This document shows positions 1 through 54,083 of a DNA stretch of 54,083 nucleotides, piece by piece. Positions within the stretch are counted from its first letter, which is position 1. The number at the start of each line of letters is the position of its first letter. The stretch spans positions 1-54,083 of IMG/VR virus record IMGVR_UViG_2534682338_000012; one strand, 5' to 3'. Both the position numbers and the translations under genes were made by a program. The DNA is from a virus (Duplodnaviria > Heunggongvirae > Uroviricota > Caudoviricetes). The notes beneath the pieces are model-generated. The model was given only the letters and a program-made list of their open reading frames with translations. It was not told where the DNA came from and ran no database searches.

Positions 1-1254
1 ATGCTGGAACAAATGGGCATTGCCGCGAAGCAAGCCTCGTATAAATTAGCGCAACTCTCCAGCCGCGAAAAAAATCGCGTGCTGGAAAAAATCGCCGATG
101 AACTGGAAGCACAAAGCGAAATCATCCTCAACGCTAACGCCCAGGATGTTGCTGACGCGCGTGCCAATGGCCTTGGCGAAGCGATGCTTGACCGTCTGGC
201 ACTGACGCCCGCACGGCTGAAAGGCATTGCCGATGATGTGCGCCAGGTGTGTAACCTCGCCGATCCGGTGGGGCAGGTAATCGATGGCAGCGTACTGGAC
301 AGCGGCCTGCGTCTTGAGCGTCGTCGCGTGCCGCTGGGGGTGATTGGCGTGATTTATGAAGCGCGCCCGAACGTGACGGTTGATGTCGCTTCGCTGTGCC
401 TGAAAACCGGTAATGCGGTGATCCTGCGTGGTGGCAAAGAAACCTGTCGCACTAACGCGGCAACGGTGGCGGTGATTCAGGACGCCCTGAAATCCTGTGG
501 CTTACCGGCGGGTGCCGTGCAGGCGATTGATAATCCTGACCGTGCGCTGGTCAGTGAAATGCTGCGTATGGATAAATACATCGACATGCTGATCCCGCGC
601 GGCGGGGCTGGTTTGCATAAACTGTGCCGCGAACAGTCGACAATCCCGGTGATCACAGGTGGTATAGGCGTATGCCATATTTACGTTGATGAAAGCGCAG
701 AGATCGCTGAAGCATTAAAAGTGATCGTCAACGCGAAAACTCAGCGACCGAGCACATGTAATACGGTAGAAACGTTGCTGGTGAATAAAAACATCGCCGA
801 TAGCTTCCTGCCCGCATTAAGCAAACAAATGGCGGAAAGCGGCGTGACATTACACGCAGATGCAGCTGCGCTGGCGCAGTTGCAGACAGGCCCTGCGAAG
901 GTGGTGGCGGTTAAAGCCGAAGAGTATGACGATGAATTTCTGTCATTAGATTTGAACGTTAAAATCGTCAGCGATCTTGACGATGCCATCGCCCATATTC
1001 GTGAACACGGCACACAACACTCCGATGCGATCCTGACCCGCGATATGCGCAACGCCCAGCGTTTTGTTAACGAAGTGGATTCGTCCGCTGTTTACGTTAA
1101 CGCCTCTACGCGTTTTACCGACGGCGGCCAGTTTGGTCTGGGTGCGGAAGTGGCGGTAAGCACACAAAAACTCCACGCGCGTGGCCCAATGGGGCTGGAA
1201 GCACTGACCACTTACAAGTGGATCGGCATTGGTGATTACACCATTCGTGCGTAA
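1..1254 (+). CDS. proA: gamma-glutamyl phosphate reductase (proline biosynthesis)
   Basis: 417-aa ORF recognised as enterobacterial ProA ([38 protein letters not shown]...); sits immediately upstream of tRNA-Thr as in the E. coli proA-thrW locus. Confidence 0.95.
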
Positions 1255-1368
1255 ATAAAACCGGGTGATGCAAAAGTAGCCATTTGATTCACAAGGCCAT
1301 TGACGCATCGCCCGGTTAGTTTTAACCTTGTCCACCGTGATTCACGTTCGTGAACATGTCCTTTCAGG

Positions 1369-1444
1369 GCCGATATAGCTCAGTTGGTAGAGCAGCGCAT
1401 TCGTAATGCGAAGGTCGTAGGTTCGACTCCTATTATCGGCACCA
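1369..1444 (+). tRNA. thrW: tRNA-Thr (anticodon CGU)
   Basis: 76-nt cloverleaf-compatible sequence GCCGATATAGCTCAGTTGGTAGAGCAGCGCATTCGTAATGCG...TTCGACTCC...GGCACCA with CGT anticodon and 3' CCA; coordinates approximate to 1-2 nt. Confidence 0.9.
1399..1444. repeat. attL core (3' 46 bp of tRNA-Thr)
   Basis: Exact repeat of 41810-41855 by eye (ATTCGTAATGCGAAGGTCGTAGGTTCGACTCCTATTATCGGCACCA). Confidence 0.7.
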
Positions 1445-1458
1445 TTTAAATCAATAAG

Positions 1459-2622
1459 TTACACATCATTAGTACCTTCCTTATTTTTTGACTGGGACAA
1501 ATTTGGGACCGATGGGTTCAGGATCGAGTCTATTTGCCGTGCGTGTTCGGTAAGGTGATTAGGTGCAAGGTGAGCATATCGACGAACCATTTCGATAGAC
1601 TCCCAGCCTCCCATTTCCTGTAACACTGACAACGGGACTCCGGCTTGAACCAGCCAACTTGCCCAGGTGTGTCTCAAGTCGTGAAATCTGAAATCATCAA
1701 TACCAGCCCGTCTCAGCGCCGCTTTCCAGGCTGTGTTTGCGTCATACCGCATCTTCCTTACTGTTGGCGCTTTCGTTCCGTCTGGTTTGGTACAGCTTTC
1801 CTTGTACACAAATACCCAACGGTGATGATTCCCGATTTGTTTTTTCAATACGCGACATGCAGTATCATTCAGCGCAACGCCAATTGCGCGGTTTGATTTA
1901 CTCTCTTCCGGGTTTATCCATGCCACCCGGCGCTGCATATCTATTTGTTGCCATTCAAGGTTGATGATGTTCGAGCGTCTTAAACCTGTTGCCAGTGCAA
2001 ATTCAACAACAGACTTTAATGGCTCCGGACATTCATCAATCAGCCTTTGTGCTTCATGGGGCTCCAGCCAGCGGATCCGTTTATTCTTTGGTTGAGGCAC
2101 TTTAATAATTGGTGCCTTATCCAGCATTTTCCATTCACGCTCTGCGGCTCTTAGTAGGGCCTTTATAAATGAAAGATGCGTAGCCTTCGTTGCAACGGAC
2201 GCTGGTTTTGGCGTGTATTCTGGAACAGGTTTCCCTTTTTTTCTGCATGCTTCTGCCCTGAGTCTCCAGTTTTCCTCATGACGCCGGTTCGTCATTTTCT
2301 GCATTGCTGAATAAATTTTTGATTCAGTAATGTCTCTTAGTTGCATTCCTGCGAAATGTTGAAGCCAGAATCCGATCCGGCTTTTGTCATCGTCCAGTGA
2401 TTTTTTATGTGCTTTCTCTTCAAGCCACCTGACACACGCTTCCTCGAACGTTATATCAGGTATTTCACCAAGTTTGCTGACCCGCCATGCTTCAGCCTTT
2501 AGCTTGTCATGGAGTTCTGTCGCCTGCCTTTTGTCCTTTGTTCCAAGAGACTGTTTAAATCTTTTACCGTTCGGCAATGTGAAACTGGCGTACCATATTT
2601 CACCTCTGCGGAAGAGTGACAT
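1459..2622 (-). CDS. int: tyrosine integrase, P22 Int-like
   Basis: 387 aa, [33 protein letters not shown]... with C-terminal [10 protein letters not shown]...VRRYAH catalytic region; adjacent to tRNA attachment site. Confidence 0.95.
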
Positions 2623-2849
2623 TTTCTTTCCTCTGTTATGCCATCACCCGCGCTCACCTGGACAGTATGCAGCGGAGACTGAAGCGCCGCAATGCAGGCT
2701 TGTCGTGTTGTGAGGTAAGGAGATTTATTCTTAGTGGGATCTTTGCGTGTTGCCTGAAGACGCCCTGTGCGTATCCAGTTAATGGCAGTCGGTCTGGATA
2801 TCTTGAGAAAATGACAGGCCTCATCGAGTGTGAGGCTGTATGGCTCCAT
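2499..2849 (-). CDS. xis: excisionase (Xis)
   Basis: Internal Met start ([31 protein letters not shown]...) giving ~116 aa, overlaps int 5' end as in P22; helix-turn-helix like. Confidence 0.7.
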
Positions 2850-3154
2850 TATTTCACCTCTTGCTGTGACATTGTTGAAAAATGGATACCAGCTCGTTGC
2901 TGCCAGACGATCCAACCGAGAGTCATATCCCATGCCATGTATTCGTTATCGCCGTTTTTTGCTCTCCGACGATCTACTAAGTCACCGAAACGCTTTTCCA
3001 TGAATAATTCATAAGCTTCGCGTTCATCTGGTTCTACTTCCAGAGATAGGAGTGCGATTTCATAAGCACGGCGCTCAATATCGTCTCGCACGTCAAGGCT
3101 GCTGATACGCTCTTTAATTTCTTTAATCAGTTCTTTGTCGGTAAAAGTGGTCAT
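2849..3154 (-). CDS. hypothetical early-left operon protein
   Basis: 101-aa ORF with GGAGG RBS, stop/start overlap with flanking genes (translational coupling). Confidence 0.5.
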   Translation of the reverse strand: MTTFTDKELIKEIKERISSLDVRDDIERRAYEIALLSLEVEPDEREAYELFMEKRFGDLVDRRRAKNGDNEYMAWDMTLGWIVWQQRAGIHFSTMSQQEVK

Positions 3155-3516
3155 TATGCTCCAGCCTCCGGTGCTTTTGGCATTACTGCCCAGTGAGTGA
3201 TATTGACGTTTTCAAGGTCCCCGACCTGAAATGTCCACTGCCATTCTCCGGTTTCTTTTTGTCCCCAGGTGTACCAGAGAGAACGCCAGCCAATTAGCCA
3301 GCCTTCTCCGTTAGCATCGAATAACAAAACACTTTCATTTGCTGGTGGCAGTTCAGCTGACACTGGTATTACTTTGTTTTCCTGTGCTGCACATTTAGCT
3401 TCAAGCGCATCGAATTTACGCACCAGGTATTCAGCATCTGTTTCATTTACTTTCAGATCTCGCGGTACACATCTCCCACGAAGAAACCCTTCCATTTCGA
3501 AAACATTCATGCGCAT
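3154..3516 (-). CDS. hypothetical early-left operon protein
   Basis: 120-aa ORF, ATG start, coupled to neighbours. Confidence 0.5.
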   Translation of the reverse strand: MRMNVFEMEGFLRGRCVPRDLKVNETDAEYLVRKFDALEAKCAAQENKVIPVSAELPPANESVLLFDANGEGWLIGWRSLWYTWGQKETGEWQWTFQVGDLENVNITHWAVMPKAPEAGA

Positions 3517-4043
3517 TTGCGTAACTCCGATAACTCGTTAAAGCGTTCCATAAACATCCCGTAGGCATGGCCCGGTGCCAGTGGAATCACGTTGAACATC
3601 TCTGTTGCCGGGATACCTTCCAGTACAGGCCAGAAAGAGCCATCATCAAGCCCGAGATCGCGGCGTTCGGTTGCCAGCATGATGAGATCGGCATATTTCA
3701 CGGGCGTACTCATAACTGGGGGTAATCCGTATTTCTCACGGATTACGGAGTCTATTTTTTCTTCCATTTGTTTATAGTCAGGAAGAAGGCGTTTCAGTGG
3801 TGCGGGAATGTCCTGGCAATACGCTTCTGTTGCATCATGCATTAACGCTTCAAAAGCAAATTCCTGCGGCACCAGCTGGCTGCAAAGAACCGCATGTTGG
3901 GCGACGCTGTAGAAGTGCGAAAGATGACCGGCAAAGCGACAGATATTTGAAAGGGAAACCGCGATATCGTTAATATCGATGTCGTCTTTATTTATCCTGT
4001 CATAATAAAAATGCTTCCCGGAAAAAGTTTTAATAAATGACAT
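3507..4043 (-). CDS. HD-domain phosphohydrolase (YfdR-like)
   Basis: Start taken at MSFIKTF with GGAG RBS; contains H...HD-type metal-binding motifs (FAGHLSH, LMHDATE). Confidence 0.65.
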   Translation of the reverse strand: MSFIKTFSGKHFYYDRINKDDIDINDIAVSLSNICRFAGHLSHFYSVAQHAVLCSQLVPQEFAFEALMHDATEAYCQDIPAPLKRLLPDYKQMEEKIDSVIREKYGLPPVMSTPVKYADLIMLATERRDLGLDDGSFWPVLEGIPATEMFNVIPLAPGHAYGMFMERFNELSELRKCA

Positions 4044-4170
4044 TTTGTTCTCCACGTATATGCGCTGCACCGCGCTGAATTCTGGTAAAAAGAATCCCTC
4101 ACCATCCGGCGATTATTGAGTAAATTACGTTTCCATAAATGCCCCCGCAGGGGCATTTGCAGTAATGAAA

Positions 4171-4995
4171 TCAGGCGGTGAAAGTACCAATAAAGGTTTC
4201 TACTTTGCTGTCCTTGAATTTCTCAACAAGCAGATCACGAAATTCGTTAGCCATTTCTTCCTGCACCGCCTCCAGCTGAATAATGCGCAGAACCAGTACC
4301 GGACGATCGCCAGTGATAATGCTGAGGCGTAATTTAAACGGACGTTCTTTCAGACCTTCAAACGGAATGCATTTAAATTCAAATGCCACTGGCATAATGT
4401 CTTTGGTCTTCGCTTCGACAGACTCCATCAGGGAGCGTTTGCCGCTGAAGTCATTATCTTCAAAATCAGCGGTCTGGTTTGCTTCAATCGTGATTTTACG
4501 GACCGCCGCAGCCGCTTTTGTTGCCTGAATGGTGTCACCATTAGCATCAAAGCCCACAAGGTAGTCGGCCCAGTCTTCAATCCATTCTGCCAGTGATTTC
4601 TGGGAGTTACGCTCGCCATTAACAGACAACAGAGCAGAGAACGGTGCTGTCTTTTTCAGTTTGAGAGTGGCGGTGTTATCTGCGTGACCTGGTTCATCAA
4701 TAGTACCCAGGTTAAGCACACTGACGGCACGCATATTATCAGCATCGATAAAGCAGCGGGTGCCTTCATCTGCAAGATCTTTAGAATAACGGGTAAAGTC
4801 ATCGATGCTGGCAGTGGAAAGCGCACCACGGAAACGGAAGCGATTTAAATTAAATTTTTCCAGATCATGAATGCGGAAATTCTCAGGCAATGCCACAGCA
4901 TCGGCACCAATCTTACTGATAATTTCATTAACACCCTGAGCAGAAATAATGGCATGGATTTGATTAATTGCGGTTGCGTCTAAGTTCTGAGACAT
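4171..4995 (-). CDS. YfdQ-like prophage protein (DUF2303 family)
   Basis: 274-aa ORF, GAGGA RBS; resembles the CPS-53 prophage YfdQ family by eye. Confidence 0.6.
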
Positions 4996-5060
4996 AATAA
5001 GTCCTCACTATATAAAGATATTCAGTGATGAGATAAATAATCAGTTAATTAAAAACGATA

Positions 5061-5423
5061 TTAACGACCTGCTGCGCGGAGTTTTCCGTCAGGTTCACCG
5101 GCAAGAGTCAGTAACTGTCCCTGGTCTTCCTGCAGAATAGTCAGGCGACCACCGCGATTGACATACATCGGCGTTTCGGTGGTGTCTTCTTCGGAAATTT
5201 TCCCGCGGTTAGTCGGGCGAACATATGAGAGTTTGTGTTTGATTTTCACACGGTTCTCATCAAATGGTTCGATTTCCAGGTTGAGTGAGACCTTACCTTT
5301 GGTTTTCGTGTTCATCACACCGGAAGCGACTTCACTGAGAACTGCGCCGATTTTGGTTTCAAATACGCCGCCGTCCAGCTCCCCGATAAATGCCTGCACA
5401 TCAGTACTGCGTTCGCTAGCCAT
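5061..5423 (-). CDS. hypothetical early protein
   Basis: Start taken at MASERSTD... preceded by AGGAG; ~120 aa. Confidence 0.5.
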   Translation of the reverse strand: MASERSTDVQAFIGELDGGVFETKIGAVLSEVASGVMNTKTKGKVSLNLEIEPFDENRVKIKHKLSYVRPTNRGKISEEDTTETPMYVNRGGRLTILQEDQGQLLTLAGEPDGKLRAAGR

Positions 5424-5892
5424 TTTGCTGCTCCTCATCATATCGACCCTGCAAGGCCGATTAGTTTCTCCACAAAACAGAGAAGAACACCTGCGGTGGC
5501 AGCCGCCCGGATGGATTGGGTTATGAGCCCGTCGTCCGGTGATGCTCTTCTCTGTTTTGTAAAAAAGGACGGTACCAGCCGGAAGCAAGAGTACAAGCTG
5601 GTACCGCCAGGACTACACACAGCATAAAGTTGTGGTGCCGGGTGCCTCCCGGTGCCTGGCGAAGGTTGCACACCAGGCGGGTGGGTATCTACAGAAGGTC
5701 GACTGTCAGCCTCAACCTTAACCCGCGTGCGCTGAGCCGCATTCACCACAACGCTAAGAATTCTCTCTGGTTGAAAATACTTAGCTGTTATGTGCCTGCT
5801 TTTAGCCACATCAGGCGAGGTGGACCTGGTTATTCCCCAACAACAAGGATTCGGTTAATCTGGTTATCCCCAACAACGCAAAAGGAAAAGAA

Positions 5893-6327
5893 ATGTCCGG
5901 TAATATCTACACGTTGTACAAATCCCACTGTGAAAATGTTGGAAAGTATCGGGGCATTGAAATCAGTGGGGTAGTGTCATCAGTCGAAATAAGTAAAGTT
6001 GAATCAAGGGCAACATTACTTACTCTTCTGGACCTTGTCTTACATGAGCACCGGAAGAAATTCGGCACTCCCTATAATCAGTTGAATGGGAAAAAGGCTC
6101 TGGTTCACCTTATTCTGATGAAGCATCACTGGATGCCAAAGCAGATTAATGAGATGAAATTTGATGAACTTCTTCTTTCAATTCAGGATGAACTCACGCT
6201 TGATAAAATAAGCGTAACCGCCCAGAAATTTTTAGATTATCGAGACTGGAGATCACAAATTCATCACTTTGATGATTTTGACGAAAATGAATGGGATCCT
6301 AATTTGTCTGCACAATATCTAAAGTAA
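5893..6327 (+). CDS. hypothetical accessory (moron) protein, 144 aa
   Basis: ATG with AAGGAAAAG RBS, AT-rich by eye, opposite orientation to surrounding early genes, preceded by tandem direct repeat. Confidence 0.5.
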   Translation: MSGNIYTLYKSHCENVGKYRGIEISGVVSSVEISKVESRATLLTLLDLVLHEHRKKFGTPYNQLNGKKALVHLILMKHHWMPKQINEMKFDELLLSIQDELTLDKISVTAQKFLDYRDWRSQIHHFDDFDENEWDPNLSAQYLK

Positions 6328-6505
6328 CATCCTGTGATAAAACCGTGATTTCCTGATCCAGTTTTTTTAAGGAGTCTATTGTTTCCTGTCGATAAGACAG
6401 CACTTCACGAAGCTGGTTTATAGCTGCCAGCTTCTTTGTCATCCACTCATAAATTTCCTCATCTGTGTAGCCAGGCGCGACGATTTTGGGTTCTGTTTTG
6501 TGCAT
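6299..6505 (-). CDS. small hypothetical protein (68 aa), first ORF downstream of putative pL
   Basis: Start at MHKTEPK preceded by GAGGAGG RBS; 3' end overlaps the convergent 144-aa gene by ~29 bp. Confidence 0.4.
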   Translation of the reverse strand: MHKTEPKIVAPGYTDEEIYEWMTKKLAAINQLREVLSYRQETIDSLKKLDQEITVLSQDVTLDIVQTN

Positions 6506-6567
6506 TTCACACCTCCTCAAGTTATCAGTTACTTGTTGAAGGGGACCAGATTGTTAAAGAGCTAAGC

Positions 6568-6597
6568 GTCCTGTAGGGCGCTTTTTTGTTGCTAACG
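6568..6597 (+). terminator. putative rho-independent terminator (+ strand)
   Basis: GCGTCC-loop-GGGCGC imperfect stem followed by TTTTTTG. Confidence 0.3.
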
Positions 6598-6664
6598 AAT
6601 CATCCTGGACTTCATATGCCCCAGGCGGCTACTTCGTGGGCGTCCTGCCTGTTCGTTGTTTCTC

Positions 6665-6700
6665 TTGGGTACATTATGTATCTTAAAGGTACATTGTCAA
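6665..6700. promoter_or_regulatory. putative OL operators / pL region
   Basis: GGTACAttaTGTA and AAGGTACA motifs related to the palindromes found between cI and cro. Confidence 0.4.
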
Positions 6701-6703
6701 GTA

Positions 6704-6731
6704 TAAAAAAACCTGCCGAAGCAGGTTCATA
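6704..6731 (-). terminator. rho-independent terminator downstream of cI
   Basis: On minus strand: AACCTGC-TTCG-GCAGGTT stem followed by TTTTTTT. Confidence 0.5.
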
Positions 6732-6739
6732 AACATTGA

Positions 6740-7414
6740 TTAGGCTTTGATTTTGTATCTTCTTGGTTTTCCTGAGAAAATCACTGTACCAATTATAGAG
6801 CAATTACCGTTGATCTTAATGTAAGGCTCAGGCCAGTTTGGGTTTAACGCTTTGAGATAACGCTGTGTCCCATCTTCTATTAACCTTTTGAAGGTGGTTT
6901 CACCTGTATCGTGCATCAATGCAATAACGTCGTCACCGTGGCAGGCAGGTACTTCAGGATCGACAAAAATCATGTCTCCCGGGCGGTACTCATCAATCAT
7001 TGAATCACCTATCACCCGCAAGATATAAGTCATTTCCCCACAGGGTACAGGGCAGGGATACGTTTCTGCTGTGCTCAAATCAACCTCAGAATATCCAACT
7101 TCTTTCCATGCTCCGGCCTGTACCCATGATATGACAGGGACTAATGTGATTTGTTTATTAGTGATTGAAACATCAGGTTTTTTTGTGATGTTCGTTGTCT
7201 GGTGTTCTTGATCGAGCCATCCGACAGGTAGGTCGAAACATTTTTCGATGTGTCGTGCCATGCTGTCACCGATATTTTTAGTAGCACCATCTCCCATAAA
7301 CCTGCTGGTCTGGGTTGGCTCGCGATCAATCATAGTGGCAAAGGAAGAATTCCCGCCAACACCATCTCTCAGTTTTCTGGCGTTAGACCGCCGGATGTCA
7401 TGGATTGTTTTCAT
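6740..7414 (-). CDS. cI: CI-like prophage repressor with LexA-like S24 peptidase domain
   Basis: 224 aa; N-terminal HTH region, C-terminal GDSM serine and downstream Lys typical of S24 autocleavage domain; divergent from cro. Confidence 0.9.
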   Translation of the reverse strand: MKTIHDIRRSNARKLRDGVGGNSSFATMIDREPTQTSRFMGDGATKNIGDSMARHIEKCFDLPVGWLDQEHQTTNITKKPDVSITNKQITLVPVISWVQAGAWKEVGYSEVDLSTAETYPCPVPCGEMTYILRVIGDSMIDEYRPGDMIFVDPEVPACHGDDVIALMHDTGETTFKRLIEDGTQRYLKALNPNWPEPYIKINGNCSIIGTVIFSGKPRRYKIKA

Positions 7415-7427
7415 AACGAAATTAAAA

Positions 7428-7500
7428 CCCTTGTACCGTAAAGGTACAAGTATCTTGAAGGTTCATTTCAATCATGTAATATGTACACCGGAGGTACATA
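7428..7500. promoter_or_regulatory. OR operators with divergent pRM/pR
   Basis: 21-bp perfect palindrome CTTGTACCGTAAAGGTACAAG and second palindrome ATGTAC-N7-GTACAT in the cI-cro intergenic region. Confidence 0.55.
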
Positions 7501-7504
7501 TTGT

Positions 7505-7705
7505 ATGAAAGCGTATTGGGACTCTTTAACCAAAGAACAGCAGGGCGAGTTGGCCGGAAAAGTTGGCTCAACACCAGGCTACTTACGGCTGGTTTTCAAT
7601 GGCTATAAAAAAGCCAGTTTTGTGCTGGCTAAAAAACTTGAGCAATGCACGTCAGGTGCAATTACGAAATCTGACTTAAGACCGGATATCTATCCGAAAG
7701 ATTAG
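7505..7705 (+). CDS. cro: Cro-like repressor
   Basis: ~66 aa from MKAYWDSL, GGAGG RBS, divergent from cI, HTH-like. Confidence 0.7.
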   Translation: MKAYWDSLTKEQQGELAGKVGSTPGYLRLVFNGYKKASFVLAKKLEQCTSGAITKSDLRPDIYPKD

Positions 7706-7736
7706 CAGAACACTTTCAATTTTTAACCACAGAACG

Positions 7737-8300
7737 ATGAGGCTAACCGTGGGTAAGCATCACTGGAAAGTAGAAAAACAGCCTGAGTGGTACGTGAAAG
7801 CTGTCAGAAAAACTATCGCAGCGTTGCCGGGTGGTTACGCTGAAGCTGCTGACTGGCTGGATGTAACAGAGCACGCATTATTTAACCGCCTTCGTGCCGA
7901 TGGCGATCAGATTTTCCCGCTGGGATGGGCAATGATTTTGCAACGTGCTGGTGGAACTCACTTCATTGCTGACGCTGTGGCGCAGTCTGCAAATGGCGTC
8001 TTTGTGTCTCTTCCTGATGTCGAGGATGTGGACAACGCCGATATCAACCAACGCCTGCTGGAAGTCATTGAACAGATCGGCAGTTATTCAAAACAGATTC
8101 GTTCAGCAATTGAAGACGGTGTAGTGGAACCGCATGAGAAGACAGCAATTAACGATGAGCTGTACCTCTCAATTTCGAAGCTGCAGGAGCATGCAGCTCT
8201 GGTCTACAAAATCTTTTGCGTTTCAGAAAGTAGTGACGCCCGCGAGTGTGCAGCTCCGGGCGCCGTGGCGTGTCGTGACTGTGGAGAAACTAACGCATGA
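7737..8300 (+). CDS. CII-like regulatory protein (large CII/CP76-type)
   Basis: 187-aa ORF immediately after cro; family assignment from memory of prophage CII-like proteins, not verified. Confidence 0.5.
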
Positions 8301-8655
8301 ACAGTTTAACAACACACTACCGTCGCTCGCAACTGATTGCGCTTCCTGTACCGGGTGGAAAAGCGAAGGTGGAGTATTGCTATGCAGTAAATGTACCAGG
8401 TGACAGGGAAATTGTAACCCACAGCTTTGCAGAGTGGGCTGTGGGTGATTTCAACCGGCAGAAGGAGACAGTCCTTTGCGACAAGTTAACCGCTGGTTCA
8501 AAGATCACTACGGAGTGCCCGTCAGAGTCATTCGTTGGGAGCCGGAAACACAACGTGTTATCTACCTCCGCGAAGGCTATGAGCATGAGTGCTTCAGCCC
8601 GCTCGAACAGTTTCGTCGTAAATTCAGGGAAATAGAGGTCGGTCATGAGCACTAA
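8297..8655 (+). pseudogene. hypothetical gene apparently split by a frameshift
   Basis: Frame-2 ORF 8297-8635 has a start but a serine-rich low-complexity tail; frame-1 (8449-8655) encodes protein-like ...[50 protein letters not shown]... without a start and ends overlapping the next gene's ATG. Confidence 0.35.
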
Positions 8656-9586
8656 ATTAACCGGCTATGTATGGGATGGTTGCGCTGCATCAGGCATGAA
8701 ATTATCCAGCGTGGCAATTATGGCCCGCCTGGCTGATTTCAGTAATGACGAAGGTGTGTGCTGGCCATCAATTGAAACCATTGCCCGCCAGATTGGCGCG
8801 GGAATGAGTACCGTCAGAACGGCTATCGCACGGCTGGAAGCAGAAGGCTGGTTAACGCGTAAGGCGCGTCGCCAGGGTAACCGCAATGCGTCGAATGTTT
8901 ATCAGCTTAACGTTGCGAAGCTTCAGGCAGCGGCATTTTCTCAACTGTCAGATTCTGACCCGTCAAAATCTGACGCATCAAAATCTGACCCGTCAAAATT
9001 TGATGCGTCGAAATCTGGCAAAAAAGCGGGTTTTCACCCGTCAGAATCTGGCGGGGATCCGTCAGTAAAATCAAAACATGATCCGTCAGATAAAAAAACT
9101 TCTCGTCCGGACGCTTCGCAACCGGACACGCAGACGGCTGAACAGGAGTTTTTAACTCGCCATCCTGATGCGGTTGTATTCAGCCCTAAAAAGCGCCAGT
9201 GGGGAACGCAGGATGATTTGACCTGCGCACAGTGGCTCTGGAAAAAAATCATCGCCCTGTACGAGCAGGCCGCCGAATGTGACGGCGAGGTGGTTCGTCC
9301 CAAAGAACCGAACTGGACAGCCTGGGCAAACGAAATTCGCCTGATGTGTGTGCAGGATGGTCGTACTCATAAACAAATCTGCGAGATGTACAGCCGCGTC
9401 AGTCGCGATCCGTTCTGGTGCCGTAACGTGCTCAGCCCGTCGAAGCTGCGGGAAAAATGGGATGAGCTTTCCCTGCGCTTATCGCCGTCCGTCAGCACGT
9501 ACACCGAAAAACGCGAAGACCCGTACTTCAAAGCCAGTTACGACAACGTGGACTACAGCCAGATCCCGGCAGGATTCAGGGGGTGA
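8645..9586 (+). CDS. replication initiation protein (lambda O-like)
   Basis: 313 aa; N-terminal HTH-like region followed by repeat-encoded DPSKSDASKSDPSKFDASKS linker that coincides with DNA iterons. Confidence 0.8.
   Translation: MSTKLTGYVWDGCAASGMKLSSVAIMARLADFSNDEGVCWPSIETIARQIGAGMSTVRTAIARLEAEGWLTRKARRQGNRNASNVYQLNVAKLQAAAFSQLSDSDPSKSDASKSDPSKFDASKSGKKAGFHPSESGGDPSVKSKHDPSDKKTSRPDASQPDTQTAEQEFLTRHPDAVVFSPKKRQWGTQDDLTCAQWLWKKIIALYEQAAECDGEVVRPKEPNWTAWANEIRLMCVQDGRTHKQICEMYSRVSRDPFWCRNVLSPSKLREKWDELSLRLSPSVSTYTEKREDPYFKASYDNVDYSQIPAGFRG
8945..9100. repeat. origin iterons inside the O-like gene
   Basis: About 8 imperfect direct repeats of CCGTCA(A/G)AATCTGAC-type units followed by an A-rich tract. 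Confidence 0.6.
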
Positions 9587-9588
9587 TC

Positions 9589-10077
9589 ATGAGTCTGTTA
9601 AATGACGTTCAGAAATTCATTGAAGCCCATCCGGGGTGTACTTCCGGAGACATTGCGGATGCTTTTGCAGGTTACTCACGGCAGCGCGTTCTGCAGTCTG
9701 CAAGCAAGTTACGTCAGAGTGGGCGTGTGGCTCACCGTTGTGAAGGAGATACACGCAGACATTTCCCGCGCCTGACTGAGAGAGCGCAGGAGCCGGAACC
9801 ACAACCAGTTCGTGAAACCAGACCTGTGCGCAATTTCTATGTCGGCACTAACGATCCCCGGGTGATTTTGTGCCTGACCCGCCAGGCGGAAGAACTGGAG
9901 TCCAGGGGCTTATACCGTCGTGCTGCAACGGTGTGGATGGCGGCATTCCGTGAAAGCCACTCCCAGCCAGAACGAAACAATTTTCTGGCGCGTCGTGAAC
10001 GGTGTTTACGGAAAAGCAGCAAGCGGGCTGCATCAGGTGAAGAGTGGTATCTGTCAGGGAATTACGTGGGGGCTTAA
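9589..10077 (+). CDS. PerC-like transcriptional regulator
   Basis: Contains AEELESRGLYRRAATVWMAAF resembling the conserved PerC/Pch core; start taken at ATG after GGGGGTG. Confidence 0.45.
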   Translation: MSLLNDVQKFIEAHPGCTSGDIADAFAGYSRQRVLQSASKLRQSGRVAHRCEGDTRRHFPRLTERAQEPEPQPVRETRPVRNFYVGTNDPRVILCLTRQAEELESRGLYRRAATVWMAAFRESHSQPERNNFLARRERCLRKSSKRAASGEEWYLSGNYVGA

Positions 10078-10730
10078 TGAGTAATAAATATTGCCAGGCG
10101 CTGGTGGAACTGCGGAACAAACCAGCCCATGAACTGAAGGAAGTGGGCGATCAGTGGCGCACGCCGGACAACATTTTCTGGGGAATTAACACCCTGTTTG
10201 GCCCGTTTGTTCTGGATCTGTTCACCGACGGTGATAACGCCAAATGTGCCGCGTATTACACGGCGGAAGACAATGCGCTGGCGCATGACTGGTCAGAACG
10301 TCTTGCGGAGCTTAAAGGTGCTGCCTTTGGTAATCCCCCATACAGCCGCGCCAGTCAGCATGAGGGGCAATACATCACTGGCATGCGTTACATAATGAAG
10401 CATGCCAGTTCCATGCGTGATAAAGGCGGTCGCTATGTTTTCCTGATCAAAGCTGCCACCAGCGAAGTGTGGTGGCCGGAAGATGCAGATCATATTGCTT
10501 TTATTCGCGGGCGTATTGGTTTTGAACTGCCTGTCTGGTTTATCCCGAAAGACGAGAAGCAGGTGCCGACAGGCGCTTTCTTCGCTGGTGCTATTGCTGT
10601 TTTCGACAAGACCTGGAAGGGACCGGCAATCAGCTACATCGGGCGCGATGAACTTGAGGCATGTGGTGAGGCGTTTCTGGCGCAGGTTCGCCAGCAGGCG
10701 GAAAAACTGGTCAGGGAGATGGCGGCATGA
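10077..10730 (+). CDS. phage DNA N6-adenine methyltransferase (Dam-type)
   Basis: GNPPY(S) catalytic motif (AAFGNPPYSRA); TAATG overlap with upstream gene. Confidence 0.85.
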   Translation: MSNKYCQALVELRNKPAHELKEVGDQWRTPDNIFWGINTLFGPFVLDLFTDGDNAKCAAYYTAEDNALAHDWSERLAELKGAAFGNPPYSRASQHEGQYITGMRYIMKHASSMRDKGGRYVFLIKAATSEVWWPEDADHIAFIRGRIGFELPVWFIPKDEKQVPTGAFFAGAIAVFDKTWKGPAISYIGRDELEACGEAFLAQVRQQAEKLVREMAA

Positions 10731-11053
10731 CGACGTTAACTCAATGCCAGCAGCAGGTGCTGGATATGCTGATTTCTTATCAGAAAGAACGTGGCTTCCC
10801 GCCAACCAATCAGGAGGTGGCAACCATGCTGGGATACCGTTCGGTGAATGCAGCGGTGGAACATCTTCGCGCACTGGAGAAAAAAGGCGTCATCACGATA
10901 AAGCGTGGTGTGGCCCGGGGGATCACGCTTCATACCGTGGTGAAGGACGACGACAGCGAGGCGGTCGGGATTATCCGCTCACTGCTTGCCGGTGAGGAAA
11001 ACGCCAGGCTGCGTGCAGCCCACTGGTTACATGAGAGGGGCCTGAAAGTATGA
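10727..11053 (+). CDS. LexA N-terminal DNA-binding-domain-like protein (no peptidase domain)
   Basis: 108 aa; LTQCQQQVLDMLISYQKERGFPPTNQEVATMLGYRSVNAAVEHLRALEKKGVI closely parallels the LexA winged-helix domain. Confidence 0.6.
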   Translation: MTTLTQCQQQVLDMLISYQKERGFPPTNQEVATMLGYRSVNAAVEHLRALEKKGVITIKRGVARGITLHTVVKDDDSEAVGIIRSLLAGEENARLRAAHWLHERGLKV

Positions 11054-11439
11054 AGCTAATACTGCCTTTTCCGCCCAGCGTGAACACGTACTGGCGACAC
11101 CCCAACAAAGGGGCGTTTGCAGGTAAGAGCCTGATAAGCGTGGCAGGGCGAAAATTCCAGAGCGCGGCGTGCGCAGCAATAGTTGAGCAGTTACGTCGTC
11201 TGCCGAAACCAACGTCGGCACCTGCTTCAGTGGAGATCGTGTTGTTTCCTCCGGATAACCGGATCCGCGATCTGGACAACTATAACAAGGCGCTGTTTGA
11301 CGCCCTGACCCACGCGGGTGTGTGGGAAGACGACAGTCAGGTGAAAAGAATGCTGGTGGAGTGGGGACCGGTTATCCCGGAGGGGAAGGTCGAGATCACT
11401 ATCAGTAAGTACGAGAAAACGGCGGGTGCAGCCGCCTGA
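11050..11439 (+). CDS. rusA: RusA Holliday junction resolvase
   Basis: MKLILPFPPSVNTYWR... conserved RusA N-terminus and acidic residues. Confidence 0.9.
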   Translation: MKLILPFPPSVNTYWRHPNKGAFAGKSLISVAGRKFQSAACAAIVEQLRRLPKPTSAPASVEIVLFPPDNRIRDLDNYNKALFDALTHAGVWEDDSQVKRMLVEWGPVIPEGKVEITISKYEKTAGAAA

Positions 11440-11459
11440 TCAAGAGGAGAAACGAAGTA

Positions 11460-12267
11460 TGAATAATCTGATGGTCATTGATGGTATTGAAGTTCGTCGT
11501 GATGCTTATGGGCGTTACAGCCTGAACGATCTGCACAGGGCAGCCGGGGGAGAACAAAAAACCGCCCGAAATACTGGCTCTCCAATAAGCAAACCTGTGA
11601 ATTGATTGAACAACTTTTCACCGAGGGTGGAATTCCGCCTCTGGAACAAAATCAACCAGTTAGCGTCATTAATGGCGGAAATAACCAGGGGACGTATGTC
11701 TGCAAAGAACTGGTGTATGCCTATGCAATGTGGATCAGCCCGTCATTCCATCTGAAGGTGATCCGTACTTTCGATATGGTAACCAGCGCACCGGAAAAAT
11801 TATCCGGGCAGGCTGCTGACAAGATGCAGGCTGGAGTGATTCTGCTGGACTTTATGCGCAGGGAGTTAAACCTGTCTAACTCTTCAGTGCTTGGGGCCTG
11901 TCAGAAACTCCAGGAGGCTGTTGGCTTACCGAATCTGGCACCGCGCTATGCCATTGATGCTCCTGCTGACGCGCCTGATGGCTCAAGTCGCCCGACACTG
12001 TCGCTGAGTGCACTGCTGAAACAGTATGGTATCCGCCTTACGGCTAATCAGGCATATCACCAGATGGCGAAGCTGGGGATCGTCGAACAGCGCGAACGAT
12101 ACAGCCGTACAGCGATTAACAACATCAAAAAATTCTGGTCGCTGACGGCGAAAGGCTGCATGTTCGGCAAGAACATCACCAGTCCTGCAAATCCGCGCGA
12201 GACGCAGCCGCACTTCTTCGAATCCCGATTCCCTGAGCTGTTAAAGCTGCTCGATACCGTTCATTGA
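11460..12267 (+). pseudogene. KilA-N domain protein interrupted by frameshift in an A6 run
   Basis: ATG with AAGAGGAGA RBS encodes MNNLMVIDGIEVRRDAYGRYSLNDLHRAAGGEQK then stops; the +1 frame continues ...NRPKYWLSNKQTCELIEQLFTEGG into the 221-aa ORF 11602-12267. Confidence 0.5.
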
Positions 12268-12268
12268 G

Positions 12269-13264
12269 GTGACCGTGAGAGCACTACTGACCCCTGAAAT
12301 TGCCCCGCGTATGGGGATCGTATTGTTCAGACCAGGTTCAGAGCTGATGCCCCTGTTTATGCAGGGGCGTGTCCTGCTGGAGCCTGAGCCGGAACGTTAT
12401 TCATCTTTCGCCAGTGGTGCCGTTCCGGCGGCATCACAACCGCTGGCGGATGATCCTGCCGTTCGGGCCGTATTCCGCAATGAGGCAGTGATCCGTCGTG
12501 CTGGTGGCGTGGAATGTCTTGAAAGCTGGTTACTTCGTGAAAAGGGCTGCCAGTGGCCTCATTCCGACTGGCACAGCGAGAACATGACCACAATGCGACA
12601 CGCTCCGGGCGCAATCCGTCTGTGCTGGCACTGCGATAACCAGCTGCGCGATCAGTTCACGGAACGGCTGGAATCAATGGCAACGGATAACTGTGCCCGC
12701 TGGGTGTTGTCTGTTGTGCGTCGGGATCTCGGTTTTGATGACAGTCACGTTGTGACAATGCCGGAACTGTGCTGGTGGCTGGTTCGTAATGACCTGGCGG
12801 GTGCCTTGCCGGAAAGTGCAGCCCGTAAGGCACTGAGATTACCGAAGCCTGTTGTGCCGTCTGTCACCCGGGAAAGTGACCTTGTTCCTTCGGTTCCTGC
12901 CATCAGCATCATCCAGGATAAAGTGAAAAAGGTGCTGGCGCTGAAAGTGGATCCGGAGTCGCCGGAGTCTTTTATGTTACGCCCAAAACGTCGCCGCTGG
13001 GTTAACGAAAAGTACACGCGCTGGGTTAAGACACAGCCGTGTGCATGTTGTGGAAAGCCTGCTGATGATCCCCACCACCTGATAGGCCACGGTCAGAGGG
13101 GAATGGGTACAAAAGCGCATGACCTCTTTGTGTTGCCTTTGTGCAGAAAGCATCACGACGAGCTGCATGCGGATACCGTGGCATTTGAAGAGAAGTATGG
13201 CTCCCAGTTGGAGCTGATATTTCGTTTTATCGATCGTGCGCTGGCAATAGGCGTACTGGCGTAA
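12269..13264 (+). CDS. DUF968-family prophage protein (HNH-like C-terminus)
   Basis: 331 aa, GTG start; C-terminal CxxCG...HHL...GMGTKAHD...CRKHHDELH motif cluster. Confidence 0.55.
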   Translation: MTVRALLTPEIAPRMGIVLFRPGSELMPLFMQGRVLLEPEPERYSSFASGAVPAASQPLADDPAVRAVFRNEAVIRRAGGVECLESWLLREKGCQWPHSDWHSENMTTMRHAPGAIRLCWHCDNQLRDQFTERLESMATDNCARWVLSVVRRDLGFDDSHVVTMPELCWWLVRNDLAGALPESAARKALRLPKPVVPSVTRESDLVPSVPAISIIQDKVKKVLALKVDPESPESFMLRPKRRRWVNEKYTRWVKTQPCACCGKPADDPHHLIGHGQRGMGTKAHDLFVLPLCRKHHDELHADTVAFEEKYGSQLELIFRFIDRALAIGVLA

Positions 13265-13277
13265 GTGGAGAACGAGC

Positions 13278-14030
13278 ATGAACCTTGAAGCTTTACCAAA
13301 ATATTACTCCCCAAAATCTCCAAAATTGAGCGATGACGCACCGGCGACAGGCTCGGGTGGTTTAACAATTACAGATGTGATGGCTGCGCAGGGGATGGTG
13401 CAGTCGAAAGCACCGCTTGGGTTTGCCTTATTCCTGGCAAAAGTTGGTGTTCAGGATCCTCAGTTTGCGATTGAAGGTCTGCTCAATTACGCGATGGCAC
13501 TGGATAACCCGACATTGAACAAATTGAGTGAAGAAACCCGGCTACAGATCATTCCTTACCTTGTGAATTTTGCCTTTGCTGATTATTCCAGGTCTGCGGC
13601 AAGTAAGGCTCGCTGTGAGCGTTGTGCTGGTACTGGATTTCATAATGTATTGCGCGAAGTGGTGAAACACTCCAGAAGCGGGGAGTCTGTTATCAAGGAA
13701 GAGTGGGTGAAGGAACTATGTCAGCATTGTCATGGTAAGGGAGAAGTCAGCACAGCGTGCAGAGGGTGTAAGGGTAAAGGTATTGTCCTGGATGAAAAAA
13801 GAACCCGGCTTCATGGTACGCCTGTTTATAAGATTTGTGGGCGTTGCAATGGAAAACGGTTTAGTCGTTTACCAACCACACTGGCGCGGCATCATGTCCA
13901 GAAACTGGTACCAGACCTGACGGATTATCAGTGGTACAAAGGATATGCAGATGTCATTGATAAACTGGTTACAAAGTGCTGGCAGGAGGAATCTTACGCT
14001 GAAGCACAATTGAGAAAGGTGACAAGATAA
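13278..14030 (+). CDS. late-gene antiterminator Q-like protein with zinc-finger repeats
   Basis: 250 aa with CxxCxGxG repeats (CERCAGTG, CQHCHGKG, CRGCKGKG, CGRCNGKR); positioned immediately upstream of late promoter/lysis region. Confidence 0.55.
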   Translation: MNLEALPKYYSPKSPKLSDDAPATGSGGLTITDVMAAQGMVQSKAPLGFALFLAKVGVQDPQFAIEGLLNYAMALDNPTLNKLSEETRLQIIPYLVNFAFADYSRSAASKARCERCAGTGFHNVLREVVKHSRSGESVIKEEWVKELCQHCHGKGEVSTACRGCKGKGIVLDEKRTRLHGTPVYKICGRCNGKRFSRLPTTLARHHVQKLVPDLTDYQWYKGYADVIDKLVTKCWQEESYAEAQLRKVTR

Positions 14031-14060
14031 GTGATCTTCGCCGAAAATGGTGACATGATG

Positions 14061-14089
14061 CTTGCAATTTTCAAAAAACATGGATAAGA
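14061..14089 (+). promoter_or_regulatory. putative late promoter pR'
   Basis: TTGCAA -35, 17-bp spacer, TAAGAT -10 downstream of Q-like gene. Confidence 0.3.
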
Positions 14090-14232
14090 TTTTCTCAACG
14101 ATGGGCTTTATGTATCTGCCGTTGATAACCTTCAAGAACTCGCCATTGAGCGGGTTTTTTATTGTGTAAAAACAGAATGACGGTATTAATTAGTAATATA
14201 ATTATTCGACCATACAACTAGGGGTCGAAAAA

Positions 14233-15018
14233 ATGTATGTTTTTGAGTTAATCAAGCCAGGCAGTAATCTTAAGTTTGAAAACAGAGAGTTAGAATGGAC
14301 GTTTAATAACTTATTATCCCATTTAGAAACTGCATTTTATGATGCTAATGTAGCATTAAATTTATTCGAACAGGAAAGAACTAAGAATAACAGTAAATTC
14401 GATAATATTTCTCAGACATGGCAAGCTGATGTACAGAAACGACAAGCACTGGAAATGCTGGTTCGTAAAGAGTTTGGTTATCAACCTTATGAATATTCAG
14501 AACAGGTTTTTTCAGAGGTCGAGCTACGTCTAAAAAGAGAAAAATGGAATAACGGTGAATATCCGTTGGCTCATCAACACAGATTGATCTTCTTACATGC
14601 AAAATCATTTCTCTACGCTTTGGATGCTATTGATAAATTTTTAAAGGTAATTTCAAAAGAAAATGGCGCGCCAGAGAACATTAAAAAATTGCATGAACAG
14701 CTTTCTAAAGACTTTCCGGATTTAAGAAAGGTAAGGAATTCAGCTCAACACATGGAAGACAGAGTTCGTGGGCTTGGTGCAGAGAAAGAACCAAAGCCAA
14801 TAAAACTCAAACCTGTAAATAATATTCATGTTGTTGCACCTCAGGGGGCATTGATGTTGAATAACTTATTCGGAACTAAATTTGGGTGCACTATGGCTGA
14901 TGGCTATTATGGTGAAGTAGATATTTCGACAGAGTCTTTGGCAAAGTTGCAAAATTTAATCCAAAAAGTTTTTAATTCCTTCAGTTGGGAAGGACCAAAG
15001 CAACACCTTCCCCGATAA
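14233..15018 (+). CDS. hypothetical moron protein (261 aa) at the Q-holin locus
   Basis: AT-rich ORF with own downstream terminator; no recognisable domain. Confidence 0.6.
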   Translation: MYVFELIKPGSNLKFENRELEWTFNNLLSHLETAFYDANVALNLFEQERTKNNSKFDNISQTWQADVQKRQALEMLVRKEFGYQPYEYSEQVFSEVELRLKREKWNNGEYPLAHQHRLIFLHAKSFLYALDAIDKFLKVISKENGAPENIKKLHEQLSKDFPDLRKVRNSAQHMEDRVRGLGAEKEPKPIKLKPVNNIHVVAPQGALMLNNLFGTKFGCTMADGYYGEVDISTESLAKLQNLIQKVFNSFSWEGPKQHLPR

Positions 15019-15035
15019 CATTTTCTTTTTTATTG

Positions 15036-15068
15036 AAAGCCGCCAAATAATTGGCGGCTTTTTTATTT
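15036..15068 (+). terminator. rho-independent terminator
   Basis: AAAGCCGCC-AAATAATT-GGCGGCTTT stem-loop followed by TTTTTATTT. Confidence 0.7.
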
Positions 15069-15107
15069 CACAGTACCCGCAAATATCGCGAGGTGAGAGA
15101 TGACGAA

Positions 15108-15434
15108 ATGCCTCATAACCCAAATACCTGGCTGGACTTGGTCCAGAGCTGGTGGCGTGGAGACACACCGCTGGGCGCAGTGATTATGTCGATTGTTATG
15201 GCTGGTTTACGTATCGCCTATTTTGGCGGTGGTGGCGGCTGGAAGCGAAAAACACTCGAAATTCTACTCTGTGGCGCTCTGACGCTGACTTTTGCATCCG
15301 CTCTTGAGTATGTCGGATGGCCTAAATCACTTTCTGTTGCCATTGGTGGTGGGGTGGGGCTGATCGGTGTCGATGCTATTCGTGGGGCTGCAATGCGAGT
15401 AATCGGTAACAAATTTGGTGGCTCTAAGGAGTAA
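15108..15434 (+). CDS. holin
   Basis: Small protein with hydrophobic transmembrane stretches (LGAVIMSIVMAGLRIAYFGGGGG, LLCGALTLTFASALEYV) and charged C-terminus, directly upstream of endolysin. Confidence 0.75.
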   Translation: MPHNPNTWLDLVQSWWRGDTPLGAVIMSIVMAGLRIAYFGGGGGWKRKTLEILLCGALTLTFASALEYVGWPKSLSVAIGGGVGLIGVDAIRGAAMRVIGNKFGGSKE

Positions 15435-15437
15435 TTT

Positions 15438-15914
15438 ATGCAGGTACTAAATTCCCAGCGTAAAGCTTTCCTTGATATGGTGGCATGGTCAGAAGGAACG
15501 GATAACGGGCGACAACCGACACGTAACCACGGTTATGACGTTATTGTTGGTGGTGAACTGTTTACTGATTACTCCGATCATCCTCGCAAACTTGTCACGC
15601 TAAACTCCAAACTCAAATCAACAGCCGCCGGACGTTACCAGCTTCTTTCACGTTGGTGGGATGCTTACCGTAAACAGCTTGGTTTGAAAGACTTCTCCCC
15701 CAAAAGCCAGGACGCTGTGGCATTGCAGCAGATTAAAGAACGTGGCGCTTTACCGATGATTGATCGTGGTGATATTCGTCAGGCTATCGACCGTTGCAGC
15801 AATATCTGGGCTTCGTTGCCGGGCGCTGGTTACGGTCAGTATGAACATAAAATTGGTGACCTGATTGCCAGGTTTAAAGAGGTTGGCGGGGTGGTAAATG
15901 AAGTTGAGCTATAA
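15438..15914 (+). CDS. R: endolysin, lambda R-like lytic transglycosylase
   Basis: 158 aa, near-identical to lambda R over most of its length (QRKAFLDM.AWSEGTDNGRQ.TRNHGYDVIVGGELFTDYSDHPRKLVTLN). Confidence 0.95.
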   Translation: MQVLNSQRKAFLDMVAWSEGTDNGRQPTRNHGYDVIVGGELFTDYSDHPRKLVTLNSKLKSTAAGRYQLLSRWWDAYRKQLGLKDFSPKSQDAVALQQIKERGALPMIDRGDIRQAIDRCSNIWASLPGAGYGQYEHKIGDLIARFKEVGGVVNEVEL

Positions 15915-16359
15915 GCTAGTTATCGCTGCTTTCTTCGTTACTATTATTGGTTCTTTCATCTGGTCAGCGAATCATTACCACAATCAAGCCATTGAATACA
16001 AAAAGCAGCGCGACGAAAACGCTATGGCATTACATTCGGCTATGGCGACGATCTCTGATATGCAGAAGCGTCAACGTGACGTAGCTGAACTTGACGCCAG
16101 ATACACAAAGGAGCTTGCTGATGCTAACACGACTCTCGAAAGTCTCCGTACTGATGTCTCTGCTGGTCGTAAGCGCTTGCAAATCGCCGCCACCTGTGCA
16201 AAGTCAACGACCGGAGCCAGCGGCATGGGCTATGGAGAAAGTCCAAGACTTACAGCTGATGCTGAACTCAATTATTACCGCCTCCGAAGTGGGATCGACA
16301 AGATAACTGCACAGGTTAACTACTTGCAGGAGTACATCAAGACACAGTGCCAGAAATGA
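15898..16359 (+). CDS. Rz: i-spanin Rz
   Basis: N-terminal TM helix, coiled-coil periplasmic domain, overlaps endolysin stop. Confidence 0.85.
   Translation: MKLSYKLVIAAFFVTIIGSFIWSANHYHNQAIEYKKQRDENAMALHSAMATISDMQKRQRDVAELDARYTKELADANTTLESLRTDVSAGRKRLQIAATCAKSTTGASGMGYGESPRLTADAELNYYRLRSGIDKITAQVNYLQEYIKTQCQK
16121..16306 (+). CDS. Rz1: o-spanin Rz1 (lipoprotein embedded in +1 frame of Rz)
   Basis: Signal peptide with lipobox LVVSAC and proline-rich mature region (KSPPPVQSQRPEPAAW). Confidence 0.7.
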   Translation: MLTRLSKVSVLMSLLVVSACKSPPPVQSQRPEPAAWAMEKVQDLQLMLNSIITASEVGSTR

Positions 16360-16431
16360 ATCTATAGATGACACTCCTCGTTCGTATAAGATAATGCTAA
16401 ATTACTATTAGCTTAATCACAGGAGACGGAC

Positions 16432-17295
16432 ATGGAAAGAGGTGTGGTATTTAGTGCATGCGAATTACTTAAAACCGAGGATGGAAAAGGCATCCGTACA
16501 GGTAAATGGATTAGTCAATTAGAAATAAACTATCTATGTCTTTATTGGGATAAACTAGTTTCACCCACTAATAATATTATACATACAGCATTAAATAACG
16601 AGGATGAATTAGAAAAATGTGGATTGCTAACCAGACCTGTATATAGACATCATGGTTGTTTTGATGGCCAATATATGGCTGATTTTTATGCTGAAACTCA
16701 TGCCAAAACAATAGATATACTTAGGCATGCGGATTCTTCTGTCGATTGGCGCATGCATTTTTTAAGTGACCAAATAAACTTGGTGCCTGAATTATCTAGA
16801 ACCTCAGAAGTGATACGTTTTGAGCTAGCAAATTTATTACCCGTTCCCACAGAAGATGTGCACCTACATGATATTCTTGATTTCAAGGAAAGAAGAAAAC
16901 CTGAATTAATCGCTTTACATGAATATCTTGATGAGCTTTACTTGGAAATAAAACGTTCTGGTGATATCAATCTTCAGAAAGCAAAAGCTCTTTCTAATCT
17001 TAAACAAGCAATAAAGGATATTGAACGCTTAAATTGTGAAGTGTGGAAAAGTCCAATAAAATTTAGCATCTCTACTTCCTTTGAGTTCGATTTTTCACAA
17101 ATATTTACTCTGGCGGGAACTGTTTTATCTATGTCAGTAGATTATCCTTATAATGTTATTGGAGGGGTAAGTAGTTTTGCTTATTTTTTGGGAGGATGCA
17201 TAAAAATAAAGCCACAATTTCAACAAGTGTTATCATTAGGTAATGATAAATTAGTTTACATAAGCAAAGGAAAATCGGAGGGTATTATTTCCTGA
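16432..17295 (+). CDS. hypothetical moron protein (287 aa) between lysis and packaging modules
   Basis: AGGAG RBS, AT-rich by eye, no recognisable domain. Confidence 0.6.
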   Translation: MERGVVFSACELLKTEDGKGIRTGKWISQLEINYLCLYWDKLVSPTNNIIHTALNNEDELEKCGLLTRPVYRHHGCFDGQYMADFYAETHAKTIDILRHADSSVDWRMHFLSDQINLVPELSRTSEVIRFELANLLPVPTEDVHLHDILDFKERRKPELIALHEYLDELYLEIKRSGDINLQKAKALSNLKQAIKDIERLNCEVWKSPIKFSISTSFEFDFSQIFTLAGTVLSMSVDYPYNVIGGVSSFAYFLGGCIKIKPQFQQVLSLGNDKLVYISKGKSEGIIS

Positions 17296-17371
17296 TTTTT
17301 GATTCTCATAATCAATGAATGTTTTTTGTGAATATACTTATTTTAACCATATAAATAATCAAGGTAATAAA

Positions 17372-17722
17372 GTGCCTCCTCGTATCCCGAAAGCCTGCCG
17401 TGCTCGAGGTTGCCGTAATACCACCACAGACCCGTCAGGCTACTGCGAAAGCCACAAAAGCGAAGGCTGGAAGCAATACAAGCCAGGCCAGTCCCGACAC
17501 CAGCGCGGTTATGGTGCGAAATGGGATTTTATCCGTGAACGTGTGCTCAAGCGTGACAAAGGCCTGTGTCAGTTGTGTTTGCGTGCCGGTGTGGTGCGCG
17601 AGGCGAAAACCGTTGACCACATCATCCCTAAAGCACATGGCGGCACTGATGCCGACAGTAATCTGCAGAGTCTGTGCTGGCCGTGTCATAAGGCGAAGAC
17701 GGCCCGTGAACGGTTGAAGTAA
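17372..17722 (+). CDS. HNH endonuclease (packaging-associated)
   Basis: CxxC...H-N-H motifs (CQLCLRAG...VDHIIPKAHGGTDADSNLQSLCWPCHKAK); start uncertain (GTG). Confidence 0.8.
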   Translation: MPPRIPKACRARGCRNTTTDPSGYCESHKSEGWKQYKPGQSRHQRGYGAKWDFIRERVLKRDKGLCQLCLRAGVVREAKTVDHIIPKAHGGTDADSNLQSLCWPCHKAKTARERLK

Positions 17723-17847
17723 GAACCAGTTCCCACTGCCAGAGGGGAGGGGCGGGTCAAATCCCTGTGACCTGACGTCTTCCGGACTGCCCGCCCCATC
17801 GTTTTTTTATACCCGCGAAAAATGAAATTTAACCAGGAGTGCCGCAT

Positions 17848-18342
17848 ATGGCTGGAACGGCGGGGCGTTCCGGGCGTCGCCCCAAGCCAACGGCGCGCAA
17901 GGCGCTGGCCGGAAACCCCGGCAAGCGAGCCCTGAATAAAGATGAACCTGTTTTTACGCCCATCAAAGGTGTTGAGCCACCGGAGTGGTTCGCAGAAGAA
18001 AATCTCCCTCTCGCCACGATCATGTGGCAACTGACAACCAAAGAACTCTGCGGTCAGGGCCTGTTGTGCGTGACTGACCTCGCGGTGCTTGAGCGGTGGT
18101 GCGTGGCCTATGAGTTCTGGCGACGTGCCGTGAAAAATATTGCCATACAGGGCAACACCATCACCGGTGCAATGGGCGGCAGGGTCAAAAATCCGGAGCT
18201 GACCGCCAAAAAAGAACAGGAGTCCGAGATGAGCAGCACGGGGGCAATGCTCGGACTCGACCCCAGCAGCCGCCAGCGTCTGATTGGCCTGGCGGGGCAG
18301 AAGAAAGCCACTAACCCGTTTCTGAAAATCATCGAGTCATGA
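17848..18342 (+). CDS. terminase small subunit
   Basis: Positioned between HNH and TerL; start at MAGTAG after CAGGAG. Confidence 0.65.
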
Positions 18343-20072
18343 GCCGGAAATCTTACCCCAACGTAAATGCTGCCAATCAGTATGCCCGTGATGTTGTGCG
18401 CGGAAAGATTGTGGCCTGCCAGTTTGTGATTCAGGCCTGCCAGCGCCATCTTGATGACCTGATGGCGGAAAAAAGTAAGTCGTTTCGTTACCGCTTCGAC
18501 AAGGACCTGGCTGAACGGGCCGCCAAATTTATTCAGCTGTTGCCGCACACCAAGGGTGAGTGGGCATTCAAGAGGATGCCCATCACGCTGGAGCCGTGGC
18601 AGCTATTTGTGGTCTGCTGTGCGTTTGGCTGGGTCAATAAAGGGTCCCGGCTGCGCCGCTTCCGGGAGGTGTATACCGAAATCCCCCGTAAGAACGGCAA
18701 ATCGGCAATCTCTGCCGGTGTTGCCCTGTATTGTTTTGCCTGTGATAACGAGTTTGGCGCGGAAGTGTATTCCGGTGCCACGACAGAGAAACAGGCGTGG
18801 GAAGTCTTTCGCCCGGCGCGACTGATGTGTAAACGCACACCCATGCTGACGGAAGCGTTCGGGATTGAGGTTAACGCCTCAAACATGAATCGTCCGGAGG
18901 ATGGCGCGCGGTTTGAACCGCTGATCGGTAACCCCGGTGATGGTTCATCACCCCACTGTGCGGTGGTGGATGAATATCACGAGCACGCCACCGATGCGCT
19001 TTACACCACGATGCTTACCGGGATGGGGGCGCGACGTCAGCCATTGATGTGGGCCATTACTACTGCCGGGTACAACATTGAGGGGCCGTGCTACGACAAG
19101 CGACGGGAAGTTATCGAGATGCTCAACGGGTCGGTACCCAACGATGAACTGTTCGGGATCATCTATACCGTTGACGAAGGCGATGACTGGACCGACCCGC
19201 AGGTGCTGGAAAAAGCTAACCCGAATATTGGCGTGTCGGTTTATCGCGAATTTTTGTTAAGTCAGCAGCAGCGTGCGAAAAATAACGCCCGTCTGGCAAA
19301 CGTCTTTAAAACAAAACACCTCAATATCTGGGTGTCGGCGCGTTCGGCGTATTTCAACCTGGTGAGCTGGCAGAGCTGCGAGGATAAATCACTGACCCTT
19401 GAGCAGTTCGAGGGGCAGCCGTGCATTCTGGCCTTTGACCTGGCCCGTAAGCTGGATATGAACAGCATGGCGCGACTTTATACCCGCGAGATTGACGGTA
19501 AAACGCATTACTACAGTGTGGCCCCGCGTTTCTGGGTACCGTATGACACGGTGTACAGCGTCGAGAAAAATGAAGATCGCCGGACAGCCGAACGCTTTCA
19601 GAAATGGGTGGAAATGGGCGTCCTGACCGTTACCGATGGTGCAGAGGTGGATTATCGCTACATCCTCGAAGAGGCCAAAGCGGCGAACAAAATCAGCCCG
19701 GTCAGCGAGTCACCCATCGACCCCTTCGGGGCGACCGGGCTGTCACATGACCTTGCTGATGAAGACCTGAATCCCATCACCATCATTCAGAACTACACCA
19801 ACATGTCCGACCCGATGAAAGAGCTGGAAGCGGCAATTGAATCGGGGCGCTTTCATCATGATGGCAATCCCATCATGACCTGGTGTATCGGCAACGTGGT
19901 CGGCAAAACCATTCCGGGTAACGATGATGTGGTGAAGCCCGTCAAAGAGCAGGCGGAAAACAAAATCGATGGTGCAGTTGCGCTGATTATGGCGGTTGGC
20001 AGAGCCATGCTGTATGAGAAAGAAGACACGCTGTCCGACCACATTGAGTCCTACGGGATCCGCTCGCTTTAA
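18339..20072 (+). CDS. terminase large subunit
   Basis: 577 aa; ATPase N-terminal region and nuclease C-terminal region (acidic DxxD/DEYHE motifs), canonical position. Confidence 0.9.
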
Positions 20073-20083
20073 CTGAGGTAATT

Positions 20084-20266
20084 ATGATCATGCTGATTCT
20101 CGCGCCTCTGGTGGGCGTGCTGGGGGTGCTTTTGCTGGCGTATGGTGCCTGGCTGATTTATCCCCCGGCGGGGTTTGTTGTTGCCGGGGCGTTGTGCCTG
20201 TTCTGGTCGTGGCTGGTGGCGCGATATCTCGACCGTACACAGTCGTCTGTCGGCGGAGGTAAATAG
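20084..20266 (+). CDS. small membrane protein
   Basis: 60-aa ORF, two hydrophobic helices, fills gap between terminase and portal. Confidence 0.4.
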
Positions 20267-21507
20267 TGTTCTTTTCGGGATTATTTCAACGAAAAAGTGA
20301 CGCACCGGTGACCACGCCAGCAGAGCTGGCGGATGCTATCGGGTTGTCCTACGACACCTATACCGGAAAGCAGATCAGCAGCCAGCGGGCCATGCGACTG
20401 ACGGCGGTTTTTTCCTGTGTCAGGGTGCTGGCGGAGTCGGTCGGGATGTTGCCCTGCAACCTGTATCACCTGAACGGCAGCCTGAAGCAGAGAGCCACTG
20501 GCGAACGTCTGCATAAGCTGATCTCCACGCATCCCAATGGCTATATGACGCCGCAGGAGTTCTGGGAGCTGGTGGTCACCTGTCTGTGCCTGCGGGGAAA
20601 CTTTTACGCCTACAAAGTGAAAGCATTTGGCGAAGTGGCTGAACTGCTGCCCGTCGATCCCGGCTGTGTGGTACCGAAGCTTAACAGTAGCTGGGAGCCG
20701 GTCTATCAGGTCACATTCCCGGATGGCTCCACGGATGTACTGAGCCAGGAAGATATCTGGCATGTGCGCACGCTGACGCTGGACGGACTGGTGGGGCTGA
20801 ATCCCATCGCCTATGCCCGCGAGGCAATATCGCTGGCGGCAGCGACCGAAGAGCACGGGGCCAGACTGTTCAGCAATGGCGCGGTGACGTCGGGTGTGTT
20901 GCGTACAGAGCAGACGCTGTCAGATCAGGCTTATGAGCGCCTGAAGAAAGATTTTGAGGAGCGTCACACCGGGCTTGGCAATGCTCACCGCCCGATGATC
21001 CTTGAGATGGGGCTGGACTGGAAGTCGATGGCGCTGAACGCCGAGGACAGCCAGTTCCTGGAAACCCGCAAGTTTCAGCTTGAAGAAATCTGTCGTCTGT
21101 TCCGGGTGCCATTGCACATGGTGCAGAACACCGATCGCGCCACCTTCAACAATATCGAAGAGCTGGGGCTGGGATTTATCAACTATTCACTGGTGCCGTA
21201 TCTGACCCGCATTGAGCAGCGGATCAACACCGGACTGGTACGAAAAAGTAAGCAGGGCGTTTATTACGCCAAATTTAACGCCGGGGCCTTACTGCGCGGG
21301 GATATGAAGTCCCGTTTTGAAGCCTACGCTACCGGGATCAATTGGGGAATTTACTCTCCCAATGACTGCCGCGACCTGGAAGATATGAATCCGCGTCCCG
21401 GTGGTGATGTCTATCTCACACCGATGAACATGACCACGAAACCCTCCGATGGCAGTAAAGCCGGTAAGCAGAAGGATAACGCCAATGCAGACGAAACAAC
21501 GTCTTGA
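20266..21507 (+). CDS. portal protein (HK97 family)
   Basis: 413 aa, position and sequence character typical of HK97-type portals. Confidence 0.85.
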   Translation: MFFSGLFQRKSDAPVTTPAELADAIGLSYDTYTGKQISSQRAMRLTAVFSCVRVLAESVGMLPCNLYHLNGSLKQRATGERLHKLISTHPNGYMTPQEFWELVVTCLCLRGNFYAYKVKAFGEVAELLPVDPGCVVPKLNSSWEPVYQVTFPDGSTDVLSQEDIWHVRTLTLDGLVGLNPIAYAREAISLAAATEEHGARLFSNGAVTSGVLRTEQTLSDQAYERLKKDFEERHTGLGNAHRPMILEMGLDWKSMALNAEDSQFLETRKFQLEEICRLFRVPLHMVQNTDRATFNNIEELGLGFINYSLVPYLTRIEQRINTGLVRKSKQGVYYAKFNAGALLRGDMKSRFEAYATGINWGIYSPNDCRDLEDMNPRPGGDVYLTPMNMTTKPSDGSKAGKQKDNANADETTS

Positions 21508-22135
21508 TGTACCGCTGAGTCTGAAATCTGTCAGTGACTCCGGTGAGTTTGAAGGGTATGGCTCCGTCTTTGGTGTAAAGGACAGCCACGATGATGTGGT
21601 GATGTCAGGGGCATTTGCCGCTTCCCTGCGGGCGTGGAGTGACAGAAAAGCGTTACCTGCGCTGCTCTGGCAGCACCGCATGGATGAACCCATCGGTGTT
21701 TACACCGAAATGAAGGAAGACGATGTCGGGCTTTACGTCAGGGGACGGTTGCTTATTGATGATGATCCCCTCGCAAAACGCGCACATGCACACATGAAGG
21801 CCGGTTCGTTAACCGGCCTTTCTATTGGGTACGTCCTGAAAGACTGGGAATACGACCGGACGAAAGAAGCCTTTCTGCTGAAAGAAATCGACCTCTGGGA
21901 AGTCAGTCTGGTGACGTTCCCGTCTAACGACGAGGCGCGGATCAGCGACGTCAAGAACGCGCTGGCCCGCGGGGAAATCCCCGAACAGAAAAAAATCGAA
22001 AGAGTCCTGCGTGATGTCGGACTCTCCCGTACCCAGGCCAAAGCATTCATGGCCGGGGGCTATGGCGCACTGTCCCTGCGCGACGCTGAGGATGTGAGCT
22101 CTGCACTGAATGCACTGAAAAATCTGAACTTCTAA
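21485..22135 (+). CDS. prohead protease (HK97 family)
   Basis: Between portal and capsid; start at MQTKQRL, overlapping portal 3' end. Confidence 0.75.
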   Translation: MQTKQRLDVPLSLKSVSDSGEFEGYGSVFGVKDSHDDVVMSGAFAASLRAWSDRKALPALLWQHRMDEPIGVYTEMKEDDVGLYVRGRLLIDDDPLAKRAHAHMKAGSLTGLSIGYVLKDWEYDRTKEAFLLKEIDLWEVSLVTFPSNDEARISDVKNALARGEIPEQKKIERVLRDVGLSRTQAKAFMAGGYGALSLRDAEDVSSALNALKNLNF

Positions 22136-22149
22136 TCAGGAGAAATACG

Positions 22150-23355
22150 ATGGCGGTAGATATTAAAGATGTCGAACAGGTCGCGCAGGAGCTGCAGCAG
22201 AAGTTTGACGACTTCAAAGCAAAGAACGACAAGCGCGTGGATGCGATTGAGCAGGAAAAAGGCAAGCTTGCCGGGCAGGTGGAAACCCTGAACGGGAAAC
22301 TCAGCGAGCTGGAAAACCTCAAAAGCGATCTTGAAAAAGAGCTGCTTGAGCTGAAACGTCCGGCAGGTGGTGCGCAAAATAAACTGGCCACCGAGCATAA
22401 AGAAGCGTTTGTGGGCTTCCTGCGTAAAGGCCGTGAAGATGGTCTGCGCGATCTGGAGCGCAAGGCATTACAGGTGGGCACCGATGAAGACGGCGGCTAT
22501 GCCGTGCCGGAAGCACTGGATCGCAACATTCTCACCCTGCTGAAAGATGAAGTGGTGATGCGCCAGGAAGCCACGGTGATCACCGTTGGTGGTTCCGACT
22601 ACAAAAAACTGGTGAATCTGGGCGGCACGGCTTCCGGATGGGTTGGCGAGACTGACGCGCGCTCCCAGACTGCCACCTCAAAACTGGGCCTGATTGAACC
22701 TTTCATGGGGGAAATCTACGGTAACCCGCAGGCCACCCAGAAAATGCTGGATGATGCCTTTTTCAACGTGGAAGCATGGATCAACAGCGAGCTGGCAACC
22801 GAATTTGCCGAACAGGAAGAAATTGCCTTTACCACCGGCGATGGTACCAAGAAGCCGAAAGGGTTCCTGGCGTATGAATCCACGGATGAAACCGATAAGG
22901 TCCGGGCGTTCGGCAAACTTCAGCATATTGTATCCGGCGACGCGACGGCGGTGACCGCAGACGCCATTATCAAACTGATTTACACGCTGCGTAAGGCACA
23001 CCGCACCGGCGCGAAGTTCATGATGAACAACAATAGCCTGTTTGCCATCCGTCTGCTGAAAGACAGCGAGGGTAACTATCTGTGGCGTCCGGGGCTGGAG
23101 CTGGGGCAGCCGTCCTCTCTGGCGGGTTACGGTATCGCTGAAAACGAACAGATGCCGGATATCGCCGCTGATGCGAAAGCCATTGCATTTGGTAACTTCA
23201 AACGGGGTTACACCATCGTTGACCGTATCGGCACCCGCATTCTGCGTGACCCGTACACCAATAAACCGTTTGTCGGTTTTTATACCACCAAACGCACCGG
23301 CGGCATGCTGGTCGATTCGCAGGCCATCAAACTGCTGAAGATTGCAGTGGCGTAA
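22150..23355 (+). CDS. major capsid protein (HK97 fold) with N-terminal coiled-coil delta domain
   Basis: 401 aa; coiled-coil first ~100 aa then conserved HK97-type capsid region. Confidence 0.9.
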   Translation: MAVDIKDVEQVAQELQQKFDDFKAKNDKRVDAIEQEKGKLAGQVETLNGKLSELENLKSDLEKELLELKRPAGGAQNKLATEHKEAFVGFLRKGREDGLRDLERKALQVGTDEDGGYAVPEALDRNILTLLKDEVVMRQEATVITVGGSDYKKLVNLGGTASGWVGETDARSQTATSKLGLIEPFMGEIYGNPQATQKMLDDAFFNVEAWINSELATEFAEQEEIAFTTGDGTKKPKGFLAYESTDETDKVRAFGKLQHIVSGDATAVTADAIIKLIYTLRKAHRTGAKFMMNNNSLFAIRLLKDSEGNYLWRPGLELGQPSSLAGYGIAENEQMPDIAADAKAIAFGNFKRGYTIVDRIGTRILRDPYTNKPFVGFYTTKRTGGMLVDSQAIKLLKIAVA

Positions 23356-23403
23356 TCACTCAGGGGCGCGGAACCGCGCCCCTGTTCTGACGGGTGAAGA
23401 ATC

Positions 23404-23604
23404 ATGATCCTGAAACAAGATCTGAAATGGTCACCGGACGGTATGCGTGTTGAGGTCATTCGGGCCGGTGAGTATGACGACGGGGCGCTTCCTGCCCGGG
23501 TGCAGGAGATTGCACTTCAGGCCGGGTTAGCAGAGCGCGGAACCAGTGCAAAAAGCAGTAAAGCGACAAAAGAGAAAAAAGCCACGACCAGTAAAGAGGG
23601 CTGA
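23404..23604 (+). CDS. small hypothetical head-module protein
   Basis: 66-aa ORF between capsid and connector genes. Confidence 0.4.
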   Translation: MILKQDLKWSPDGMRVEVIRAGEYDDGALPARVQEIALQAGLAERGTSAKSSKATKEKKATTSKEG

Positions 23605-23606
23605 GT

Positions 23607-23930
23607 ATGCTTCTGACAATGGAAGAGATTAAAGCCCAACTCCGGCTGGATGAGGATTTCGATGCTGATGACCGCCATCTGCAACTGCTGGCCTGTGCGG
23701 CACAAAAGCGGACGGAAACGTATCTGAACCGGAAGCTCTATGCACCGGATGAAACCATTCCGGACAGCGATCCGGACGGGCTGCACCTGCCGGATGATAT
23801 TCGTCTGGGGATGCTGATGCTTATCAGCCATTTTTACGAAAACCGCTCGTCGGTTACGGAAGTGGAGAAACTCGACATGCCGCAGAGTTTTGGCTGGCTT
23901 GTCGGCCCGTACAGGTACTTTCCGCAATGA
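23607..23930 (+). CDS. head-tail connector protein (gp6-like)
   Basis: 107 aa, position and size. Confidence 0.65.
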   Translation: MLLTMEEIKAQLRLDEDFDADDRHLQLLACAAQKRTETYLNRKLYAPDETIPDSDPDGLHLPDDIRLGMLMLISHFYENRSSVTEVEKLDMPQSFGWLVGPYRYFPQ

Positions 23931-24337
23931 AAATTCGTCAGGCGCAGACCAGCGCAACCTACATTCTGCCGGACCCCGGTGAACTGAATAAACGCGTCCT
24001 GATCCGCCAGCGGGTGGATATGCCCGCGGATAACTTTGGCGTGGAGCCTCAATACCCGGTTACGTTCCGGACATGGGCGAAGGTTATCCAGACCAGTGCC
24101 ACCACCTGGCAGGAAACCGCGCAGACCGGGGACGCCATCACCCATTACATCACCATTCGTTACCGCCGGGGGATCACTGCTGATTATGAGGTGGTCTGTG
24201 ATGACAGTGTGTACCGGGTGAAACGTCAGCGTGATCTGAACGGGGCGCGGCGCTTTCTGCTGCTGGAGTGTACGGAGCTGGGCGAATGTAGGCAGAGTCA
24301 CGGAGGCAGCAATGGCGACTCCCTTTTTTCACGTTGA
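23927..24337 (+). CDS. head closure / head-tail adaptor protein
   Basis: 136 aa, overlapping stop-start, canonical position. Confidence 0.55.
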   Translation: MKIRQAQTSATYILPDPGELNKRVLIRQRVDMPADNFGVEPQYPVTFRTWAKVIQTSATTWQETAQTGDAITHYITIRYRRGITADYEVVCDDSVYRVKRQRDLNGARRFLLLECTELGECRQSHGGSNGDSLFSR

Positions 24338-24818
24338 TGTTCAGCAGCCCGCCGAGATGCGCTTTAACCGCGCCCGTGTCCGGCGGGCGTTTGTCACGAT
24401 TGGGCAGCGTCATATGCGTGATGCCCGTCGGCTGGTGATGCGCCGTGCGCGGTCGGCACCGGGTGAAAACCCCGGTTATCAGACCGGACGCCTGGCTCGT
24501 TCGATTGGTTATATGGTGCCGAGAGCCAGTAAAAAGCGAGCCGGTTTTATGACACGCATTGCCCCTAACCAGCGCAACGGGAAGGGGAACCGGATGATCT
24601 CTGGTGACTTCTATCCGGCGTTTCTGTTTTTTGGTGTCCGGGGAGGAGCAAAACGTCGTCGTAGTCATCATCGTGGTGCATCCGGTGGCAGCGGCTGGCG
24701 ACTGGCTCCACGTAATAACTTCATGGTGGAAACGCTTGAAAAGAACCGCAGCTGGACACGCTATTTTCTGGCGCGGGAATTGCGTAAATCACTGAAGCCG
24801 GAGCGACGACACAGATGA
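24312..24818 (+). CDS. tail-neck component (HK97 gp10-like)
   Basis: 168 aa basic protein in head-tail joining cluster. Confidence 0.5.
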   Translation: MATPFFHVDVQQPAEMRFNRARVRRAFVTIGQRHMRDARRLVMRRARSAPGENPGYQTGRLARSIGYMVPRASKKRAGFMTRIAPNQRNGKGNRMISGDFYPAFLFFGVRGGAKRRRSHHRGASGGSGWRLAPRNNFMVETLEKNRSWTRYFLARELRKSLKPERRHR

Positions 24819-25375
24819 AACTGACTCCTGTTATTGCTGCACTGCGTGCCCGTTGTCCGTATTTTGAAAACCGGGTTGCAGGCGCGGCCCAGTTCAAAAA
24901 TCTGCCGGAGGTCGGAAAGCTGAAACTCCCGGCGGCATATGTTGTACCGGGTGATGATTCTCCGGGAGAAAACAAAAGCCAGACCGACTACTGGCAGGAG
25001 CTGAAAGAGGGTTTCTCCGTGGTTGTCATACTGAGTAACGGGCGTGATGAGCGCGGTCAGTTTGCCTCGTATGATGTGGTGGACGATGTCCGGCAGATGC
25101 TCTTTAAGGCTCTGCTGGGCTGGAACCCGGAGGCGTGCGGTAACCCGATTACCTATGACGGCGGCACGCTGCTGGATCTGAATCGTCATGAGCTGATTTA
25201 TCAGTTCGATTTTTCGGTCATCAGCGAGCTGACTGAAGACGATACCCGCCAGCAGGATGATCTGAACAGTCTGGATGAACTGCAAACGCTGGCGATTGAT
25301 GTTGATTATCTCGAGCCCGGTAACGGGCCTGACGGCGATATCGAACATCACACCGAAATAACCCTTCCTTCCTGA
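24815..25375 (+). CDS. virion structural protein (tail terminator-like)
   Basis: 186 aa, immediately upstream of sheath gene. Confidence 0.5.
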   Translation: MKLTPVIAALRARCPYFENRVAGAAQFKNLPEVGKLKLPAAYVVPGDDSPGENKSQTDYWQELKEGFSVVVILSNGRDERGQFASYDVVDDVRQMLFKALLGWNPEACGNPITYDGGTLLDLNRHELIYQFDFSVISELTEDDTRQQDDLNSLDELQTLAIDVDYLEPGNGPDGDIEHHTEITLPS

Positions 25376-25537
25376 GGATCCTCATGTTTGTCAAACCTGT
25401 TAAAGGGCGGTCAGTGCCTGACCCTGCCCGCGGCGACCTTTTGCCCGCCGAAGGGCGAAATGTTGACGAGAACAACTACTGGCTGCGCCGTGAAGCAGCG
25501 GGTGATATCCGGCGCGTGAATAAAAAGGTGAACACCG

Positions 25538-27034
25538 ATGACGATAAGCTTTAACACCATTCCGTCGAATACGCTGGTTCCGTTGTTTTATGCGGAAATG
25601 GATAACCAGGCGGCGAATACTGCACAGGACAGCGGAGCATCGCTGCTGATTGGTCATGCCAATAACGGTGCAGAGATTGTTGCCAACAGTCTGGTACTGA
25701 TGTCGTCGGCAGACTATGCACGCCAGATTTGTGGTGCGGGAAGTCAGCTGGCGCGTATGGTCGAGGCTTATCGCCAGACTGACCCGTTTGGCGAGCTGTA
25801 TGTGATTGCCGTTCCTGAATCCACAGGTGCGGCGGCAACAGTTACGCTGACGGTGACCGGGGCGGCAACCGAAACCGGCACGGTGAATGTGTATGTAGGA
25901 CGTACCCGCGTGCAGGCACCGGTGACTAACGGCGATAACGTCACGATGATTGCCAGCAGTATCCAGGATGCCATCAATGCCGTTCCGACCCTGCCGTTTA
26001 CGGCTTCATCTTCGGCAGGCGTGGTCACACTGACCGCGCGTCATAAGGGGCTTTGTGGGAATGAAATTCCTGTCAGCCTCAATTACTACGGCTTTGGTGG
26101 GGGCGAAGTGCTGCCAGCGGGCGTACAGATTGCCGTGGCGACGGGTACCGCCGGAACGGGTGCTCCGGTTCTCACCGGCGCGGTGGCTGCAATGGCGGAT
26201 GAGCCGTTTGATTATATCGGCCTGCCGTTCAACGACACGGCCTCCGTTAACACGCTGGTGACCGAGATGAACGATACCAGCGGTCGCTGGAGCTATGCGC
26301 GTCAGCTGTATGGTCATGTGTATACGGCAAAGATCGGCACGCTGTCAGAACTGGTGACCGCAGGTGACCAGTTTAACCAGCAGCACATTACCCTGGCGGG
26401 GTACGAAAAAGAGACCCAGACGCCTGCCGACGAGCTGGCGGCAAGCCGTACCGCCCGCGCAGCGGTGTTTATCCGCAACGATCCGGCACGTCCCACGCAG
26501 ACCGGTGAGCTGGTGGGTATGCTGCCTGCGCCGAAGGGGAAACGGTTCACGATGACCGAACAACAGACCCTGCTGTCTCATGGCGTGGCAACGGCGTATG
26601 TCGAAAGCGGGGTACTACGCATTCAGCGTGATGTCACCACGTACAGGAAAAACGCTTACGGGGTTGCGGATAACAGTTACCTCGACAGTGAGACGCTGCA
26701 TACCAGCGCGTATGTACTGCGCAAACTGAAATCCGTCATTACCAGTAAGTACGGGCGTCACAAGCTTGCCAGTGACGGTACCCGCTTTGGTCCCGGTCAG
26801 GCGATTGTCACCCCGGCGGTGATCAAAGGGGAACTGCTGGCAACCTACCGTCAGCTTGAGCGTGCGGGGATCGTGGAAAACTACGAACTGTTTAAGCAGT
26901 ACCTGGTTGTGGAGCGTGATGCCAGCGATCCGAACCGCCTGAACACGCTGTTCCCGCCTGACTATGTTAACCAGCTGCGTGTCTTTGCCGTGGTTAATCA
27001 GTTCCGTCTTCAGTATTCAGAGGAGTCTGCATAA
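25538..27034 (+). CDS. contractile tail sheath protein
   Basis: 498 aa, followed directly by tube gene; Mu/P2-type organisation. Confidence 0.8.
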   Translation: MTISFNTIPSNTLVPLFYAEMDNQAANTAQDSGASLLIGHANNGAEIVANSLVLMSSADYARQICGAGSQLARMVEAYRQTDPFGELYVIAVPESTGAAATVTLTVTGAATETGTVNVYVGRTRVQAPVTNGDNVTMIASSIQDAINAVPTLPFTASSSAGVVTLTARHKGLCGNEIPVSLNYYGFGGGEVLPAGVQIAVATGTAGTGAPVLTGAVAAMADEPFDYIGLPFNDTASVNTLVTEMNDTSGRWSYARQLYGHVYTAKIGTLSELVTAGDQFNQQHITLAGYEKETQTPADELAASRTARAAVFIRNDPARPTQTGELVGMLPAPKGKRFTMTEQQTLLSHGVATAYVESGVLRIQRDVTTYRKNAYGVADNSYLDSETLHTSAYVLRKLKSVITSKYGRHKLASDGTRFGPGQAIVTPAVIKGELLATYRQLERAGIVENYELFKQYLVVERDASDPNRLNTLFPPDYVNQLRVFAVVNQFRLQYSEESA

Positions 27035-27390
27035 TGGCCCGTATCGGGGGAACCTGTTATTTCAAAATTGACGGTCAGCAGCTATCGCTGACCGGCGGCA
27101 TTGAGGTGCCCATGAACAAAACGGTTAACGATGACATCATCGGCCTGGACGGTTCAGTGGACCGCAAGGAAACTCACCGTGCGCCTTATGTCAAAGGGAC
27201 CTTCAAGGTGCCGAAGAATTTTCCGGTAAGCAAAATCACCTCGTCTGATGAGATGACCATCACTGCCGAGCTGGCGAACGGTCAGGTCTATGTACTGTCG
27301 TCTGCCTGGCTGCACGGCGAAGCGAACCATAATGCCGAAGAAGGCACGGTTGATCTTGAGTTCCACGGTGAAGAAGGGGATTACCAGTAA
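27034..27390 (+). CDS. tail tube protein
   Basis: 118 aa immediately after sheath. Confidence 0.75.
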   Translation: MARIGGTCYFKIDGQQLSLTGGIEVPMNKTVNDDIIGLDGSVDRKETHRAPYVKGTFKVPKNFPVSKITSSDEMTITAELANGQVYVLSSAWLHGEANHNAEEGTVDLEFHGEEGDYQ

Positions 27391-27659
27391 TGAAAGAGCT
27401 TGAGTTAAAGAAACCGATTACTGCTCATGGCGAGACACTCTCCGTACTGGAGTTTGATGAACCCACCGGGAAGGATGTCCGCGAGCTGGGGTATCCCTAC
27501 CAGATGAATCAGGATGAGTCAGTCAGACTTCTGGCGCATGTGGTGTCGAAATACATTGTGCGGCTGGCGAAAGTGCCGCAAAGCTCTGTCGACCAGATGT
27601 CTCCGGCAGACCTGAATGCAGCGGCGTGGCTTGTGGCTGGTTTTTTCCTCCAGGCCTGA
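27390..27659 (+). CDS. tail assembly chaperone
   Basis: 89 aa between tube and tape measure; ends just after slippery heptamer. Confidence 0.6.
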   Translation: MKELELKKPITAHGETLSVLEFDEPTGKDVRELGYPYQMNQDESVRLLAHVVSKYIVRLAKVPQSSVDQMSPADLNAAAWLVAGFFLQA

Positions 27660-27814
27660 CGGCTGAATACCTCACTGATCGCTTCTTTGACTGCGCCAGC
27701 TACTGGCGCATTAATCCTTTCGAATTGCTGAATATGCCGATCAGTGAAATTCCCTTGCTGGTCAGTCAGGCAAACAGGATAGAGCAGGAGAAACGCACAC
27801 ATGGCGGAATTTGA
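27626..27814 (+). CDS. tail assembly chaperone -1 frameshift extension
   Basis: -1 frame ORF overlapping chaperone 3' end; T TTT TTC slippery heptamer at ~27641-27647. Confidence 0.4.
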   Translation: MACGWFFPPGLTAEYLTDRFFDCASYWRINPFELLNMPISEIPLLVSQANRIEQEKRTHGGI

Positions 27815-29636
27815 GCTTAAGGCGTTGATCACCGGTGTCGACAGGCTTTCTCCCGCGCTGTCGAAAATGCAAAAGAAAATCCGGGGATTTAAACGCCAGG
27901 CGGAAGAAGCGTCACAGGGTGGGCTGGCGCTTGGTGGCGGACTGGCAGCGGGTCTGACGCTTTCCCTGAAATCTTATGCCGATCAGGAAAACGCCGCCAC
28001 CGGGCTGAAAGTCGCCATGATGGATGCGAACGGCGAGGTCGGAAAGAGCTTTCAGGACATCAATAAACTGGCTATTGGCCTGGGTAACCAGCTACCCGGT
28101 ACAACGGCTGATTTCCAGAACATGATGCAGATGCTGGTGCGTCAGGGGATCCCGGCAGAAAACATTCTTGGCGGTGTGGGTAAAGCGACAGCTTATCTTG
28201 CGGTACAACTGAAAAAAACACCGGAAGCGGCTGCTGAGTTTGCTGCAAAGATGCAGGATGCTACCGGAACGGCGTCAGAAGACATGATGGGGCTGTTCGA
28301 CACTATCCAGAAGGCGTTTTATCTGGGTGTTGACGATACCAACATGTTGTCCTTCTTCACTAAAACCAGCTCTGTTCTGAAGATGGTGAACAAGGACGGT
28401 CTTCAGGCTGCACAGAGCCTTGCCCCCATCAGCGTCATGATGGATCAGATGGGGATGAACGGGGAGTCGGCAGGTAACGCCCTGCGAAAAGTTATCCAGT
28501 CCGGATTAAGCGTTAAGAAAATCAGGGACGTCAATAAAATCATGGCCCGCCAGAAACTCGGGGTACAGCTCGATTTTACTGACGGCAAAGGAAGTTTTGG
28601 CGGTCTTGATAACATGTTCAGGCAACTGGCAAAGCTGCGAAAACTGACCGATGTTAAGCGAACAGGTGTACTTAAGGCAATATTTGGTGATGATGCCGAA
28701 ACCCTTCAGGTGGTCAATGCACTAATCGATAAAGGAAAGGATGGCTACGATCAGATCCAGCAGAAGATGAATAAACAGGCCAGCCTGAATAAACGTGTTC
28801 AGGCCCAGCTTGGTACGCTGTCCAACCTGTGGGAGGCAATGACGGGGACCGCAACTAACGGCCTTGCGGCTATTGGCGGCGCATTTTCTGGTGACGCCAA
28901 AAATATCACGCAATGGCTGGGGGAGTTAGGGGAAAAATTCACGAAGTTTGCGGATGAAAATCCCCGGGTTATTCGCGGCGTCGTCGGGCTTGCTGCCGGT
29001 CTTGCGATTCTGAAACTGGGATTGATGGGCGTTGGCGGTGCCATCAGTATTGTCAGCAGGATCATGTCGATGACGCCGATTGGAATGATTGCGACGGCGA
29101 TAGCCCTGGCTGCGGGATTAATTATCACTAACTGGGATGTTGTCGGACCTTATTTCAAGAAGCTCTGGGAAACCATTGGTCCTTATTTTGAGGCTGGCTG
29201 GGAACTTCTGAAGAAGGTTTTTGCCTGGTCGCCGCTGGGGATGGTAATCAATAACTGGGGACCGGTTGTTAAGTGGTTTCAGGATATGTGGGACAAACTG
29301 AAGCCAATTATTGAGTGGTTTACCGACAGTTCCGGTGACACGGTCGATGCCATTAACTCTGCGCAGTGGGGCGCGGGTGCTTATGATGCTTATGGGACGG
29401 GAATACCGGCACGGGGATACACACCTTATCAGGCGGTAGATCCGGCTCAGTCAAACAACGCCTCCGGTGCCACAGGCCCGAATCCCTTCATGATTAACAA
29501 AGCTTCTGCGCCAAAAGTTGATGGTGAGATCAAGGTCTCTTTTGTGAATTCGCCTCCGGGTATGCGGGTTATGGAAACGCGATCCAGCGGTTTTGATGTC
29601 AGCCATGATGTTGGCTATACGCGCTTTGGCAGGTAA
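27801..29636 (+). CDS. tail tape measure protein
   Basis: 611 aa, Gly/Ala-rich hydrophobic central region, canonical position. Confidence 0.85.
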   Translation: MAEFELKALITGVDRLSPALSKMQKKIRGFKRQAEEASQGGLALGGGLAAGLTLSLKSYADQENAATGLKVAMMDANGEVGKSFQDINKLAIGLGNQLPGTTADFQNMMQMLVRQGIPAENILGGVGKATAYLAVQLKKTPEAAAEFAAKMQDATGTASEDMMGLFDTIQKAFYLGVDDTNMLSFFTKTSSVLKMVNKDGLQAAQSLAPISVMMDQMGMNGESAGNALRKVIQSGLSVKKIRDVNKIMARQKLGVQLDFTDGKGSFGGLDNMFRQLAKLRKLTDVKRTGVLKAIFGDDAETLQVVNALIDKGKDGYDQIQQKMNKQASLNKRVQAQLGTLSNLWEAMTGTATNGLAAIGGAFSGDAKNITQWLGELGEKFTKFADENPRVIRGVVGLAAGLAILKLGLMGVGGAISIVSRIMSMTPIGMIATAIALAAGLIITNWDVVGPYFKKLWETIGPYFEAGWELLKKVFAWSPLGMVINNWGPVVKWFQDMWDKLKPIIEWFTDSSGDTVDAINSAQWGAGAYDAYGTGIPARGYTPYQAVDPAQSNNASGATGPNPFMINKASAPKVDGEIKVSFVNSPPGMRVMETRSSGFDVSHDVGYTRFGR

Positions 29637-29659
29637 TGAAAAATTAATCTGTTAATGAG

Positions 29660-29685
29660 TCCCACTCCGGTGGGATTTTTTATGT
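29660..29685 (+). terminator. putative terminator after tape measure gene
   Basis: CCCAC-TCCG-GTGGG hairpin followed by ATTTTTTAT. Confidence 0.4.
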
Positions 29686-29696
29686 ACGGAGTTTAT

Positions 29697-31025
29697 ATGA
29701 CGTGGAAAGACAGACTTCAGGACGCGTCATTTCGCGGTGTGCCGTTTAAGGTTGAAGAAGAAAGTGCGGGAACCGGTCGTCGTGTGGAAACGCACGAATA
29801 CCCGAACCGCGACAAACCCTATACCGAAGACCTGGGGAAAATCACTTTCCGCCCGTCCATCACAGCTTATGTGGTGGGAGATGACTGCTTTGACCAGCGC
29901 GATCGCCTGATTGACGCGCTGAATAAACCCGGTCCCGGCACGCTTGTCCATCCGACTTACGGTGAGCTGAAAGTCTGTGTTGACGGGGAAGTTCGGGTCA
30001 GCACATCGAAGAGTGAAGGGCGTATTGTCCGCTTTGACCTGAAGTTTGTCGAAGCGGGAGAACTCTCTTACCCCACTTCAGGTGCGGCGACGGCGCAGAC
30101 GCTGATGTCATCCTGTTCTGCACTGGATGACTGCATCAGTGACAGCTTCAGTGGTTTCAGTATCGATGGCGTGGCAGATTTTGTGCAGAACGACGTCGTC
30201 GGTAATGCCAGCACAATGCTTGGGTATGTTTCTGATGCGATGAAAGTGGTGGATTCTGCCGTATCGGATGCCGCCAGGCTGTTGCAGGGGGATATCTCGG
30301 TACTTCTGCCGCCACCATCGTCAGGCAAAAATTTCGTTGAGCAGGTGCAGAAAATGTGGCGTACCGGGAAACGCCTTTATGGTAACGCCAGCGACCTGGT
30401 CACCATGATCAAAACGCTTTCCGGTGTCAGCCTCGGCAGCGATCTGCAACCGCGCGGCGTCTGGAAAACGGACAGTAAAACTACCGCCACGGCGACGCAG
30501 CAGCGTAACGTGGTTGCCAGCACCCTTCGTACGACCGCAATCAGCGAAGCGGCGTATGCCGTCACACGATTGCCTGCGCCCACAACTTCCGCGGTGATGC
30601 AGAATGCCACAGTAGGGCAGTCAACAACACCCGCGCAGAGCACCGGCTGGCCTTCTGTCACGCATCCGGCACTGAACAATGCACCGGCGGTGAAAAACAC
30701 GGTTGACCTGCCAACGTGGGAAGAACTGACCGACATTCGCGACACACTGAATACGGCAATTGATAAGGAGTTGTCCCGTACAACCAGTGATGCGCTGTTT
30801 CTGGCGCTGCGCCGGGTGAAAGCAGATCTGAATGCGGATATCAACACGCGCCTTGAACAGTCTGCACGGATCATTCAGCGCACGCCGGATGAGGTTTTAC
30901 CCGCGCTGGTGCTGGCGGCGACCTGGTTTGATAACGCGGCGCGTGACGCGGACATTATCCGGCGTAATGCCATTACGCATCCCGGCTTTGTGCCGGTGAT
31001 CCCTCTGAAGGTGCCAGTGCAATGA
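29697..31025 (+). CDS. DNA circularisation protein (Mu gpN-like)
   Basis: MTWKDRLQDASFRGVPFKVEEE... N-terminus typical of Mu N family; start chosen at ATG with GGAG RBS. Confidence 0.75.
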   Translation: MTWKDRLQDASFRGVPFKVEEESAGTGRRVETHEYPNRDKPYTEDLGKITFRPSITAYVVGDDCFDQRDRLIDALNKPGPGTLVHPTYGELKVCVDGEVRVSTSKSEGRIVRFDLKFVEAGELSYPTSGAATAQTLMSSCSALDDCISDSFSGFSIDGVADFVQNDVVGNASTMLGYVSDAMKVVDSAVSDAARLLQGDISVLLPPPSSGKNFVEQVQKMWRTGKRLYGNASDLVTMIKTLSGVSLGSDLQPRGVWKTDSKTTATATQQRNVVASTLRTTAISEAAYAVTRLPAPTTSAVMQNATVGQSTTPAQSTGWPSVTHPALNNAPAVKNTVDLPTWEELTDIRDTLNTAIDKELSRTTSDALFLALRRVKADLNADINTRLEQSARIIQRTPDEVLPALVLAATWFDNAARDADIIRRNAITHPGFVPVIPLKVPVQ

Positions 31026-32101
31026 ACGACAATGTCACGCTACGGGTAAATGGCCGGGAGTGGAATGGCTGGACATCGGTGCGCATCGGTGCCGGTATTG
31101 AACGGCTGGCGCGGGATTTCAGTGTGGAGATCACTCGCCAATGGCCGGGAGATGAGGGTATCACCACGCTTCAGCCGCGCATTAAAAACGGTTCAAAAGT
31201 GGAAGTGCTGATTGGTGATGAGCTGGTGATCACCGGCTGGGTGGAGGCGACTCCCGTTCGTTACGATGCCCGTTCGGTCAGCACCGGTATTGCCGGACGT
31301 AGTCTGACGGCTGACCTGATTGACTGTGCAGCCGAACCGACACAGTTTAACGGACGCTCGCTGGTGCAGATTGCGCAGGCGCTTGCTGCGCCTTTCGGCA
31401 TTGAGGTTGTGAACAGCGGTGCGCCGTCGGGTGTTATTCCTGATGTTCAGCCTGATCACGGTGAAACGGTGATTGAGGTAATCAACAAAATACTCGGTCA
31501 GCAGCAGGCGCTGGCTTACGACGACCCGCACGGCAGGCTGGTGATTGGCGGTATTGGCTCAACGCGGGCACATACCGCGCTGGTACTTGGGGAAAACATC
31601 CTTTCCTGTGATACGGAGAAGAGTATCCGGGAGCGGTTTTCTGTTTACCAGGTGGCGGGGCAGCGTGCCGGAAACGACGATGATTTCGGTGAGGCCACCA
31701 CCACCGCGCTGCGGGCCCGCACAGAGGACGCATTTATTGCCCGTTACCGTCCGATGTATATCAGGCAGACAGGGCAGGCCACGGGGGCAGGCTGTATTGC
31801 GCGTGCTGACTTTGAAGCCCGAAAACGGGCGGCGCGGACGGATGAAACCACCTATGTGGTGCAGGGCTGGCGACAGGGTAACGGTACGCTGTGGCAGCCC
31901 AACCAGCGGGTGATTGTCTTCGATCCGGTCTGTGGTTTCGACAATACCGAACTGCTTGTCTCGGAAGTCACGTTTACTCAGGACCAGAACGGCACCCTGA
32001 CGGAAATCCGTGTCGGCCCGCCTGATGCTTATCTGCCTGAACCCGAAGCCCCCGGCGCGCGGAAAAAGAAAAAAGCCAGAGTACAGGAGGACCCGTTCTG
32101 A
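31022..32101 (+). CDS. baseplate hub protein (Mu gpP-like)
   Basis: 359 aa, canonical position after N. Confidence 0.7.
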   Translation: MNDNVTLRVNGREWNGWTSVRIGAGIERLARDFSVEITRQWPGDEGITTLQPRIKNGSKVEVLIGDELVITGWVEATPVRYDARSVSTGIAGRSLTADLIDCAAEPTQFNGRSLVQIAQALAAPFGIEVVNSGAPSGVIPDVQPDHGETVIEVINKILGQQQALAYDDPHGRLVIGGIGSTRAHTALVLGENILSCDTEKSIRERFSVYQVAGQRAGNDDDFGEATTTALRARTEDAFIARYRPMYIRQTGQATGAGCIARADFEARKRAARTDETTYVVQGWRQGNGTLWQPNQRVIVFDPVCGFDNTELLVSEVTFTQDQNGTLTEIRVGPPDAYLPEPEAPGARKKKKARVQEDPF

Positions 32102-32649
32102 TGAGGACGATTGAAGCCATGCAGCGACAACTTCTCGGCCTGATTGGGCGGGCAGTGGTGAAAAGCATCAGTGCCGCCACGAAATGTCAGACCGTGGATG
32201 TGTCCCTGATTGCCGGTGAACCCAAAGCCGGGGTTGAACATCTTGAACCCTACGGTTTTACCGCAAGGGCAAACAGCGGTGCGGAAGCGGTGGTGTTGTT
32301 TCCGGATGGCGACCGTTCTCATGCGGTGGTTGTTACGGTGTCGGACCGGCGCTACCGCCTGAAAGGGCTGCAAACGGGTGAGGTGGCTGTCTATGACGAT
32401 CAGGGGCAGTCTGTGACGCTGACCCGGGAGGGGATCGTGGTGGACGGTGCAGGGAAAACGATCACGTTTCGCAATGCACCTGAAGCACGTTTTGAAATGG
32501 ATCTGGAAGTGACCGGACAGGTGAAAGACCTGTGCGACTCCGGCGGCACCACCATGTCAGCGATGCGGCTTGCCTATAACGGGCATCGTCACAGAGAGAA
32601 CGGTCAGGGCAGTAACACCGACAAACCTGATAAAGCGATGGAGGCATGA
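32101..32649 (+). CDS. baseplate assembly protein V / spike
   Basis: 182 aa, canonical position. Confidence 0.7.
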   Translation: MRTIEAMQRQLLGLIGRAVVKSISAATKCQTVDVSLIAGEPKAGVEHLEPYGFTARANSGAEAVVLFPDGDRSHAVVVTVSDRRYRLKGLQTGEVAVYDDQGQSVTLTREGIVVDGAGKTITFRNAPEARFEMDLEVTGQVKDLCDSGGTTMSAMRLAYNGHRHRENGQGSNTDKPDKAMEA

Positions 32650-33073
32650 TGGAACTGTGGCTGACGGTGAACGGTAAACGCACCTGCGCCAGCGCACCGC
32701 TGGATCCGCTGACCCGCGCCGTGGTGATTTCCCTGTTCACCTGGCGGCGGGCGGAGCCTGATGACAATGCCGACGTCCCGATGGGATGGTGGGGGATACC
32801 TGGCCTGCGGTACAGAATGACCGTTACGGCTCCCGACTGTGGTTGCTTCAGCGCAGCAAACTGACCAATCAGCTGGTGCAGACGGTAAGGGGATATATCC
32901 GCGAATGCCTGCAATGGATGACTGATGACGGCGTGGTGTCCCGTATTGATCTGGATATCCGCCGCACCGGGATTAATGAGCTGGGTAACAGTATCACCCT
33001 CTGGCGTCGTGATGGACCAGTAATGATTTCTTTTGATGATCTGTGGAGTGCGATAACGCATGGCGGACAGTGA
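32646..33073 (+). pseudogene. baseplate protein (Mu gp46-like) interrupted by frameshift in G-run
   Basis: ORFs 32646-32864 and 32786-33073 overlap in different frames; junction at GGTGGGGGAT where one extra G would give continuous ...DVPMGWWGDTWPAVQNDRY... Confidence 0.5.
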
Positions 33074-34118
33074 ATTTCAGCGCCCGACGCTGGCAGAAAA
33101 TATCAGTATGCTCCGTAACGATTTATTCGCCAGGCTGGACGTCAGCGACACGCTCCGGCGCATGGATGAAGACGTGCGGGCAAAGGTGTATGCGGCGGCG
33201 CTGCATACGGTCTACGGTTACATCGATTATCTGGCAATGAATATGCTGCCTGACCTGTGCGATGAGTCCTGGCTGGCGCGACATGCTGCGATGAAACGGT
33301 GTCCGCGCAAGGGGGCCACGGTTGCCAGCGGGTATATGCGCTGGGAAGGTGTCAGCGATGGCCTGAAGGTGACTGCCGGGAGTGTTATTCAGCGCGATGA
33401 CCTGGTGCAGTACACGACAACTGACGATGCAATCAGCTCCGGTGGTGTCCTGCGCGTGCCGATCGCCTGCTCAAGTGCAGGTGCGGTCGGTAACGCTGAC
33501 GACGGTACGGCATTAATCCTGGTCACGCCGGTGAATGGTCTGCCGTCTTCCGGTGTGGCTGACACCCTGACAGGCGGATTTGATACTGAAGAGCTGGAAA
33601 CGTGGCGCGCCCGCGTCATTGAGCGGTATTACTGGACGCCGCAGGGCGGGGCTGACGGGGACTATGTCGTCTGGGCTAAAGAAGTGCCTGGCATTACCCG
33701 CGCATGGACATACCGACACTGGATGGGAACGGGGACTGTCGGTGTGATGATTGCCAGCAGTGACCTGATTAATCCCATTCCGGAAGAATCAACGGAAACG
33801 GCGGCAAGACAACATATCGGGCCACTGGCCCCGGTGGCAGGCTCTGATTTGTATGTGTTCAGGCCGGTGGCACATACGGTGGATTTTCATATCCGTGTGA
33901 CGCCGGACACACCGGAAATACGGGCTGCCATCACCGCGGAGTTGCGTTCGTTCCTGCTGCGTGATGGTTATCCGCAGGGAGAACTGAAGGTGTCACGTAT
34001 CAGTGAAGCGATTTCCGGTGCGAACGGGGAATACAGCCATCAGTTGCTTGCACCGGCGGACAATATCACCATTGCGAAAAATGAACTGGCGGTTCTGGGG
34101 GCGATTTCATGGACGTGA
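33060..34118 (+). CDS. baseplate J-like protein
   Basis: 352 aa, canonical position. Confidence 0.75.
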
Positions 34119-34693
34119 CAAACGATGATTACATCCGTCTGTTGTCAGCACTGTTGCCGCCCGGTCCGGCGTGGTCAGCCAGCGATCCGGCGATTGCCGG
34201 TGCGGCACCGTCATTAACCCGTGTTCATCAGCGTGCGGATGCCCTGATGCAGGAGCTGGATCCGCGCACCACCACCGAACTGATAAACCGCTGGGAGCGT
34301 CTGTGCGGCCTGCCGGATGAATGTATTCCGGCAGGGACGCAGACCCTTCGCCAGCGTCAGCAACGGCTGGATGCGAAGGTTAACCTGGCGGGCGGCATCA
34401 ATGAGGATTTTTACCTTGCACAGCTTGCTGCCCTGGGCAGACCAGACGCCACCATCACGCGATACGACAAAAGCACGTTCACCTGCTCATCTGCCTGTAT
34501 TGACGCGGTGAATGCGCCGGAATGGCGGTATTACTGGCAGGTCAACATGCCAGCCGCCACCAACACCACCTGGATGACATGTGGCGATCCCTGTGATTCC
34601 GCGCTGCGCTTCTGGGGGGACACCGTTGTCGAGTGTGTTCTTAACAAACTCTGCCCGTCGCATACCTATGTGATTTTTAAATATCCGGAGTAA
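34109..34693 (+). CDS. tail protein (DUF2313/YmfQ-like)
   Basis: 194 aa, precedes tail fibre as in e14/Mu-type tails. Confidence 0.65.
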
Positions 34694-34696
34694 TCC

Positions 34697-35344
34697 ATGC
34701 ATCGTATAGACACGAAAACCGCGCAGAAGGATAAGTTCGGCGCGGGTAAGAACGGTTTTACCCGTGGTAACCCCCAGACCGGCACGCCTGCCACCGATCT
34801 GGATGATGACTACTTTGACATGTTGCAGGAGGAGCTTTGCAGCGTTGTGGAGGCATCCGGTGCCAGCCTGGAGAAGGGGCGGCATGACCAGCTGCTTACC
34901 GCGCTTCGTGCGCTGCTGTTAAGCCGCAAGAATCCGTTTGGCGATATCAAATCGGATGGCACGGTGAAAACAGCTCTCGAAAACCTTGGTTTGGGAGAAG
35001 CGGCAAAGAGGAATGTGGGGACAGGAGAAAATCAGGTACCGGATATGAACAGCTTTGGTAACTCATTGACCGCCAATGGATACCAGAAATTACCTGGGGG
35101 GATGATTATTCAATGGGGGAGTTTTTCTGTCTCACCAACCGGAGGAAGTGTTGGAACAGTTGATATAACATTACCTGTAGCTTTCCCTGCTGCTTGTCGT
35201 TCGGTAAACGCTCTTATTTCAACTAATGATCCTTCTGCCCGTTCTGTGGGCTTTGATATTGGAAGTACCAACAGAACTAAAATCAGATTTACTTACACTT
35301 CTGCTACAACAAATTCAATTTACTGGATGGCTGTGGGGTATTAA
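34697..35344 (+). CDS. tail fibre protein (constant N-terminus fused to variable segment A)
   Basis: [22 protein letters not shown]... conserved fibre N-terminus; crossover site lies inside the gene. Confidence 0.75.
34974..34999. repeat. left inversion crossover site (gix/pix-like)
   Basis: CTCTCGAAAACCTTGGTTTGGGAGAA; inverted copy at ~36832-36857. Confidence 0.55.
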
Positions 35345-35346
35345 CT

Positions 35347-35778
35347 ATGGAAAAGACATATTATTTTAATCCCTCTGATTCGGGATTTTATATTTCACCA
35401 GATAGCCAAACCATTCCTGAGAACGCTACGAAAATAAACTTTACTATTTATTCTGAGTTCGCAGGAGTTGCATGGCCTGATGGTAAAATACTTGGTTCAG
35501 ATAAAAATGGTTTTCCAGCATGGCAGGATGCGCCACCACTTACAAGCGAAGAATTAATCTCAATCGCTGAATCAAATAAACAGCGATTAGTTAATCAGGC
35601 CAACGAATACATGAACAGTAAACAATGGCCTGGTAAAGCGGCGATTGGTCGTCTGAAAGGTGAGGAACTGGCGCAATATAATTTGTGGCTGGATTATCTG
35701 GACGCACTGGAACTGGTCGATACTTCCAGTGCGCCAGATATTGAATGGCCTACTCCTCCGGCAGTTCAGGCCAGATGA
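35347..35778 (+). CDS. tail fibre assembly protein (for variant A)
   Basis: 143 aa, C-terminal LWLDYLDALELVDTSSAPDIEWPTPP typical of Tfa chaperones. Confidence 0.7.
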   Translation: MEKTYYFNPSDSGFYISPDSQTIPENATKINFTIYSEFAGVAWPDGKILGSDKNGFPAWQDAPPLTSEELISIAESNKQRLVNQANEYMNSKQWPGKAAIGRLKGEELAQYNLWLDYLDALELVDTSSAPDIEWPTPPAVQAR

Positions 35779-36352
35779 CATCCGGCGCGGTACTGGTATC
35801 TGTTGCCGTCACCGCGTCAATGTAATCCAGCACAGTGTTAAGTCGGGTGGTCTCTGCCTGCATCAGCTTCCGCCCGGCCTGCAATTTCAGTTGAATCAGA
35901 CTAATGGAAGCCATTGCAGTATCAATCAGTGACTGACGTTGTGCTTCTGCCGCGTCTACTGCGGCGCTATGCTGTGTCTCAGTATCCGTCACCCATTTCT
36001 CACCATCCCATTTATCGTATGGCGTTAACGGGGCGATAGTGGTTGTTTTTTCGGGGTAATCACCCGGAGTTGTGATTTCTTTGGCGTCTCCCGTTTCGGT
36101 GTTATAGACGATTTCACCGCGATGGTCTGGTACATATTCCCATGAGTTAAAATCTGCAGAGCGGCAGATTGCATAACCAGCTTTGTAGGTGCCTGGAGCA
36201 TCTAAACAGGAATAAGCCGGAATGCCGACACCAACAGCAAGATATTCAGTTGAAGCTGAAATATACTCCCGACTCATGACGTCAAAGTTATAAACAGTAA
36301 TTTCTCCTGCCATAGTGGCAATTAATTCACTGTTTAATTCTGCGTTATTCAT
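35750..36352 (-). CDS. tail fibre assembly protein (for variant B)
   Basis: 200 aa, C-terminal LNTVLDYIDAVTATDTSTAPDVIWPELP Tfa signature, opposite strand within invertible segment. Confidence 0.7.
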   Translation of the reverse strand: MNNAELNSELIATMAGEITVYNFDVMSREYISASTEYLAVGVGIPAYSCLDAPGTYKAGYAICRSADFNSWEYVPDHRGEIVYNTETGDAKEITTPGDYPEKTTTIAPLTPYDKWDGEKWVTDTETQHSAAVDAAEAQRQSLIDTAMASISLIQLKLQAGRKLMQAETTRLNTVLDYIDAVTATDTSTAPDVIWPELPEE

Positions 36353-36856
36353 TATGCAGCCCTCACAATATAGTTAAAAGCGACATTTCGTGGGCGTGTT
36401 TCATTCGCACCTGCAGGTTTAGTCGTTGCCGCAACAACACTACCCTCTGTAATAGCCGGGTTGGGAATTGGGTAATTATCGAAGTCAATGGCTGGAGACA
36501 GGGGCGTGATTTGTTTTAAAATCGTGGTGCCTGTAAAACTTCCCAGAGTCTGGTCGTTAGTTCGTGAAGTCCAGACTCCCCAATAGTGGTTATGACTGAC
36601 AATCGCACCGTCCTGAAGCGTTAATAATCCCCTTCCGTTATCCACTCCACGTCCGTCATCCCAGCCACGAATAAACTCACCGCGTAAATCAGGTAATTTA
36701 TTTGTCGGATAAGCCTTTGCCAGTTCCGGGTATTCTTCAGCAGAAAAAGCTGCTCCGTTGCATTTCAGCCAGCCTGTTGGCGGAGTGGCTGAAGGCCACG
36801 GAACAGGCACACCAACGGGTAATGCTGAGCCTTCTCCCAAACCAACGTTTATGAAA
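36352..36856 (-). CDS. alternative tail fibre C-terminal segment (variant B, currently unfused)
   Basis: Minus-strand ORF ending at crossover site; would fuse to fibre N-terminus after inversion. Confidence 0.6.
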
Positions 36857-36857
36857 A
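36832..36857. repeat. right inversion crossover site
   Basis: TTCTCCCAAACCAACGTTTATGAAAA, inverted relative to left site (shared TTCTCCCAAACCAA core). Confidence 0.55.
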
Positions 36858-36911
36858 TGCAGAAATAACGAGCAAATGGCATCATTCCTGCTTTTGTCAG
36901 GGAGATCTACC

Positions 36912-37466
36912 ATGCTTATTGGCTATGTACGTGTGTCAACAAATGACCAGAACACAGATCTACAACGTAATGCGCTGAACTGTGCAGGATGCGAGCTGAT
37001 TTTTGAAGACAAGATAAGCGGTACAAAGTCCGAAAGGCCGGGACTGAAAAAACTGCTCAGGACATTATCGGCAGGTGATACGCTGGTGGTCTGGAAACTG
37101 GACCGACTGGGGCGCAGTATGCGGCATCTTGTCGTGCTGGTGGAGGAGTTGCGCGAACGAGGCATCAACTTTCGTAGTCTGACGGATTCAATTGATACCA
37201 GTACCCCAATGGGGCGCTTTTTCTTTCATGTGATGGGTGCCCTGGCTGAAATGGAGCGTGAACTGATTGTTGAAAGAACAAAAGCTGGACTGGAAGCTGC
37301 TCGCGCACAGGGACGAATTGGTGGACGTCGTCCCAAACTTGCACCAGAACAATGGGCGCAGGCCGGGCGATTAATTGCATCAGGCGTTCCTCGCCAGAAG
37401 GTGGCGATCATCTATGATGTTGGTATATCGACACTGTATAAGAAGTTTCCGGTCGGAGATAAATGA
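36912..37466 (+). CDS. pin: serine DNA invertase (Pin/Gin/Hin family)
   Basis: MLIGYVRVSTNDQNTDLQ... catalytic Ser in YVRVST, C-terminal HTH; immediately right of invertible segment. Confidence 0.9.
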   Translation: MLIGYVRVSTNDQNTDLQRNALNCAGCELIFEDKISGTKSERPGLKKLLRTLSAGDTLVVWKLDRLGRSMRHLVVLVEELRERGINFRSLTDSIDTSTPMGRFFFHVMGALAEMERELIVERTKAGLEAARAQGRIGGRRPKLAPEQWAQAGRLIASGVPRQKVAIIYDVGISTLYKKFPVGDK

Positions 37467-37572
37467 AACCGTAGCACGTCGTATGCAAGAAGATCGTGCT
37501 GCGGTTTATGCTTATCACTTAAAGACTCAAAAATTAGGTGAGTAACGGACCGGGGACATAGCTCCTTTTTTC

Positions 37573-38394
<822 letters not shown>

Positions 38395-38926
38395 CTAACC
38401 CTTTGAATTTACATAGCGCAAAAAGATACCTTTCCTCATAATGTGAGCTAATTTTATGTTTCGTTTGATGATCGGGTCGGTCTCGAAACCCGTAGCCACG
38501 TCATATGCAAGAACGTGCTACGACTGGCTGGTGAACTTCCGATAGTGCGAGTATTGAATGATTTCCAACTGTTATCGATTTTGCGTATTTTTAGCATGAG
38601 AGGATTCGCACCACCTCCCACCGACCATCTATGACAGTATGCCACTATCTATAGGACTGCTTTGTGCCAGCAGCGGACGGTATGTTTGTTAATTGGCGGA
38701 TTTTCTTGAGTAAATCAATAGGATAGGTGAAAAATTAATCAAAAGTTTATGGCCCTACTACCCATCAAACTGATAGAGCCTCTCCCTGGATGGACGACAA
38801 AATCAGATATTGGAAAGTCAATAATTAATACAAGCACCAACATTTCTTGAAAAGGTTATTTATAAAATGAAATAATTTTTAGCCATGTTATAGTGATGTA
38901 TTAACTTCAGATAAAGAGATTATAGG

Positions 38927-40363
38927 ATGAATGCTAAAATTTCATGTCCAATTGATGGGTATATCATAACAGATTTCATAGGAGACGGAGGGAACGGAGA
39001 TGTGTATCTTGTAACTTCAAGTTCTGGCGAGGAAGCATTCGCTTTAAAAATACTAAGAAATGTACAAGAATCAACTTATAATAGATTCAAGGTAGAAGTT
39101 AATTTCTTGAAAGATAATAAAGTAGATGGGGTAATGCCTTTGCTTGATTTTTACCTTCCAGATAATGCAAAAAAAGAACAAGCTTGGTATCTTATGCCAT
39201 TGGCTGAAAGCTTTAAAGAAAGTGTAAAGCAAAAAGATCCATTATCAATCATCTCTGAATTCATTCATCTCACTCAAACCATTATAGAACTCCATGACCA
39301 AAACATATCTCACCGGGATATAAAGCCAGATAATCTTCTATATTTGAATGGCAGGATATTTTTAGCGGACTTTGGATTGGTAAAATATCCTGAAAGAATC
39401 GAATTAACACCCGATATGCGAGACGTTGGCGCAAAATTCACAATGGCCCCAGAAATGAGACGGATAGCAAATCGTGCTGATGGGCTCCCGGCAGACATTT
39501 ACTCTCTGGCAAAATCAGTATGGATGTCTCTGACTAAAGACTATCTTGGTTTTGATGGTCAGTACAGCACAAAATCTAATATCGGATTATCAAACTACAT
39601 AAAAGAACTATATCTACCGCCCTTAGATGACCTATTAGTGCGCGCAACAGATAACGATCCGTATCAGCGACCAACTGCTGCGGAGTTTAAGACAGAACTT
39701 GAAAATTGGATAAAAATTAATAATGATTTCATCCAGCGTAATTTAACTGAATGGTTCGAAATCCAAAACCTACTATTCCCATACAGCACACCGAATAGTG
39801 TAGAGTGGACAAATAATGATGACATAATAAACATACTCAATTTAATAGCTGGAAGGGAGTCTCTAAATCACATGTTTTATCCTTCCGGTGGGGGAAGCGA
39901 TTTGATTTATGTCGAACCAGCCTCAGAAAAAGGATTTATCGCGCTTATAGTCTGTGAACGATGCGCTGAAATTTTAAAGCCCAAAAAACTTTCATTTGAA
40001 TCATTTGGTCATGATCCCGAATGGAATTATTTTCGTCTTGAATGTGAAGTAATCGAACCAATGAAAATTTCGGGTCCCGTTACTAGTTCAACGATGGATG
40101 AATACATGGTTGAAATTACGCCTGGAAATTACATACCTCCAGATTGCTGGGAAATAAATGAGTATCAAGGTAAACCTCTACCTGAAACCGCTAGAATTGT
40201 CAGCAGGTATATAAAAGGTAGTTTTGTATTTTTCTGCAAGTCATCAACTTATAACAGAATAAGCCAGACGTATAATGCTTGGCAGAATGTGGGGGAAAAT
40301 GAATTCAGAAAGCTAATCGCAAAATTTGCTCAGTATGCTTCTGCCCGAAGAACCATTAAATAA
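38927..40363 (+). CDS. Hanks-type Ser/Thr protein kinase with C-terminal domain of unknown function
   Basis: Gly loop IGDGGNGDVY, catalytic Lys (AFALK), HRDIKPDNLL catalytic loop, DFG (LADFGL), APE (MAPEMRR). Confidence 0.8.
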   Translation: MNAKISCPIDGYIITDFIGDGGNGDVYLVTSSSGEEAFALKILRNVQESTYNRFKVEVNFLKDNKVDGVMPLLDFYLPDNAKKEQAWYLMPLAESFKESVKQKDPLSIISEFIHLTQTIIELHDQNISHRDIKPDNLLYLNGRIFLADFGLVKYPERIELTPDMRDVGAKFTMAPEMRRIANRADGLPADIYSLAKSVWMSLTKDYLGFDGQYSTKSNIGLSNYIKELYLPPLDDLLVRATDNDPYQRPTAAEFKTELENWIKINNDFIQRNLTEWFEIQNLLFPYSTPNSVEWTNNDDIINILNLIAGRESLNHMFYPSGGGSDLIYVEPASEKGFIALIVCERCAEILKPKKLSFESFGHDPEWNYFRLECEVIEPMKISGPVTSSTMDEYMVEITPGNYIPPDCWEINEYQGKPLPETARIVSRYIKGSFVFFCKSSTYNRISQTYNAWQNVGENEFRKLIAKFAQYASARRTIK

Positions 40364-40719
40364 TATTCCAACTACTGTGGCAGCGTATTTAATACTTAAT
40401 TGGTCGCTACAGTGTACAAGGAAAGTGTGTTATATAGCGTTCATATTCTGATAAGCATATACAAATCAGGTGTTTTTCGGCTATTATCTTTTGGTATTCC
40501 GTTTTGCCTGCAGCACACTGACACATCTGCTTCTCGCTTACAGCCGCCGAGGTAAGAGAGCACGTTACCGCGTCGGTGGACTTACTGACCTATCAAAATA
40601 ACCGCTTAATGCCAGAAGCGGGTATTCAGAGTATCCTGCAACCATATGGTCATTACACAAAGTGGATAGCAAATGTTTCAGTTTTTTGGCTCAGGATTGA
40701 GCTGGAGTGAGGATAAATA

Positions 40720-41337
40720 ATGAAAAGTAGCCTTGAACAAGCTTTCCAAGAAGCAGCACACGCAGCAGATCGTGCAGTCAGCGGTGCGATGCTGAAGTAT
40801 TCTAATGGGTTGGTCACGGATGAAGACGACATAACAGGGGTACTGATCGGCCGGTTGGATGCTGTGTTTTCCGAAGAAATTGGTGGTGTAACATGGTCTT
40901 CATCCATTCTAAGGCACCGTAAGGGGGTAGCAGCAGAAGAAAAGAAGGTCGGTGCTGACATGCTGCTCCATGTCTCAATCTCAACACCAGAGCTCACCTA
41001 TTCAAAGGGGGTTTTGATTCAGTCAAAGAGAGTTGATGAAGGTATTGCAATGACAGCACAAGGTCACAAAGAATTGCTGGGACAGTGCGACAAAATGCTA
41101 AATATTACCCCGGCTTCGTTTGTTTTTACCTATACGAAGTCAGGGATGCGCTGCGCTTCCGCAACGAAGATTGTTGGAACAAGTAGCCGAATACTTAACG
41201 ATTCGTGCAACCTGACCTCTTATCGGTTCTTCCTGGAACTGTTCCGATGCACAATTGGAGATCGCAACATTACATCGGCCAAGTTTGATGATCTTCGGAT
41301 ACCTCAAGGCATTGCCATCAAGGGAACACTGGAGTAA
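40720..41337 (+). CDS. hypothetical protein (205 aa)
   Basis: ATG with GAGTGAGG RBS downstream of kinase; no recognisable domain. Confidence 0.5.
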   Translation: MKSSLEQAFQEAAHAADRAVSGAMLKYSNGLVTDEDDITGVLIGRLDAVFSEEIGGVTWSSSILRHRKGVAAEEKKVGADMLLHVSISTPELTYSKGVLIQSKRVDEGIAMTAQGHKELLGQCDKMLNITPASFVFTYTKSGMRCASATKIVGTSSRILNDSCNLTSYRFFLELFRCTIGDRNITSAKFDDLRIPQGIAIKGTLE

Positions 41338-41809
41338 GTGGTGTCTCTTCCTAGGCTTTGAGAGTGCATAGACACACAGCCTAAAGGCGGTATAACCCCA
41401 TTGGGTTAAATTATGTCTATTTAACCACATCATGATACGAAGATACCTTCCAAAATGTTGCCATGTACTCATCTGTTGTTGCCTGGCTGGTGACGTGTCT
41501 GGGTGTTAGCACCGTGCTCTCTCATTGTCTGAGTCTGGGCCAATCCACGCTCATAGCAGGCATTCACTTCAGTCATGGCGGAAAGGTATGCATGCTGGGT
41601 GGGGAAAGTGTGAAAGAAAAGAAGACTGCTGCGTCGTTTGTCGTCACGTTTATCTTCATTGGCTATGCAAGTCGTAATACAAGGTGGGACAAAACTGAGA
41701 CACATAAGGCCTCGCAATGGCTTGCAAGGCTTTACATGTTTTGATGTGGTGGGACGTGTGAGCGCAGTGTTGATGGGGTAATGCTTTGAATTAGAAGCGG
41801 ATTCTTATA

Positions 41810-41855
41810 ATTCGTAATGCGAAGGTCGTAGGTTCGACTCCTATTATCGGCACCA
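41810..41855. repeat. attR of prophage / attL of P4-like element (partial tRNA-Thr 3' end)
   Basis: 46-bp copy of tRNA 3' end lacking the 5' half. Confidence 0.7.
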
Positions 41856-42019
41856 TCACCTAGTTTTCCCAAGTCAACCCACATCAACAAAATCATTTAA
41901 AAACATATATATTACGTTATTTTCATACGTTTGAGGTCAACCCTTGTCTCTTGAAATCAACACGCGGTTGGGGGCACAATCAGGGGCATGTTCTGTTCGG
42001 TCTAGGAAATGTGCCCCCA

Positions 42020-43210
42020 ATGATGCTGAATGCCCGCAAGGTTGAAGCTGCGAAAGGAAAAGAGAAGAGCTACAAGCTGTTTGATGGAGGTGGCCTATAC
42101 CTTCAGGTCGAACCTAATGGCTCGCGTTACTGGCGTATGAAATACCGTTTTGCTGGTAAAGAGAAACGATTGTCCTTTGGTGTTTATCCAACAGTCACAC
42201 TTGCTGATGCCAGACAAAAACGAGAAGACGCGAAGAAACTACTCGCAGCAGGTGAAGATCCCGGCGAAGTCAAAAAAGCCAAAAAGCAGGCTTTAAATGC
42301 AGCGATTGAGACACTTAACCCATTCAGAGAAGTGGCGTTAGAGTGGCACAAAATGAAATCACCCAAATGGTCTGAGGGCTATGCTTCCGACATCATTGAG
42401 GCATTCGAGAAAGACATTTTCCCGCATATTGGGCACAGACCTATAGCTGATATTCAGCCCCTTGAACTGCTTGAAGTTCTGAGGTTGATAGAAGCTCGAG
42501 GCGCTATGGAGAAAGCGAAGAAAGTCCGTCAGCGATGCGGTGAAGTTTTTCGCTATGCCATCGTAACGGGTAGGGCAATCTACAATCCGGCACCGGATCT
42601 TGCCAGTGCGATGCAAGGACATGAAGCAGTCCACTATCCATTCCTCAAAGCCAACGAACTACCGGAGTTCTTTAATGCCCTTAATTCTTATTCAGGAAGT
42701 CCAATTGTATTGTTGGGGGCGCATTTACTTATCCTGACAGGTCTACGAACTGGAGAACTACGAGCAGGTGAGTGGCGAGAGGTGGATTTTGATAATGCGG
42801 TGTGGGAGATCCCAAAAGAACGTATGAAAATGCGTAGGAGCCATATTGTCCCGTTGTCAAAACAAGCATTATCCCATCTCAAAAGTTTGAAAGAACTAAC
42901 TGGGAACTACCCGCTGATGTTCCCTGGACGCAACGATCCTAGCAAATTTATGAGTGAAGCAAGCATTAATCAGGTGTTTAAACGTATTGGATATGCAGGG
43001 CGTGTTACGGGGCATGGTTTCAGGCATACGATGAGTACAATCCTACATGAGAAAGGATTTAACAGCGCTTGGATTGAAACCCAGCTTGCTCATTCGGACA
43101 AAAACTCTATTCGTGGAATTTATAACCATGCCCAATATCTCGAAGGGAGAAGAGAAATGATGCAATGGTATGCTAATTATTTATCTGAGCTAATTGGTAC
43201 TCATAAATGA
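42020..43210 (+). CDS. P4-type tyrosine integrase
   Basis: N-terminal LNARKVEAAKGKEKSYKLFDGGGLYLQV (DUF4102-like arm-binding domain), C-terminal HGFRHT...Y catalytic region; track start is TTG, ATG chosen. Confidence 0.85.
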   Translation: MMLNARKVEAAKGKEKSYKLFDGGGLYLQVEPNGSRYWRMKYRFAGKEKRLSFGVYPTVTLADARQKREDAKKLLAAGEDPGEVKKAKKQALNAAIETLNPFREVALEWHKMKSPKWSEGYASDIIEAFEKDIFPHIGHRPIADIQPLELLEVLRLIEARGAMEKAKKVRQRCGEVFRYAIVTGRAIYNPAPDLASAMQGHEAVHYPFLKANELPEFFNALNSYSGSPIVLLGAHLLILTGLRTGELRAGEWREVDFDNAVWEIPKERMKMRRSHIVPLSKQALSHLKSLKELTGNYPLMFPGRNDPSKFMSEASINQVFKRIGYAGRVTGHGFRHTMSTILHEKGFNSAWIETQLAHSDKNSIRGIYNHAQYLEGRREMMQWYANYLSELIGTHK

Positions 43211-44031
43211 ATATTTTAAAAATTAATAATACTGATTCTCTGCTCAGAGATTACTACCAGTTGGATGAAGCTTCAGAAAAAATTGGTTGTAGTGAAAAGG
43301 ATATACTCTGGTTTGCCAGAGAACGAGATGTAGAGCTATGCATGGAATTCCATGATGATGAGTATGATGTTTCATGTGGTTTGAAGATTGATGGTCAAAT
43401 GGATGAGTTCTTATCTAATCTGAAATATTTACCACGAGATAGAAATGGCAATATTATGTTGTCAGACTTAAGTTCTATAAGAATCCCTGATGAAGATAAT
43501 TTAATTGATAAAAATGGTTTTATTCGATGTTTCATATCCGGTTTATGGGCTGTTGATTATGAATATAAAGATCTGTTAGTTAAGCATGAGGGGCAACCGG
43601 ATTCTTGGCCTATTCATTTTCTACTGGCGGGTACGCCTAATATAAATTGTAAGGTAATTCTTTATGTAAATTATGATGAAAAAGAAAATTATTATCTTTT
43701 TGAGGTTTTGTGGATTACAAAGGTACAGATTCAAAAATTCATTGATATAGTCTTATGCGAACAAAAGCGGATAAAAAACGCCAATAAATATAAATCACAA
43801 TCTGAGGCGCAAAAACAAAAACATGCTGTTCCTCGAGCTGAAATACTCATGGCTATTATTTCGCTCTATCATCGTGATATGAGGCTAAGAAGAGAGAGTC
43901 CAGCAGCGATAGCTGATTATCTTTTTCAACATGCCAGTGAGTTCTGGCCTAAGACCGGAGAACCGCCTTTGAGCTATGATACTGTTGTTAGTTTGCTACG
44001 TAGTTGCATGAAAAACATTAAGTTTAACTAA
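43207..44031 (+). CDS. hypothetical protein (274 aa), AT-rich
   Basis: Start overlaps integrase stop (ATGA), no recognisable domain. Confidence 0.5.
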   Translation: MNILKINNTDSLLRDYYQLDEASEKIGCSEKDILWFARERDVELCMEFHDDEYDVSCGLKIDGQMDEFLSNLKYLPRDRNGNIMLSDLSSIRIPDEDNLIDKNGFIRCFISGLWAVDYEYKDLLVKHEGQPDSWPIHFLLAGTPNINCKVILYVNYDEKENYYLFEVLWITKVQIQKFIDIVLCEQKRIKNANKYKSQSEAQKQKHAVPRAEILMAIISLYHRDMRLRRESPAAIADYLFQHASEFWPKTGEPPLSYDTVVSLLRSCMKNIKFN

Positions 44032-44156
44032 ATATTAACAATTATTGTGGCTAATGATTTTGGATTTTTTTCATTAGTCACATTTTTCTCATTTATAACC
44101 TATGTTTTAATTTTCCGTGTTGAAGCCAATAGACTTAGATAAACGGAGAATGATGA

Positions 44157-44447
44157 ATGTTATCTAAACATGATAATACTACTTTGCAACGACCTTCAAT
44201 GGATTCTCTGATCGATATGAAGTTTATTACTTCCGATTGTTTATTAAGTGATAAATGGATTTATCGATTGATTTCTCTGAATCGCTTTCCAAAACCTATA
44301 AAAATAGGTCGGATGTCACGATGGCGCGCTGCTGATTATTATAAGTGGCGAGATGGGTTTGAAGAAAACTCAGGTCAACATTTTGAGGGAATGAGAAATA
44401 AGGCAAGAGCAATTAATAAAGGGAATAGATTATCACCTACTCCCTAA
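44157..44447 (+). CDS. AlpA-family phage regulatory protein
   Basis: C-terminal region resembles AlpA HTH (RLISLNRFPKPIKIGRMSRWRAADYYKW); true start may be internal (~44217). Confidence 0.55.
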   Translation: MLSKHDNTTLQRPSMDSLIDMKFITSDCLLSDKWIYRLISLNRFPKPIKIGRMSRWRAADYYKWRDGFEENSGQHFEGMRNKARAINKGNRLSPTP

Positions 44448-44479
44448 GCCTTAATTGATAGTTAGTAATATTTAACTGA

Positions 44480-44653
44480 TTAGCCTTTAGGGTCAATCCC
44501 GCGTGATTGGAGTTCTTTGCGTAAAATTCTTTTAATCCAAGTTGCCAACGCGCTATCTCCATCTTTGCGCATTTCGTTTTCGAGTTGCAACCTAAAATCG
44601 TCGGTAAGACGCATTTGGAATGGTGGAGAACGTTTCTCTTGTGGTGTTGACAT
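44480..44653 (-). CDS. small ribbon-helix-helix-like protein (57 aa), not in ORF track
   Basis: Minus-strand ORF MSTPQEKRSPPFQMRLTDDFRLQLENEMRKDGDSALATWIKRILRKELQ...; beta-strand/helix/helix pattern; two copies of CATGGTAATTACC palindrome at and upstream of start. Confidence 0.4.
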   Translation of the reverse strand: MSTPQEKRSPPFQMRLTDDFRLQLENEMRKDGDSALATWIKRILRKELQSRGIDPKG

Positions 44654-44784
44654 GGTAATTACCCTAGAATATGATGACTACATGGTAATTACCATTGTAA
44701 GTATAGTTCGCTTGTAAAAGCAATGCCCGATTGTGCGGGAACACAAATCGGGCATTTAACCAACCGTTATAAGAGGTAACGAAG

Positions 44785-44961
44785 ATGGCTAAACAGAAGT
44801 GTACCTGGTTATTTGCGGCGATCAACCGCAGTCAACGCAATGCCCGTCCTGTGATGTTAAGGATCACCGCAGATAACGAGCGGTCAGCGCGGCGCAGACT
44901 TGCCCCGGACTATGTACTGAGCTTTGCCGGGCGCATTCCCTGCGGAGGTGAACATGCGTAA
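44785..44961 (+). CDS. small protein (58 aa), possibly Icd-like
   Basis: AAGAGG RBS; MAKQKCTWLFAAINRSQRNARPVMLRITADNERSARRRL...; translationally coupled to next gene; family assignment from memory, low certainty. Confidence 0.35.
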   Translation: MAKQKCTWLFAAINRSQRNARPVMLRITADNERSARRRLAPDYVLSFAGRIPCGGEHA

Positions 44962-45313
44962 TTATCCGCACCCCGGCGAACGCTGGCAGCATGAACGTGG
45001 CTGGACGGTCACGATTATCCGATTAATAGAAGCCTCGCCCTCTGTGGCGCTGGTTAATCCTGAATTCAGCTGTGAAGTGCTGATACGTCATGACAGCGAC
45101 AACCAGCTTTCTTCCTGCCCTCTGGCATGGTTTGAACAGCGGTATACGCGCCTGTTTGATGTACCGCTCTTTAAGCCTGCACCAGCTCCTGCAGGCGGTA
45201 GTGGTTCCGGCCCGCTGACACTGCATCCGTCTGTGCTATTTATCCGCTGGCGGGAGCGTAGCATATGGCGTTCTGCTGAGCCTGACGACGGTCACTATTC
45301 AAAGTTTCTCTGA
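44954..45313 (+). CDS. hypothetical protein
   Basis: Start MRNYPHPGERW after GGAGGTG, overlapping upstream stop. Confidence 0.5.
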   Translation: MRNYPHPGERWQHERGWTVTIIRLIEASPSVALVNPEFSCEVLIRHDSDNQLSSCPLAWFEQRYTRLFDVPLFKPAPAPAGGSGSGPLTLHPSVLFIRWRERSIWRSAEPDDGHYSKFL

Positions 45314-45344
45314 CAAAATACCGCTGAAAACGGAGTAATCCACG

Positions 45345-45629
45345 ATGAATATTTCAAACGGGCACAACGGTGCTCAGGGCCACACTTTGCCTGAAAAACA
45401 CAATACCGGTGCTTTTGCCTATGGGTTGTCAGAGGACAGTTTCGGAAAGCTGACCCGCGCAAGAAATGCCTGCGACATGCTCCAGCTTCTCTTTTCTGAA
45501 TACCCGTCTCAGGCCGGAGCACTGGACGCTGGCTGTGCGCATGGTGTCGCCGCGCTGATGGAGTACCTGCTGGCAGATTTGACGGATATTGCACACAGTT
45601 GCGCACTGATTGAAGGAGGTGCCAGATGA
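45345..45629 (+). CDS. hypothetical protein
   Basis: 94-aa ORF in operon upstream of primase. Confidence 0.45.
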   Translation: MNISNGHNGAQGHTLPEKHNTGAFAYGLSEDSFGKLTRARNACDMLQLLFSEYPSQAGALDAGCAHGVAALMEYLLADLTDIAHSCALIEGGAR

Positions 45630-46009
45630 ACCAGCCGCAGGTTTCCATTTTCCCGGCAGAAATGACCACCGCGCTTTACCGGCGGGCTATTGCTTCAGCA
45701 TGGCGGCAGAAAATGCTGAACGAAACTGGCAGTGATCAGTATGGTCCGCACAGCCTGACGGTGGAGCGTATTGAAATGGCCATTGCGCTGCATATCGAGT
45801 GCGTACTGATTAACGAGTACGGCGAAGTGCAGGGCGCCGCTACCGCGCTGGCACTGCTGACTGACATGCTGGAGCCGTCACTGCTGACCGCGCCGCCGGT
45901 ACTGACCGCGCGCGGCTGTGAAGTGATGGCGGAGATGTACCGCACGCTTCCGGCGGCCTTTGATGACTTCTGCAGTACCGGTGTGACGTTGTATGAGGGG
46001 GAAGTATGA
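45626..46009 (+). CDS. hypothetical protein
   Basis: 127-aa ORF, stop-start overlap with neighbours. Confidence 0.45.
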   Translation: MNQPQVSIFPAEMTTALYRRAIASAWRQKMLNETGSDQYGPHSLTVERIEMAIALHIECVLINEYGEVQGAATALALLTDMLEPSLLTAPPVLTARGCEVMAEMYRTLPAAFDDFCSTGVTLYEGEV

Positions 46010-48678
46010 CAATACGGACGGTTACGCAGATTTCAGCCGCCGCACGGGGGAAATGGCCCGTTATTCTGCAGATGCTGCGTATTGATGTACCTGAAAACGG
46101 CAGGCACGGTCCCTGCCCGAAATGTGGGGGCAAGGATCGTTTTCGCCTTGATGACCTTGACGGGCGCGGGACGTGGATCTGCAGCCAGTGTGGCAATGGT
46201 GACGGTCTGGATCTGGTTAAGCTCGTAACCGGTTACAGCGTCAGAAAGGCTGCGCAGGAGGTGGCGCAGGTGCTTAATGTGCCGGATGTGCAGGAACTGC
46301 CTGTTAAGCCTGCCAGACAAAAAGCCCCTAAACGAGACATGGGTCTTACCGTGGCGGCGCTGATGAAAGAGAGCCACACGGGAGAAAGCGCCTATCTGAC
46401 AGGAAAAGGGTTCGCCGGATACCCGGCCTCTCTGACCGGAAGCGTGCAGCATATCAGCGGTAAGGATTTTCCTGCCGGTTCCCTGCTGTTACCACTCACG
46501 ACCAACACCGGAGCCGTGACCGGTGCACAGCTTATCGCCCCGACGGGTGAAAAAAGCATACTGCCCGGCAGCACGATGAAAGGCGCGTTTGTGTCGCTCA
46601 GCCCGTTACCGTCTGAACCACCGGTACAGGTGGTGATTACCGAAGGTTACGCTACGGCGCTGACGGTAAGCCAGCTCACTGCCGGATGCGTAGTGGCTGC
46701 CATATCTGCGGGCAACCTGCCCAATGTGGCGCAGTCGCTGCGGGCACGCTGGCCTGAGGTAAAAATTATCATCGCCGGTGATAACGATTTTCAGGACGGG
46801 GGTGAGAATCCCGGCAGAGCCTTTGCTGAACGGGCGGCAAAAGCTGTTGGCGGCTGGATGACGCTGCCACCAGGAGAGATTAAGGCTGACTGGAATGACT
46901 TTCATCGGGAGCACGGTATTACCCGTGCCCGTGAAGCCTTTCGCAACGGTCTGGTACTGTGCGGGGAAGGCCGCACGCAACTGCCGCACGGGTTCCGTCT
47001 TACCCAGGAATATCTCTGGTATGAAAAGCAGGTACAGCGCAACGGTGAGACGGAGATCCAGAACGTCAAAATATGCAGCCCGCTGCGCGTGACGGCAATT
47101 ACCTGCGATGCCGATGGCGGTAACTTCGGACGACTGCTGGAATGGGAAGATACGTGGGGTGAGTGTCGCCGCTGGGCGATGCCAATGGAAATGCTGAGCG
47201 GCAGTGGTGAGGAACTGCGCCGGGTTCTGCTGGTTAACGGGCTGTCTTATATCAGCACCACCGGTGAGGCACGCGCACGCCTGATGGAATATATCTCACT
47301 GTGTAAACCGGAACGCCGCGTGACCTGCGTCAGTCGTACTGGCTGGCATGGTCAGGTTTACGTCCTGCAGGATGAGGTCAGCGGTGAAGGTGCAGAGGGT
47401 GTCATTCTCCAGACCACTTCCGTGCAGGGGCGTGATTTCCGCGTGTCGGGCACAACAGAGGAATGGCGGGAGCATGTATCCCGCTACTGTACCGGCAACT
47501 CCCGCGTGGCATTTGCTGTCAGCCTGGCCTTTGCTGCACCACTGTTACGGCTGGTTGGTATGGACGGCGGCGGCTACCACCTCAAAGGGGAATCGACAGA
47601 CGGTAAGACCACCACCATGAAAGCGGCAACCTCCGTCTGCGGCGGGCCTGACTACTGGCAGACATGGCGGGCCACCGGCAACGCGCTGGAGGGATGCGCC
47701 AGCCGCCGTAACGATGCCGCCATGATGCTTGATGAGATCCGGGAAGTTGACGGACGCGAGGCAGGCAATATCGCCTACATGCTGGCAAACGGTCAGGGCA
47801 AGGGCCGTGCCGGTACGGACGGTGAGCTGCGTACCCGTAAGCAGTGGCGCCTGTTGTTCTTTTCAACTGGCGAGTTGTCTCTGACCGAACATGCGGCAAA
47901 GGCCGGTGAGCGTACTTTTGCCGGGATGGAAGTCAGGATGATCCAGATCCCCAGCGATTCCGGGAAGTTTGGCGTTTTTGAGGAGCTGCACGGCTTCGAC
48001 AGCGGCAAGGCTCTGGCAGAGCATCTTGAATGGGCCACGTCCTGCTACTACGGTTCGCCGTTCCGGGAGTGGCTGAAAGCACTGACCGCTGATCTTAACG
48101 GACTAACGGCACAGGCAAAATCGCTGATGAAGGAATATGCTGCCGCCCTGACTCCGAAAGATGCAGGCAATCAGGTGGGCCGGGCTGTGAACCGCTTTGC
48201 ACTGGTGGCGATGGCAGGTGAACTGGCAACCCGTCTGGGTATCACCGGCTGGCCTGAGGGTGAAGCACTGCGGGCAACCCGCGTCTGCCTGAACGCATGG
48301 CTGAAAGATCGCGGGCACACCGCCAATCAGGAAGATATCGCCGCACTGGAGCAGGTTCGCAGTTTCTTTACCGCGAATCAGTACAGCCGCTTTGCAGACT
48401 GGTATGACGAGCGCAACCGCCCCGGCAATATGGTGGGCTGGCGCAGGGTGGAGAAAGGCAGTACCGCGCAGGGCACGGAAGCTGTCACTACGTTCTATGT
48501 CATGCCGTCCGGCTGGAAAGAAATCTGCAGGGGATTTGACCCGCGCAAGGTGGCGCGTCTGTGCGCAGATCGTGGATACCTGCTGCCCTCCACTGATGGC
48601 AAACTCCAGACAACCATTCGCCCGCCAGAGATGAATCCCCGCAGGCTCTATGTCTTCAACAGCGAGGTGCCGGGTTAA
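46006..48678 (+). CDS. P4 alpha-like primase-helicase
   Basis: 890 aa; N-terminal zinc-binding CPKCGG...CSQCGNGDG, TOPRIM-like acidic region, central P-loop (GESTDGKT) helicase region. Confidence 0.85.
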   Translation: MTIRTVTQISAAARGKWPVILQMLRIDVPENGRHGPCPKCGGKDRFRLDDLDGRGTWICSQCGNGDGLDLVKLVTGYSVRKAAQEVAQVLNVPDVQELPVKPARQKAPKRDMGLTVAALMKESHTGESAYLTGKGFAGYPASLTGSVQHISGKDFPAGSLLLPLTTNTGAVTGAQLIAPTGEKSILPGSTMKGAFVSLSPLPSEPPVQVVITEGYATALTVSQLTAGCVVAAISAGNLPNVAQSLRARWPEVKIIIAGDNDFQDGGENPGRAFAERAAKAVGGWMTLPPGEIKADWNDFHREHGITRAREAFRNGLVLCGEGRTQLPHGFRLTQEYLWYEKQVQRNGETEIQNVKICSPLRVTAITCDADGGNFGRLLEWEDTWGECRRWAMPMEMLSGSGEELRRVLLVNGLSYISTTGEARARLMEYISLCKPERRVTCVSRTGWHGQVYVLQDEVSGEGAEGVILQTTSVQGRDFRVSGTTEEWREHVSRYCTGNSRVAFAVSLAFAAPLLRLVGMDGGGYHLKGESTDGKTTTMKAATSVCGGPDYWQTWRATGNALEGCASRRNDAAMMLDEIREVDGREAGNIAYMLANGQGKGRAGTDGELRTRKQWRLLFFSTGELSLTEHAAKAGERTFAGMEVRMIQIPSDSGKFGVFEELHGFDSGKALAEHLEWATSCYYGSPFREWLKALTADLNGLTAQAKSLMKEYAAALTPKDAGNQVGRAVNRFALVAMAGELATRLGITGWPEGEALRATRVCLNAWLKDRGHTANQEDIAALEQVRSFFTANQYSRFADWYDERNRPGNMVGWRRVEKGSTAQGTEAVTTFYVMPSGWKEICRGFDPRKVARLCADRGYLLPSTDGKLQTTIRPPEMNPRRLYVFNSEVPG

Positions 48679-48699
48679 GGCTTTGCGTGAGTCTTATTT

Positions 48700-48900
48700 A
48701 TTAAGGGTAACAGGTGAAACAGGTGGAACAACCGTATTTTACAGGGCTGAATCTGTTCCACCTTCTGAAATAGTGAGGTGGAACAGATGTAACGCCAGCC
48801 AATCCGCTGTTCCACCTTGTTACCCGCGATGTTCCACCGGTGCAGTGTATATAAATGCTTTATAAAACAAATGGGTAACACATGTTTCACCTGTTACACC
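48700..48900. repeat. ori/crr-like iteron cluster
   Basis: At least five copies of GGTGGAACA/TGTTCCACC in both orientations plus inverted GTAACAGGTGAAAC...GTTTCACCTGTTAC. Confidence 0.5.
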
Positions 48901-49078
48901 GCATCAGGGACATAAAGCAGACTGAAACAGAGGGCATTTTTATCTGGCTGGCTTTCATAGCCACGTCTGAATAACCGCAAGCGCCCGTTGTACCAGCCAC
49001 CACACACTGAGCACCGATAGTGTGCTTGTGTCAGCCACGACACAATTGACGTAACGAACCAACCCGACAGGAGAAGTC

Positions 49079-49822
49079 ATGAACAACACCGCAGTGAATA
49101 ACAACCTTTCCACTTTTCCGGCTGTAACGCAGCGGGCACTGGAAACCATGAACACAGCCAGAAACGCATGGCTTGAAGCACGTCGTCAGCAGAAAGCGGC
49201 AGCGGATAATATTGCGACAATCCGCCAGCGTCGCGCTGAAATGGAAGCCACGACGAACACACTGAATGAGGAGTGGCGCACGCTGTTTCGTGAAAGTCAG
49301 GGCGTGGTCTCAAAGGAAATGAAAAAACTGCGCACGGAAATTGCGCTGGGACGAGAAACTCTTGAGGATTTTGATGAGCTGCTGGAGGCTCAGGAAAGCG
49401 AAAATGCACTTTTGCCGCAGAAAGCTGCGGAATTAGCCGGAAAGTATATCCACGCGCATAACATCCTTGTGGATATTCGCGCAAAACAAATCTGGGAAGA
49501 TTTTATGCAGTCGCATGGAAAAGCGCTTATTCAGACGCTGAGCCTGCTTAAATCCACAATGGGCCGGGAAGCCAGTGCCGTTGTGGGTGTGGTGAATTCA
49601 GTTAATGACCCGGACACAGTGCTGAAAGACTTTATTCATAAACATATCACCAGACCGGCTCTGGCTAACGATGCGATGCCTGAGCAGGACCCGGTGTTTA
49701 AACTGGCGGGAGTTGCCCCGGATTATGCGGCGCGTCTGGATTTCAGTAATCAACTCTCTCCGGCAGCTATGCATAAAATTAAGGTTCGTCAGGAACTTGC
49801 TGAGAAGGAGAAAGCAGTATGA
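49079..49822 (+). CDS. possible Sid-like capsid size determination protein
   Basis: 247 aa, alpha-helical/coiled-coil character, immediately upstream of Psu; size close to P4 Sid. Confidence 0.35.
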   Translation: MNNTAVNNNLSTFPAVTQRALETMNTARNAWLEARRQQKAAADNIATIRQRRAEMEATTNTLNEEWRTLFRESQGVVSKEMKKLRTEIALGRETLEDFDELLEAQESENALLPQKAAELAGKYIHAHNILVDIRAKQIWEDFMQSHGKALIQTLSLLKSTMGREASAVVGVVNSVNDPDTVLKDFIHKHITRPALANDAMPEQDPVFKLAGVAPDYAARLDFSNQLSPAAMHKIKVRQELAEKEKAV

Positions 49823-50370
49823 CGGCCCGAGGCACGCCTGACCAGGCACTTACCAGTTTTCGGAATGCCCGTATTCTGTGGGCCGGACATAATGAGAGCC
49901 GAAAAGCCGTTGAACAACAGATAACATCTCTCCTCGCTGCCACAGAAAAACCAGCAGATTATGCCCGACAGCTCGAATTACTGCGGGAACGTCTGGATGT
50001 GCTGAAATGGCAAATTAACTGTGCTGCGCGCGAATGCATTTACTCGCAGCATTTACTGATGGAGGCCTGCACAGAAGCCGCTCTCAGCAATTTTATGCAG
50101 GCGAATGGGGCAGCCCTGACATCTGCACTGGCTCCGTTCCTGAAGGGGCGCGGAGGGGTTGACGTTGCGTCCCGTATATTACGCAGTGCTCTGGTTCGCC
50201 AGCTGGCAATAACACCGCCTGAAATTGCCGGGGATTATCGTGAGATCCTGGATGAATCCGGTTTGATGCCTGACCCCGGGATGATTCGTGATTGCCAGGG
50301 GTCTTACACCCCGGCACAACATCTGCGTTTTCAGCAACGCCTGAATGACATTAACGATATACAGGAGTGA
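49819..50370 (+). CDS. psu: polarity suppression protein Psu
   Basis: 183 aa; blocks recalled from P4 Psu (LKWQINCAAR, FMQANGAALTSALAPFL, YTPAQHLRF). Confidence 0.65.
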   Translation: MTARGTPDQALTSFRNARILWAGHNESRKAVEQQITSLLAATEKPADYARQLELLRERLDVLKWQINCAARECIYSQHLLMEACTEAALSNFMQANGAALTSALAPFLKGRGGVDVASRILRSALVRQLAITPPEIAGDYREILDESGLMPDPGMIRDCQGSYTPAQHLRFQQRLNDINDIQE

Positions 50371-50375
50371 TATTA

Positions 50376-50648
50376 ATGGCACTTAAATGTCCGGAATGCG
50401 GTACAGTTGCACACGCCAGAACAGCAGCCTATGAAGCTCCGTCAGTTAAACGCTCGTGGTATCAGTGCCAGAATCTGGAATGTTCCTGCACATTTACGGC
50501 ACTGGAGAGTGTGGATAAGATAATCATGAAACCCCGGCGCAATGAACAGCTATCAGACAAAGCACAATCCCCGGAAAAACAACAGCAAACGCTCAATCGC
50601 TATGGCTCCGCGTCAAAACTGTCAAGCCGTCAGCAGATTCCTGTCTGA
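50376..50648 (+). CDS. Ogr/Delta-family zinc-finger late activator
   Basis: CPECG...AHARTAAYEAPSVKRSWYQCQNLECSCTF matches Ogr C2C2 motif. Confidence 0.8.
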   Translation: MALKCPECGTVAHARTAAYEAPSVKRSWYQCQNLECSCTFTALESVDKIIMKPRRNEQLSDKAQSPEKQQQTLNRYGSASKLSSRQQIPV

Positions 50649-51177
50649 TTAGAAAAAAACGCCCACGTAATCCTGGTCGAGTACCGGGATTTTTAACACC
50701 TTTTCCCTGGCTGGCCTGAGAGCGCATGAGTGCATGTCTATGGCGCATGAAAATGCATGAGCCTTATGCACCTTTTTTGAGGCGAAAACCTTTGTGTGGT
50801 GGTATCTGAGACGATTTATGGCATGCATGAAAACCAGTCTGTTAAGCGAAGCGGGCAGGCGTGCGGGGCTGCCCGCGATAGCACTGAAATCAACAGGTAA
50901 AACTATTTTTTATTAGTAGTGTAAACTGGGAGCGAACGGACTCTGTCATGCTGTATCATCCTGTAATGATCAATCTCACTGGTGTCTGTATAGATGTCAA
51001 CCAGTTTCGACGGCTGTGTCTAACTTAAAATTAGAGCTTAATCAAGTTTTTCCTCGAGAATACTTTTAAAAGACAATGAGTTATGAGAAAGTGGAGGCTG
51101 TCACGTTGGTCATATGTAACACTCCACGTAATCTTAATCGCTTTGTAAATGTTGAAGTTAATTAATAGGGAAAACTG

Positions 51178-52137
51178 ATGCTAACCAGGGCTGAAAATAT
51201 AAGAAAAATCACAAGCTATTTAGCTATTCTCTCAAGAGAGGTTGAGATTAGTGCCTCCCTCAATCTTTTGGATATCAACGTTCAAGCGGAATCTTTTTAT
51301 AGAGATTTCTTAAACTTATGTTATGGATATAATTTAAGAAATACCAATAGTGAAGAGCAAAACTACCAAGCAATAGATCTTGCTGATGAAGATCGGAAGA
51401 TTGCTATACAAGTAACTTCAACTTCTGACTTGGGAAAAATTAAGAATACAGTTGATGGATTTATAAAAAGTAAGCAATATGAAAAATATGATAGACTAAT
51501 TGTACTGAATATAACTGAAAAGAAAAAGCACAGATTGAAAGAGTATGGAATAGCCGGGTGCTATGTAATTAATATCAAAGATGATGTATGGGATTATAAG
51601 GATATAATTAGAAAGATAAACGATTTGAATGATTGTGATATATCAACAATATGCTCATTTTTGGAACGTAATATTAATACTAAAGCTGCTGATAAACCGC
51701 CGAAAGAAGTCACAACTATGTTTGCGATGATTGAATTATTGAGTGATGATGCTCACCCATTGGCAGGAAATGGATTTATTGAAGAGCCTAATCCTGAAAA
51801 TAAAATATATAAAAGATTTTCAGATTATTCAGAGCGGTTGATTGGCTTATATACTGGGTTAGCTCCATTATATAGTGGGATATTTAAGTCAATAAAAGAA
51901 CAGAGCGATATTGGTATCGTAAGGTACCAAAAGATGAGTTTGTATTTAGAGTCATTTAGTGATAAGGTCTTAAGAAGCCATGGTGGAGATCCTATCTTGG
52001 CGCTTAATTATTTAAAAGAATATTTTTCTAAACAACTGAGCCAGAGAAATGTAGATTACGATGAAACAGCTATCAAATTTTTCTTAATTGAGAATTTAAT
52101 TGCATGTAACGTCTTTCCTAATTCGGAGATTCTTTGA
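51178..52137 (+). CDS. hypothetical cargo protein (319 aa), candidate effector/specificity component
   Basis: AT-rich ORF, first gene of tightly coupled three-ORF cassette after P4-like late genes. Confidence 0.55.
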   Translation: MLTRAENIRKITSYLAILSREVEISASLNLLDINVQAESFYRDFLNLCYGYNLRNTNSEEQNYQAIDLADEDRKIAIQVTSTSDLGKIKNTVDGFIKSKQYEKYDRLIVLNITEKKKHRLKEYGIAGCYVINIKDDVWDYKDIIRKINDLNDCDISTICSFLERNINTKAADKPPKEVTTMFAMIELLSDDAHPLAGNGFIEEPNPENKIYKRFSDYSERLIGLYTGLAPLYSGIFKSIKEQSDIGIVRYQKMSLYLESFSDKVLRSHGGDPILALNYLKEYFSKQLSQRNVDYDETAIKFFLIENLIACNVFPNSEIL

Positions 52138-52384
52138 TGTTAAGTTTTTTTTCGAAAGATGAGGATTTGACAAAATCCCCTCCTGTTGTAGGGGCTAAAA
52201 TTCTTAATTTATTTGACGAAACAAAAAAGAAAAAATTAGTATTTTCGATTTAGCAAAAGAATTAAAGAAAAACAACTCTCTAGGAGTGCGTGCAATTTAT
52301 TTTGGAATGGTCTTTCTTTATACTCTTGATCTTATCGATTTCGATGAGCCATATGTGATAAATAAAAATGTTAAGAATAAATAA
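52137..52384 (+). pseudogene. small middle ORF (~80 aa if contiguous) interrupted by frameshift in A-rich tract
   Basis: ATG overlaps upstream stop (TGATG); frame 0 gives 38 aa then stop; adjacent frame continues ...ISIFDLAKELKKNNSLGVRAIYFGMVFLYTLDLIDFDEPYVINKNVKNK to overlap the next gene. Confidence 0.35.
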
Positions 52385-54083
52385 ACTATATAGCATACCA
52401 GAATCTTTTGAGCCAGTAAGCTTTGATAGTGGCATCAATATCATCTTAGGTGAAAAAGATGTTTCATCTAACAAAACTAATGGAGTGGGTAAAACTCTTT
52501 TAATAGAGTTTATTAATTTTTGTTTATTAAAAGAATTTAAGTCGAGTAGAGTTTCTAAAATTCCTCATTCTGATTTTTCGAAAGACATTTTGATATGCCT
52601 TGATTTTAATATTGATAATATTAACATTATATCCCAGCGTTCTATTGGGAAACATAATGAGCCAACACTTGTAATAAATGGAAAAACAATAGAGTTTAGT
52701 GGATTAGATGATGCGTTATCTCATTTAAGCAATCTTATCTTTAAGAATAGTAAGGGTATACTTCATCCATCATTTAGAGCGATGCTGGGGCCTCTGATAC
52801 GCGATGAACGATCTGAATTTAAATCTATTGTTGAGTGCTTCGACACAAAATTACATATACCTGCTGACTATACTCCTCATCTTTATTTGTTAGGTATTGA
52901 TATTGCTCCCTATAAAGAGGCAAAGATTTTACAACGAGAAATAGATGATTTATCAACTACAAAAAATAAAATAAAGAGAGATATTGAATTTCTGACGGGA
53001 AAAAAAATTAGTTCTGCAAAGGCAGAGGTTAATGATCTTAAATCAAAAGTTGAACATATCAGAAACGCTATGGATGCATTTGATAGCGATAGCAGTTATG
53101 AACTTATCAAAGATGAAGTAGAAGAATTAGAAAGTTCTTTAGAAGAGTTGCGGAATAAAAGAACAATACTTAAGTTAGAGCTTTCAAGAATAAATGCTCT
53201 CGTTGGTGAAGTATACATAAATGATGATGAAGTAGTTGAAATTTATAATAAATTTAAAGTTGGATTAGGTGATGCTATCAAAAAAGAACTTAATGATGTT
53301 ATTTCATTTAAGAAAAAAATAGATCACTTCCAAAACACTTTGTTAAATACGCGAAAAGAAACATTACTTTCTGAATTGCGTAAGATATCAGATAAGCTAT
53401 ATACAGTAAATAGACTTTATAAAGAAAAAGCTAGTGTTTTTGAGCAGGCGGGGGGGTTTAAAAGCCTGAAAATTTTAATAATGACTTATCAGAAAAAGTT
53501 AGAGGAGTATTCACAGTTATCTTCATTGCTTAAAAAATTTGAAGATTTCGATTCTAAATGGAAAGTTAAGAAGTCAGAACGCTCTTCTATGATAATTTCG
53601 TTAGATCTTTCTATTATGGATAACGAAAAAACGATTGAATCTTTTGAGGAAACCATTTTATCAATCCATGAATATGTTTTTGGAAATAGAAAGTGTTCTT
53701 TCGAAATTAAGGCGACAGAGAAGAAAGAAACTATCTCAATGGATTTAAGAATTGATGATGACGGTAGTCATAGTAATGAGCGAGAAAAGGTTTTCTTTTA
53801 TGATTTGGCTCTTTTACTTACAGAAGAAACGTTTCGACGTCACCCTGGATTATTAATTCATGATAATATTTTTGATGTGGATCAAGATACATTAATTAAA
53901 AGCTTGAATTATTTGGCAGAGAAATCCAGTTGCTTAAATGATGCACAATATATTTTGACGTTAAATAGCGACAAAATTAGTGAAATTGATAAAAGAGATT
54001 TGAAACTAGATATTAACTTCTATAAGCGAGCTTCGTTAACTAAAATAAATAGATTCCTGGGAAGGCATTATCAAGAAATATAA
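52368..54083 (+). CDS. SMC/ABC-like P-loop ATPase with long coiled coil (571 aa)
   Basis: N-terminal Walker A-like NGVGKT, ~200-aa K/E/L-rich heptad region, C-terminal hydrophobic-D stretch (GLLIHDN) resembling Walker B. Confidence 0.6.
   Translation: MLRINKLYSIPESFEPVSFDSGINIILGEKDVSSNKTNGVGKTLLIEFINFCLLKEFKSSRVSKIPHSDFSKDILICLDFNIDNINIISQRSIGKHNEPTLVINGKTIEFSGLDDALSHLSNLIFKNSKGILHPSFRAMLGPLIRDERSEFKSIVECFDTKLHIPADYTPHLYLLGIDIAPYKEAKILQREIDDLSTTKNKIKRDIEFLTGKKISSAKAEVNDLKSKVEHIRNAMDAFDSDSSYELIKDEVEELESSLEELRNKRTILKLELSRINALVGEVYINDDEVVEIYNKFKVGLGDAIKKELNDVISFKKKIDHFQNTLLNTRKETLLSELRKISDKLYTVNRLYKEKASVFEQAGGFKSLKILIMTYQKKLEEYSQLSSLLKKFEDFDSKWKVKKSERSSMIISLDLSIMDNEKTIESFEETILSIHEYVFGNRKCSFEIKATEKKETISMDLRIDDDGSHSNEREKVFFYDLALLLTEETFRRHPGLLIHDNIFDVDQDTLIKSLNYLAEKSSCLNDAQYILTLNSDKISEIDKRDLKLDINFYKRASLTKINRFLGRHYQEI

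Follow-up and report, generated by a model that had tools for sequence, protein, structure and literature searches.

The window, that is, the whole stretch of DNA analysed here, comprises 54,083 nucleotides of the IMG/VR virus record IMGVR_UViG_2534682338_000012 (Caudoviricetes) and carries, at the junction between the lysis cassette and the packaging module of an SfV/HK97-like Escherichia coli prophage, a gene of the DUF6236 family. The features of the junction are listed in Table 1. On the left, the gene is preceded by a lambda-family holin, a GH104/24-type endolysin and the spanin pair Rz/Rz1; on the right, an HNH endonuclease is the first gene of the packaging module and is followed by the P27-family small terminase subunit (TerS) and the large subunit (TerL). 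The location between Rz/Rz1 and the HNH-terminase module, as given in the initial annotation, was confirmed by Pfam searches and by translation. The start of the HNH gene is most likely the GTG at 17372 rather than the in-frame ATG at 17315, since the former is the start called by PGAP in the carrier genomes and homology of the SfV type resumes at 17373. The open reading frame between the two modules runs from an ATG to a TGA over 287 codons and is a real, intact gene; the probability of an open frame of this length arising by chance at the local base composition is about 4e-11, and none of the remaining five frames over the gene exceeds 79 codons. The AT-richness of the frame and its AGGAG ribosome binding site, both pointed out in the initial annotation, were found again, with a GC content of 0.338 and a third-position GC content (GC3) of 0.226 for the gene, against 0.47–0.56 and 0.43–0.65, respectively, for the neighbouring Rz, HNH, R and TerL genes (flanks about 0.55). 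The AT-rich composition extends over a block that includes, besides the gene, 70 bp on its upstream and 77 bp on its downstream side, and that has no counterpart in the closest sequenced phages. BLAST places the left boundary of this block at the end of the HK97-type Rz homology (position ~16361) and the right boundary at the resumption of the SfV-type HNH homology (17372/17373).

Table 1. Features at the lysis-packaging junction of the window.
Feature	Position	Strand	Basis and remarks
Rz i-spanin, HK97-like allele	15898..16359	+	Pfam Phage_lysis, E = 7.6e-39; end of the lysis cassette
Rz1 o-spanin, embedded in Rz	16091..16306	+	Lipobox LVVSAC, from translation
AT-rich block unique to the cargo gene	16362..17372	.	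BLAST breakpoints, composition
Candidate sigma-70 promoter, ATGACA-16 nt-GATAAT	16368..16395	+	10/12 consensus matches
Shine-Dalgarno sequence, AGGAG	16421..16425	+	6 nt 5' of the ATG; direct sequence reading
DUF6236-family gene	16432..17295	+	Intact ORF, 287 aa; Pfam, PHROG, RefSeq identity
HNH endonuclease, 116 aa	17372..17722	+	Pfam HNH, E = 2.7e-16; PGAP in identical arrangement

The product had initially been described as lacking any recognisable domain, a statement that did not hold. The protein matches Pfam PF19749 (DUF6236) with an E-value of 1.3e-31 and a score of 110.5 bits (gathering cut-off, 26.2), and phrog_23128 with an E-value of 7.2e-144, residues 1–285 being aligned on profile positions 1–288 of 288; moreover, it is 100% identical to RefSeq entry WP_000439452.1 ('DUF6236 family protein'). 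DUF6236 is a family without assigned function, and the exact protein is thus already annotated in RefSeq. The Pfam match covers residues 24–232 on model positions 74–277 of 324, so that the enterobacterial prophage branch has a shorter or diverged N-terminus, with a C-terminal part lying outside the model. PF19749 was also matched by all 49 of the aligned homologues, whose secondary Pfam matches (SLATT_fungal, Bacteriocin_IIc and others) had E-values of 0.01 or higher and were too weak for use. When 1.84 billion cluster representatives were searched with a profile, 1,719 clusters (50% identity) were recovered at E ≤ 1e-3, nearly all of them single-domain proteins of about 285 aa in which the full length is kept. 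No domain fusion was seen in 271 proteins from a second profile search, which carried PF19749 alone, or in the top 150 cluster representatives. Across 221 sequences with identities down to about 21%, 25 positions were conserved at 85% or more, including the motifs MxRG (1–4), LYWD (37–40), LPxP (136–139) and FKxxR (151–155), together with P45, G64, W106, E158, D167, Y170, D178 and Y276. In a codon comparison with the Klebsiella, Enterobacter and Morganella homologues, pN was found to be 0.33–0.39, against a saturated pS of 0.71–0.78, and these values indicate that the family is under purifying selection.

The status of the gene as cargo was evident from the comparison with related phages. In vB_EcoM-720R4, SfIV and SfV, the closest sequenced phages, both flanks match the window while the gene span does not, and Rz1 is joined directly to HNH, with a spacing of 26 bp in SfV. 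Other relatives hold unrelated genes in the same slot, namely a hypothetical protein of 168 aa in 689R6, two tiny ORFs in 23CRST007, an antisense ClpP-like protease with a hypothetical protein in LD91-1, and an antisense hypothetical protein of 124 aa in ET490. The slot between Rz and HNH is therefore a cargo hotspot, and the proposal of moron-type cargo in a variable position was borne out. In a set of 5,426 complete E. coli genomes, 1,219 contained the HNH-TerS module (1,100 at a coverage of at least 80%) and 32 the DUF6236 gene, so that about 97% of the E. coli prophages that have this packaging module are without the gene. With these few carriers against some 1,100–1,219 genomes that have the packaging module, the gene is not a conserved part of lysis or packaging present in all relatives, which is the finding that the initial annotation had named as contrary to its view. 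The order Rz-DUF6236-HNH was shared by 32 of the 32 carriers at an identity of at least 98.4%, and this uniformity indicates a single acquisition, after which the gene spread along with the prophage. Taken as a whole, the comparison shows the gene to be an autonomous, horizontally acquired single-gene cargo (moron), located where the lysis and packaging modules meet in an SfV/HK97-like E. coli prophage whose terminase is of the P27 type.

Cargo of this kind could be a selfish or decaying passenger, either a toxin-like or addiction element or a hitch-hiker that brings no benefit and persists at a recombination-permissive junction. The variety of unrelated inserts taken by the slot, the IS elements inserted beside the gene in several carriers and the circulation of shortened versions of 110 aa (21 contigs) and 124 aa (5 contigs) are in agreement with such a passenger, and the near-identity of the E. 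coli copies is consistent with one recent spread. Nevertheless, this explanation is considered improbable, because the purifying selection is strong and spans a deep divergence, because the conserved positions and the full length are retained across the family as described above, and because no antitoxin-like partner gene was found.

The signals for expression were also evaluated. The candidate sigma-70 promoter upstream of the gene is the best match within 13.9–18.0 kb, although it is a consensus match only and such sites are fewer in the region than in shuffled sequence, and scans of the sequence ahead of the homologues from Klebsiella, Enterobacter and Morganella revealed no equivalent promoter. 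Between the end of the gene and the HNH start (17296–17371) no terminator-like site was found. From the organisation of lambdoid late operons, we infer that the Q-dependent late transcript includes the gene, which would hence be transcribed late in lytic growth in any case. In comparison with classical lambdoid morons (lambda bor, lom and the HK97 gp15 type), the gene shares the presence or absence between the same flanking genes, the AT-rich composition and the strong ribosome binding site of its own; it has a candidate promoter, which is putative, and it differs in that no terminator follows it.

A late-expressed lytic accessory was also considered, which would be of help to the phage in certain hosts, for example through the tuning of lysis or of late host physiology, through counter-defence or through an exclusion of competitors restricted to lytic growth, and which would have no action in the lysogen. 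The gene is co-oriented within the late operon, at the lysis-packaging junction, in every lambdoid context seen, and both the lack of a terminator between the gene and HNH/terminase and the lack of a consistent promoter of its own in the homologous cassettes are in favour of such a role. On the other hand, the same packaging module does without the gene in the great majority of E. coli prophages, the Klebsiella and Morganella cassettes have their own downstream terminator, which is typical of independently transcribed morons, and other copies lie beside integrases, at prophage edges, in non-phage islands or alone in chromosomes. Given these copies outside lysis-packaging contexts, no partner from lysis or packaging can be required for the function. 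A late lytic accessory is regarded as unlikely.

The contexts of the homologues are diverse. Homologues with identities of 33–52% directly follow the lysis cassette, and precede HNH/terminase or head genes, in prophages of Klebsiella, Enterobacter (two lineages) and Morganella, the holins and endolysins of which belong to families unrelated to those of the window, so that at least four unrelated lysis cassettes are involved. Elsewhere, the homologue is found in Klebsiella phage Mulock, where it separates the integrase/attP from the tail fibre, in Vibrio fluvialis, where it directly follows the integrase of a P2-like prophage at the prophage edge, at the end of a prophage record in Vibrio cyclitrophicus and within an integrase-bearing element in Aquisalimonas. 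In Teredinibacter it is placed between transposases and adjoins a KAP NTPase and an AAA_15/AAA_21 + DUF4435 pair, which has a PARIS-like domain architecture, in a locus resembling a defence island. The homologues were AT-richer than their own flanks in 8 of the 8 other hosts examined. No partner gene recurred in the homologue loci examined, from which it follows that the protein acts alone.

In a survey of the wider family (30 loci analysed out of 37 species-representative ones, with 283 neighbouring ORFs), the neighbours were mostly transport, metabolic and regulatory genes, with few integrase or transposase markers. Isolated defence matches were limited to one each of Type IIG R-M, PD-Lambda-1, MzaA and PDC-S15, and enrichment in defence islands was not clear from the raw counts in these 30 loci. 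The distant homologues are thus mostly ordinary chromosomal genes, and the wider family has this appearance in marine bacteria. In three species of Psychrobacter, the gene is syntenic, between photolyase/DUF3429 on one side and NnrS/Rrf2 on the other, and this copy is vertically inherited. In three species of Pseudoalteromonas, a unit of about 967 bp, composed of the gene with about 40 bp of preceding and 77 bp of following sequence and with ends reading GTTA...GCGTTA, is common to all at 89% identity within unrelated flanks. Its boundaries are suggestive of an integron cassette, and no attC array was found around these copies by a crude attC scan.

The structure of the protein was predicted with two AlphaFold2 models, built from 49 sequences (pLDDT 75.5, pTM 0.76) and 129 sequences (pLDDT 79.8, pTM 0.80), respectively. 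Both displayed an N-terminal Rossmann-like alpha/beta domain (residues ~1–140), followed by three long helices (~145–204) and by C-terminal strands (210–218 and 248–282) around a segment of low confidence (229–246, pLDDT < 50). Among the 221 homologues, the C-terminal segment 219–262 is variable in sequence and conserved in composition, with 40% G/A/S/T against a background of 25% and 10% charged residues against 24%. The median of the maximum Kyte-Doolittle mean over 19 residues was 1.51 for the homologues, 34% of the 221 reaching 1.6 or more, and the value for the window protein was 1.25, below the usual transmembrane threshold of 1.6. Foldseek against the PDB gave a best E-value of 0.015 with a TM-score of about 0.2 and no likeness to the whole protein, the BFVD structure search returned nothing, and the best match of the sequence-profile search against the PDB (E = 0.38) was noise; the weak fold matches of the N-terminal domain were generic Rossmann-like nucleotide binders. 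The models predict a cytoplasmic three-part protein with a fold that matches nothing solved, and the profile and structure searches proposed at the outset succeeded in the first part, by assigning DUF6236 and phrog_23128, and not in the second, where no solved fold was like the whole protein. No nuclease, kinase, ATPase or canonical transmembrane effector domain was detected in the 287-aa protein. A HEPN nuclease was also considered and rejected, since the gap between R155 and H163 is seven residues, compared with Rx4-6H, no HEPN Pfam match was obtained, and H163, with a conservation of only 72%, gives way to R in the consensus of the distant members.

The position after Rz had suggested an analogy with the bor-type morons. 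The bor gene of phage lambda sits just after Rz and encodes a protein of about 97 aa. Apart from the position, the analogy could draw on the residues F-S-A-C at positions 7–10, which are superficially similar to a lipobox. An outer-membrane lipoprotein with a role in serum resistance or virulence is nonetheless very unlikely, its probability being close to nil. The protein has no Lambda_Bor or lipoprotein Pfam match, and its length of 287 aa is well beyond that of Bor; the hydrophobic run ahead of Cys10 has only about four residues, which is insufficient for a signal peptide; Cys10 is not conserved, the homologues having R, P, V or G at this position; and the predicted protein is globular and cytoplasmic, with alpha/beta and helical parts, whereas Bor and Lom are small envelope proteins.

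A cytoplasmic protein with a Rossmann-like domain and a ligand-binding or enzymatic activity, taken by phages from a chromosomal family and conferring a benefit on the lysogen under stress or in metabolism, would be a factor of host physiology (lysogenic conversion) with no part in phage conflict. The solitary placement of most distant members among metabolic, transport and regulatory genes and the synteny in Psychrobacter beside photolyase, DUF3429, NnrS and Rrf2 point in this direction, as do the weak fold similarities, all of which are to nucleotide-binding Rossmann-like enzymes, and the conserved polar and aromatic residues, which suggest a binding pocket. Such a factor is given a low probability.

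Since the initial annotation had raised the possibility of exclusion, the relation of the family to phage defence was assessed in databases and in the literature. No family was matched in PADLOC-DB v2.0.0 at E ≤ 1 (5,027 models), which sets the protein apart from the catalogued defence proteins, and no match was obtained in NCBIfam. DUF6236, PF19749 and WP_000439452 are not mentioned in the paper texts searched, but they do appear in the supplementary tables of the DefensePredictor study (DeWeirdt et al., Science 2026; PMC13092281). In Table S10 of that study, the cluster WP_000439452.1 is predicted to be defensive (predicted_defensive TRUE), with log-odds of about 7.5 on average (standard deviation 1.06, minimum 6.16, maximum 9.30), and neither HHblits nor Foldseek is recorded there as relating it to any known defence protein (PMC13092281). 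A homologue, WP_097421955.1 from E. coli (289 aa, id '6236', log-odds 8.56), was among the randomly chosen candidates of Table S6; the MG1655 construct (pCV1-6236) included the native promoter region of this homologue, which was scored as not defensive (defensive = FALSE) against 24 phages, including lambda (PMC13092281). Validation was achieved for 42 of 94 candidates, and DUF6236 is neither in the 42 nor among the five newly validated DUFs (PMC13092281). Thus, in relation to the novel candidates of DefensePredictor, the exact cluster is listed and yet stands outside the 42 validated systems. According to the authors, negative results may stem from the phage panel, the expression or the boundaries chosen (PMC13092281). 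The idea of an exclusion moron consequently came out divided, a machine-learning screen predicting defence and the tested homologue proving non-defensive (PMC13092281). The negative assay also agrees with a host-physiology factor, and a late lytic accessory would explain why the homologue failed to protect when expressed alone.

Further evidence on defence came from the same prophage. A neighbouring AT-rich cargo gene at 14233..15018 (cluster WP_000289222.1) is also predicted to be defensive, with log-odds of 10.06 (PMC13092281), and the other cargo slot carries a PD-T4-3 homologue (E = 1e-128) together with a PD-T4-6/Stk2-like kinase. With PD-T4-3 and PD-T4-6 (Vassallo et al. 2022), BstA and GiPD474, the DUF6236 gene has in common that it is a single gene, located in a prophage cargo slot and of sporadic occurrence. 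GiPD474, the Gifsy defence protein, was examined as a possible relative and found to be an ATPase-domain protein, unrelated to the one described here.

The best explanation, held tentatively as plausible although short of probable, is that the gene encodes a stand-alone cytoplasmic protein of anti-phage defence or superinfection exclusion that benefits the lysogen. This reading is based on the recurrence of the family in phage cargo slots, its AT-richness and sporadic spread, the machine-learning prediction and the presence of validated defence genes in the other slot, while doubt arises from the negative test of the homologue, the lack of defence homology and the ordinary chromosomal contexts of the distant members. 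In such a protein, the N-terminal Rossmann-like and helical domains, which carry the invariant residues W39, D40, W106, P137, P139, K152, Y170, D178 and Y276, would bind a ligand or a phage component, and the hydrophobic C-terminal hairpin would abort infection by acting as effector or through oligomerisation, perhaps at the membrane. Expression in the lysogen might be driven by the candidate sigma-70 promoter. The assignment of sensor and effector parts is speculative, as the fold gives no mechanistic match. A more far-reaching proposal, which we regard as doubtful, is that DUF6236 constitutes a new class of single-protein defence or exclusion systems, with a fold absent from the PDB and a place in the lysis-packaging hotspot of many enterobacterial prophages, in which a Rossmann-like sensor would trigger the hydrophobic C-terminal hairpin and so abort infection, with a specificity (such as for certain temperate phages or a product made late by the phage) that the panel of 24 phages used on one homologue would have missed.

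The protein is already present in RefSeq and is listed as a candidate in a published supplement (PMC13092281), and the present finding adds context rather than a discovery. If the protein is not defensive, the case would be a caution that a place among prophage cargo, a high AT content and a high machine-learning defence score are no proof of function, given that the homologue failed a direct test and that the wider family resembles ordinary chromosomal genes in marine bacteria. If the protein does act in defence or exclusion, it would represent a further single-gene immune module, novel in structure, and would mark the Rz-to-terminase junction of lambdoid prophages with P27-type terminases as a defence hotspot worth mining, since at least five different cargoes occupy this slot among close relatives.

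Upstream of the DUF6236 gene in the window, Rz contains a mosaic breakpoint (15982/15983). Homology with the SfV-type phages, close relatives that join Rz1 directly to HNH, ends there at 15982, and from that point on the 3' portion of Rz/Rz1 matches the HK97-like allele. On the other side of the gene, an in-frame ATG at 17315, within the AT-rich spacer, would extend the HNH frame upstream; the PGAP annotation, like the homology, begins at GTG 17372. In the Enterobacter hormaechei prophages L009, L010 and L012, the region after the lysis cassette has grown to about 5 kb (8900-13100), with DUF6236 followed by several genes without clear function and then by the HNH-terminase module; the post-lysis position is therefore a hotspot able to take multi-gene cargo. 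IS elements adjoin the DUF6236 gene in several of the E. coli carriers, and shortened proteins of 110 aa (21 contigs) and 124 aa (5 contigs) were also found, which together suggests that the carrier prophages are partly decaying.

Homologues were also found outside lambdoid slots. In three species of Pseudoalteromonas, sharing was limited to the DUF6236 gene and its immediate surroundings, about 40 bp before it and 77 bp after it (89% identity), and the flanks were unrelated. The shared unit runs from GTTA|TAAA to ...GCGTTA, the latter preceded by an element beginning TATAACAAG; as sequences, these ends are reminiscent of the attC sites of chromosomal integrons. No attC array was detected in a crude scan. 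The gene is syntenic in three Psychrobacter species (L040, L041 and L046), with 75-92% nucleotide identity, photolyase/DUF3429 on one side and NnrS/Rrf2 genes on the other, and here it belongs to the chromosome and is inherited vertically, not carried as mobile cargo. The neighbourhood of the homologue in Teredinibacter turnerae (L021:5936-15021) is defence-island-like: DDE and IS66 transposases flank the homologue, which adjoins a 1,085-aa KAP NTPase and an AAA_15/AAA_21 ATPase and DUF4435 pair, which has the domain architecture of PARIS. A 172-aa unannotated ORF lies 36 bp downstream in the same locus.

The window holds a second AT-rich cargo gene, with antiterminator Q on one side and the holin on the other, the position of stx in Stx phages. 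Its protein matched phrog_5322 over the full length, and Pfam and PADLOC searches gave no match. Its cluster, WP_000289222.1, is a predicted novel defence gene with a mean log-odds of 10.06 in the machine-learning screen DefensePredictor (Table S10, PMC13092281). Among relatives, this gene is far commoner than the DUF6236 gene.

Directly past the tail-fibre assembly gene, an AT-rich island holds a PD-T4-3 homologue and a kinase matching defence models, and the distal cargo slot of the prophage is therefore occupied by known defence genes. Further on, the region 41951..54083 looks like a P4-type satellite bearing a defence hotspot, with a second integrase and a P4-like primase followed downstream by a very AT-rich stretch (GC about 0.30). 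SMEK and DUF2326 proteins, both encoded in this region, are included among the validated systems of DefensePredictor Table S6 (PMC13092281).

Cargo genes, mobile elements and shared units in the window and in related loci
Feature	Location	Strand	Remarks
Second AT-rich cargo gene	14233..15018	+	261 aa, GC 0.36
Terminator-like hairpins either side of this gene	14134-14159 and 15035-15062		
PD-T4-3 homologue	37573..38349	-	GIY-YIG domain, PADLOC E=1.3e-128
Ser/Thr protein kinase	38927..40363	+	478 aa; models matched: PD-T4-6, Stk2, mad6 (lowest E 6e-25)
Second integrase	41951..43210		
P4-like primase	46006..48678		Zn-ribbon, Toprim and DUF927
SMEK-domain protein	51178..52137		Within the GC ~0.30 region
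AAA_23/DUF2326 protein	52368..54083		PADLOC PDC-M68B, E=1.4e-48; ORF reaches window end
ISEc33	ECONIH5, L001:4425-5456		Between endolysin and Rz
IS3-family element	ECE313 (H85)		Adjoins DUF6236 gene
IS5	PEC41 (H99)		Adjoins DUF6236 gene
Genes after DUF6236, E. hormaechei	L009, L010, L012		485-aa ORF; Phage_Tail_Tip-like ORF; HNH_3/AP2 proteins
Shared DUF6236 unit, Pseudoalteromonas	L037:7963-8929; L039:7963-8926; L038:445-1408		Three species

Follow-up and report, generated by a model that had tools for sequence, protein, structure and literature searches.

The region from position 17,372 to 37,466 of the analyzed window, i.e. the whole stretch of 54,083 nucleotides, encodes packaging, head, neck, tail and fibre proteins as well as an invertase, as judged by Pfam. 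We assign it, with a probability of about 96%, as the virion block of an SfV-like (SfII/SfI/SfIV/e14-type) temperate phage that is integrated as a 40.5-kb prophage in thrW. The block is not new, but comes from a temperate phage of the ordinary SfV/SfII/e14 type, as known from E. coli and Shigella. The results support a mosaic in which HK97-family head and packaging genes are combined with a Mu-type contractile tail, e14-type Pin fibres and a lambdoid backbone. The block was delimited by the HNH start used in the SfII homologue (17372) and by the stop codon of pin (37466). All features are listed in Table 1.

Table 1. Features of the prophage, in the order of their positions in the window
Feature	Position	Strand	Evidence or remark
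attL	1399-1445	+	47-bp exact direct repeat; 3' part of tRNA-Thr(CGT) thrW (tRNA 1369-1444)
Integrase; excisionase	1459-2933 (1459-2622; 2499-2933)	-	Pfam Phage_integrase; HTH_17
Immunity region	6740-8300	mixed	cI-like S24 repressor 6740-7414 (-); cro-like 7481-7705 (+); cII/YmfL-like 7749-8300 (+)
Late control and lysis	13278-16359	+	Q antiterminator 13278-14030; holin 15108-15434; endolysin 15438-15914; Rz 15898-16359
261-aa moron	14233-15018	+	between Q and holin
HNH endonuclease	17372-17722 (alternative start 17315)	+	PF01844, E 2.7e-16; HK97 gp74-region match
cos (predicted)	17788-17797	+	TGCCCGCCCC, same as the experimentally determined 10-nt cohesive end of SfI (PMC3636060)
TerS	17848-18342 (alternative start 17839)	+	Terminase_4
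TerL	18339-20072	+	ATPase and nuclease; HK97 gp2 match
60-aa membrane protein, YmfR-like	20084-20266	+	phrog_502; SfII_03; between TerL and portal
Portal	20266-21507	+	Phage_portal PF04860; HK97 gp3 32%
Prohead protease S78	21485-22135 (alternative start 21449)	+	Peptidase_S78; HK97 gp4 36%
Major capsid protein	22150-23355	+	Phage_capsid PF05065; N-terminal delta-like domain; HK97 gp5 26%
66-aa protein	23404-23604	+	between capsid and Ad1
Head-tail adaptor Ad1 (gp6-like connector)	23607-23930	+	Pfam; phrog_40, PHROG of HK97 gp6
Head closure Hc1 (head completion protein)	23927-24337	+	Pfam; phrog_25, PHROG of HK97 gp7
Mosaic joint zone	24312-25375	+	Neck1/tail completion 24312-24818, phrog_879; tail terminator 24815-25375, phrog_209/PF23840
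Mu gp38-like DUF2635	25384-25554	+	Mu gp38 42%
Tail sheath	25538-27034	+	Pfam; Mu gpL 36%
Tail tube	27034-27390	+	Pfam
Tail assembly chaperone	27390-27659, extension to 27814	+	Phage_TAC_7, PF10109; -1 frame extension ORF phrog_32181
Tape measure	27801-29636	+	Pfam
Mu gpN-like DNA circularisation protein	29655-31025	+	DNA_circ_N; Mu tblastn
Mu gpP-like hub	31022-32101	+	Pfam; Mu tblastn
Mu gp45-like spike	32101-32649	+	Mu Gp45 Pfam; Mu tblastn
Mu gp46-like baseplate wedge, broken	32646-33073	+	GP46
Mu gp47/Baseplate_J	33060-34118	+	Pfam; Mu tblastn
Mu gp48-like	34109-34693	+	Pfam; Mu tblastn
Fibre, expressed orientation	34697-35344	+	constant up to about aa 101; C end Gp53-like
Left inversion site (pix)	34975-35000	-	inside fibre gene; 26/26 identical to e14 site
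Fibre chaperone	35347-35778	+	Caudo_TAP
Silent alternative chaperone	35750-36352	-	Caudo_TAP; HK97 Tfa 87% aa
Silent alternative fibre C end	36352 to about 36831 (ORF to 36885)	-	Collar domain; HK97 Stf 56% aa
Right inversion site (pix)	36832-36857	+	identical to e14 right site
Pin serine invertase, 184 aa	36912 (ATG)-37466	+	Resolvase and HTH_7
Cargo island	37573-41337	mixed	three genes; gtrABC position of Sf phages
PD-T4-3 GIY-YIG protein	37573-38349	-	cargo
Ser/Thr kinase, atypical, 478 aa	38927-40363	+	cargo
205-aa protein	40720-41337	+	cargo
attR	41810-41856	+	second 47-bp repeat copy; flanked by SfV/SfII attP-side sequence 41685-41856

The prophage and its relatives

The prophage follows the lambdoid plan, with int-xis, cI/cro/cII, replication genes, Q and S-R-Rz placed before the virion genes, and it is colinear with SfII and SfV. 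A contractile-tail set, consisting of sheath, tube and Mu-type baseplate, replaces the lambda-type tail. This type, a "lambda-like phage with a contractile tail", was reportedly described in 2002. The first 46 nt of attL are identical to the published att core of SfI, SfII, SfV and SfX, with thrW as the integration site; the comparison was made with PMC3636060, in which the att core and the cos sequence of SfI were determined experimentally. Int and Xis share 99% and 98% of their amino acids with the SfII proteins, and the immunity region is 97% identical to ymfK-ymfT-ymfL of e14 and also matches the cI gene of HK97. Further HK97 matches in the lambdoid backbone were obtained for Q (34%), endolysin (89%), Rz (73%) and RusA.

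The virion module has nucleotide identities of 96.2-97.4% to SfV, SfII, SfI and SfIV. For SfII the identity is 97.3% over positions 17735-35048, with similar results for SfI, SfIV, SfV and vB_EcoM-689R6. Of the 24 SfII virion proteins, 22 are represented at amino acid identities of 92.9-100%; the fibre reaches 62.8%, and gp46 is matched in two pieces. SfII (NC_021857), SfI (NC_027339), SfIV (NC_022749) and SfV (NC_003444) share with the prophage the gene order from HNH/cos to the constant region of the fibre (97% nucleotide identity), the thrW att core, the integrase, the cos sequence, the lambdoid early and late regions, and a left pix site that lies within the fibre gene. However, portal, protease and capsid of SfV represent a divergent allele, such that SfV has no match over 20011-23606. 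In addition, the Sf phages are devoid of the invertase and the second fibre set, both of which are present in the prophage, and their gp46 gene is intact, whereas it is broken here.

Even closer relatives were found in E. coli. Most of the 20-kb block (at least 80%) is present in 735 of 5426 complete genomes, or about one seventh. Prophages of the strains M8 (NZ_CP010191), A2, A17 and many more contain the whole block with its invertible fibres and pin (98-98.6% identity over 99-100% of the length). The closest relative is M8, which has the same tail end, fibres and pinE and an identical cargo island (99.8%), but its gp46 is intact and it lacks the P4-like satellite that lies downstream of attR in the window. 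With e14 of K-12, three blocks are shared at 97% identity, namely the immunity region, the 3' end of TerL with ymfR and the 5' end of the portal gene, and jayE and ymfQ (corresponding to the gp47-gp48 region, 33060-34693) with the 5' end of stfP. The tfaE-stfE-pinE region of e14 matches in two blocks at 86% and 93%, and its pix sites are identical. However, deletions have removed most of the head and tail genes from e14, which resides in icd rather than in thrW and has lit and mcrA as its cargo. The element represents the same phage type after deletions, and not a second source of genes. Salmonella ST64B matches from the head genes through the sheath gene with 83.6% nucleotide identity, and the match ends after about 10 kb of the block.

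The first-pass annotation had described a lambda/P22-type regulatory backbone, which was confirmed in its lambdoid character by int/xis, cI/cro/cII, Q and S-R-Rz, and had stated that such hybrids exist. Indeed, the SfV-like class has been isolated, imaged and named, i.e. as lambdoid Myoviridae or "SfV-like" (PMC3603311, PMC3636060, PMC3851460), and SfV and ST64B are cited together as defining it (PMC3603311). Images of contractile-tailed particles are available for SfIV, SfV, SfII and SfI (PMC3851460). The first-pass annotation had considered the specific combination worth recording, and had named close full-length relatives as the finding that would lower its novelty. Such relatives exist, namely the isolated phages SfII, SfI, SfIV and SfV (97% nucleotide identity) and prophages in hundreds of E. 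coli genomes. The comparison of the whole prophage with reference genomes revealed a common and already described phage type, which lowers its novelty.

Head genes, tail genes and their joint

The head and packaging genes are arranged in the HK97-type order HNH-cos-TerS-TerL-portal-S78 protease-PF05065 capsid. The HNH gene adjoins cos, as it does in HK97, and TGCCCGCCCC has a single exact match in the window, between HNH and TerS, so that cos packaging with the SfI/SfV cohesive-end sequence is predicted. A separate scaffold gene is absent here as in HK97, the protease gene ending at 22135 and the capsid gene starting at 22150. In reciprocal tblastn comparisons, the head and packaging proteins matched HK97 only, at amino acid identities of just 26-36%, and TerS had no detectable relation to HK97 TerS. 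TerL, portal, protease and capsid belong to the same families as in HK97, and Ad1 and Hc1 to the same PHROGs. The cross-link residues K169, N356 and E363 of HK97 gp5 did not align with conserved residues in a four-sequence MAFFT alignment (about 26% identity; loops unreliable). Therefore, "HK97-type" denotes gene family and gene order, and not a demonstrated chainmail chemistry.

The tail proteins, in turn, matched Mu only (28-42%; Pin and Gin 79%). Homologues of gp38, L, N, P, gp45, gp46, gp47 and gp48 are colinear with Mu at the protein level, and the Mu order gp38, L, M, gp41, gp42, N, P, gp45-48, S/U, gin is retained. Tube, chaperone and tape measure lacked direct similarity to Mu in tblastn, and were recognized by Pfam family and by their position between the sheath and gpN homologues. 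Direct reading of the chaperone gene revealed the slippery heptamer T TTT TTC at 27641-27647. A Gin-type invertible fibre segment is also common to both phages, but the segment has 3 kb in Mu and 1.9 kb here (the e14 P type), and the fibres are much shorter here. In place of the Mu transposase, the prophage has a tyrosine recombinase and is located at a tRNA gene. Mu A, B, c and the Mu head proteins had no match in the window (tblastn, E<=1e-3), nor did the HK97 siphovirus tail proteins (tblastn). The gene classes named in the first-pass annotation were all recovered by Pfam where it had placed them, and its view of a head on the HK97 pattern and a tail on the Mu pattern agrees with the families, the gene order, the exclusive tblastn matches, the colinear homologues and the Pin-invertible fibres.

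Because the mosaic break rests on homology at the level of genes, chance is not an issue. In the joint zone itself, Neck1 and terminator share no PHROG with their HK97 or Mu counterparts, so that in the PHROG comparison neither could be assigned to a parent lineage. The different reference phages matched by head and tail might also be explained by two adjacent elements, i.e. an HK97-like siphovirus remnant with a neighbouring Mu-like prophage or R-type tailocin cluster, and in Pseudomonas, tailocins have arisen by domestication of tail clusters of the SfV-like type (PMC4684702). However, a single pair of att repeats encloses head, tail and backbone genes, the same-strand ORFs across 24312-25554 are tightly packed with overlapping stop and start codons, and the whole block is colinear, at 97% identity, with isolated phages that form myovirus particles (PMC3851460). 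Together with the absence of the Mu transposase, the Mu head genes and the HK97 tail genes, these results already contradict two separate elements, to which we give almost no credence.

For the single SfV-like phage, the course of virion formation can be proposed from knowledge of the families and from isolated relatives. After induction, antitermination by Q would drive one long late operon. HNH, TerS and TerL would cut concatemers at cos and package the DNA into an HK97-family prohead made of portal, S78 protease and capsid protein, the N-terminal domain of which would serve as scaffold, and the head would be closed by Ad1 and Hc1. The Mu-type contractile tail would be built separately, with a hub of the gpP-, gp45- and gpN-like proteins, a wedge of the gp46, gp47 and gp48 homologues, and tape measure, tube, sheath, terminator and a chaperone produced via -1 frameshifting. 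Docking of head and tail would involve the Neck1/terminator pair, where the two lineages meet.

Fibre switch, cargo and frameshifts

The identity to SfII ends at 35048 within the fibre gene, and pin is 93% identical to pinE at the nucleotide level. The gene set of a Din-family fibre switch (Gin/Pin/Cin/Hin) is complete, comprising the invertase, two inverted 26-bp sites, and alternative fibre ends with their chaperones. Pin would invert the 1.87-kb segment between the pix sites and thereby fuse the constant N-terminus of the fibre to one or the other receptor-binding end, both of which have a chaperone of their own, resulting in a switch of host range.

Next to attP, gtrABC is found in the Sf phages, in some cases together with an acyltransferase gene, whereas the prophage has the genes for PD-T4-3, the kinase and the 205-aa protein. 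The gtrABC/oac O-antigen cassette is absent from this position, which is occupied by the cargo island with PD-T4-3 and the kinase as defence genes; therefore, this copy is SfV-like but not a serotype converter. Only 3 of 5426 E. coli genomes contained the whole island.

The gp46-like gene is split by a deletion of one nucleotide, leaving five G residues at 32791-32795 where relatives have six, and a second deletion of one nucleotide, from seven to six A residues, splits the KilA-N gene at about 11556. Because of the frameshift in the gp46-like gene, this copy may not make tails. Both homopolymer losses may be sequencing errors or early decay. A defective prophage of the same phage type, with tail building blocked by the broken wedge at an early stage of e14-like decay, is conceivable but rather unlikely. 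The two splits, the rarity of the G5 allele (1 of 1093 E. coli records, compared with G6 in 1092) and e14 as a case of in-place decay within the lineage would be in accord with it. However, single-base homopolymer losses are the usual error signature of long-read sequencing and pyrosequencing, all 22 remaining virion ORFs with an SfII match are of full length (21 of them at amino acid identities of 92.9-100% and the fibre at 62.8%), and intact att sites, cos and int are present. It is very improbable that the rare three-gene island, taken up in exchange for a serotype-conversion cassette, acts as one new anti-phage unit and that the G-run is a slippage-prone on/off switch of tail production.

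Age of the head-tail combination

Lambdoid phages are highly mosaic, and SfV differs from SfII, SfI and SfIV in its head genes while the tails are shared (SfV coverage 67%; PMC3851460). It might be envisaged that a resident lambdoid prophage recently recombined with a Mu-like phage in this strain and thereby gave rise to the hybrid. However, the same head-tail joint is present in the Shigella phages, in ST64B, in e14 and in hundreds of E. coli genomes, a distribution that already contradicts a recent event. Furthermore, the identity between the tail proteins and their Mu counterparts is only 28-42%, and hence the junction is ancient. A recent origin is exceedingly improbable and was rejected. 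The combination of an HK97 head with a Mu tail is a widespread, long-established lineage.

Boundaries and composition of the prophage

The window is a segment of the E. coli chromosome that opens with proA and carries the tRNA gene thrW. The 3' part of thrW is repeated exactly downstream, and the first 46 bases of this 47-bp repeat match at every position the att core published for the Shigella flexneri phages SfI, SfII, SfV and SfX (PMC3636060). Because the repeats occupy both ends, the virion block is part of a single prophage of about 40.5 kb bounded by att sites. This element is an SfV-like lambdoid myovirus integrated at thrW, and it is of an already known type.

Pfam scans were performed for every major ORF between 17315 and 37466. 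The head genes were, in order, an HNH endonuclease, the small terminase (Terminase_4), the large terminase, a 60-aa membrane protein, portal (PF04860), prohead protease S78, capsid (PF05065), a gp6-type connector and a head completion protein. The tail genes comprised the tail terminator, sheath, tube, tail assembly chaperone, tape measure, a DNA_circ_N protein, a Mu GpP-type hub, Mu Gp45, GP46, Baseplate_J and Mu Gp48. At the distal end came a fibre whose C end is Gp53-like, together with a fibre chaperone; these were followed on the opposite strand by a second chaperone and a Collar-domain fibre end, and then by a resolvase-type invertase. All gene classes named in the first-pass annotation were thus recovered, and its limits for the block were exact, 17372 being the HNH start, as in SfII, and 37466 the pin stop.

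The end of the tail assembly chaperone gene reads GGT TTT TTC and contains the canonical slippery heptamer T TTT TTC, past which an ORF in the -1 frame (phrog_32181) extends to 27814; a chaperone with such a heptamer and a -1 extension is the usual G/GT-type arrangement. The protease and capsid genes have no scaffold gene between them. In the capsid protein the Pfam domain begins only at residue 115, and the preceding coiled-coil-like N-terminus probably represents a delta domain. In a small MAFFT alignment, of low reliability at 26% identity, the HK97 cross-linking residues were not aligned to conserved residues in the capsid. The 10-nt cohesive end measured for SfI, TGCCCGCCCC (PMC3636060), has a single exact occurrence in the window.

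The window was compared with the HK97 and Mu genomes by tblastn in both directions, without sum statistics; a tblastx comparison with the two phage genomes was set aside, because it yielded a mass of short linked HSPs whose summed E-values were meaningless. HNH, TerL, portal, protease and capsid matched HK97 at 26-36% identity and had no match in Mu. The homologues of gp38, sheath, gpN, gpP and gp45 to gp48 matched Mu at 28-42% identity and had no match in HK97, and the invertase was 79% identical to Mu Gin, again with no match in HK97. At E<=1e-3, tblastn gave no window match for Mu transposase A, B, c repressor, terminase, portal, gp30, protease or capsid, nor for the HK97 major tail protein, tape measure, M, L, K or J. 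The reported union of an HK97-type head with a Mu-type tail is therefore upheld. HK97 cI, Q, RusA, endolysin (89%) and Rz (73%) were also matched by tblastn, and the prophage has int/xis, an S24 repressor, cro, a cII/CP76 protein, an O-like replication protein, Dam, a Q antiterminator and a lambda-S-type holin; together, these confirm the lambda-type regulatory backbone that had been proposed.

On the head side, the adaptor and the head-closure protein share their PHROGs with HK97 gp6 and gp7, and Mu counterparts begin in tblastn with the DUF2635/gp38-like ORF at 25384. The two intervening genes, Neck1 and tail terminator, share no PHROG with their HK97 or Mu counterparts, and pairwise BLASTP against the HK97 gp10-family protein, Mu gp36 and Mu gp37 was not significant (E 0.5-1.5). 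As they are tied to neither parent, the joint is bracketed only, to 24312-25375 (about 1 kb). It falls at the head-tail docking interface, a sensible place because heads and tails assemble separately.

Coordinates of features in the prophage and its surroundings
Feature	Position	Remarks
proA	1-1254	
thrW	1369-1444	tRNA-Thr(CGT)
att direct repeat, 47 bp	1399-1445 and 41810-41856	exact copy of thrW 3' part
KilA-N gene	11459-12264	split
261-aa ORF	14233-15018	between Q and holin; local GC about 42%
DUF6236 protein, 287 aa (phrog_23128)	16432-17295	between Rz and HNH/cos; GC about 42-44%
Cohesive-end sequence (cos)	17788-17797	between HNH and TerS
Adaptor	23607-23930	
Head-closure protein	23927-24337	
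Neck1	24312-24818	between HK97-type and Mu-type genes
Tail terminator	24815-25375	between HK97-type and Mu-type genes
Slippery heptamer	27641-27647	end of chaperone gene
Left pix, 26 bp, inverted	34975-35000	inside fibre gene
Silent fibre end and chaperone	35750-36885	minus strand
Right pix, 26 bp, inverted	36832-36857	
Cargo island	37573-41337	beside attR
PD-T4-3 homologue, full length	within 37573-41337	GIY-YIG, E 1e-128
Ser/Thr kinase, 478 aa	within 37573-41337	related to PD-T4-6/MAD6 kinases over kinase domain only
P4-like satellite	41857-54083	
P4-type integrase	41951-43210	satellite
Toprim/DUF927 primase	46006-48678	satellite
Two Psu-family genes	49079-50370	satellite
SMEK-domain protein	51178-52137	PADLOC Aga-like N-terminal match
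PDC-M68B homologue	52368 to window end	

Relatives of the virion block

In megablast against phage records, SfII, SfI, SfIV, SfV and the E. coli phage vB_EcoM-689R6 matched 67-88% of the 20-kb query at 96.8-97.4% identity. Full-length matches of 92.9-100% at the amino acid level were obtained for 22 of the 24 SfII virion proteins; the fibre matched at 62.8%, and gp46 in two pieces. SfV differs from the window in its divergent portal-protease-capsid allele, which still belongs to the HK97 family (PMC3851460). At the sequence level, this nucleotide identity to characterised phages settles what the block is. Readings of the block as two adjacent elements, as a tailocin and as a recent hybrid were rejected.

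In SfIV particles, which resemble SfV, SfII and SfI, the isometric head measures about 55 nm and the contractile tail about 101 nm (PMC3851460), and Bobay et al. define the "SfV-like" group as lambdoid Myoviridae, with reference to Allison 2002 and Mmolawa 2003 (PMC3603311). According to the passages of later papers that refer to it (PMC3603311, PMC3851460, PMC3636060), this architecture has been on record since Allison et al. published the SfV genome in 2002. At least 80% of the block is present in 735 of 5426 complete E. coli genomes, several of which carry all of it at 98-98.6% identity. The close full-length relatives that, according to the first-pass annotation, would lower the novelty thus clearly exist, both among the Sf phages and in E. 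coli. In E. coli M8 the tail end, fibres, pinE and downstream cargo are the same as in the window, and the GP46 gene is intact.

The cryptic prophage e14 of E. coli K-12 resembles the window in three blocks at 97% identity and two fibre-pin blocks at 86% and 93%, with deletions between them (aligned window blocks 6591-8878, 18936-20673, 33331-35007 and 35611-37467). Since its blocks are parted by deletions, e14 is a remnant of the same phage type and not a separate gene source. The alignment directly documents the origin of e14 from a phage like the one in the window by internal deletions. At the e14 breakpoints, the replication gene has become fused to TerL (ymfN), and Baseplate_J to the 5' end of portal (beeE/jayE).

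Predicted fibre switch, lesions and accessory genes

Both Pin inversion sites (pix) are identical to the e14 pair, and they share the core AAACC-NN-GGTTT with the Mu gix sites, which lie at the annotated G-segment boundaries. The peptide LGLGE, read from the sequence, is encoded at both junctions, and therefore inversion would join the constant part of about 101 aa in frame to the Collar-domain end. It would also turn the second chaperone to the sense orientation. The silent fibre end has 56% amino acid identity to HK97 Stf, and the silent chaperone 87% to HK97 Tfa. This closeness of a myovirus fibre cassette to that of the siphovirus HK97 means that receptor-binding cassettes cross tail types. 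Inside their fibre genes, SfII (17255-17280 of its own record) and SfV (16949-16974) keep the left pix without a mismatch, as an orphan that has neither an invertase nor a second site. These orphan sites suggest that SfII and SfV descend from an ancestor with the invertible segment.

Two genes are split in this copy. The gp46-like baseplate wedge gene has lost one G from a G6 run (G5 at 32791-32795), which is G6 in 1092 of the 1093 E. coli records that contain the stretch, and the KilA-N gene has lost one A from an A7 run (A6, about 11556-11561). Compared with all close relatives, both lesions are single-base homopolymer deletions, a pattern that suggests sequencing error; that they instead reflect real decay, and not an assembly error, seems unlikely.

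Next to attP, where gtrABC lies in the Sf phages, this prophage has three other genes. The PD-T4-3 homologue and the kinase are joined there by a 205-aa protein with no family match in Pfam, PHROGs, PADLOC or NCBIfam; the C-terminal half of the kinase (about 265-478) likewise matched nothing. The complete island was found in only 3 of the 5426 E. coli genomes. The DUF6236 gene is a moron-like insertion, absent from SfII and SfV at the same position. The 261-aa ORF, which gave no match in Pfam, PADLOC or NCBIfam, lies in the interval that is the toxin gene site in Stx phages.

At thrW, the prophage and a P4-like satellite lie in tandem, the satellite directly after attR. The satellite's Psu-family genes are followed by a stretch of 30-41% GC that codes for the SMEK-domain protein and the PDC-M68B homologue and looks like a defence hotspot of the satellite. 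The region 41810-54083 has a 100% identical counterpart in E. coli VG12A2 and is missing from M8.

As a discovery, the block carries little weight, its architecture being long published and among the commonest E. coli prophage types. Its practical use lies in annotation, since the att, cos and pix sites of an SfV-like prophage at thrW can be marked exactly, together with a frameshifted chaperone.

What the first reader, a model, noticed from the sequence alone, without database searches (positions are those of the whole stretch)
32646..33073. Baseplate gp46-like gene disrupted at a G5 run
Two overlapping ORFs join into one typical baseplate protein if one G is added at GGTGGGGGAT. If real, the prophage would be tail-defective (cryptic) while its accessory genes persist.
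Basis: seen in the sequence. Interest (0 to 1): 0.35.

Follow-up and report, generated by a model that had tools for sequence, protein, structure and literature searches.

The report
Probable sequencing-error frameshift in prophage gp46
A tail-baseplate gene of an otherwise complete SfV-like prophage is split by one missing G, but it is one of five such one-base losses in single-base runs in this draft E. coli assembly, so it is most likely a sequencing miscall and not a sign of a crippled phage.

Summary
ORFs 32646-32864 and 32786-33073 are the two halves of a Mu gp46-family baseplate wedge gene. The frame breaks at a G5 run (32791-32795). Adding one G gives a 141-aa protein identical to WP_000424737.1.

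Plaque-forming phage SfIV, phage SfV, 118 of 120 IMG/VR loci and all but at most two of 1097 complete E. coli records have G6 there.

The interpretation, a real pseudogene and therefore a cryptic, tail-less prophage, is doubtful. The window is from the draft assembly of E. coli H120 (GCA_000190855.1). It holds four more one-base contractions of single-base runs, each private to this assembly:
- A7 to A6 in a KilA-N gene
- T7 to T6 and T8 to T7 in the PD-T4-3 defence gene
- A7 to A6 in a small defence ORF of the neighbouring P4-like satellite

Each truncates an ORF that is intact in all complete-genome records examined.

Nothing else in the 40-kb prophage is damaged, and both att repeats are present. 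The 1.5 kb around the G run match another prophage exactly.

G5 copies in other assemblies are scattered single cases, often in error-ridden assemblies.

Best reading: a homopolymer undercall (about 0.7). Rival: a recent real frameshift that abolishes tail assembly (about 0.25). Either way it is ordinary.

The parts
32649..32795 (+). gp46 codons 1-49 (N-terminal third), in the frame of ORF 32646-32864. As the sequence reads, it runs on out of frame to a stop at 32862-32864.
   Evidence: 100% identical to residues 1-49 of WP_000424737.1; Pfam GP46 profile positions 1-33.
32791..32795 (+). G5 run, the frameshift site. It is G6 in SfIV, SfV and nearly all relatives, and it encodes the W-G-D of the conserved GWWGD motif.
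32796..33073 (+). gp46 codons 50-141 (C-terminal two thirds), in the -1 frame. This is the frame of ORF 32786-33073.
   Evidence: (Pfam GP46 profile positions 34-100).
31022..32101 (+). Mu gp44/P-like baseplate hub gene, intact.
32101..32649 (+). Mu gp45-like spike gene, intact (100% identical to the TW14425 protein).
33060..34118 (+). Baseplate J/gp47 wedge gene, intact. Its start overlaps the normal end of gp46 by 14 nt.
34109..34693 (+). Mu gp48-like wedge gene, intact.
11556..11561 (+). A6 run in the KilA-N gene. It is one base longer in every one of 360 complete-genome records with this allele, and A7 was read directly in strain 4/1-1. It splits the gene (11459-11560 and 11557-12264 in different frames).
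37566..37571 (-). T6 run (A6 on the coding strand) near the 3' end of the PD-T4-3 / LEM-3-like GIY-YIG gene. It is T7 in 12 of 12 loci that have the site.
37588..37594 (-). T7 run in the same gene. It is T8 in 8 of 8 loci that have the site. No record among 612 shares both contractions.
52223..52228 (+). A6 run in the small ORF between the SMEK and DUF2326 genes of the P4-like satellite. It is A7 in VG12A2, and the other two matching records also carry one extra base. It truncates an 82-aa ORF at about residue 40.
1399..1445 (+). attL: 47 bp covering the 3' part of tRNA-Thr (thrW, 1369-1444) and one base beyond.
41810..41856 (+). attR: exact 47-bp repeat of the thrW 3' end. It closes the 40.4-kb prophage, and the P4-like satellite follows.

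Best explanation
The gene is the Mu gp46 / T4 gp25-type baseplate wedge protein (BW1) of a complete SfV/SfII-like myovirus prophage integrated at thrW in E. coli H120. In Mu, six copies sit between the tube initiator and the first sheath ring and dock that ring by beta-sheet augmentation.

The break in its reading frame is most probably not in the organism. It is a one-base undercall of a G6 homopolymer in the draft assembly GCA_000190855.1. It is one of at least five such undercalls in this 54-kb window.

On this reading the real gene is intact (G6) and encodes WP_000424737.1, and the prophage is probably tail-proficient.

What is shown: the G5 in the record, the G6 in relatives, the four other private contractions, and the intactness of everything else. 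What is inferred: that the cause is technical and not mutational.
For: 1. The window holds five private -1 contractions, all in the longest class of runs (normal lengths 6-8), and each truncates a conserved ORF:
- 11556 in KilA-N (0 of 360 records share it)
- 32791 in gp46 (at most 2 of 1097 records)
- 37566 and 37588 in PD-T4-3 (0 of 612 share both)
- 52223 in the satellite ORF (0 of 3)

2. There is no other damage. All head, tail, lysis and replication genes are full length and 92-100% identical to those of the TW14425 prophage, and both 47-bp att repeats are present.

3. There is no decay after the break. The repaired protein is identical to a protein seen on at least 1000 contigs. The 1525 bp around the site equal the muskdeer13-4 prophage except for the G. 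Likewise, 3782 bp around the 52223 contraction equal VG12A2 except for the A.

4. G5 elsewhere has no phylogenetic depth. Apart from two near-identical assemblies that pair with each other (L136/L138), each G5 carrier is nearest to a G6 sequence, two of them with 0 SNPs over 3.7 kb. Many carriers have several other broken genes. Scholz et al. 2016 (PMC4746626) treat sporadic run-length outliers without a clade pattern as possible sequencing errors.

5. Complete genomes show G5 in at most 2 of 1097 records. The one inspected is an error-ridden 43.7-kb contig.

6. The source is a draft assembly. From my own memory, not verified with these tools, genomes of that project and era were 454/Newbler assemblies, which are prone to exactly this error.
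Against: No reads could be inspected, so the G5 cannot be shown to be an error.

Most long runs in the window agree with relatives. These include T8 at 52145, A8 at 53000 and G7 at 53450. Any error process therefore hit only about one run in five of length 7 or more.

Real homopolymer polymorphism exists in this prophage family. A5/A6 at 5561 is shared by three complete genomes.

Some G5 carriers elsewhere sit in otherwise clean contigs (L132, L135, L137, L141, L144, L145, L153). Real G5 alleles may therefore occur.

All five contractions lie in mobile-element genes that the host can lose without cost, as real decay would also predict.
Confidence: 0.7

Rival explanations
1. The deletion is a real, recent slippage mutation (G6 to G5) in the H120 prophage, possibly in a mismatch-repair-deficient background that also produced the other four contractions.

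Translation would stop after 49 native and 22 foreign residues. No BW1 would be made, baseplate wedges and sheath initiation would fail, and induction would give heads without tails. The prophage would then be trapped while its cargo (a PD-T4-6-like kinase, the Pin-invertible fibre segment, PD-T4-3 if still active) stays with the host.

Loss of the 14-nt gp46/gp47 overlap coupling could also lower gp47 synthesis.
For: The G5 is what the record says.

gp46 is a structural component present in six copies that docks the first sheath ring (PMC11915804). It is the counterpart of T4 gp25, P2 gpW and T6SS TssE (PMC6300606).

Homopolymer runs are natural mutation hot spots. G5 occurs in several otherwise clean contigs of other strains.

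All five contractions lie in prophage or satellite genes that are dispensable to the host.
Against: Five private frameshifts sit beside no nonsense mutation, deletion or IS insertion, and many proteins are 100% identical to relatives.

Two contractions lie 22 nt apart in one gene.

Each contracted state is absent or nearly absent among hundreds of complete genomes.

No clade inherits G5.
Confidence: 0.25
2. The G run is a functional switch. Either it is a programmed -1 frameshift site that makes full-length gp46 from two frames, or it is a phase-variable tract that reversibly turns tail production off and on.
For: G5 has arisen, or been called, independently at least ten times in different phage backgrounds.

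A -1 slip of the P-site tRNA-Gly on G-GGG before the rare AUA codon would restore the exact wild-type sequence WWGDT (the codons were read from the sequence, the slip itself is inference).
Against: The two-frame arrangement is not conserved. At least 1095 of 1097 E. coli records, 118 of 120 IMG/VR loci and the isolated phages SfIV and SfV have one ORF with G6.

There is no X XXY YYZ slippery heptamer.

A tract of 5-6 bases is far shorter than known contingency tracts.

Other runs in the same tail module vary at the same 1-3% in IMG/VR.
Confidence: 0.04

Closest known systems
Phage Mu gp46 (baseplate wedge protein 1; PDB 9ki1; Pfam PF07409); functional counterparts T4 gp25, P2 gpW and T6SS TssE
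   Same: The repaired protein matches PF07409 end to end. It aligns to the Mu gp46 chain of 9ki1 at E 6.9e-15, including the GWWGD motif. It sits in the Mu order gp44-gp45-gp46-gp47-gp48.
   Different: As written in the window, the ORF is split after codon 49 by a one-base contraction. The alignment to Mu gp46 is distant and covers residues 19-123.
orf18 of Shigella phage SfV (U82619), its counterpart in SfIV (KC814930), and WP_000424737.1 of E. coli prophages
   Same: The nucleotide sequence is 97.7-99.8% identical over 521 bases. The repaired protein is identical to WP_000424737.1 and differs by 1 aa from SfV and SfIV. The neighbouring genes and the thrW integration site are the same.
   Different: The window has G5 where these have G6. 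This prophage carries no gtr serotype-conversion genes. In their place are a Pin-invertible fibre segment, PD-T4-3 and a PD-T4-6-like kinase.
Spurious frameshifts from homopolymer miscalls in draft or long-read assemblies
   Same: There are several single-base contractions confined to the longest runs. Each is private to the assembly, sits in an otherwise identical sequence, and breaks a conserved ORF. The same pattern is seen in the CT01 43.7-kb contig, which also has G5.
   Different: Read-level proof is missing, and the sequencing platform of this assembly could not be confirmed with the tools.

Membership tests
Pfam PF07409 GP46 / Mu gp46 baseplate wedge protein 1 | Sequence match to the family profile above the curated cut-off | tested here: met
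   the repaired protein scores 111.5 bits (cut-off 28.6) over profile positions 1-100 of 101. The two halves score 29.8 and 72.2 bits.
Pfam PF07409 GP46 / Mu gp46 baseplate wedge protein 1 | Homology to the structurally defined Mu gp46, including the GWWGD motif | tested here: met
   9ki1_A 'Baseplate protein gp46', E 6.9e-15, residues 19-123 aligned. The role is described in PMC11915804.
Pfam PF07409 GP46 / Mu gp46 baseplate wedge protein 1 | Position in the Mu-type baseplate gene order gp44-gp45-gp46-gp47-gp48 | tested here: met
   (PF21683/PF22255, PF06890, PF04865 and PF10076 on the neighbours).
Pfam PF07409 GP46 / Mu gp46 baseplate wedge protein 1 | One uninterrupted reading frame of about 141 codons | tested here: not met
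   the frame is broken at the G5 run 32791-32795. It is intact in relatives with G6.
Programmed -1 ribosomal frameshift site | Two-frame arrangement conserved among relatives | tested here: not met
   G6 and a single ORF in at least 1095 of 1097 E. coli records, in 118 of 120 IMG/VR loci, and in SfIV and SfV.
Programmed -1 ribosomal frameshift site | Slippery heptamer X XXY YYZ at the frame junction | tested here: not met
   the codons read TGG TGG GGG ATA, with no canonical heptamer. A downstream stimulatory structure was not examined.
Phase-variable homopolymeric tract (contingency locus) | Both on and off lengths common in the population, and more variable than other tracts | tested here: not met
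   (at most 2 of 1097 records are not G6); 2 of 120 variants at this run, against 1 of 44, 2 of 64 and 2 of 107 at other runs of the tail module.
Phase-variable homopolymeric tract (contingency locus) | Mixture of tract lengths within one culture | not testable with these tools
   This needs the reads.
Homopolymer miscall in an assembly | Several assembly-private single-base run-length changes in otherwise identical sequence | tested here: met
   Five contractions. The flanks are identical over 1525 bp and 3782 bp.
Homopolymer miscall in an assembly | Read pile-up or independent resequencing contradicts the consensus | not testable with these tools
   No reads were available. No second assembly of the same prophage was found (one search gave only this assembly plus two prophages 97% identical to it).

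The most novel reading that the evidence does not exclude
The G6 tract that encodes the conserved W-G-D of gp46 may be a recurrent slippage hot spot. It would repeatedly, and perhaps reversibly, switch off tail assembly in SfV-like prophages of E. coli and Shigella.

This would trap defence-carrying or serotype-converting prophages in their hosts. At least ten apparently independent G5 occurrences exist in public assemblies, some in otherwise clean contigs. Low-level -1 slippage at G-GGG-AUA could give leaky rescue.
Probability: 0.05. Interest if true: 0.35.

Novelty: not a real feature. Interest (0 to 1): 0.07.

Why it matters
It matters mainly as a caution. A single frameshift at a homopolymer in a draft genome should not be read as prophage domestication without read support. 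Here the wider window supplies the control, namely four more private contractions.

If the deletion were real, it would be one more example of the well-known decay of prophage structural genes. In that case the thrW prophage of E. coli H120 would be predicted to release tail-less heads while keeping its anti-phage cargo.

Tried and rejected
- **Programmed frameshift or recoding.** Rejected because relatives have one ORF with G6.
- **Phase variation.** Rejected because the run is no more variable than other runs of the tail module and G5 is very rare in complete genomes.
- **Long-term prophage decay.** Rejected because every other gene is full length and both att repeats are intact.
- **KilA-N split.** I first read this as a divergent mosaic segment, because the alignment to TW14425 is gapped. 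Translation and a matching allele showed a clean A7-to-A6 contraction instead.
- **The +1 difference at 5561** (A6 here, A5 in three relatives). It is not an error signature of the window. The window's ORF is intact, and the relatives are the ones annotated as frameshifted.
- **A second sequencing of the same prophage.** The exact-protein look-up returned only this assembly and two short contigs 97% identical to it.
- **Literature on the assembly or strain.** Searches for GCA_000190855 and for E. coli H120 found nothing, so the sequencing platform remains unverified.
- **Structure prediction.** I ran none, because Pfam and the solved Mu gp46 already settle the identity.

Full report
**1. The observation**

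The window has two overlapping same-strand ORFs, 32646-32864 (72 aa) and 32786-33073 (95 aa). A GGGGG run lies at 32791-32795. The second frame is -1 relative to the first, so one added G fuses them.

Pfam PF07409 (GP46) is divided exactly at the break. ORF1 covers profile positions 1-33 and ORF2 covers 34-100. The repaired 141-aa protein covers 1-100 in one stretch (E 2.1e-32).

The repaired protein is identical to WP_000424737.1 of E. coli muskdeer13-4 and TW14425. It differs by 1 aa from orf18 of phages SfV and SfIV. It is on record on at least 1000 contigs.

**2. What the gene is**

The neighbouring genes are:
- Mu gp44/P-like hub, 31022-32101
- gp45 spike, 32101-32649
- baseplate J/gp47, 33060-34118
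- gp48, 34109-34693

The repaired protein aligns to Mu gp46 in the cryo-EM structure 9ki1 (E 6.9e-15). The alignment includes a GWWGD motif whose W-G-D codons (TGG GGG GAT) make up the G run.

In Mu, gp46 is baseplate wedge protein 1. Six copies sit between the tube initiator and the wedge, and they bind the first sheath ring by beta-sheet augmentation (PMC11915804). It is the counterpart of T4 gp25, P2 gpW and T6SS TssE (PMC6300606). From my own recollection of the Mu genetics literature, not checked here, null mutants of the Mu baseplate genes give tail-less heads. A true null should therefore block tail formation.

**3. The element and its source**

- The window runs proA (1-1254), then tRNA-Thr thrW (1369-1444), then a 40.4-kb prophage.
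- The prophage is bounded by exact 47-bp repeats of the thrW 3' end (1399-1445 and 41810-41856). A P4-like satellite follows.
- The prophage is of the SfV/SfII/SfIV type, with an HK97-like head and a Mu-like tail. It is 97-98.6% identical to these phages and to many E. coli prophages.
- SfIV, which has G6, was induced, forms plaques and has a contractile tail (PMC3851460).
- Positions 22786-43073 are 100% identical to NCBI GCA_000190855.1 scaffold GL871844.1. The 95-aa ORF is deposited as EGB41496.1 of Escherichia coli H120.

**4. How unusual G5 is**

- Among complete E. coli genomes, 1097 records hold this 71-base stretch, and at most two match without the gap.
- The one listed is a 43.7-kb circular contig of strain CT01. 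Its annotation shows several other frameshifted or partial phage genes, and it has further homopolymer differences.
- In IMG/VR, 118 of 120 loci have G6, one has G5 and one has G7.
- Other runs of the tail module vary at a similar rate there: 1 of 44, 2 of 64 and 2 of 107. This run is therefore not specially unstable.

**5. The control inside the window**

Comparison with the closest relatives of each part of the window showed four more one-base contractions of homopolymer runs. All are private to this assembly and all break an ORF.

| Position | Change | Gene affected | Shared elsewhere |
|---|---|---|---|
| 11556 | A7 to A6 | KilA-N gene, split in two | 0 of 360 records that carry the same allele |
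| 37566 | T7 to T6 | 3' end of the LEM-3-like GIY-YIG gene, which is PD-T4-3 (E 1.3e-128) | relatives T7 in 12 of 12 loci |
| 37588 | T8 to T7 | same gene, 22 nt away | relatives T8 in 8 of 8 loci; 0 of 612 records share both contractions |
| 52223 | A7 to A6 | 82-aa ORF between the SMEK and DUF2326 genes of the satellite | 0 of 3 records |

The sequence around 52223 otherwise differs from VG12A2 by 3 SNPs in 12.3 kb.

The window has 73 runs of 6 or more bases. Roughly one in five of the runs normally 7 or longer is contracted. No run shows a comparable private expansion.

**6. Nothing else is broken**

Protein-by-protein comparison with the TW14425 prophage shows full-length matches for every other conserved gene. 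These cover terminase, portal, protease, capsid, connectors, sheath, tube, tape measure, DNA circularisation protein, hub, spike, gp47, gp48, lysis and replication genes. Many are 100% identical.

The 1525 bp around the G run equal the muskdeer13-4 prophage apart from the missing G. The 3782 bp around 52223 equal VG12A2 apart from the missing A. So there is no sign of relaxed selection after the supposed inactivation.

**7. G5 in other assemblies**

The truncated 71-aa product is on record in 97 blocks of the collection. In a 3.7-kb alignment of the baseplate module, almost every G5 carrier is nearest to a G6 sequence and not to another G5 carrier. The one exception is a pair of near-identical assemblies, L136 and L138. 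Two carriers differ from their nearest G6 sequence by no SNP at all:
- L135 against phage SfIV
- L133 against L007 and L048

Many carriers have several other split genes (L133, L134, L136, L138-L140, L146-L152). A few are otherwise clean (L132, L135, L137, L141, L144, L145, L153).

Scholz et al. 2016 (PMC4746626) flag sporadic run-length outliers without a clade pattern as possibly due to sequencing error. The few clean carriers leave room for some real G5 alleles.

**8. Conclusion**

The most economical reading is that G5 is a homopolymer undercall in the H120 draft assembly (about 0.7). The real prophage would then have an intact gp46.

I recall that draft genomes of that project and period were 454/Newbler assemblies. 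I could not confirm this with the tools, so it is offered as a lead only.

The main rival (about 0.25) is a real, recent slippage mutation, perhaps in a mutator background. It would give a 71-72-aa stub and no wedge protein 1, and hence heads without tails. It might also reduce gp47 translation, because the 14-nt gp46/gp47 overlap would no longer be reached by ribosomes.

A functional frameshift or phase switch is very unlikely (about 0.04). I note only that a -1 P-site slip on G-GGG before the rare AUA codon would recreate the wild-type sequence, so a real G5 allele could be slightly leaky. This is inference, not tested.

**9. Verdict**

The gene identification is right. The biological interpretation is probably wrong, and it is ordinary even if right.

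Noticed in passing
window 11459-12267 (run at 11556-11561): The KilA-N gene is split by an A7-to-A6 contraction. All 360 complete-genome records with this allele carry the extra base.
   Followed up: yes
window 37530-38349, minus strand (runs at 37566 and 37588): The prophage cargo gene next to the Pin invertase is PD-T4-3, a LEM-3-like GIY-YIG anti-phage defence gene (PADLOC E 1.3e-128). In the window its last ~20 codons are lost through two T-run contractions 22 nt apart.
   Followed up: yes
window 38927-40363: A 478-aa Ser/Thr protein kinase gene lies inside the prophage, between PD-T4-3 and attR. This is the position where Shigella Sf phages carry their gtr genes. Its best PADLOC matches are mad6, PD-T4-6 and Stk2-type defence kinases (E 1e-25 to 1e-16). 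An unassigned 205-aa ORF follows at 40720-41337.
   Followed up: partly
window 41857-54083: A P4-like satellite sits in tandem with the prophage at thrW. It has an integrase (41951-43210), a TOPRIM/DUF927 primase (46006-48678), two psu-like genes and an ogr/delta-like gene. Its cargo is a SMEK gene, a small ORF and a DUF2326 gene (ABC-three-component-type, PDC-M68B) at 51178-54083. The small middle ORF is truncated by an A7-to-A6 contraction at 52223.
   Followed up: partly
window 34981-35000 and 36831-36850: 20-nt inverted repeats (95% complementary) flank an 1830-nt segment. The segment holds alternative tail-fibre C-termini and tail-fibre assembly genes in opposite orientations, next to a Pin/Gin-type invertase (36912-37463). 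This looks like a Mu G-segment-like host-range switch.
   Followed up: partly
window 5561 (ORF 5438-5809, minus strand): The run is A6 here and gives an intact 123-aa ORF. Three complete genomes (TW14425, STEC005, D8) have A5 and are annotated 'frameshifted'. This is an apparently real, inherited homopolymer polymorphism in the early region of this prophage family.
   Followed up: partly
L125 (E. coli CT01 'plasmid unnamed3', NZ_CP081794.1): A 43.7-kb circular record annotated as a plasmid is a whole SfV-like phage genome that includes a dusA fragment. It has G5 in gp46 and several other frameshifted or partial phage genes. It is probably an excised prophage assembled from error-prone reads.
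   Followed up: partly
L135 (GCA_002950235.1, CP026792.1): The prophage of this gtr- and IS-carrying genome is identical to phage SfIV over 3672 bases of the baseplate module, except for the same G6-to-G5 contraction.
   Followed up: no
window 14233-15018 and 16432-17295: Two moron-like ORFs are present. A 261-aa ORF with no family match lies downstream of the Q-like antiterminator. A 287-aa DUF6236 protein lies between the lysis genes and the HNH/terminase genes.
   Followed up: no

Follow-up and report, generated by a model that had tools for sequence, protein, structure and literature searches.

Organisation of the tail-fibre locus

The DNA analysed, a single stretch of 54,083 nucleotides referred to below as the window, carries a prophage of ~40 kb that encodes a Mu-like contractile tail and occupies the tRNA-Thr gene (thrW) next to proA as its integration site. 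Its head, tail and baseplate module is complete-looking and collinear with that of an annotated prophage of strain M8 at 98.4% identity, and the genes upstream of the tail-fibre gene are of the Mu baseplate type, with products that contain the Baseplate_J (gp47) and Phage_Mu_Gp48 (gp48/YmfQ) domains. The fibre gene itself, together with the other features of the locus and the repeats that bound the prophage, is set out in Table 1.

Table 1. Coordinates of the tail-fibre locus, its recombination sites and the prophage boundaries within the window
Feature	Coordinates	Strand	Details
Prophage-bounding repeat	1399-1445 and 41810-41856		47 bp, 3' end of thrW
Fibre ORF	34697-35344	+	215 aa; passes through left site
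Constant fibre N-terminal part	34697-34985	+	aa 1-96; outside segment
Left crossover site (pixL-type)	34974-34999		CTCTCGAAAACCTTGGTTTGGGAGAA; halves CTCTCGAAAACC TT GGTTTGGGAGAA, core 34986-34987
Invertible segment	34986-36845		1,860 bp, both central dinucleotides included
Variable fibre C-terminus now expressed	34986-35344	+	Pfam Gp53-like_C aa 131-215, E=3e-18
Tfa of facing cassette	35347-35778	+	143 aa; Pfam Caudo_TAP E=4.7e-30; PHROG 188, tail fibre assembly
Tfa of silent cassette, TfaE-like	35750-36352	-	200 aa; Pfam Caudo_TAP E=4.8e-30
Silent alternative fibre C-terminus	36352-36845	-	Pfam Collar E=8e-16; PHROG 523, tail collar fibre
Right crossover site (pixR-type)	36832-36857		TTCTCCCAAACCAACGTTTATGAAAA; halves TTCTCCCAAACC AA CGTTTATGAAAA, core 36844-36845
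Leader with ATG start codons outside segment	36846-36885	-	MMPFARYFCIFIN...; ATG at 36885, beside pin
pin, small serine DNA invertase	36912-37466	+	184 aa; starts 55 bp right of right site
Presumed recombinational enhancer (Fis-binding)	36930-37001		5' end of pin; placed by homology only; ~95 bp from right site

The beginning of the fibre protein is strongly conserved, its first 101 residues being identical to those of K-12 StfP at all but one position (100/101), and matches to PHROG tail-fibre families extend over residues 1-102. Beyond the left site the segment is occupied by two cassettes on opposite strands, each consisting of a fibre C-terminus and its Tfa, and the two tfa genes are convergent with a 29-bp overlap. 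On the minus strand the Collar-containing ORF (36352-36885) passes through the right site in its turn. When 34986-36845 was inverted in silico the fibre frame was kept, and the present product of 215 residues with a gp53-like tip was replaced by one of 260 residues with a tail-collar tip, a fusion that is annotated as a 783-bp 'tail fiber protein' in natural genomes carrying the flipped state. Neither the constant 5' portion of the fibre gene nor the late transcription that enters it from upstream belongs to the segment, and the cassette that faces them is therefore completed as a full fibre and co-transcribed with its own Tfa. In annotation the locus should be treated as a single fibre gene whose 3' end is invertible, instead of being divided into four 'tail' genes, and assemblies of this strain may show orientation-dependent discrepancies.

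The adjacent invertase gene is intact. Its product comprises a Resolvase domain (aa 3-135, E=1.5e-51) followed by an HTH_7 domain (aa 138-180, E=1.4e-12), belongs to PHROG 125 (DNA invertase, E=1.6e-96), and is identical to K-12 PinE at 177 of 184 positions (96%) and to Mu Gin at 143 of 193. Comparison with the Gin structure 3UJ3 returned an E-value of 1.4e-93, with 78% identity to the crystallised Mu protein, and the alignments to both 3UJ3 and 4M6F span residues 1-181. The catalytic residues Y5, R7, S9, D64, R65 and R68 are all present, and H106 and M114 are the wild-type residues, whereas the crystallised Gin has valine at position 114. Mutations of Gin at these last two positions confer independence of Fis. 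As a member of this family Pin would be predicted to depend on Fis and on negative supercoiling. No other invertase homologue was found in the window. A consensus scan for promoters and terminators (34000-38500) gave matches at chance level, none of them upstream of pin.

These results bear out the structural description offered by the initial annotation, which had proposed a segment of ~1.85 kb, bracketed by inverted 26-bp sites and holding two alternative fibre C-termini with their respective Tfa proteins on opposite strands, beside an invertase of the Pin/Gin family. The gene content agrees, both 26-mers lie in opposite orientation exactly where they had been placed, 1,860 bp separate the outer limits of the two crossover dinucleotides, and the invertase gene is complete. 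Both the ORF at 34697-35344 and its behaviour on in-silico inversion accord with the further proposal that the plus-strand variant is at present fused to the constant N-terminus, and the active-site mutation that had been named beforehand as evidence against the proposal is not seen in Pin.

Crossover sites, putative enhancer and evidence for inversion

Both sites exhibit a layout of 12+2+12 bp, as in the gix sites of Mu, and their central dinucleotides, TT and AA, are one dinucleotide read in opposite orientations. After reverse-complementing one of the two, 21 of the 26 positions agree. The sites contain the strongest inverted repeat in a 6-kb neighbourhood; its two 20-nt arms (34981-35000 and 36831-36850) show 95% complementarity and are separated by 1,830 nt. 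A search of the window with the invertase-site pattern TTCTCNNAAACCNNGGTTTNNGAGAA, allowing up to three mismatches, returned two matches only, namely these two sites, against an expectation of 0.01; two matches were obtained in none of 100 shuffles. Each is identical to its counterpart in the e14 element of K-12 (left site, L006:4779; right site, L006:6606).

Two other kinds of rearrangement were considered and rejected on the basis of these sites. A multiple-inversion system, whether of the shufflon type or like Min of p15B, requires more than two sites, and no further site was detected in the 54-kb window at the same threshold of three mismatches. Inversion mediated by RecA between homologous fibre genes is at odds with a shared repeat of merely 15-20 bp, which moreover fits the invertase-site consensus and has the inversion breakpoints exactly at it.

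The remaining cis-acting element expected of such a system, a recombinational enhancer, could be placed by homology. The P1 record places the Cin enhancer at nt 19-90 of cin. The part of pin homologous to it, 36930-37001, keeps two G-N13-C cores (GTGTCAACAAATGAC and GTGCAGGATGCGAGC) and differs from K-12 at 2 of 72 aligned positions. Its putative distance from the right site is comparable to that of the Hin enhancer, which is located ~100 bp from the proximal site and likewise within the invertase gene (PMC3798978). A synonymous-site comparison of codons 7-30 with the remainder of nine invertase genes gave no significant difference for most pairs, with uncorrected p values of ~0.03-0.05 for three of the nine, among which two are non-independent. 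As conservation here is inseparable from constraint on the protein, the enhancer is a candidate placed by homology.

A survey of 5,426 complete E. coli genomes found the cassette pair in its present orientation, at a coverage of at least 80%, in 14 genomes and, with the in-silico flip as query, in the flipped orientation in 23. Both orientations are thus represented among orthologous loci whose sites are identical or almost identical to those in the window. The most direct evidence was provided by two independent pairs of near-clonal isolates whose members have the segment at one chromosomal position but oppositely oriented: HCP5S3_I2 and LCP30S3_I5, isolated from pig faeces in the UK and with chromosome lengths 1 bp apart, and JE86-ST05 and JE86-ST02. 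Within each pair, the flanking 8 kb to the left and to the right of the segment shows no differences at all, while the DNA between the repeats (1,830 or 1,822 bp) consists of exact reverse complements. One mismatched position of the repeat, directly outside the central dinucleotide, remains with the flank in all members of the pairs, so that the crossover is confined to the 15-bp perfect repeat starting at the central TT; judged from these alignments, that placement is as predicted for cleavage at the central dinucleotide. It follows that orthologous copies do invert, and that they do so at exactly these repeats. The invertases of the inverting orthologues are 97-98% identical to Pin; in HCP5S3_I2 and LCP30S3_I5, the sites of which are the same as those in the window, the figure is 179 of 184 residues. 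The prophage of this pair (L002/L003) has an IS3 inserted in ymfQ, from which it is apparent that inversion continues even in a defective prophage.

Published work on the K-12 element and its relatives is in accord with these observations. That PinE inverts the e14 segment is experimentally established: whole-genome sequencing and PCR showed both orientations present in single-colony cultures of an MG1655 derivative (PMC4272514), and by qPCR ~30% of e14 segments were inverted in the wild type, whereas a pinE mutant had no inverted ones (PMC12529663). Switching of tail-fibre alleles at 26-bp sites has also been described in other E. coli prophages (PMC4134206).

The copy in the window, the orientation of which is known from a single assembly, would on this basis be predicted to invert as well. 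It might alternatively be a frozen relic in which repeats and cassettes persist although inversion has ceased, for instance because the enhancer is defective, because pin is not expressed or because the prophage as a whole has decayed. Such a state would be compatible with that single recorded orientation and with the failure of the consensus scan to recognise a promoter for pin, and decay is hinted at by the baseplate gene gp46, which on comparison with three related prophages appears to have been split through the loss of 1 nt from a run of G residues at ~32791. Two other single-base differences in homopolymer length occur within 24 kb, and the gp46 frameshift is for that reason possibly an assembly error. 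Set against a relic are the full-length Pin with every catalytic residue in place, crossover sites identical to the functional sites of K-12, an enhancer-homologous stretch almost unchanged from that in K-12, and orthologues with nearly the same invertase that flip between near-clonal isolates, the IS-disrupted prophage included. Loss of inversion in the window's copy is accordingly considered very improbable, and a functional switch remains the preferred reading.

Proposed mechanism and biological role

The mechanism of such a switch can be proposed from what is established for the invertase family. Pin dimers would bind both 26-bp sites, which a Fis-bound enhancer at the 5' end of pin would assemble into a synapse. 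Cleavage of all four strands at the central TT/AA, a 180-degree rotation of subunits and rejoining would then leave the 1,860 bp inverted. On the precedent of the G segment of Mu and the C segment of P1, a population of lysogens could thereby release particles of two receptor specificities, which would constitute a bet-hedging switch of host range. The term 'host-range switch', as used in the initial annotation, is the one that would customarily be carried over from these two segments, and we know of no e14-type segment for which a change of host range has been demonstrated. Should the gp46 deletion be true, no infective particles would be formed and the switch would be without host-range consequence in this strain; the copy of the prophage in the window may not be making infective particles.

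A different role for the segment has been advanced by the authors of PMC12529663, who described the function of PinE inversion as one that 'is not clear' and proposed that it serves against phages in the lysogen. They report that an inverted e14 P segment encodes a chimeric protein, StfE2, which starts from an ATG beside pin, outside the segment, and blocks adsorption of T2. The window contains the elements for an equivalent arrangement. Its leader reads through the right site into the silent cassette and is in frame either way, giving an ORF of 177 aa at present and one of 132 aa in the flipped state; the same arrangement is found in K-12 stfE and corresponds to the 'StfE/StfE2' ORFs of that study (PMC12529663). 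If the switch were mainly a device of this kind, inversion would put the other C-terminus behind the leader, and the resultant StfE2-like protein would block adsorption of superinfecting phages. Conservation of the leader ORF in frame with either cassette speaks for such a role, as does the presence of two defence genes directly downstream of pin; the continued inversion of orthologous segments in clearly defective prophages, such as that with IS3 in ymfQ, points the same way, as does the T2 result obtained with e14 in K-12.

Against this, the tip from which an StfE2 analogue would be made shares only ~30% identity with the variable part of K-12 StfP (38/125), so that T2 blocking is not transferable to it, and the scan of 34000-38500 detected no promoter-like site for the minus-strand leader ORF, matches to the consensus being at chance level. 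The claim for K-12 itself stems from one study in which over-expression was used (PMC12529663). Switching of the virion fibre, by way of contrast, fully explains an architecture in which the constant N-terminus follows the baseplate genes and each cassette has a chaperone of its own. A mainly defensive function for the switch is considered unlikely. It is equally unlikely that the leader ORF is expressed in the lysogen and that inversion toggles two truncated fibre-tip proteins masking different outer-membrane receptors. Were that so, the locus would represent a programmable superinfection-exclusion device, the specificities of which, both tips being unlike those of K-12, would differ from the StfE2/T2 case.

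Relationship to e14 and other site-specific inversion systems

The part of the initial annotation that did not stand is one of omission: it failed to recognise that the segment is the same as one already characterised, the P segment of e14. Both 26-bp sites are base-for-base those of the K-12 element, the gene order ymfQ-stfP-tfaP-tfaE-stfE-pinE is common to the two, and in both the leader starts at an ATG beyond the right site; YmfQ is identical at 188 of 194 positions, and across flanks, sites and pin the identity is 93-96%. On these grounds the locus is very probably a P segment of the known e14 type, that is, a tail-fibre switch operated by a serine invertase, Pin, of the Gin/Hin/Cin family. 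The P segment and PinE of the cryptic prophage e14 were reportedly described by Plasterk and van de Putte in 1985.

The differences from K-12 are concentrated within the segment. While the Tfa of the silent cassette is identical to K-12 TfaE at 171 of 200 positions, that of the facing cassette matches TfaP at only 70 of 149; the plus-strand tip has diverged from StfP as described above, and the collar tip of the silent cassette has diverged from the StfE type in its distal third. Judged by these alignments, both receptor-binding tips are alleles other than those of K-12, in keeping with the cassette mosaicism that tail fibres usually show. The surroundings differ as well: e14 is a 15-kb remnant at icd, whereas the prophage in the window is apparently full length and lies at thrW, and downstream of pin the window has PD-T4-3 and a kinase where e14 has mcrA. 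That the window might hold K-12 e14 itself is ruled out, since the two elements differ in where they are integrated, in size and in their cassette alleles. Bounded by repeats of thrW and not located at icd, the element is a related prophage of full length that carries the same switch. The system is therefore already known, and what the window adds is an e14-family Pin switch in a fuller prophage and with a different pair of fibre-tip alleles. In K-12 the switch is known from a remnant of 15 kb, and in the window it lies in a near-complete prophage in which its host-range role is testable; beyond correct annotation the significance is small, and specialists would not be surprised by it.

Among the better-studied systems the closest likeness is to the G segment of Mu, which likewise has a constant 5' fibre part (Sc) followed by convergent cassettes of tip and chaperone (Sv-U and U'-Sv'), 26-bp sites of the same 12+2+12 layout, the gp45-48 baseplate genes upstream, and an invertase gene, gin, which like pin is located just outside the right site and reads away from the segment. 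The two nevertheless differ in that the G segment is ~3 kb long and encodes much longer fibres, in the sequences of the sites (the core of gix being TC and that in the window TT), and in that a change of host range has been demonstrated for Mu while the element in the window is known from sequence.

The C segment of P1 is inverted by Cin, a member of the same invertase family, and a stretch homologous to the annotated enhancer of cin is conserved in pin; however, the C segment is 4.2 kb long, and cin is located on its other side and reads towards it. The Min system of p15B, with six sites and many isoforms, differs from the two-site arrangement in the window. Hin and the H segment of Salmonella share with Pin the same recombinase family and the same type of site, but there the invertase is encoded inside the segment and inversion flips a promoter to switch flagellins, whereas at the locus described here the invertase is encoded outside the segment and it is coding cassettes that are swapped.

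Borders of the prophage and its tandem neighbour

The 47 bp at the 3' end of the tRNA-Thr gene, which the prophage integrase gene adjoins, recur exactly at window positions 41810-41856; the two copies mark attL and attR of a prophage of approximately 40.4 kb. The genes of the P4-like satellite lying beyond the second copy comprise an integrase, an Icd-like protein, a TOPRIM/DUF927 primase, two Psu (polarity suppression) proteins and an Ogr/Delta zinc finger, together with SMEK-domain and DUF2326 genes as cargo. An element 99.9-100% identical is present in strain VG12A2, where it occupies thrW alone, and where it carries an IS1 that is absent from the window copy.

Features located in and beside the prophage
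Feature	Window position	Strand	Remarks
tRNA-Thr (CGT)	1369-1445		Adjoins proA
DUF6236 protein (287 aa) and HNH endonuclease (135 aa)	16432-17722		Between lysis genes and terminase
Mu gp46-type baseplate gene, in two ORFs	32646-33073		Deletion near 32791
18-nt inverted repeat, 83% complementary	35688-35705 / 35814-35831		Spans tfa convergence/overlap, 35750-35778
GIY-YIG protein, PD-T4-3	37573-38349	-	Defence-model match, E=1.3e-128
Ser/Thr-kinase-domain protein, 478 aa	38927-40363	+	PD-T4-6 and mad6 model matches, E about 1e-24
P4-like satellite, second element	41857-54083		At duplicated thrW end, in tandem with prophage

Putative cargo and homopolymer differences

The stretch 15966-17607 had no match in either of the two closest annotated prophages compared, and may therefore be a variable insert (moron). 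The prophage end downstream of the invertase gene pin, to judge by its gene content, looks like a slot for defence cargo: by comparison with the cryptic K-12 prophage e14, the position of mcrA directly downstream of pin is taken here by the PD-T4-3-type and kinase-domain genes.

The two gp46 ORFs (72 and 95 aa) correspond to positions 1-33 and 34-100 of the Pfam GP46 profile, the gene being split because one nucleotide is missing from a G run that numbers five residues in the window and six in three related prophages. Either the frameshift is real and inactivates the gene, or the missing base is an assembly error at a homopolymer. T runs at 37566 and 37588 are each one T shorter than in strain M8, and taken together with the G-run deletion they suggest homopolymer errors of the type typical of long-read assemblies. 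One of the two single-T deletions falls within the PD-T4-3 gene, at its 3' end.

Sequences within and beside the invertible segment

The inverted repeat spanning the junction of the two convergent tail-fibre chaperone genes is no extra recombination site: it mirrors the homologous C-terminal ends of the chaperones (LDYLDAL and LDYIDAV).

Between the right crossover site and the invertase start, the motif ATGGCAT(C/G)AT (36875-36885) does not vary among pin, K-12 pinE and Mu gin, and provides a minus-strand ATG outside the invertible segment; in Mu, likewise, the predicted S' ORF (Mup52) starts 28 nt beyond the G-segment boundary (L007, the phage Mu sequence, 6026-6054). The motif may belong to the invertase promoter, or alternatively be a conserved start of the silent-cassette ORF.

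Follow-up and report, generated by a model that had tools for sequence, protein, structure and literature searches.

The window analysed here is a stretch of 54,083 nucleotides from the IMG/VR virus record IMGVR_UViG_2534682338_000012 (Caudoviricetes). It carries an E. coli prophage of ~40 kb that is integrated at thrW and ends, in the order pinE, PD-T4-3, variable cargo slot and attR, with a series of accessory genes (Table 1). The pinE-type serine invertase closes an e14-like invertible tail-fibre module. The PD-T4-3 homologue, a gene between pinE and the kinase that the original prediction had left out, matches the PADLOC PD-T4-3 profile over its full length (1.3e-128, positions 1-236 of 256), contains a LEM-3_GIY-YIG domain (Pfam, 2.4e-14) and has the size of the original PD-T4-3 ORF, 774 nt. 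PD-T4-3 is a validated single-gene defence whose activity was reported in a native host. The slot that follows is occupied by two genes on the plus strand, one encoding a Hanks-type Ser/Thr kinase of 478 aa (38927-40363, accession WP_000992183) and the other a 205-aa protein. Both ORFs are present at exactly the positions predicted for them from the sequence.

Table 1. Positions of the genes, sites and other features at the prophage ends and in the cargo slot
Feature	Position	Strand	Remarks
thrW, tRNA-Thr (CGU)	1369..1444	+	ARAGORN; integration site
attL core copy	1399-1445		tRNA-Thr 3' segment; sequence read
pinE-type serine invertase	36876..37466	+	Pfam Resolvase 1.8e-51 and HTH_7; named pinE in MS 119-7
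PD-T4-3 homologue, LEM-3-like GIY-YIG nuclease	37573..38349	-	divergent from kinase gene
Variable cargo slot, 2.86 kb	38683..41543		last cargo before attR; flanks conserved, interior swapped
Best sigma-70-like promoter match	38847..38876	+	10/12, extended -10 TG; lies 50 nt before kinase ATG; resemblance to consensus only
Kinase gene part 1, Hanks-type Ser/Thr kinase domain (residues 1-261)	38927..39709	+	Pfam Pkinase, catalytic residues
Kinase gene part 2, conserved C-terminal domain (residues 262-478)	39710..40363	+	kinase-associated
Intergenic gap, 356 nt	40364..40719		unique sequence
Weak promoter-like site in gap	40458-40487		consensus match
205-aa PD-(D/E)xK-fold protein, WP_000842629.1	40720..41337	+	independent single-gene module
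Terminator-like hairpin	41393..41408	+	56 nt past 205-aa stop codon; consensus match only
attR	41810..41856	+	47-bp direct repeat, identical to 1399-1445; prophage ends here

The boundaries of the slot are sharp, with breakpoints at 38678-38682 and 41544-41548 (blastn against loci L002, L003 and L053-L056). Its flanks share 83-96% identity, and with most strains 93-96%, with those of strains with other cargo, while the interior has been swapped for at least seven different cargos, including a RelA/SpoT homologue, DUF6650, a trypsin-like protease (Trypsin_2), a PDC-S64-like protein and several unknowns. DUF6650 has an experimental link to defence, and depending on the strain the slot is adjoined by PD-T4-3 or by a type II restriction-modification system. 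The count of more than 5,000 genomes obtained for the flanks owes its size to short repeats and to a tRNA-Thr fragment that is universal, and the genomes matching both flanks are far fewer. Constant flanks around exchangeable cargo of many kinds, among which defence genes are enriched, are the hallmarks of a phage-borne defence hotspot, and the prediction of a slot for defence cargo at this prophage end is thus borne out, both by the validated gene next door and by the defence-type genes that fill the slot in other strains. A P4-like satellite with a hotspot of its own adjoins the prophage.

The kinase domain is genuine and looks active. Pfam Pkinase (PF00069) matches residues 15-254 with 4.6e-21 and 75.8 bits against a gathering cut-off of 31.7, covering profile positions 4-257 of 263. 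The canonical eukaryotic-like motifs ascribed to the protein beforehand are all present, and the catalytic signature, from the Gly-rich loop, VAIK lysine and alphaC glutamate to HRDxKxxN, DFG and APE, is invariant in 31 homologues of 45-84% identity (G19xG21G22xG24, K41, E57, H129-R130-D131, K133, N136, D148-F149-G150, A174-P175-E176, D190 and R248). The closest solved relative of the domain is STK11 (3.8e-11). In PADLOC the best matches are the defence kinases mad6, PD-T4-6 and Stk2, all of them confined to the generic kinase domain, and no defence-specific model in PADLOC or NCBIfam covers the whole protein, with the C-terminal domain (CTD) also searched alone. A literature search with the accession WP_000992183 returned nothing.

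The region of ~200 aa behind the kinase domain, noted earlier as a domain of unknown function, proved to be a genuine conserved domain. The CTD comprises ~215 aa, gives an AlphaFold2 (AF2) model of pLDDT 89.1 and pTM 0.87 and retrieved 813 cluster representatives when searched alone; it occurs essentially only behind Hanks kinases. Matches of ~210 aa that looked like free-standing copies were, where examined, a decayed kinase-CTD gene or had a receiver-domain protein next to them. Kinship between the CTD and the 205-aa protein was likewise rejected, with an hhalign probability of 0.1%. In evolutionary rate the CTD does not exceed the kinase domain (mean pairwise identity 52% versus 51%), unlike what would be expected of a sensor that contacts phage proteins directly in an arms race.

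That the 205-aa ORF is a genuine gene is shown by 338 homologues of 55-100% identity and an AF2 model of pLDDT 86.2. Fold comparison placed this protein but not the CTD: the modelled 205-aa protein has a restriction-endonuclease-like alpha/beta core of the PD-(D/E)xK type, and the CTD has no relative in the PDB, BFVD or PADLOC. A D...QxK motif is invariant in the 205-aa protein, with D80 preceding the strand 81-88 and Q101-x-K103 lying on the strand 93-104; with the upstream acids D34-E35-D36-D37/E74 the overall arrangement reads E/D...D...QxK. Judged from secondary structure, the motif sits at the expected positions, but a glutamine replaces the acid. The top structural match is Rep15, a Rab effector that is not known as a nuclease. 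In other genomes the gene occurs on its own in islands of the integrative and defence kinds, where its neighbours include P4-type integrases, dynamin-like, BrxC/D-TerB and AAA_15/21 genes. DefensePredictor lists WP_000842629 as a predicted defence gene with a log-odds score of 11.3 against a cut-off of 4; the overall validation rate of the method is 45%, and it partly uses genomic context, which makes the score dependent in part on the PD-T4-3 surroundings. A literature search by this accession yielded only Table S10 of the DefensePredictor study.

Are the two genes parts of one system, as had been proposed? They lie side by side in the same orientation in this prophage, as they do in three complete E. 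coli genomes and in two to three IMG/VR contigs. Outside this lineage the association dissolves in both directions. No 205-aa homologue lies within the fetched sequence (up to ±8 kb) around the kinase in the surveyed loci, which span 22 genera along with Vibrio, Acinetobacter, Serratia and four divergent viral contigs, and none of the six distinct contexts of the 205-aa gene contains the kinase. The kinase gene has a GC content of 37% versus 47% for the 205-aa gene. Across orders the 205-aa protein retains 75-89% identity versus 45-57% for the kinase, and such unequal conservation shows that the two do not co-evolve. Between them lies the 356-nt gap, of which 40364-40675 has a homologue in no fetched locus. 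Nucleotide homology to the 205-aa gene is restricted to 40676-41343, and in Enterobacter it begins only 44 nt before the ATG. In this prophage a strong Shine-Dalgarno sequence, GGAGTGAGG, precedes the ATG of the 205-aa gene. A conserved non-coding element or structured RNA in the gap or the slot flanks was considered and rejected (no Rfam match, no nucleotide homology). Scans for promoters and terminators gave site numbers not above those of shuffled controls, and the sites are therefore reported as positions only. Since no convincing terminator was found between the genes, they may nonetheless be co-transcribed in this prophage.

The kinase has an independent life of its own. Its family extends to free-living bacteria of sea and soil, to integron cassettes and to plasmids. 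The Vibrio copy is flanked on both sides by attC/VCR repeats and constitutes one cassette in a superintegron; the Serratia copy, 84% identical, is a solitary insertion between nrdDG and arsP; and a further copy resides on a plasmid. Because it stands alone in all three settings the kinase is self-sufficient, and together with its CTD it forms an autonomous unit of one gene. No neighbour of any kind is conserved across 27 loci. Septu, GajB-like, TIR, patatin, PLD and AAA_15/21 genes are among those found beside it in other genomes, and ordinary chromosomal genes make up many of the neighbourhoods.

Taken as a whole, the locus is probably best read as two unrelated single-gene cargo modules, an anti-phage kinase and a nuclease-type factor, stacked in a terminal variable hotspot. 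Judged by sequence and context both genes are plausible single-gene defence candidates, and the earlier nomination of the kinase as an anti-phage factor seems reasonable for a gene in a defence-cargo slot beside a validated PD-T4-3. Sensing of phages by the kinase, also part of that nomination, is an inference. The kinase would most likely be a single-protein anti-phage kinase of the abortive-infection type. Its CTD would keep the kinase off, or dock its partner, until infection, whereupon the kinase would phosphorylate host and/or phage proteins and phage growth would stop, as with Stk2. The 205-aa protein, which travels as a tight cassette of ORF plus ribosome-binding site through integrative and defence islands, would most likely be a stand-alone nuclease-type factor for defence or for competition between mobile genetic elements.

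More tentatively, the kinase and its CTD might be the E. coli founding member of an extensive and hitherto undescribed family of single-protein immune kinases, in which the obligatory CTD would be a new fold serving to gate the kinase or to choose its targets. At 50% identity the proposed family forms no fewer than 813 clusters in Proteobacteria and beyond, distributed over prophages and plasmids as well as integron cassettes and defence islands. If this is correct, its mechanism would differ from those of Stk2, PD-T4-6, Mad6 and KKP, and its longer members would add a third, likewise undescribed module.

A kinase without any immune role strikes us as unlikely. It could be a moron for lysogenic conversion or regulation that acts on host physiology or prophage induction in a KKP-like manner, or a kinase resembling a secreted effector. 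Hanks kinases do have many roles, and the prophage KKP module governs lysogeny besides defence; the Serratia copy is found among core metabolic genes, the CTD is conserved rather than diversifying, and the defence-specific models stop short of the whole protein. Against this, no partner phosphatase or second kinase is encoded nearby, and the spread of the family through free-living bacteria, cassettes and plasmids ties it neither to one phage type nor to secretion systems. Moreover, the other occupants of the slot and the direct neighbour are defence genes, and known defence genes recur beside the kinase in other genomes.

A comparably low probability is given to the idea that the 205-aa protein serves integrative elements as an accessory in DNA processing, be it a resolvase, a factor of the recombination-directionality type or an inactive adaptor with a nuclease fold. 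Against it, in this prophage the gene lies in the cargo slot at the end opposite any integrase, and some of the other copies have no integrase adjacent. The invariant acidic/Lys motif is typical of active PD-(D/E)xK enzymes, the DefensePredictor score is high, and the gene is scattered and infrequent (3 of 5,426 E. coli genomes), unlike a core function of the element. The joint reading, a two-gene system in which, for example, a sensor kinase activates or restrains a nuclease effector by phosphorylation, would make a sensible sensor-effector pairing and accords with the shared orientation and with the lack of a convincing terminator between the genes, but it is very improbable, being already largely refuted by the linkage data: no co-occurrence beyond one lineage, each gene found alone as a complete mobile unit, a unique gap, ten GC points of difference and unequal conservation.

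Should the kinase protect against phages, a widespread, cassette-sized module of kinase immunity consisting of a single gene would be added to the defence repertoire, and the CTD, without structural precedent, would offer a compact model of how a Hanks kinase senses infection without a phosphatase or antitoxin partner. The 205-aa protein would in turn be a minimal stand-alone PD-(D/E)xK defence, one already flagged by a machine-learning screen. The two-position hotspot of thrW prophages (pinE, PD-T4-3 position, terminal slot, attR) should prove useful for mining further cargo. Current concepts stand, for neither defence hotspots at prophage ends nor defence kinases are new.

How does the kinase compare with the defence kinases described to date? 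Its similarity to PD-T4-6, Stk2, Mad6 and KKP is that of a generic kinase domain, and membership in any of the four was rejected. PD-T4-6 (RRM76169.1) is a single-gene Ser/Thr-kinase defence of E. coli (Vassallo et al. 2022) and, like the kinase described here, a single-gene Hanks-type kinase on E. coli mobile DNA with a non-kinase C-terminal region. More than 20 PADLOC PD-T4-6 models match the kinase domain (about 1e-10 to 2.7e-24), a label known to catch housekeeping kinases as well. However, none of these matches extends beyond residue ~264, and of the 415-460 positions in the profiles, with which the comparison was made, only those up to ~200 are covered; the CTD alone matches no PD-T4-6 model at E<=1, and the proteins differ in length (436 aa versus 478 aa). 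Stk2 of Staphylococcus epidermidis is a eukaryotic-like kinase that acts alone (Depardieu et al. 2016), and it supplies the working model proposed here, in which a phage trigger would bring about broad phosphorylation and abortive infection. It resembles our candidate as a single-protein kinase, and the PADLOC Stk2 model matches the kinase domain with 4.2e-16, but only over profile positions 131-319 of 500; the flanking domains differ, and Stk2 belongs to another phylum and is host-encoded rather than prophage or cassette cargo. Mad6 gives the best-scoring kinase-domain match in PADLOC (5.8e-25), yet reaches just 65 bits with the NCBIfam MAD6 model against a cut-off of 460. It is part of the multi-gene, methylation-associated MADS system, whereas no MADS partners are adjacent here, the only neighbours of the kinase being PD-T4-3 and the 205-aa gene. 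KKP (PfkA/PfkB/PfpC) of Pf prophages is a kinase-kinase-phosphatase operon akin to a toxin-antitoxin system that controls lysogeny as well as defence. Both cases involve prophage-encoded Hanks kinases, those of KKP being tied to defence, but here a single kinase is encoded, with no second kinase or PP2C-type phosphatase in the slot or conserved in the 27 loci. For the 205-aa protein the closest known systems are PD-(D/E)xK nucleases, namely the RecU/Hjc resolvases and type II restriction endonucleases.

The architecture of the prophage end is highly reminiscent of that of e14 in E. coli K-12. As anticipated from the position after the Pin invertase, the slot corresponds to that of mcrA, the two ends being collinear (pinE-mcrA-attR in e14), and both lead from a conserved phage module through swappable defence cargo to the att site. 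The integration sites differ, icd in e14 versus thrW here. Phage-borne defence hotspots are an established concept from P2 and P4; compared with these and with e14, the present prophage has a different cargo repertoire and a slot that is doubled, into the PD-T4-3 position and the terminal slot that houses the kinase and the 205-aa gene.

The kinase gene and the gene for the 205-aa protein are the final genes before attR of a prophage of about 40 kb, whose extent (1.4-41.86 kb) follows from the recurrence of a 47-bp tRNA-Thr segment at its right end (Table). Both ORFs lie where the original prediction had placed them, and its analogy with the mcrA position of e14 is borne out: the genes preceding the slot, i.e. 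the variable cargo region before attR, follow the same order as those at the right end of e14 in K-12 (ymfQ-like, tail fibre, tfa, tfaE, stfE and pinE), where mcrA and then attR come after pinE. In the interval from pinE to the kinase, the opposite strand encodes a PD-T4-3 homologue that had not featured in the original prediction; Vassallo et al. validated PD-T4-3 as a single-gene GIY-YIG defence, and it has been shown to be active in a native host. Overall, we consider it fairly probable that the kinase and the 205-aa gene are two independent single-gene defence candidates stacked at a hotspot at the prophage end.

Table. Features of the prophage and of the satellite that follows it
Feature	Position	Strand	Remarks
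tRNA-Thr (thrW)	1369-1444		near window start
attL core copy	1399-1445		47-bp 3' segment of tRNA-Thr
Q antiterminator	13278-14030
261-aa ORF	14233-15018		36% GC; no family match
DUF6236 protein	16432-17295
PD-T4-3 homologue	37573-38349	-	full-length, GIY-YIG; PADLOC 1.3e-128
'Capsid protein' fragment region	38486-38572		conserved left slot flank
Slot	38683-41543
Kinase	38927-40363	+	478 aa
Spacer	40364-40675		312 nt
205-aa protein	40720-41337	+
attR	41810-41856		repeat of the 47-bp segment
P4-like satellite	41857-54083
Satellite integrase	41951-43210		P4-type
274-aa ORF	43207-44031	+	in a 36% GC stretch
Satellite DUF927/Toprim primase	46006-48678
Satellite Psu/Sid-like proteins	49079-50370
Satellite SMEK-domain protein	51178-52137		PADLOC Aga_REase-PNTD N-terminus, 3e-41
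Satellite DUF2326/PDC-M68B protein	52368-54083		1.4e-48; runs off window

Comparison by blastn of strains sharing this prophage end reveals sharp slot breakpoints, the left flank being kept to 38678-38682 and the right flank resuming from 41544-41548; the flanks are mostly 93-96% identical between strains and the interior is wholly replaced. Alternative occupants include a RelA/SpoT homologue (424 aa), a DUF6650 protein, the domain of which has been implicated in defence by experiment (DefensePredictor), a trypsin-like S1 peptidase with a protease domain similar to the ones found in defence proteins, a two-gene set of unknowns, one of them PDC-S64-like, and two further unknowns, while in strain 914033 a type II R-M system occupies the PD-T4-3 position. 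Such a pattern marks a phage-borne defence hotspot, of the kind already described for P2/P4 and other prophages, and the exchangeable cargo and the adjoining PD-T4-3 gene lend good support to the predicted slot for defence cargo. The kinase/205-aa cargo itself is rare: of 5,426 complete E. coli genomes, three carry it (MS 119-7, CFIAFB20190172 and M8), as do three IMG/VR contigs. The very many genomes that match the flanks do so through a tRNA-Thr fragment present universally and through short repeats, rather than through the slot. The conserved left flank contains an 81-87-nt fragment annotated in RefSeq as a 'capsid protein' pseudogene; short fragments of this kind recur beside DinI-like genes in other prophages, and this one may be a recombination scar that aids cargo exchange. 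Elsewhere in the prophage, the MS 119-7 copy (compared with 33060-36900 of the window) is disrupted by two insertion sequences, one of the IS21 family in the baseplate J gene and one of the IS3 family within the invertible tail-fibre segment, whereas these genes are intact in the window copy, and the region 13278-17295, which starts with the Q antiterminator, is a classic post-Q moron position that may hold further accessory cargo.

The proposal that the kinase and the 205-aa gene form one phage-sensing system is not supported, since at the loci fetched from outside this prophage lineage the two were not found together in either direction, and each is autonomous. The kinase neighbourhoods comprised 22 full-length loci from different genera (one genome per species), four divergent viral contigs and Vibrio, Acinetobacter and Serratia loci; tblastn of the fetched sequence, up to 8 kb per side, found no 205-aa homologue at those outside the lineage, and likewise no kinase beside the 205-aa homologues in six distinct contexts. 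Clustering of all flanking ORFs at 27 kinase loci yielded no conserved neighbour, the sole recurring one being a serine recombinase (3 of 27). The closest kinase outside E. coli, that of Serratia nevei (84% identity), stands alone as an insertion with nrdDG on one side and arsP/phn on the other. In the chromosomal superintegron of Vibrio diabolicus (CP169050.1, 5846-7561), with 16-19 VCR/attC repeats in 13 kb, a 50%-identical homologue is bounded on both sides by such repeats and thus constitutes one cassette, amid others encoding GNAT acetyltransferases, Imm49 and MazG-like proteins. Conversely, nucleotide homology between the window and Enterobacter/Klebsiella copies of the 205-aa gene extends no further than 40676-41343, i.e. 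the ORF and its RBS. The genes differ in GC content (about 37% for the kinase, about 47% for the 205-aa gene) and evolve at very unequal rates, with 45-57% identity for the kinase and 75-89% for the 205-aa protein over the same taxonomic span. The spacer between them matches neither the fetched loci nor any Rfam family, and may be a junction left by the stacking of two cargo modules. The adjacency is best read as two cargo genes stacked in one hotspot.

The 205-aa ORF is a real gene with 338 homologues and an AF2 model of pLDDT 86.2 and pTM 0.84. Sequence searches of Pfam, PADLOC, NCBIfam, PHROG and the PDB gave no match for the protein. In the predicted PD-(D/E)xK nuclease fold the invariant D34-E35-D36-D37 opens helix 35-49, invariant D80 immediately precedes strand 81-88 and invariant Q101-x-K103-R104 lies within strand 93-104; together with E74, likewise invariant, these residues would occupy the positions expected for the catalytic motif, with Gln in place of the usual acid. 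Homologues are lone genes of integrative islands, often adjoining a P4-type integrase and in the vicinity of dynamin-like, BrxC/D-TerB-DEAD, methyltransferase/PRTase-CE or AAA_15/21 genes. The gene had previously been flagged by a published predictor: the identical protein of E. coli MS 119-7 (WP_000842629.1) appears in DefensePredictor Table S10 under the label "Predicted novel defense gene", with a mean log-odds of 11.3 (strict cut-off 4), and is not among the cloned systems in its tables. PD-(D/E)xK is the commonest domain among the validated hits of that study, which had an overall validation rate of 45%; as the model uses local context, the score is partly tied to the PD-T4-3 neighbourhood.

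After attR, at the regenerated tRNA-Thr end, comes a tandemly integrated P4-like satellite. Its cargo of 30-33% GC, located after the Psu/Sid-like proteins and comprising the SMEK-domain and DUF2326/PDC-M68B proteins, gives the window a second defence hotspot. The 274-aa ORF overlaps the stop codon of the integrase gene and has no significant match in Pfam, PADLOC, NCBIfam or PHROGs.

Residues 1-261 of the kinase form a Hanks-type domain (Pfam Pkinase 75.8 bits, cut-off 31.7, E 4.6e-21), the nearest solved relative being human STK11 (3.8e-11). The canonical motifs noticed at the outset are all present, and across 31 homologues (45-84% identity) G19/G21/G22/G24, K41, E57, H129-R130-D131, K133, N136, D148-F149-G150, A174-P175-E176, D190 and R248 are invariant, as are T161 and T172 of the activation segment. 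This invariance of the catalytic elements argues that the kinase is probably active and under purifying selection. Its family repeatedly neighbours known defence genes (Septu PtuA/B, GajB-like helicases, TIR, patatin, PLD, AAA_15/21 and DRT-type helicases), and many ordinary genes as well.

The C-terminal region of about 215 aa (CTD) proved to be a genuine domain: 715 database clusters keep the full-length architecture at 95-100% coverage, and the CTD alone gives a confident AF2 model (pLDDT 89.1, pTM 0.87). A CTD-only search of 1.84 billion cluster representatives retrieved 813 proteins (E<=1e-3), and when ten varied architectures were scanned against Pfam, Pkinase lay directly upstream of the CTD in all seven with any match. 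Two matches of about 210 aa were viewed in their genomic context; one is what is left of a kinase-CTD gene that has decayed, the other adjoins a receiver-domain protein. Relatives of the CTD were found neither in BFVD, nor by sequence in the PDB, nor among 5,027 PADLOC models. Family members of 620-780 aa bear an extra C-terminal extension; in P0249, P0272, P0299, P0285 and P0302 this third region lacks a Pfam or PADLOC match, shows conserved motifs (e.g. HLFTxxEI...GDDSxxNTLVI...YNNYVGKYS) and might serve as an effector or as an additional regulatory module. Conservation of the CTD equals that of the kinase domain (mean pairwise identity 52% and 51%, respectively), so it does not qualify as a rapidly evolving sensor for variable phage proteins; a module that docks a partner or inhibits the kinase in cis, or one that binds a conserved ligand, would agree better with this. 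Since the gene travels as a lone cassette without phosphatase or antitoxin, restraint of the kinase would be intramolecular or host-provided.

Among known defence kinases the best PADLOC matches are mad6 (5.8e-25), many PD-T4-6 models (to 2.7e-24) and Stk2 (4.2e-16), all limited to residues ~5-264, and membership of PD-T4-6, Stk2, Mad6 or KKP is not demonstrable. The PD-T4-6 protein has 436 aa as against 478 aa here, its profiles (415-460 positions) align over their first ~200 positions only, the CTD alone matches none of them, and housekeeping PASTA kinases are known to receive the same PADLOC label. The NCBIfam MAD6 model gives 65 bits, its cut-off being 460, and KKP requires a second kinase and a phosphatase, both absent from the locus. 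The kinase, with its obligatory CTD the more interesting half of the cargo, can thus be likened to Stk2 and PD-T4-6 but assigned to neither; by analogy with them it probably acts as a single-protein kinase immunity module, a variation on the single-protein defence kinases.

What the first reader, a model, noticed from the sequence alone, without database searches (positions are those of the whole stretch)
43207..44031. AT-rich 274-aa gene translationally coupled to the P4-type integrase
Its start overlaps the integrase stop and its composition differs from neighbours. Genes at the int-alpA junction of P4-like islands are often cargo (exclusion or defence).
Basis: inference. Interest (0 to 1): 0.4.

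Follow-up and report, generated by a model that had tools for sequence, protein, structure and literature searches.

The report
Integrase-overlapping accessory gene of a satellite
The 274-codon gene is real and is read together with the integrase of a P4-like phage satellite.

Summary
ORF 43207-44031 (+) is a genuine gene (dN/dS 0.11). Its ATG overlaps the integrase stop (ATGA), it has no Shine-Dalgarno sequence or promoter of its own, and a terminator-like hairpin follows it. It is AT-rich (34% GC), but so is the next gene, alpA.

The cargo/defence reading is not supported. The gene has no match in PADLOC, Pfam, NCBIfam, PDB or BFVD. It belongs to an unnamed Enterobacterales family of about 250-300 aa. 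In all 16 distinct loci examined, a member lies directly after a P4-type integrase, and before an AlpA-family gene wherever the contig extended far enough. Four different satellite backbones are represented.

In E. coli the gene stays put while the true defence hotspot after delta/psu turns over (ABC-3C, Drt3, DprA-like). It is also the most variable gene of its module: Int 91%, AlpA 74%, this protein 26% between two islands.

It matches the positional class 'iolg' (integrase-overlapping gene) described in Vibrio PICMI satellites, where deleting it abolishes excision.

Best reading (about 0.45): an Int-coupled factor needed, with AlpA, for satellite excision. Rivals are a helper-phage sensor and a defence gene. 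Function is inferred, not shown.

The parts
41810..41855 (+). Copy of the 3' 46 nt of tRNA-Thr(CGU). It is the attR of the upstream prophage and the attL of the satellite, that is, the left boundary of the P4-like island.
   Evidence: Exact repeat of 1399-1444, expected 0 by chance. In E. coli CD09 the same island lies directly at thrW and is bounded by an 18-nt repeat, 12.4 kb in all.
41884..42020 (+). int upstream region: two sigma-70-like sites and an 11-nt perfect inverted repeat, TTGGGGGCACA (41968-41978) / TGTGCCCCCAA (42010-42020), abutting the int start.
   Evidence: The inverted repeat is conserved in relatives L003, L017 and L020, and in a related form in L007.
42020..43210 (+). P4-type tyrosine integrase, 396 aa from ATG 42020 (the mechanical ORF call starts at TTG 41951).
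   Evidence: Arm-DNA-bind_3 9e-28, Phage_int_M 4e-35, Phage_integrase 1e-25. RefSeq annotation of identical islands.
43207..44031 (+). ORF274, the integrase-overlapping gene and subject of the finding. Predicted layout: acidic N-terminal beta-alpha-alpha-beta (winged-helix-like) unit (about residues 12-48); variable alpha/beta middle (about 56-171); long basic helix (172-202); conserved basic four-helix C-terminal domain (206-270).
44046..44098 (+). Terminator-like hairpin directly after the ORF274 stop: 12-bp stem 44046-44057 / 44071-44082, then a U-rich tail. It probably ends the int-ORF274 transcript.
   Evidence: Free energy -15 kcal/mol, z -5.4. Three pairs show compensatory changes in 5 relatives. 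Distant relatives carry equivalent hairpins, and L012 has a U7 tail.
44112..44150 (+). Hairpin that can sequester the alpA Shine-Dalgarno sequence (UUUUCCGU 44112-44119 pairing with ACGGAGAA 44143-44150).
   Evidence: z -2.1 only. The sequence is invariant in close relatives. An analogous pairing, TCTCCAT/ATGGAGA, can be read by eye in the L017 intergenic sequence.
44157..44447 (+). AlpA/Vis-like helix-turn-helix protein (96 aa), candidate excisionase or activator.
   Evidence: Phage_AlpA 20.6 bits (cutoff 21); phrog_66 1.6e-6.
44480..44653 (-). 57-aa Arc-like ribbon-helix-helix protein. It is the last gene of the exchangeable module int / ORF274 / alpA / small gene.
   Evidence: phrog_228, Arc-like repressor, 3e-3. 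86-91% identical in Pantoea and Erwinia relatives. The mosaic breakpoint with sibling islands lies at about 44725-44760.

Best explanation
ORF274 is the integrase-overlapping gene ('iolg' type) of a 12.4-kb P4-like satellite inserted at thrW, in tandem with a prophage.

Proposed mechanism:
1. It is transcribed with int from the int promoter.
2. It is translated by termination-reinitiation at the ATGA overlap, so it is made whenever Int is made, with its synthesis tied to Int's.
3. The transcript ends at a hairpin before alpA.
4. The protein has no recognisable catalytic motif. It has an acidic winged-helix-like N-terminus, a fast-evolving middle domain, a basic long helix and a strongly conserved basic C-terminal helical domain.
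5. I propose that it acts with Int and the helper-induced AlpA/Vis-like protein on attL/attR and is needed for excision of the satellite, and hence for its replication, packaging and transfer. That is the phenotype reported for iolg of the Vibrio satellite PICMI115.

Shown here by computation: the gene is real and under purifying selection; it is coupled to int; it lies directly after a P4-type int in every locus of a wide family, before alpA wherever that side was readable; it is retained while defence cargo turns over; it resembles no known defence or enzyme family.

Inferred: the excision role, any contact with Int, AlpA or DNA, and which domain does what.
For: Coupling to int:
- ATGA overlap, no Shine-Dalgarno sequence, no internal promoter.
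- Conserved terminator-like hairpin after the stop codon.

The family and where it sits:
- 44 clusters (at 50% identity) among 1.8 billion proteins, nearly all full-length at 250-300 aa.
- The int-adjacent gene of the argW island scores 96 bits against the family profile although BLAST sees nothing.
- All 16 distinct loci examined show a member directly after a P4-type int, with alpA next on the same strand wherever the contig reached it. These are the window, L002, L003, L006, L008, L010, L012, L014, L015, L017, L019, L020, L032, L036, L125 and L133 (same element as L088).
- Junctions with int are overlaps of 4 or 8 nt, gaps of 0-1 nt, or gaps of 30-96 nt.
- Backbones differ: DUF927 primase with psu/delta; D5_N/Pox_D5 primase with Bro-N; P2-capsid gene with Ash, DUF927 and Ogr; and fis-adjacent PICI-like islands.

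Backbone-like behaviour in E. coli:
- 66 genomes carry it, always with this int, while the post-delta cargo differs.
- The int / ORF274 / alpA / small-gene block is exchanged as a unit against an otherwise 99%-identical replication module.

Purifying selection is strongest in the C-terminal domain, dN/dS 0.03.

Experimental precedent for the positional class (PMC10803314):
- iolg overlaps int by ATGA and lies between int and alpA.
- Deleting iolg abolishes helper-induced excision, packaging and transduction of PICMI115.
- The authors propose that Int and IOLG are constitutive, AlpA is phage-induced, and all three form the excision complex.
Against: - Homology between ORF274 and the tested PICMI115 protein (type IOLGd) could not be examined, because no Vibrio sequence was reachable. 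PICMI iolg/icg genes fall into 13 families, so sharing a position does not prove sharing a function.
- In the PICMI study the iolg deletion was complemented with int and iolg together.
- Int and ORF274 do not co-evolve. L017 has Int 91.5% and AlpA 74% identical to the window, but its family member is only 26% identical, and DNA homology breaks exactly around the gene. That is unexpected for a protein that must fit Int.
- The N-terminal winged-helix-like unit is acidic (pI 4.5) and shows no profile similarity to AlpA or Xis proteins, so DNA binding there is doubtful.
- Three of 66 E. coli islands carry independent IS1 insertions in the gene. The leuX sibling module uses an unrelated 212-aa gene.
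- EcCICFT073 appears, from the paper's gene numbering, to have no gene between int and alpA and is still mobile (PMC6092414).
Confidence: 0.45

Rival explanations
1. Helper-phage sensor or specificity determinant. ORF274 is a regulator whose variable middle domain recognises a helper-phage product. Its conserved basic helix and C-terminal domain then switch on alpA, or license excision. This would make it the Gram-negative counterpart, in logic, of the SaPI Stl sensor, but acting positively.
For: - The gene is a hypervariable cassette between conserved flanks (Int 91% / ORF274 26% / AlpA 74%; Int 83% / 58% / 75%).
- Variation is concentrated in the middle domain.
- One source labels a Cronobacter member 'helix-turn-helix domain-containing'.
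- Every island has a repeat element just downstream of the gene and upstream of alpA. In L010 and L015 these are direct repeats that cannot be simple hairpins.
- How helpers induce alpA is unknown (PMC6092414, PMC10803314), and a loss-of-excision phenotype for an iolg deletion fits a positive sensor as well.
- A LuxR-type regulator next to alpA is likewise essential for excision of PIME elements (bioRxiv 10.64898/2026.01.12.698999).
Against: - In PICMI115, alpA expressed from a plasmid is sufficient for excision, and the authors place IOLG in the excision complex rather than upstream of alpA.
- The repeat after ORF274 in the window and its close relatives behaves like an RNA hairpin with a U-tail and has no second copy in the island.
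- The N-terminal unit is acidic.
- A separate, strong promoter-operator pair with a 57-aa ribbon-helix-helix gene already looks like the main switch.
Confidence: 0.2
2. Defence or exclusion cargo. ORF274 is a single-gene anti-phage or anti-satellite determinant, expressed at a low constitutive level from the int promoter.
For: - It is AT-rich, and rapid allelic replacement is typical of conflict genes.
- The slot holds unrelated genes in sibling modules: a 212-aa protein at leuX, YfjH in CP4-57, and a 290-aa gene in L157.
- Accessory genes lie next to int in SaPIs (PMC6092414).
- PICMI UP2 shows that orphan satellite genes can be defence genes.
Against: - No PADLOC hit for ORF274 itself; only isolated single-member hits among 31 family members.
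- No nuclease, NTPase, TIR, Sir2 or membrane feature.
- No homologue in 50,697 phage records.
- The position is fixed and homologous across very different satellites, while known defence systems swap at another site of the same island.
- Published P4 and P2 hotspot surveys list no int-alpA hotspot.
Confidence: 0.12
3. Regulator or stabiliser of Int itself. ORF274 could be an autoregulator of the int promoter or an Int chaperone or anti-degradation factor that sets Int level or directionality, for example favouring integration or preventing spontaneous excision, without being part of the excision complex.
For: - Strict cis coupling to int, which would tie its synthesis to Int's.
- A conserved inverted repeat lies at the int start.
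- The most conserved part is a basic helical domain.
Against: - The same int upstream repeat is present in the leuX module, which lacks a family member.
- There is no co-evolution with Int.
- The only experimental datum for the class is loss of excision, not hyper-excision.
Confidence: 0.13

Closest known systems
iolg / icg (integrase-overlapping or integrase-contiguous gene) of PICMI satellites of Vibrionaceae (Barcia-Cruz et al. 2024, PMC10803314)
   Same: - Lies directly downstream of int, on the same strand, before alpA.
- ATGA is the commonest overlap.
- Unknown function and no domain hits.
- Many mutually unrecognisable families.
- Int and iolg form a unit separate from the helper-induced alpA regulon.
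   Different: - The host clade is Enterobacterales and the element is a P4-like satellite with psu/sid, delta and a DUF927 primase, not a 5-8 kb minimalist island at fis.
- Sequence relationship to any of the 13 PICMI families was not tested.
- No experiment exists for this family.
- Here two groups that BLAST does not relate (the thrW and argW types) were shown to belong to one superfamily.
Recombination directionality factors: P4 Vis, AlpA of CP4-57, TorI, lambda Xis
   Same: A small-genome mobile element encodes, next to int, a non-catalytic protein needed for excision. The predicted N-terminal beta-alpha-alpha-beta unit has the winged-helix topology of Xis/MerR-type domains.
   Different: - ORF274 is 3-4 times larger and has four parts.
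- Its N-terminal unit is acidic.
- hhalign finds no similarity to the AlpA set.
- A separate AlpA/Vis-like gene is already present 125 nt downstream.
SaPI Stl master repressors (Gram-positive PICIs)
   Same: Encoded next to int, fast-evolving, with a conserved module plus a variable module, and so a candidate for helper specificity.
   Different: - No sequence or fold match.
- Stl is a repressor divergently placed against str/xis, and deleting it induces the island. The one phenotype known for the iolg class is the opposite, no excision.
Defence hotspot of P4-like satellites (Rousset et al. 2022, PMC9122126; PMC13586616)
   Same: The same kind of element, and the same island carries a bona fide hotspot occupant.
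   Different: - The hotspot lies after psu/delta towards attR. In the window it starts at 51178 with SMEK and DUF2326, an ABC-three-component system.
- Its content varies between near-identical islands, whereas ORF274 does not.

Membership tests
iolg/icg class of AlpA-type satellites (positional class, PMC10803314) | Start codon overlaps, or is contiguous with, the 3' end of int on the same strand | tested here: met
   ATGA overlap at 43207-43210. Relatives have overlaps of 4 or 8 nt, or gaps of 0-1 nt.
iolg/icg class of AlpA-type satellites (positional class, PMC10803314) | Lies between int and alpA in a helper-dependent satellite that also encodes a primase | tested here: met
   The order is int, ORF274, an AlpA-like gene, then further genes up to a DUF927/Toprim primase, two psu-like genes and delta.
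iolg/icg class of AlpA-type satellites (positional class, PMC10803314) | Required for helper-induced excision (shown only for PICMI115 iolg) | not testable with these tools
   Needs a deletion and complementation experiment.
iolg/icg class of AlpA-type satellites (positional class, PMC10803314) | Sequence homology to one of the 13 PICMI IOLG/ICG families | not tested
   No Vibrio PICMI sequence could be obtained. The fis-adjacent loci recovered with the PICMI att repeat and checked further proved enterobacterial.
Excisionase / RDF (Xis, Vis, AlpA, HTH_17) | Profile match to the AlpA / HTH_17 / excisionase families | tested here: not met
Known anti-phage defence proteins (PADLOC-DB 2.0) | HMM match to a defence-system component | tested here: not met
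   0 hits for ORF274. Across 31 family members there are only isolated single-member hits, best E 5e-4.
Variable cargo of a satellite hotspot | Presence or absence, or non-homologous replacement, among otherwise near-identical elements | tested here: not met
   Within the thrW int module the gene is always present (66 of 66) while the post-delta cargo changes. Replacement is by distant homologues or comes with the whole int module.
P4 cII / gop / beta (genes next to int in P4 itself) | Pfam Phage_P4_cII or equivalent match | tested here: not met
   No hit. A real P4 cII homologue sits elsewhere in a relative, L003 13637-14506.

The most novel reading that the evidence does not exclude
The int-overlapping genes of Gram-negative satellites (P4-like, PICI-like, PICMI) are one ancient, extremely fast-evolving superfamily. 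Its variable middle domain would read the identity of the helper phage and gate AlpA-dependent excision. That would make it the missing specificity or sensing component of AlpA-type satellite induction, kept AT-rich and exchanged as a cassette because it is under diversifying selection from helpers.
Probability: 0.15. Interest if true: 0.75.

Novelty: new member of a known kind. Interest (0 to 1): 0.42.

Why it matters
How AlpA-type satellites (P4-like elements, Gram-negative PICIs, PICMIs) sense a helper and excise is unresolved. The one genetic study of an int-overlapping gene found it essential for excision but left its role open.

This window offers an E. coli representative of that class:
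- It sits in a satellite type found in about 6% of complete E. coli genomes (336 of 5426).
- It has natural alleles as low as 26% identical between nearly identical int and alpA genes.
- It has natural IS1 knock-outs.

Domain-swap and deletion experiments are therefore straightforward in a tractable host with P2-type helpers.

The result also warns against counting every AT-rich orphan next to an integrase as defence cargo.

The profile link between groups that BLAST treats as unrelated suggests that the '13 families' of iolg may be fewer than they look.

Tried and rejected
Searches that found nothing significant:
- Pfam, NCBIfam, PHROGs and PADLOC on ORF274, and on 31 family members scanned one by one. 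The only recurring hit is phrog_7144, of unknown function, weakly in 7 of 31 members.
- PDB by sequence profile.
- Foldseek against PDB (best E 0.33) and against BFVD (best E 0.047).
- The afdb50 library was not available.
- tblastn against 50,697 phage records: no match.

Ideas tested and dropped:
- The N-terminus is an AlpA/Xis paralogue. Rejected by hhalign and by its acidic pI.
- The leuX 212-aa protein and K-12 YfjH are distant members of the family. Rejected: profile scores are about 0 bits.
- The inverted repeat after the stop codon is an operator with further copies at the att sites. No other copy exists in the island, and the repeat behaves as an RNA hairpin.
- ORF274 is the master repressor. 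Made unlikely by the separate 57-aa ribbon-helix-helix gene with a strong promoter and a double palindromic repeat.

Attempts to reach Vibrio PICMI iolg sequences all failed:
- The paper's supplement lists only locus tags.
- Scans of IMG/VR and of metagenomes with the fis-end att repeat: the hits carrying int-overlapping genes that I followed up were E. coli-like.

The Rfam scan of 41700-46100 gave only a sub-threshold symR hit.
Full report
**Setting.** The window is E. coli-like DNA at thrW.
- tRNA-Thr(CGU) lies at 1369-1444. Its last 46 nt recur exactly at 41810-41855.
- Between the two copies lies a prophage. After the second copy a separate island begins.
- RefSeq genomes that carry the same island directly at thrW show it is 12.4 kb, bounded by an 18-nt repeat of the tRNA end.
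- Gene order: P4-type int, the 274-aa gene, an AlpA-like HTH gene, a 57-aa Arc-like gene on the other strand, an icd-like gene, two orphan genes, DUF5375, a Zn-ribbon/Toprim/DUF927 primase, two psu-like genes, an ogr/delta-like gene, and then an ABC-three-component defence system (SMEK, DUF2326) up to attR.
- It is therefore a P4-like satellite. All these genes except the 57-aa gene are on one strand, and the recognised defence hotspot is at its right end.

**Checking the observation.**
It shares ATGA with the int stop, has no Shine-Dalgarno sequence and no promoter of its own.
- It is far longer than chance allows in 34%-GC DNA: P about 1e-10, and 0 of 20000 shuffles stayed open.
- It evolves under purifying selection, dN/dS 0.107.
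- A 12-bp hairpin with a U-rich tail follows the stop codon (free energy -15 kcal/mol, z -5.4). Relatives keep it through compensatory changes. In one distant relative it is a textbook terminator. So int and ORF274 form a two-gene unit that ends before alpA.
- The composition claim needs one correction. The AT-rich block also covers alpA.

**What the protein is.**
- No curated family, defence model, solved structure or viral model matches it.
- The AlphaFold model (pLDDT 77.7) shows four parts: a beta-alpha-alpha-beta unit at the N-terminus, an alpha/beta middle, a 30-residue helix and a four-helix C-terminal bundle.
- The N-terminal and middle parts are acidic (pI about 4.4). The long helix and C-terminal domain are basic (pI 9.9 and 9.0).
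- The C-terminal domain is the most conserved part (dN/dS 0.03; motif HAxxRExVLxAAI ... FWP..G.PPLS).
- No catalytic motif is apparent.

**The family and its context.**
- A word-indexed search found only 18 close clusters, all in Enterobacterales.
- An exhaustive profile search of 1.8 billion representatives found 44 clusters, mostly full-length at 250-300 aa.
- Named members come from Yersinia, Serratia, Cronobacter, Pectobacterium, Brenneria, Salmonella, Klebsiella, Enterobacter and Morganella. All but one are annotated as hypothetical proteins.
- A profile of these members scores the int-adjacent 293-aa gene of a sibling E. coli island at argW at 96 bits, although pairwise BLAST gives E 0.013.
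- In every locus I could read, the member lies immediately after a P4-type integrase and, wherever the contig extended far enough, before an AlpA-family gene on the same strand.
- This holds in four different backbones: DUF927 primase with psu/delta; D5_N/Pox_D5 primase with Bro-N; an island with a P2-type capsid gene, Ash, DUF927 and Ogr; and fis-adjacent PICI-like islands. In the last group the gene overlaps int by 4 nt but carries a different C-terminus.

**Cargo or backbone?**
- In complete E. coli genomes, 336 islands share the replication module at 90% identity or more.
- They carry one of three int modules: thrW with ORF274 (66 genomes), argW with the distant family member (66-68 genomes), and leuX with an unrelated 212-aa gene (205 genomes).
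- The exchange breakpoint lies at about 44725-44760. The block int / ORF274 / alpA / 57-aa gene therefore moves as one unit.
- Within the thrW module ORF274 is always present, while the post-delta cargo is ABC-3C, Drt3a/b or a DprA-like pair. The Pantoea and Erwinia relatives carry yet other cargo.
- That is backbone behaviour. It is also not the location of any published P4 hotspot.

**An unexpected property.** The gene is the most variable of its module.

| Compared with the window | Int identity | Family member identity | AlpA identity |
|---|---|---|---|
| Pantoea agglomerans island (L003) | 83% | 58% | 75% |
| Metagenomic thrW island (L017) | 91.5% | 26% | 74% |

- In the L017 comparison, nucleotide homology stops about 36 nt before the ORF start and resumes inside alpA.
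- Every int-adjacent gene seen, homologous or not, is the most AT-rich gene of its module: 0.31-0.37 against 0.44-0.50. In one GC-rich element the figures are 0.45 against 0.57.
- I have no tested explanation for either property.

**Link to what is known.**
- A full-text search found the description of 'iolg' in Vibrionaceae PICMI satellites (PMC10803314).
- iolg is a gene of unknown function that overlaps int, most often by ATGA, and lies between int and alpA.
- 25 of 35 subfamilies have such a gene (21 overlapping int, 4 contiguous with it), falling into 13 families.
- In PICMI115 its deletion abolishes helper-induced excision, packaging and transduction.
- The authors propose that Int and IOLG are constitutive, AlpA is induced by the phage, and all three form the excision complex.
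- ORF274 meets the positional definition exactly.
- I could not obtain a Vibrio sequence, so homology to the tested protein is open.
- A preprint on PIME elements reports a similar case: a second regulator next to alpA that is essential for excision.

**Conclusion.**
- The most likely reading is an Int-coupled accessory factor of satellite excision (0.45).
- The hypervariability and lack of co-evolution with Int keep a helper-sensing role alive (0.20).
- An Int-level regulator (0.13) and a defence gene (0.12) are less likely.
- All functional statements are inference from position, coupling, conservation pattern and one experimental precedent in a different clade.
- The decisive test is a clean deletion complemented with ORF274 alone, measuring excision with and without ectopic AlpA.

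Noticed in passing
window 38927-41337: A 478-aa Ser/Thr protein kinase (Pkinase 4.6e-21; PADLOC mad6 and PD-T4-6 models at about 1e-24) is followed by a 205-aa orphan. [quoted passage not shown] This looks like a defence moron.
   Followed up: no
window 44647-44693: A near-consensus promoter (TTGACA, 17 nt, TATGAT) faces the icd-to-primase operon. Two 14-nt repeats, ACATGGTAATTACC, overlap it, each containing the palindrome GGTAATTACC. The divergent 57-aa Arc-like gene (44480-44653, minus strand) starts inside the promoter. This is probably the island's main repressor-operator switch.
   Followed up: partly
window 44714-44853: A perfect 11-nt inverted repeat, AATGCCCGATT / AATCGGGCATT (44722-44756), lies in the leader of the icd-like gene. 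A third copy, AATGCCCG, lies at 44839 inside that gene. From memory, the layout recalls the P4 seqA/seqB/seqC RNA-immunity arrangement. Rfam gives only a sub-threshold symR hit on the minus strand (31.6 bits against a gathering score of 61).
   Followed up: partly
window 44112-44150: The alpA Shine-Dalgarno sequence (ACGGAGAA) can pair with UUUUCCGU 25 nt upstream. The pairing is invariant in Pantoea and Erwinia relatives, and a different pair of sequences in L017 (read by eye) can form the same kind of pairing. This suggests translational control of alpA.
   Followed up: partly
L040, L041, L042 (E. coli VG12A2, 50EVAW, NCTC9966): IS1 is inserted at three different positions inside the ORF274 orthologue in 3 of 66 genomes. 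The unrelated leuX 212-aa gene also has one IS1 insertion among 205 genomes.
   Followed up: partly
L007 4346-4984 and L068 343-996: The 212-aa gene that fills the int-alpA slot in the leuX module is unrelated to ORF274. By eye it resembles a 217-aa gene that overlaps int by 4 nt in a low-GC fis-adjacent island, so it may be a second 'iolg' family shared between satellite types. This resemblance was not scored.
   Followed up: partly
window 51178-54083; L020 16295-18823; L043 18859-21079; L007 12553-14473: The post-delta hotspot of otherwise near-identical islands holds different cargo: ABC-three-component (SMEK, DUF2326), Drt3a/b, a DprA-like gene with an orphan, a retron St85 pair, or a SEC-C protein.
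   Followed up: yes
window 43207-44031 and the equivalent genes in L002, L003, L006, L007, L008, L010, L017, L032: Whatever gene follows int is the most AT-rich gene of its module, even in Pantoea and Erwinia and in a 57-60% GC element, and even after divergence to 26% identity. No explanation was tested; H-NS targeting and expression tuning are possibilities.
   Followed up: partly
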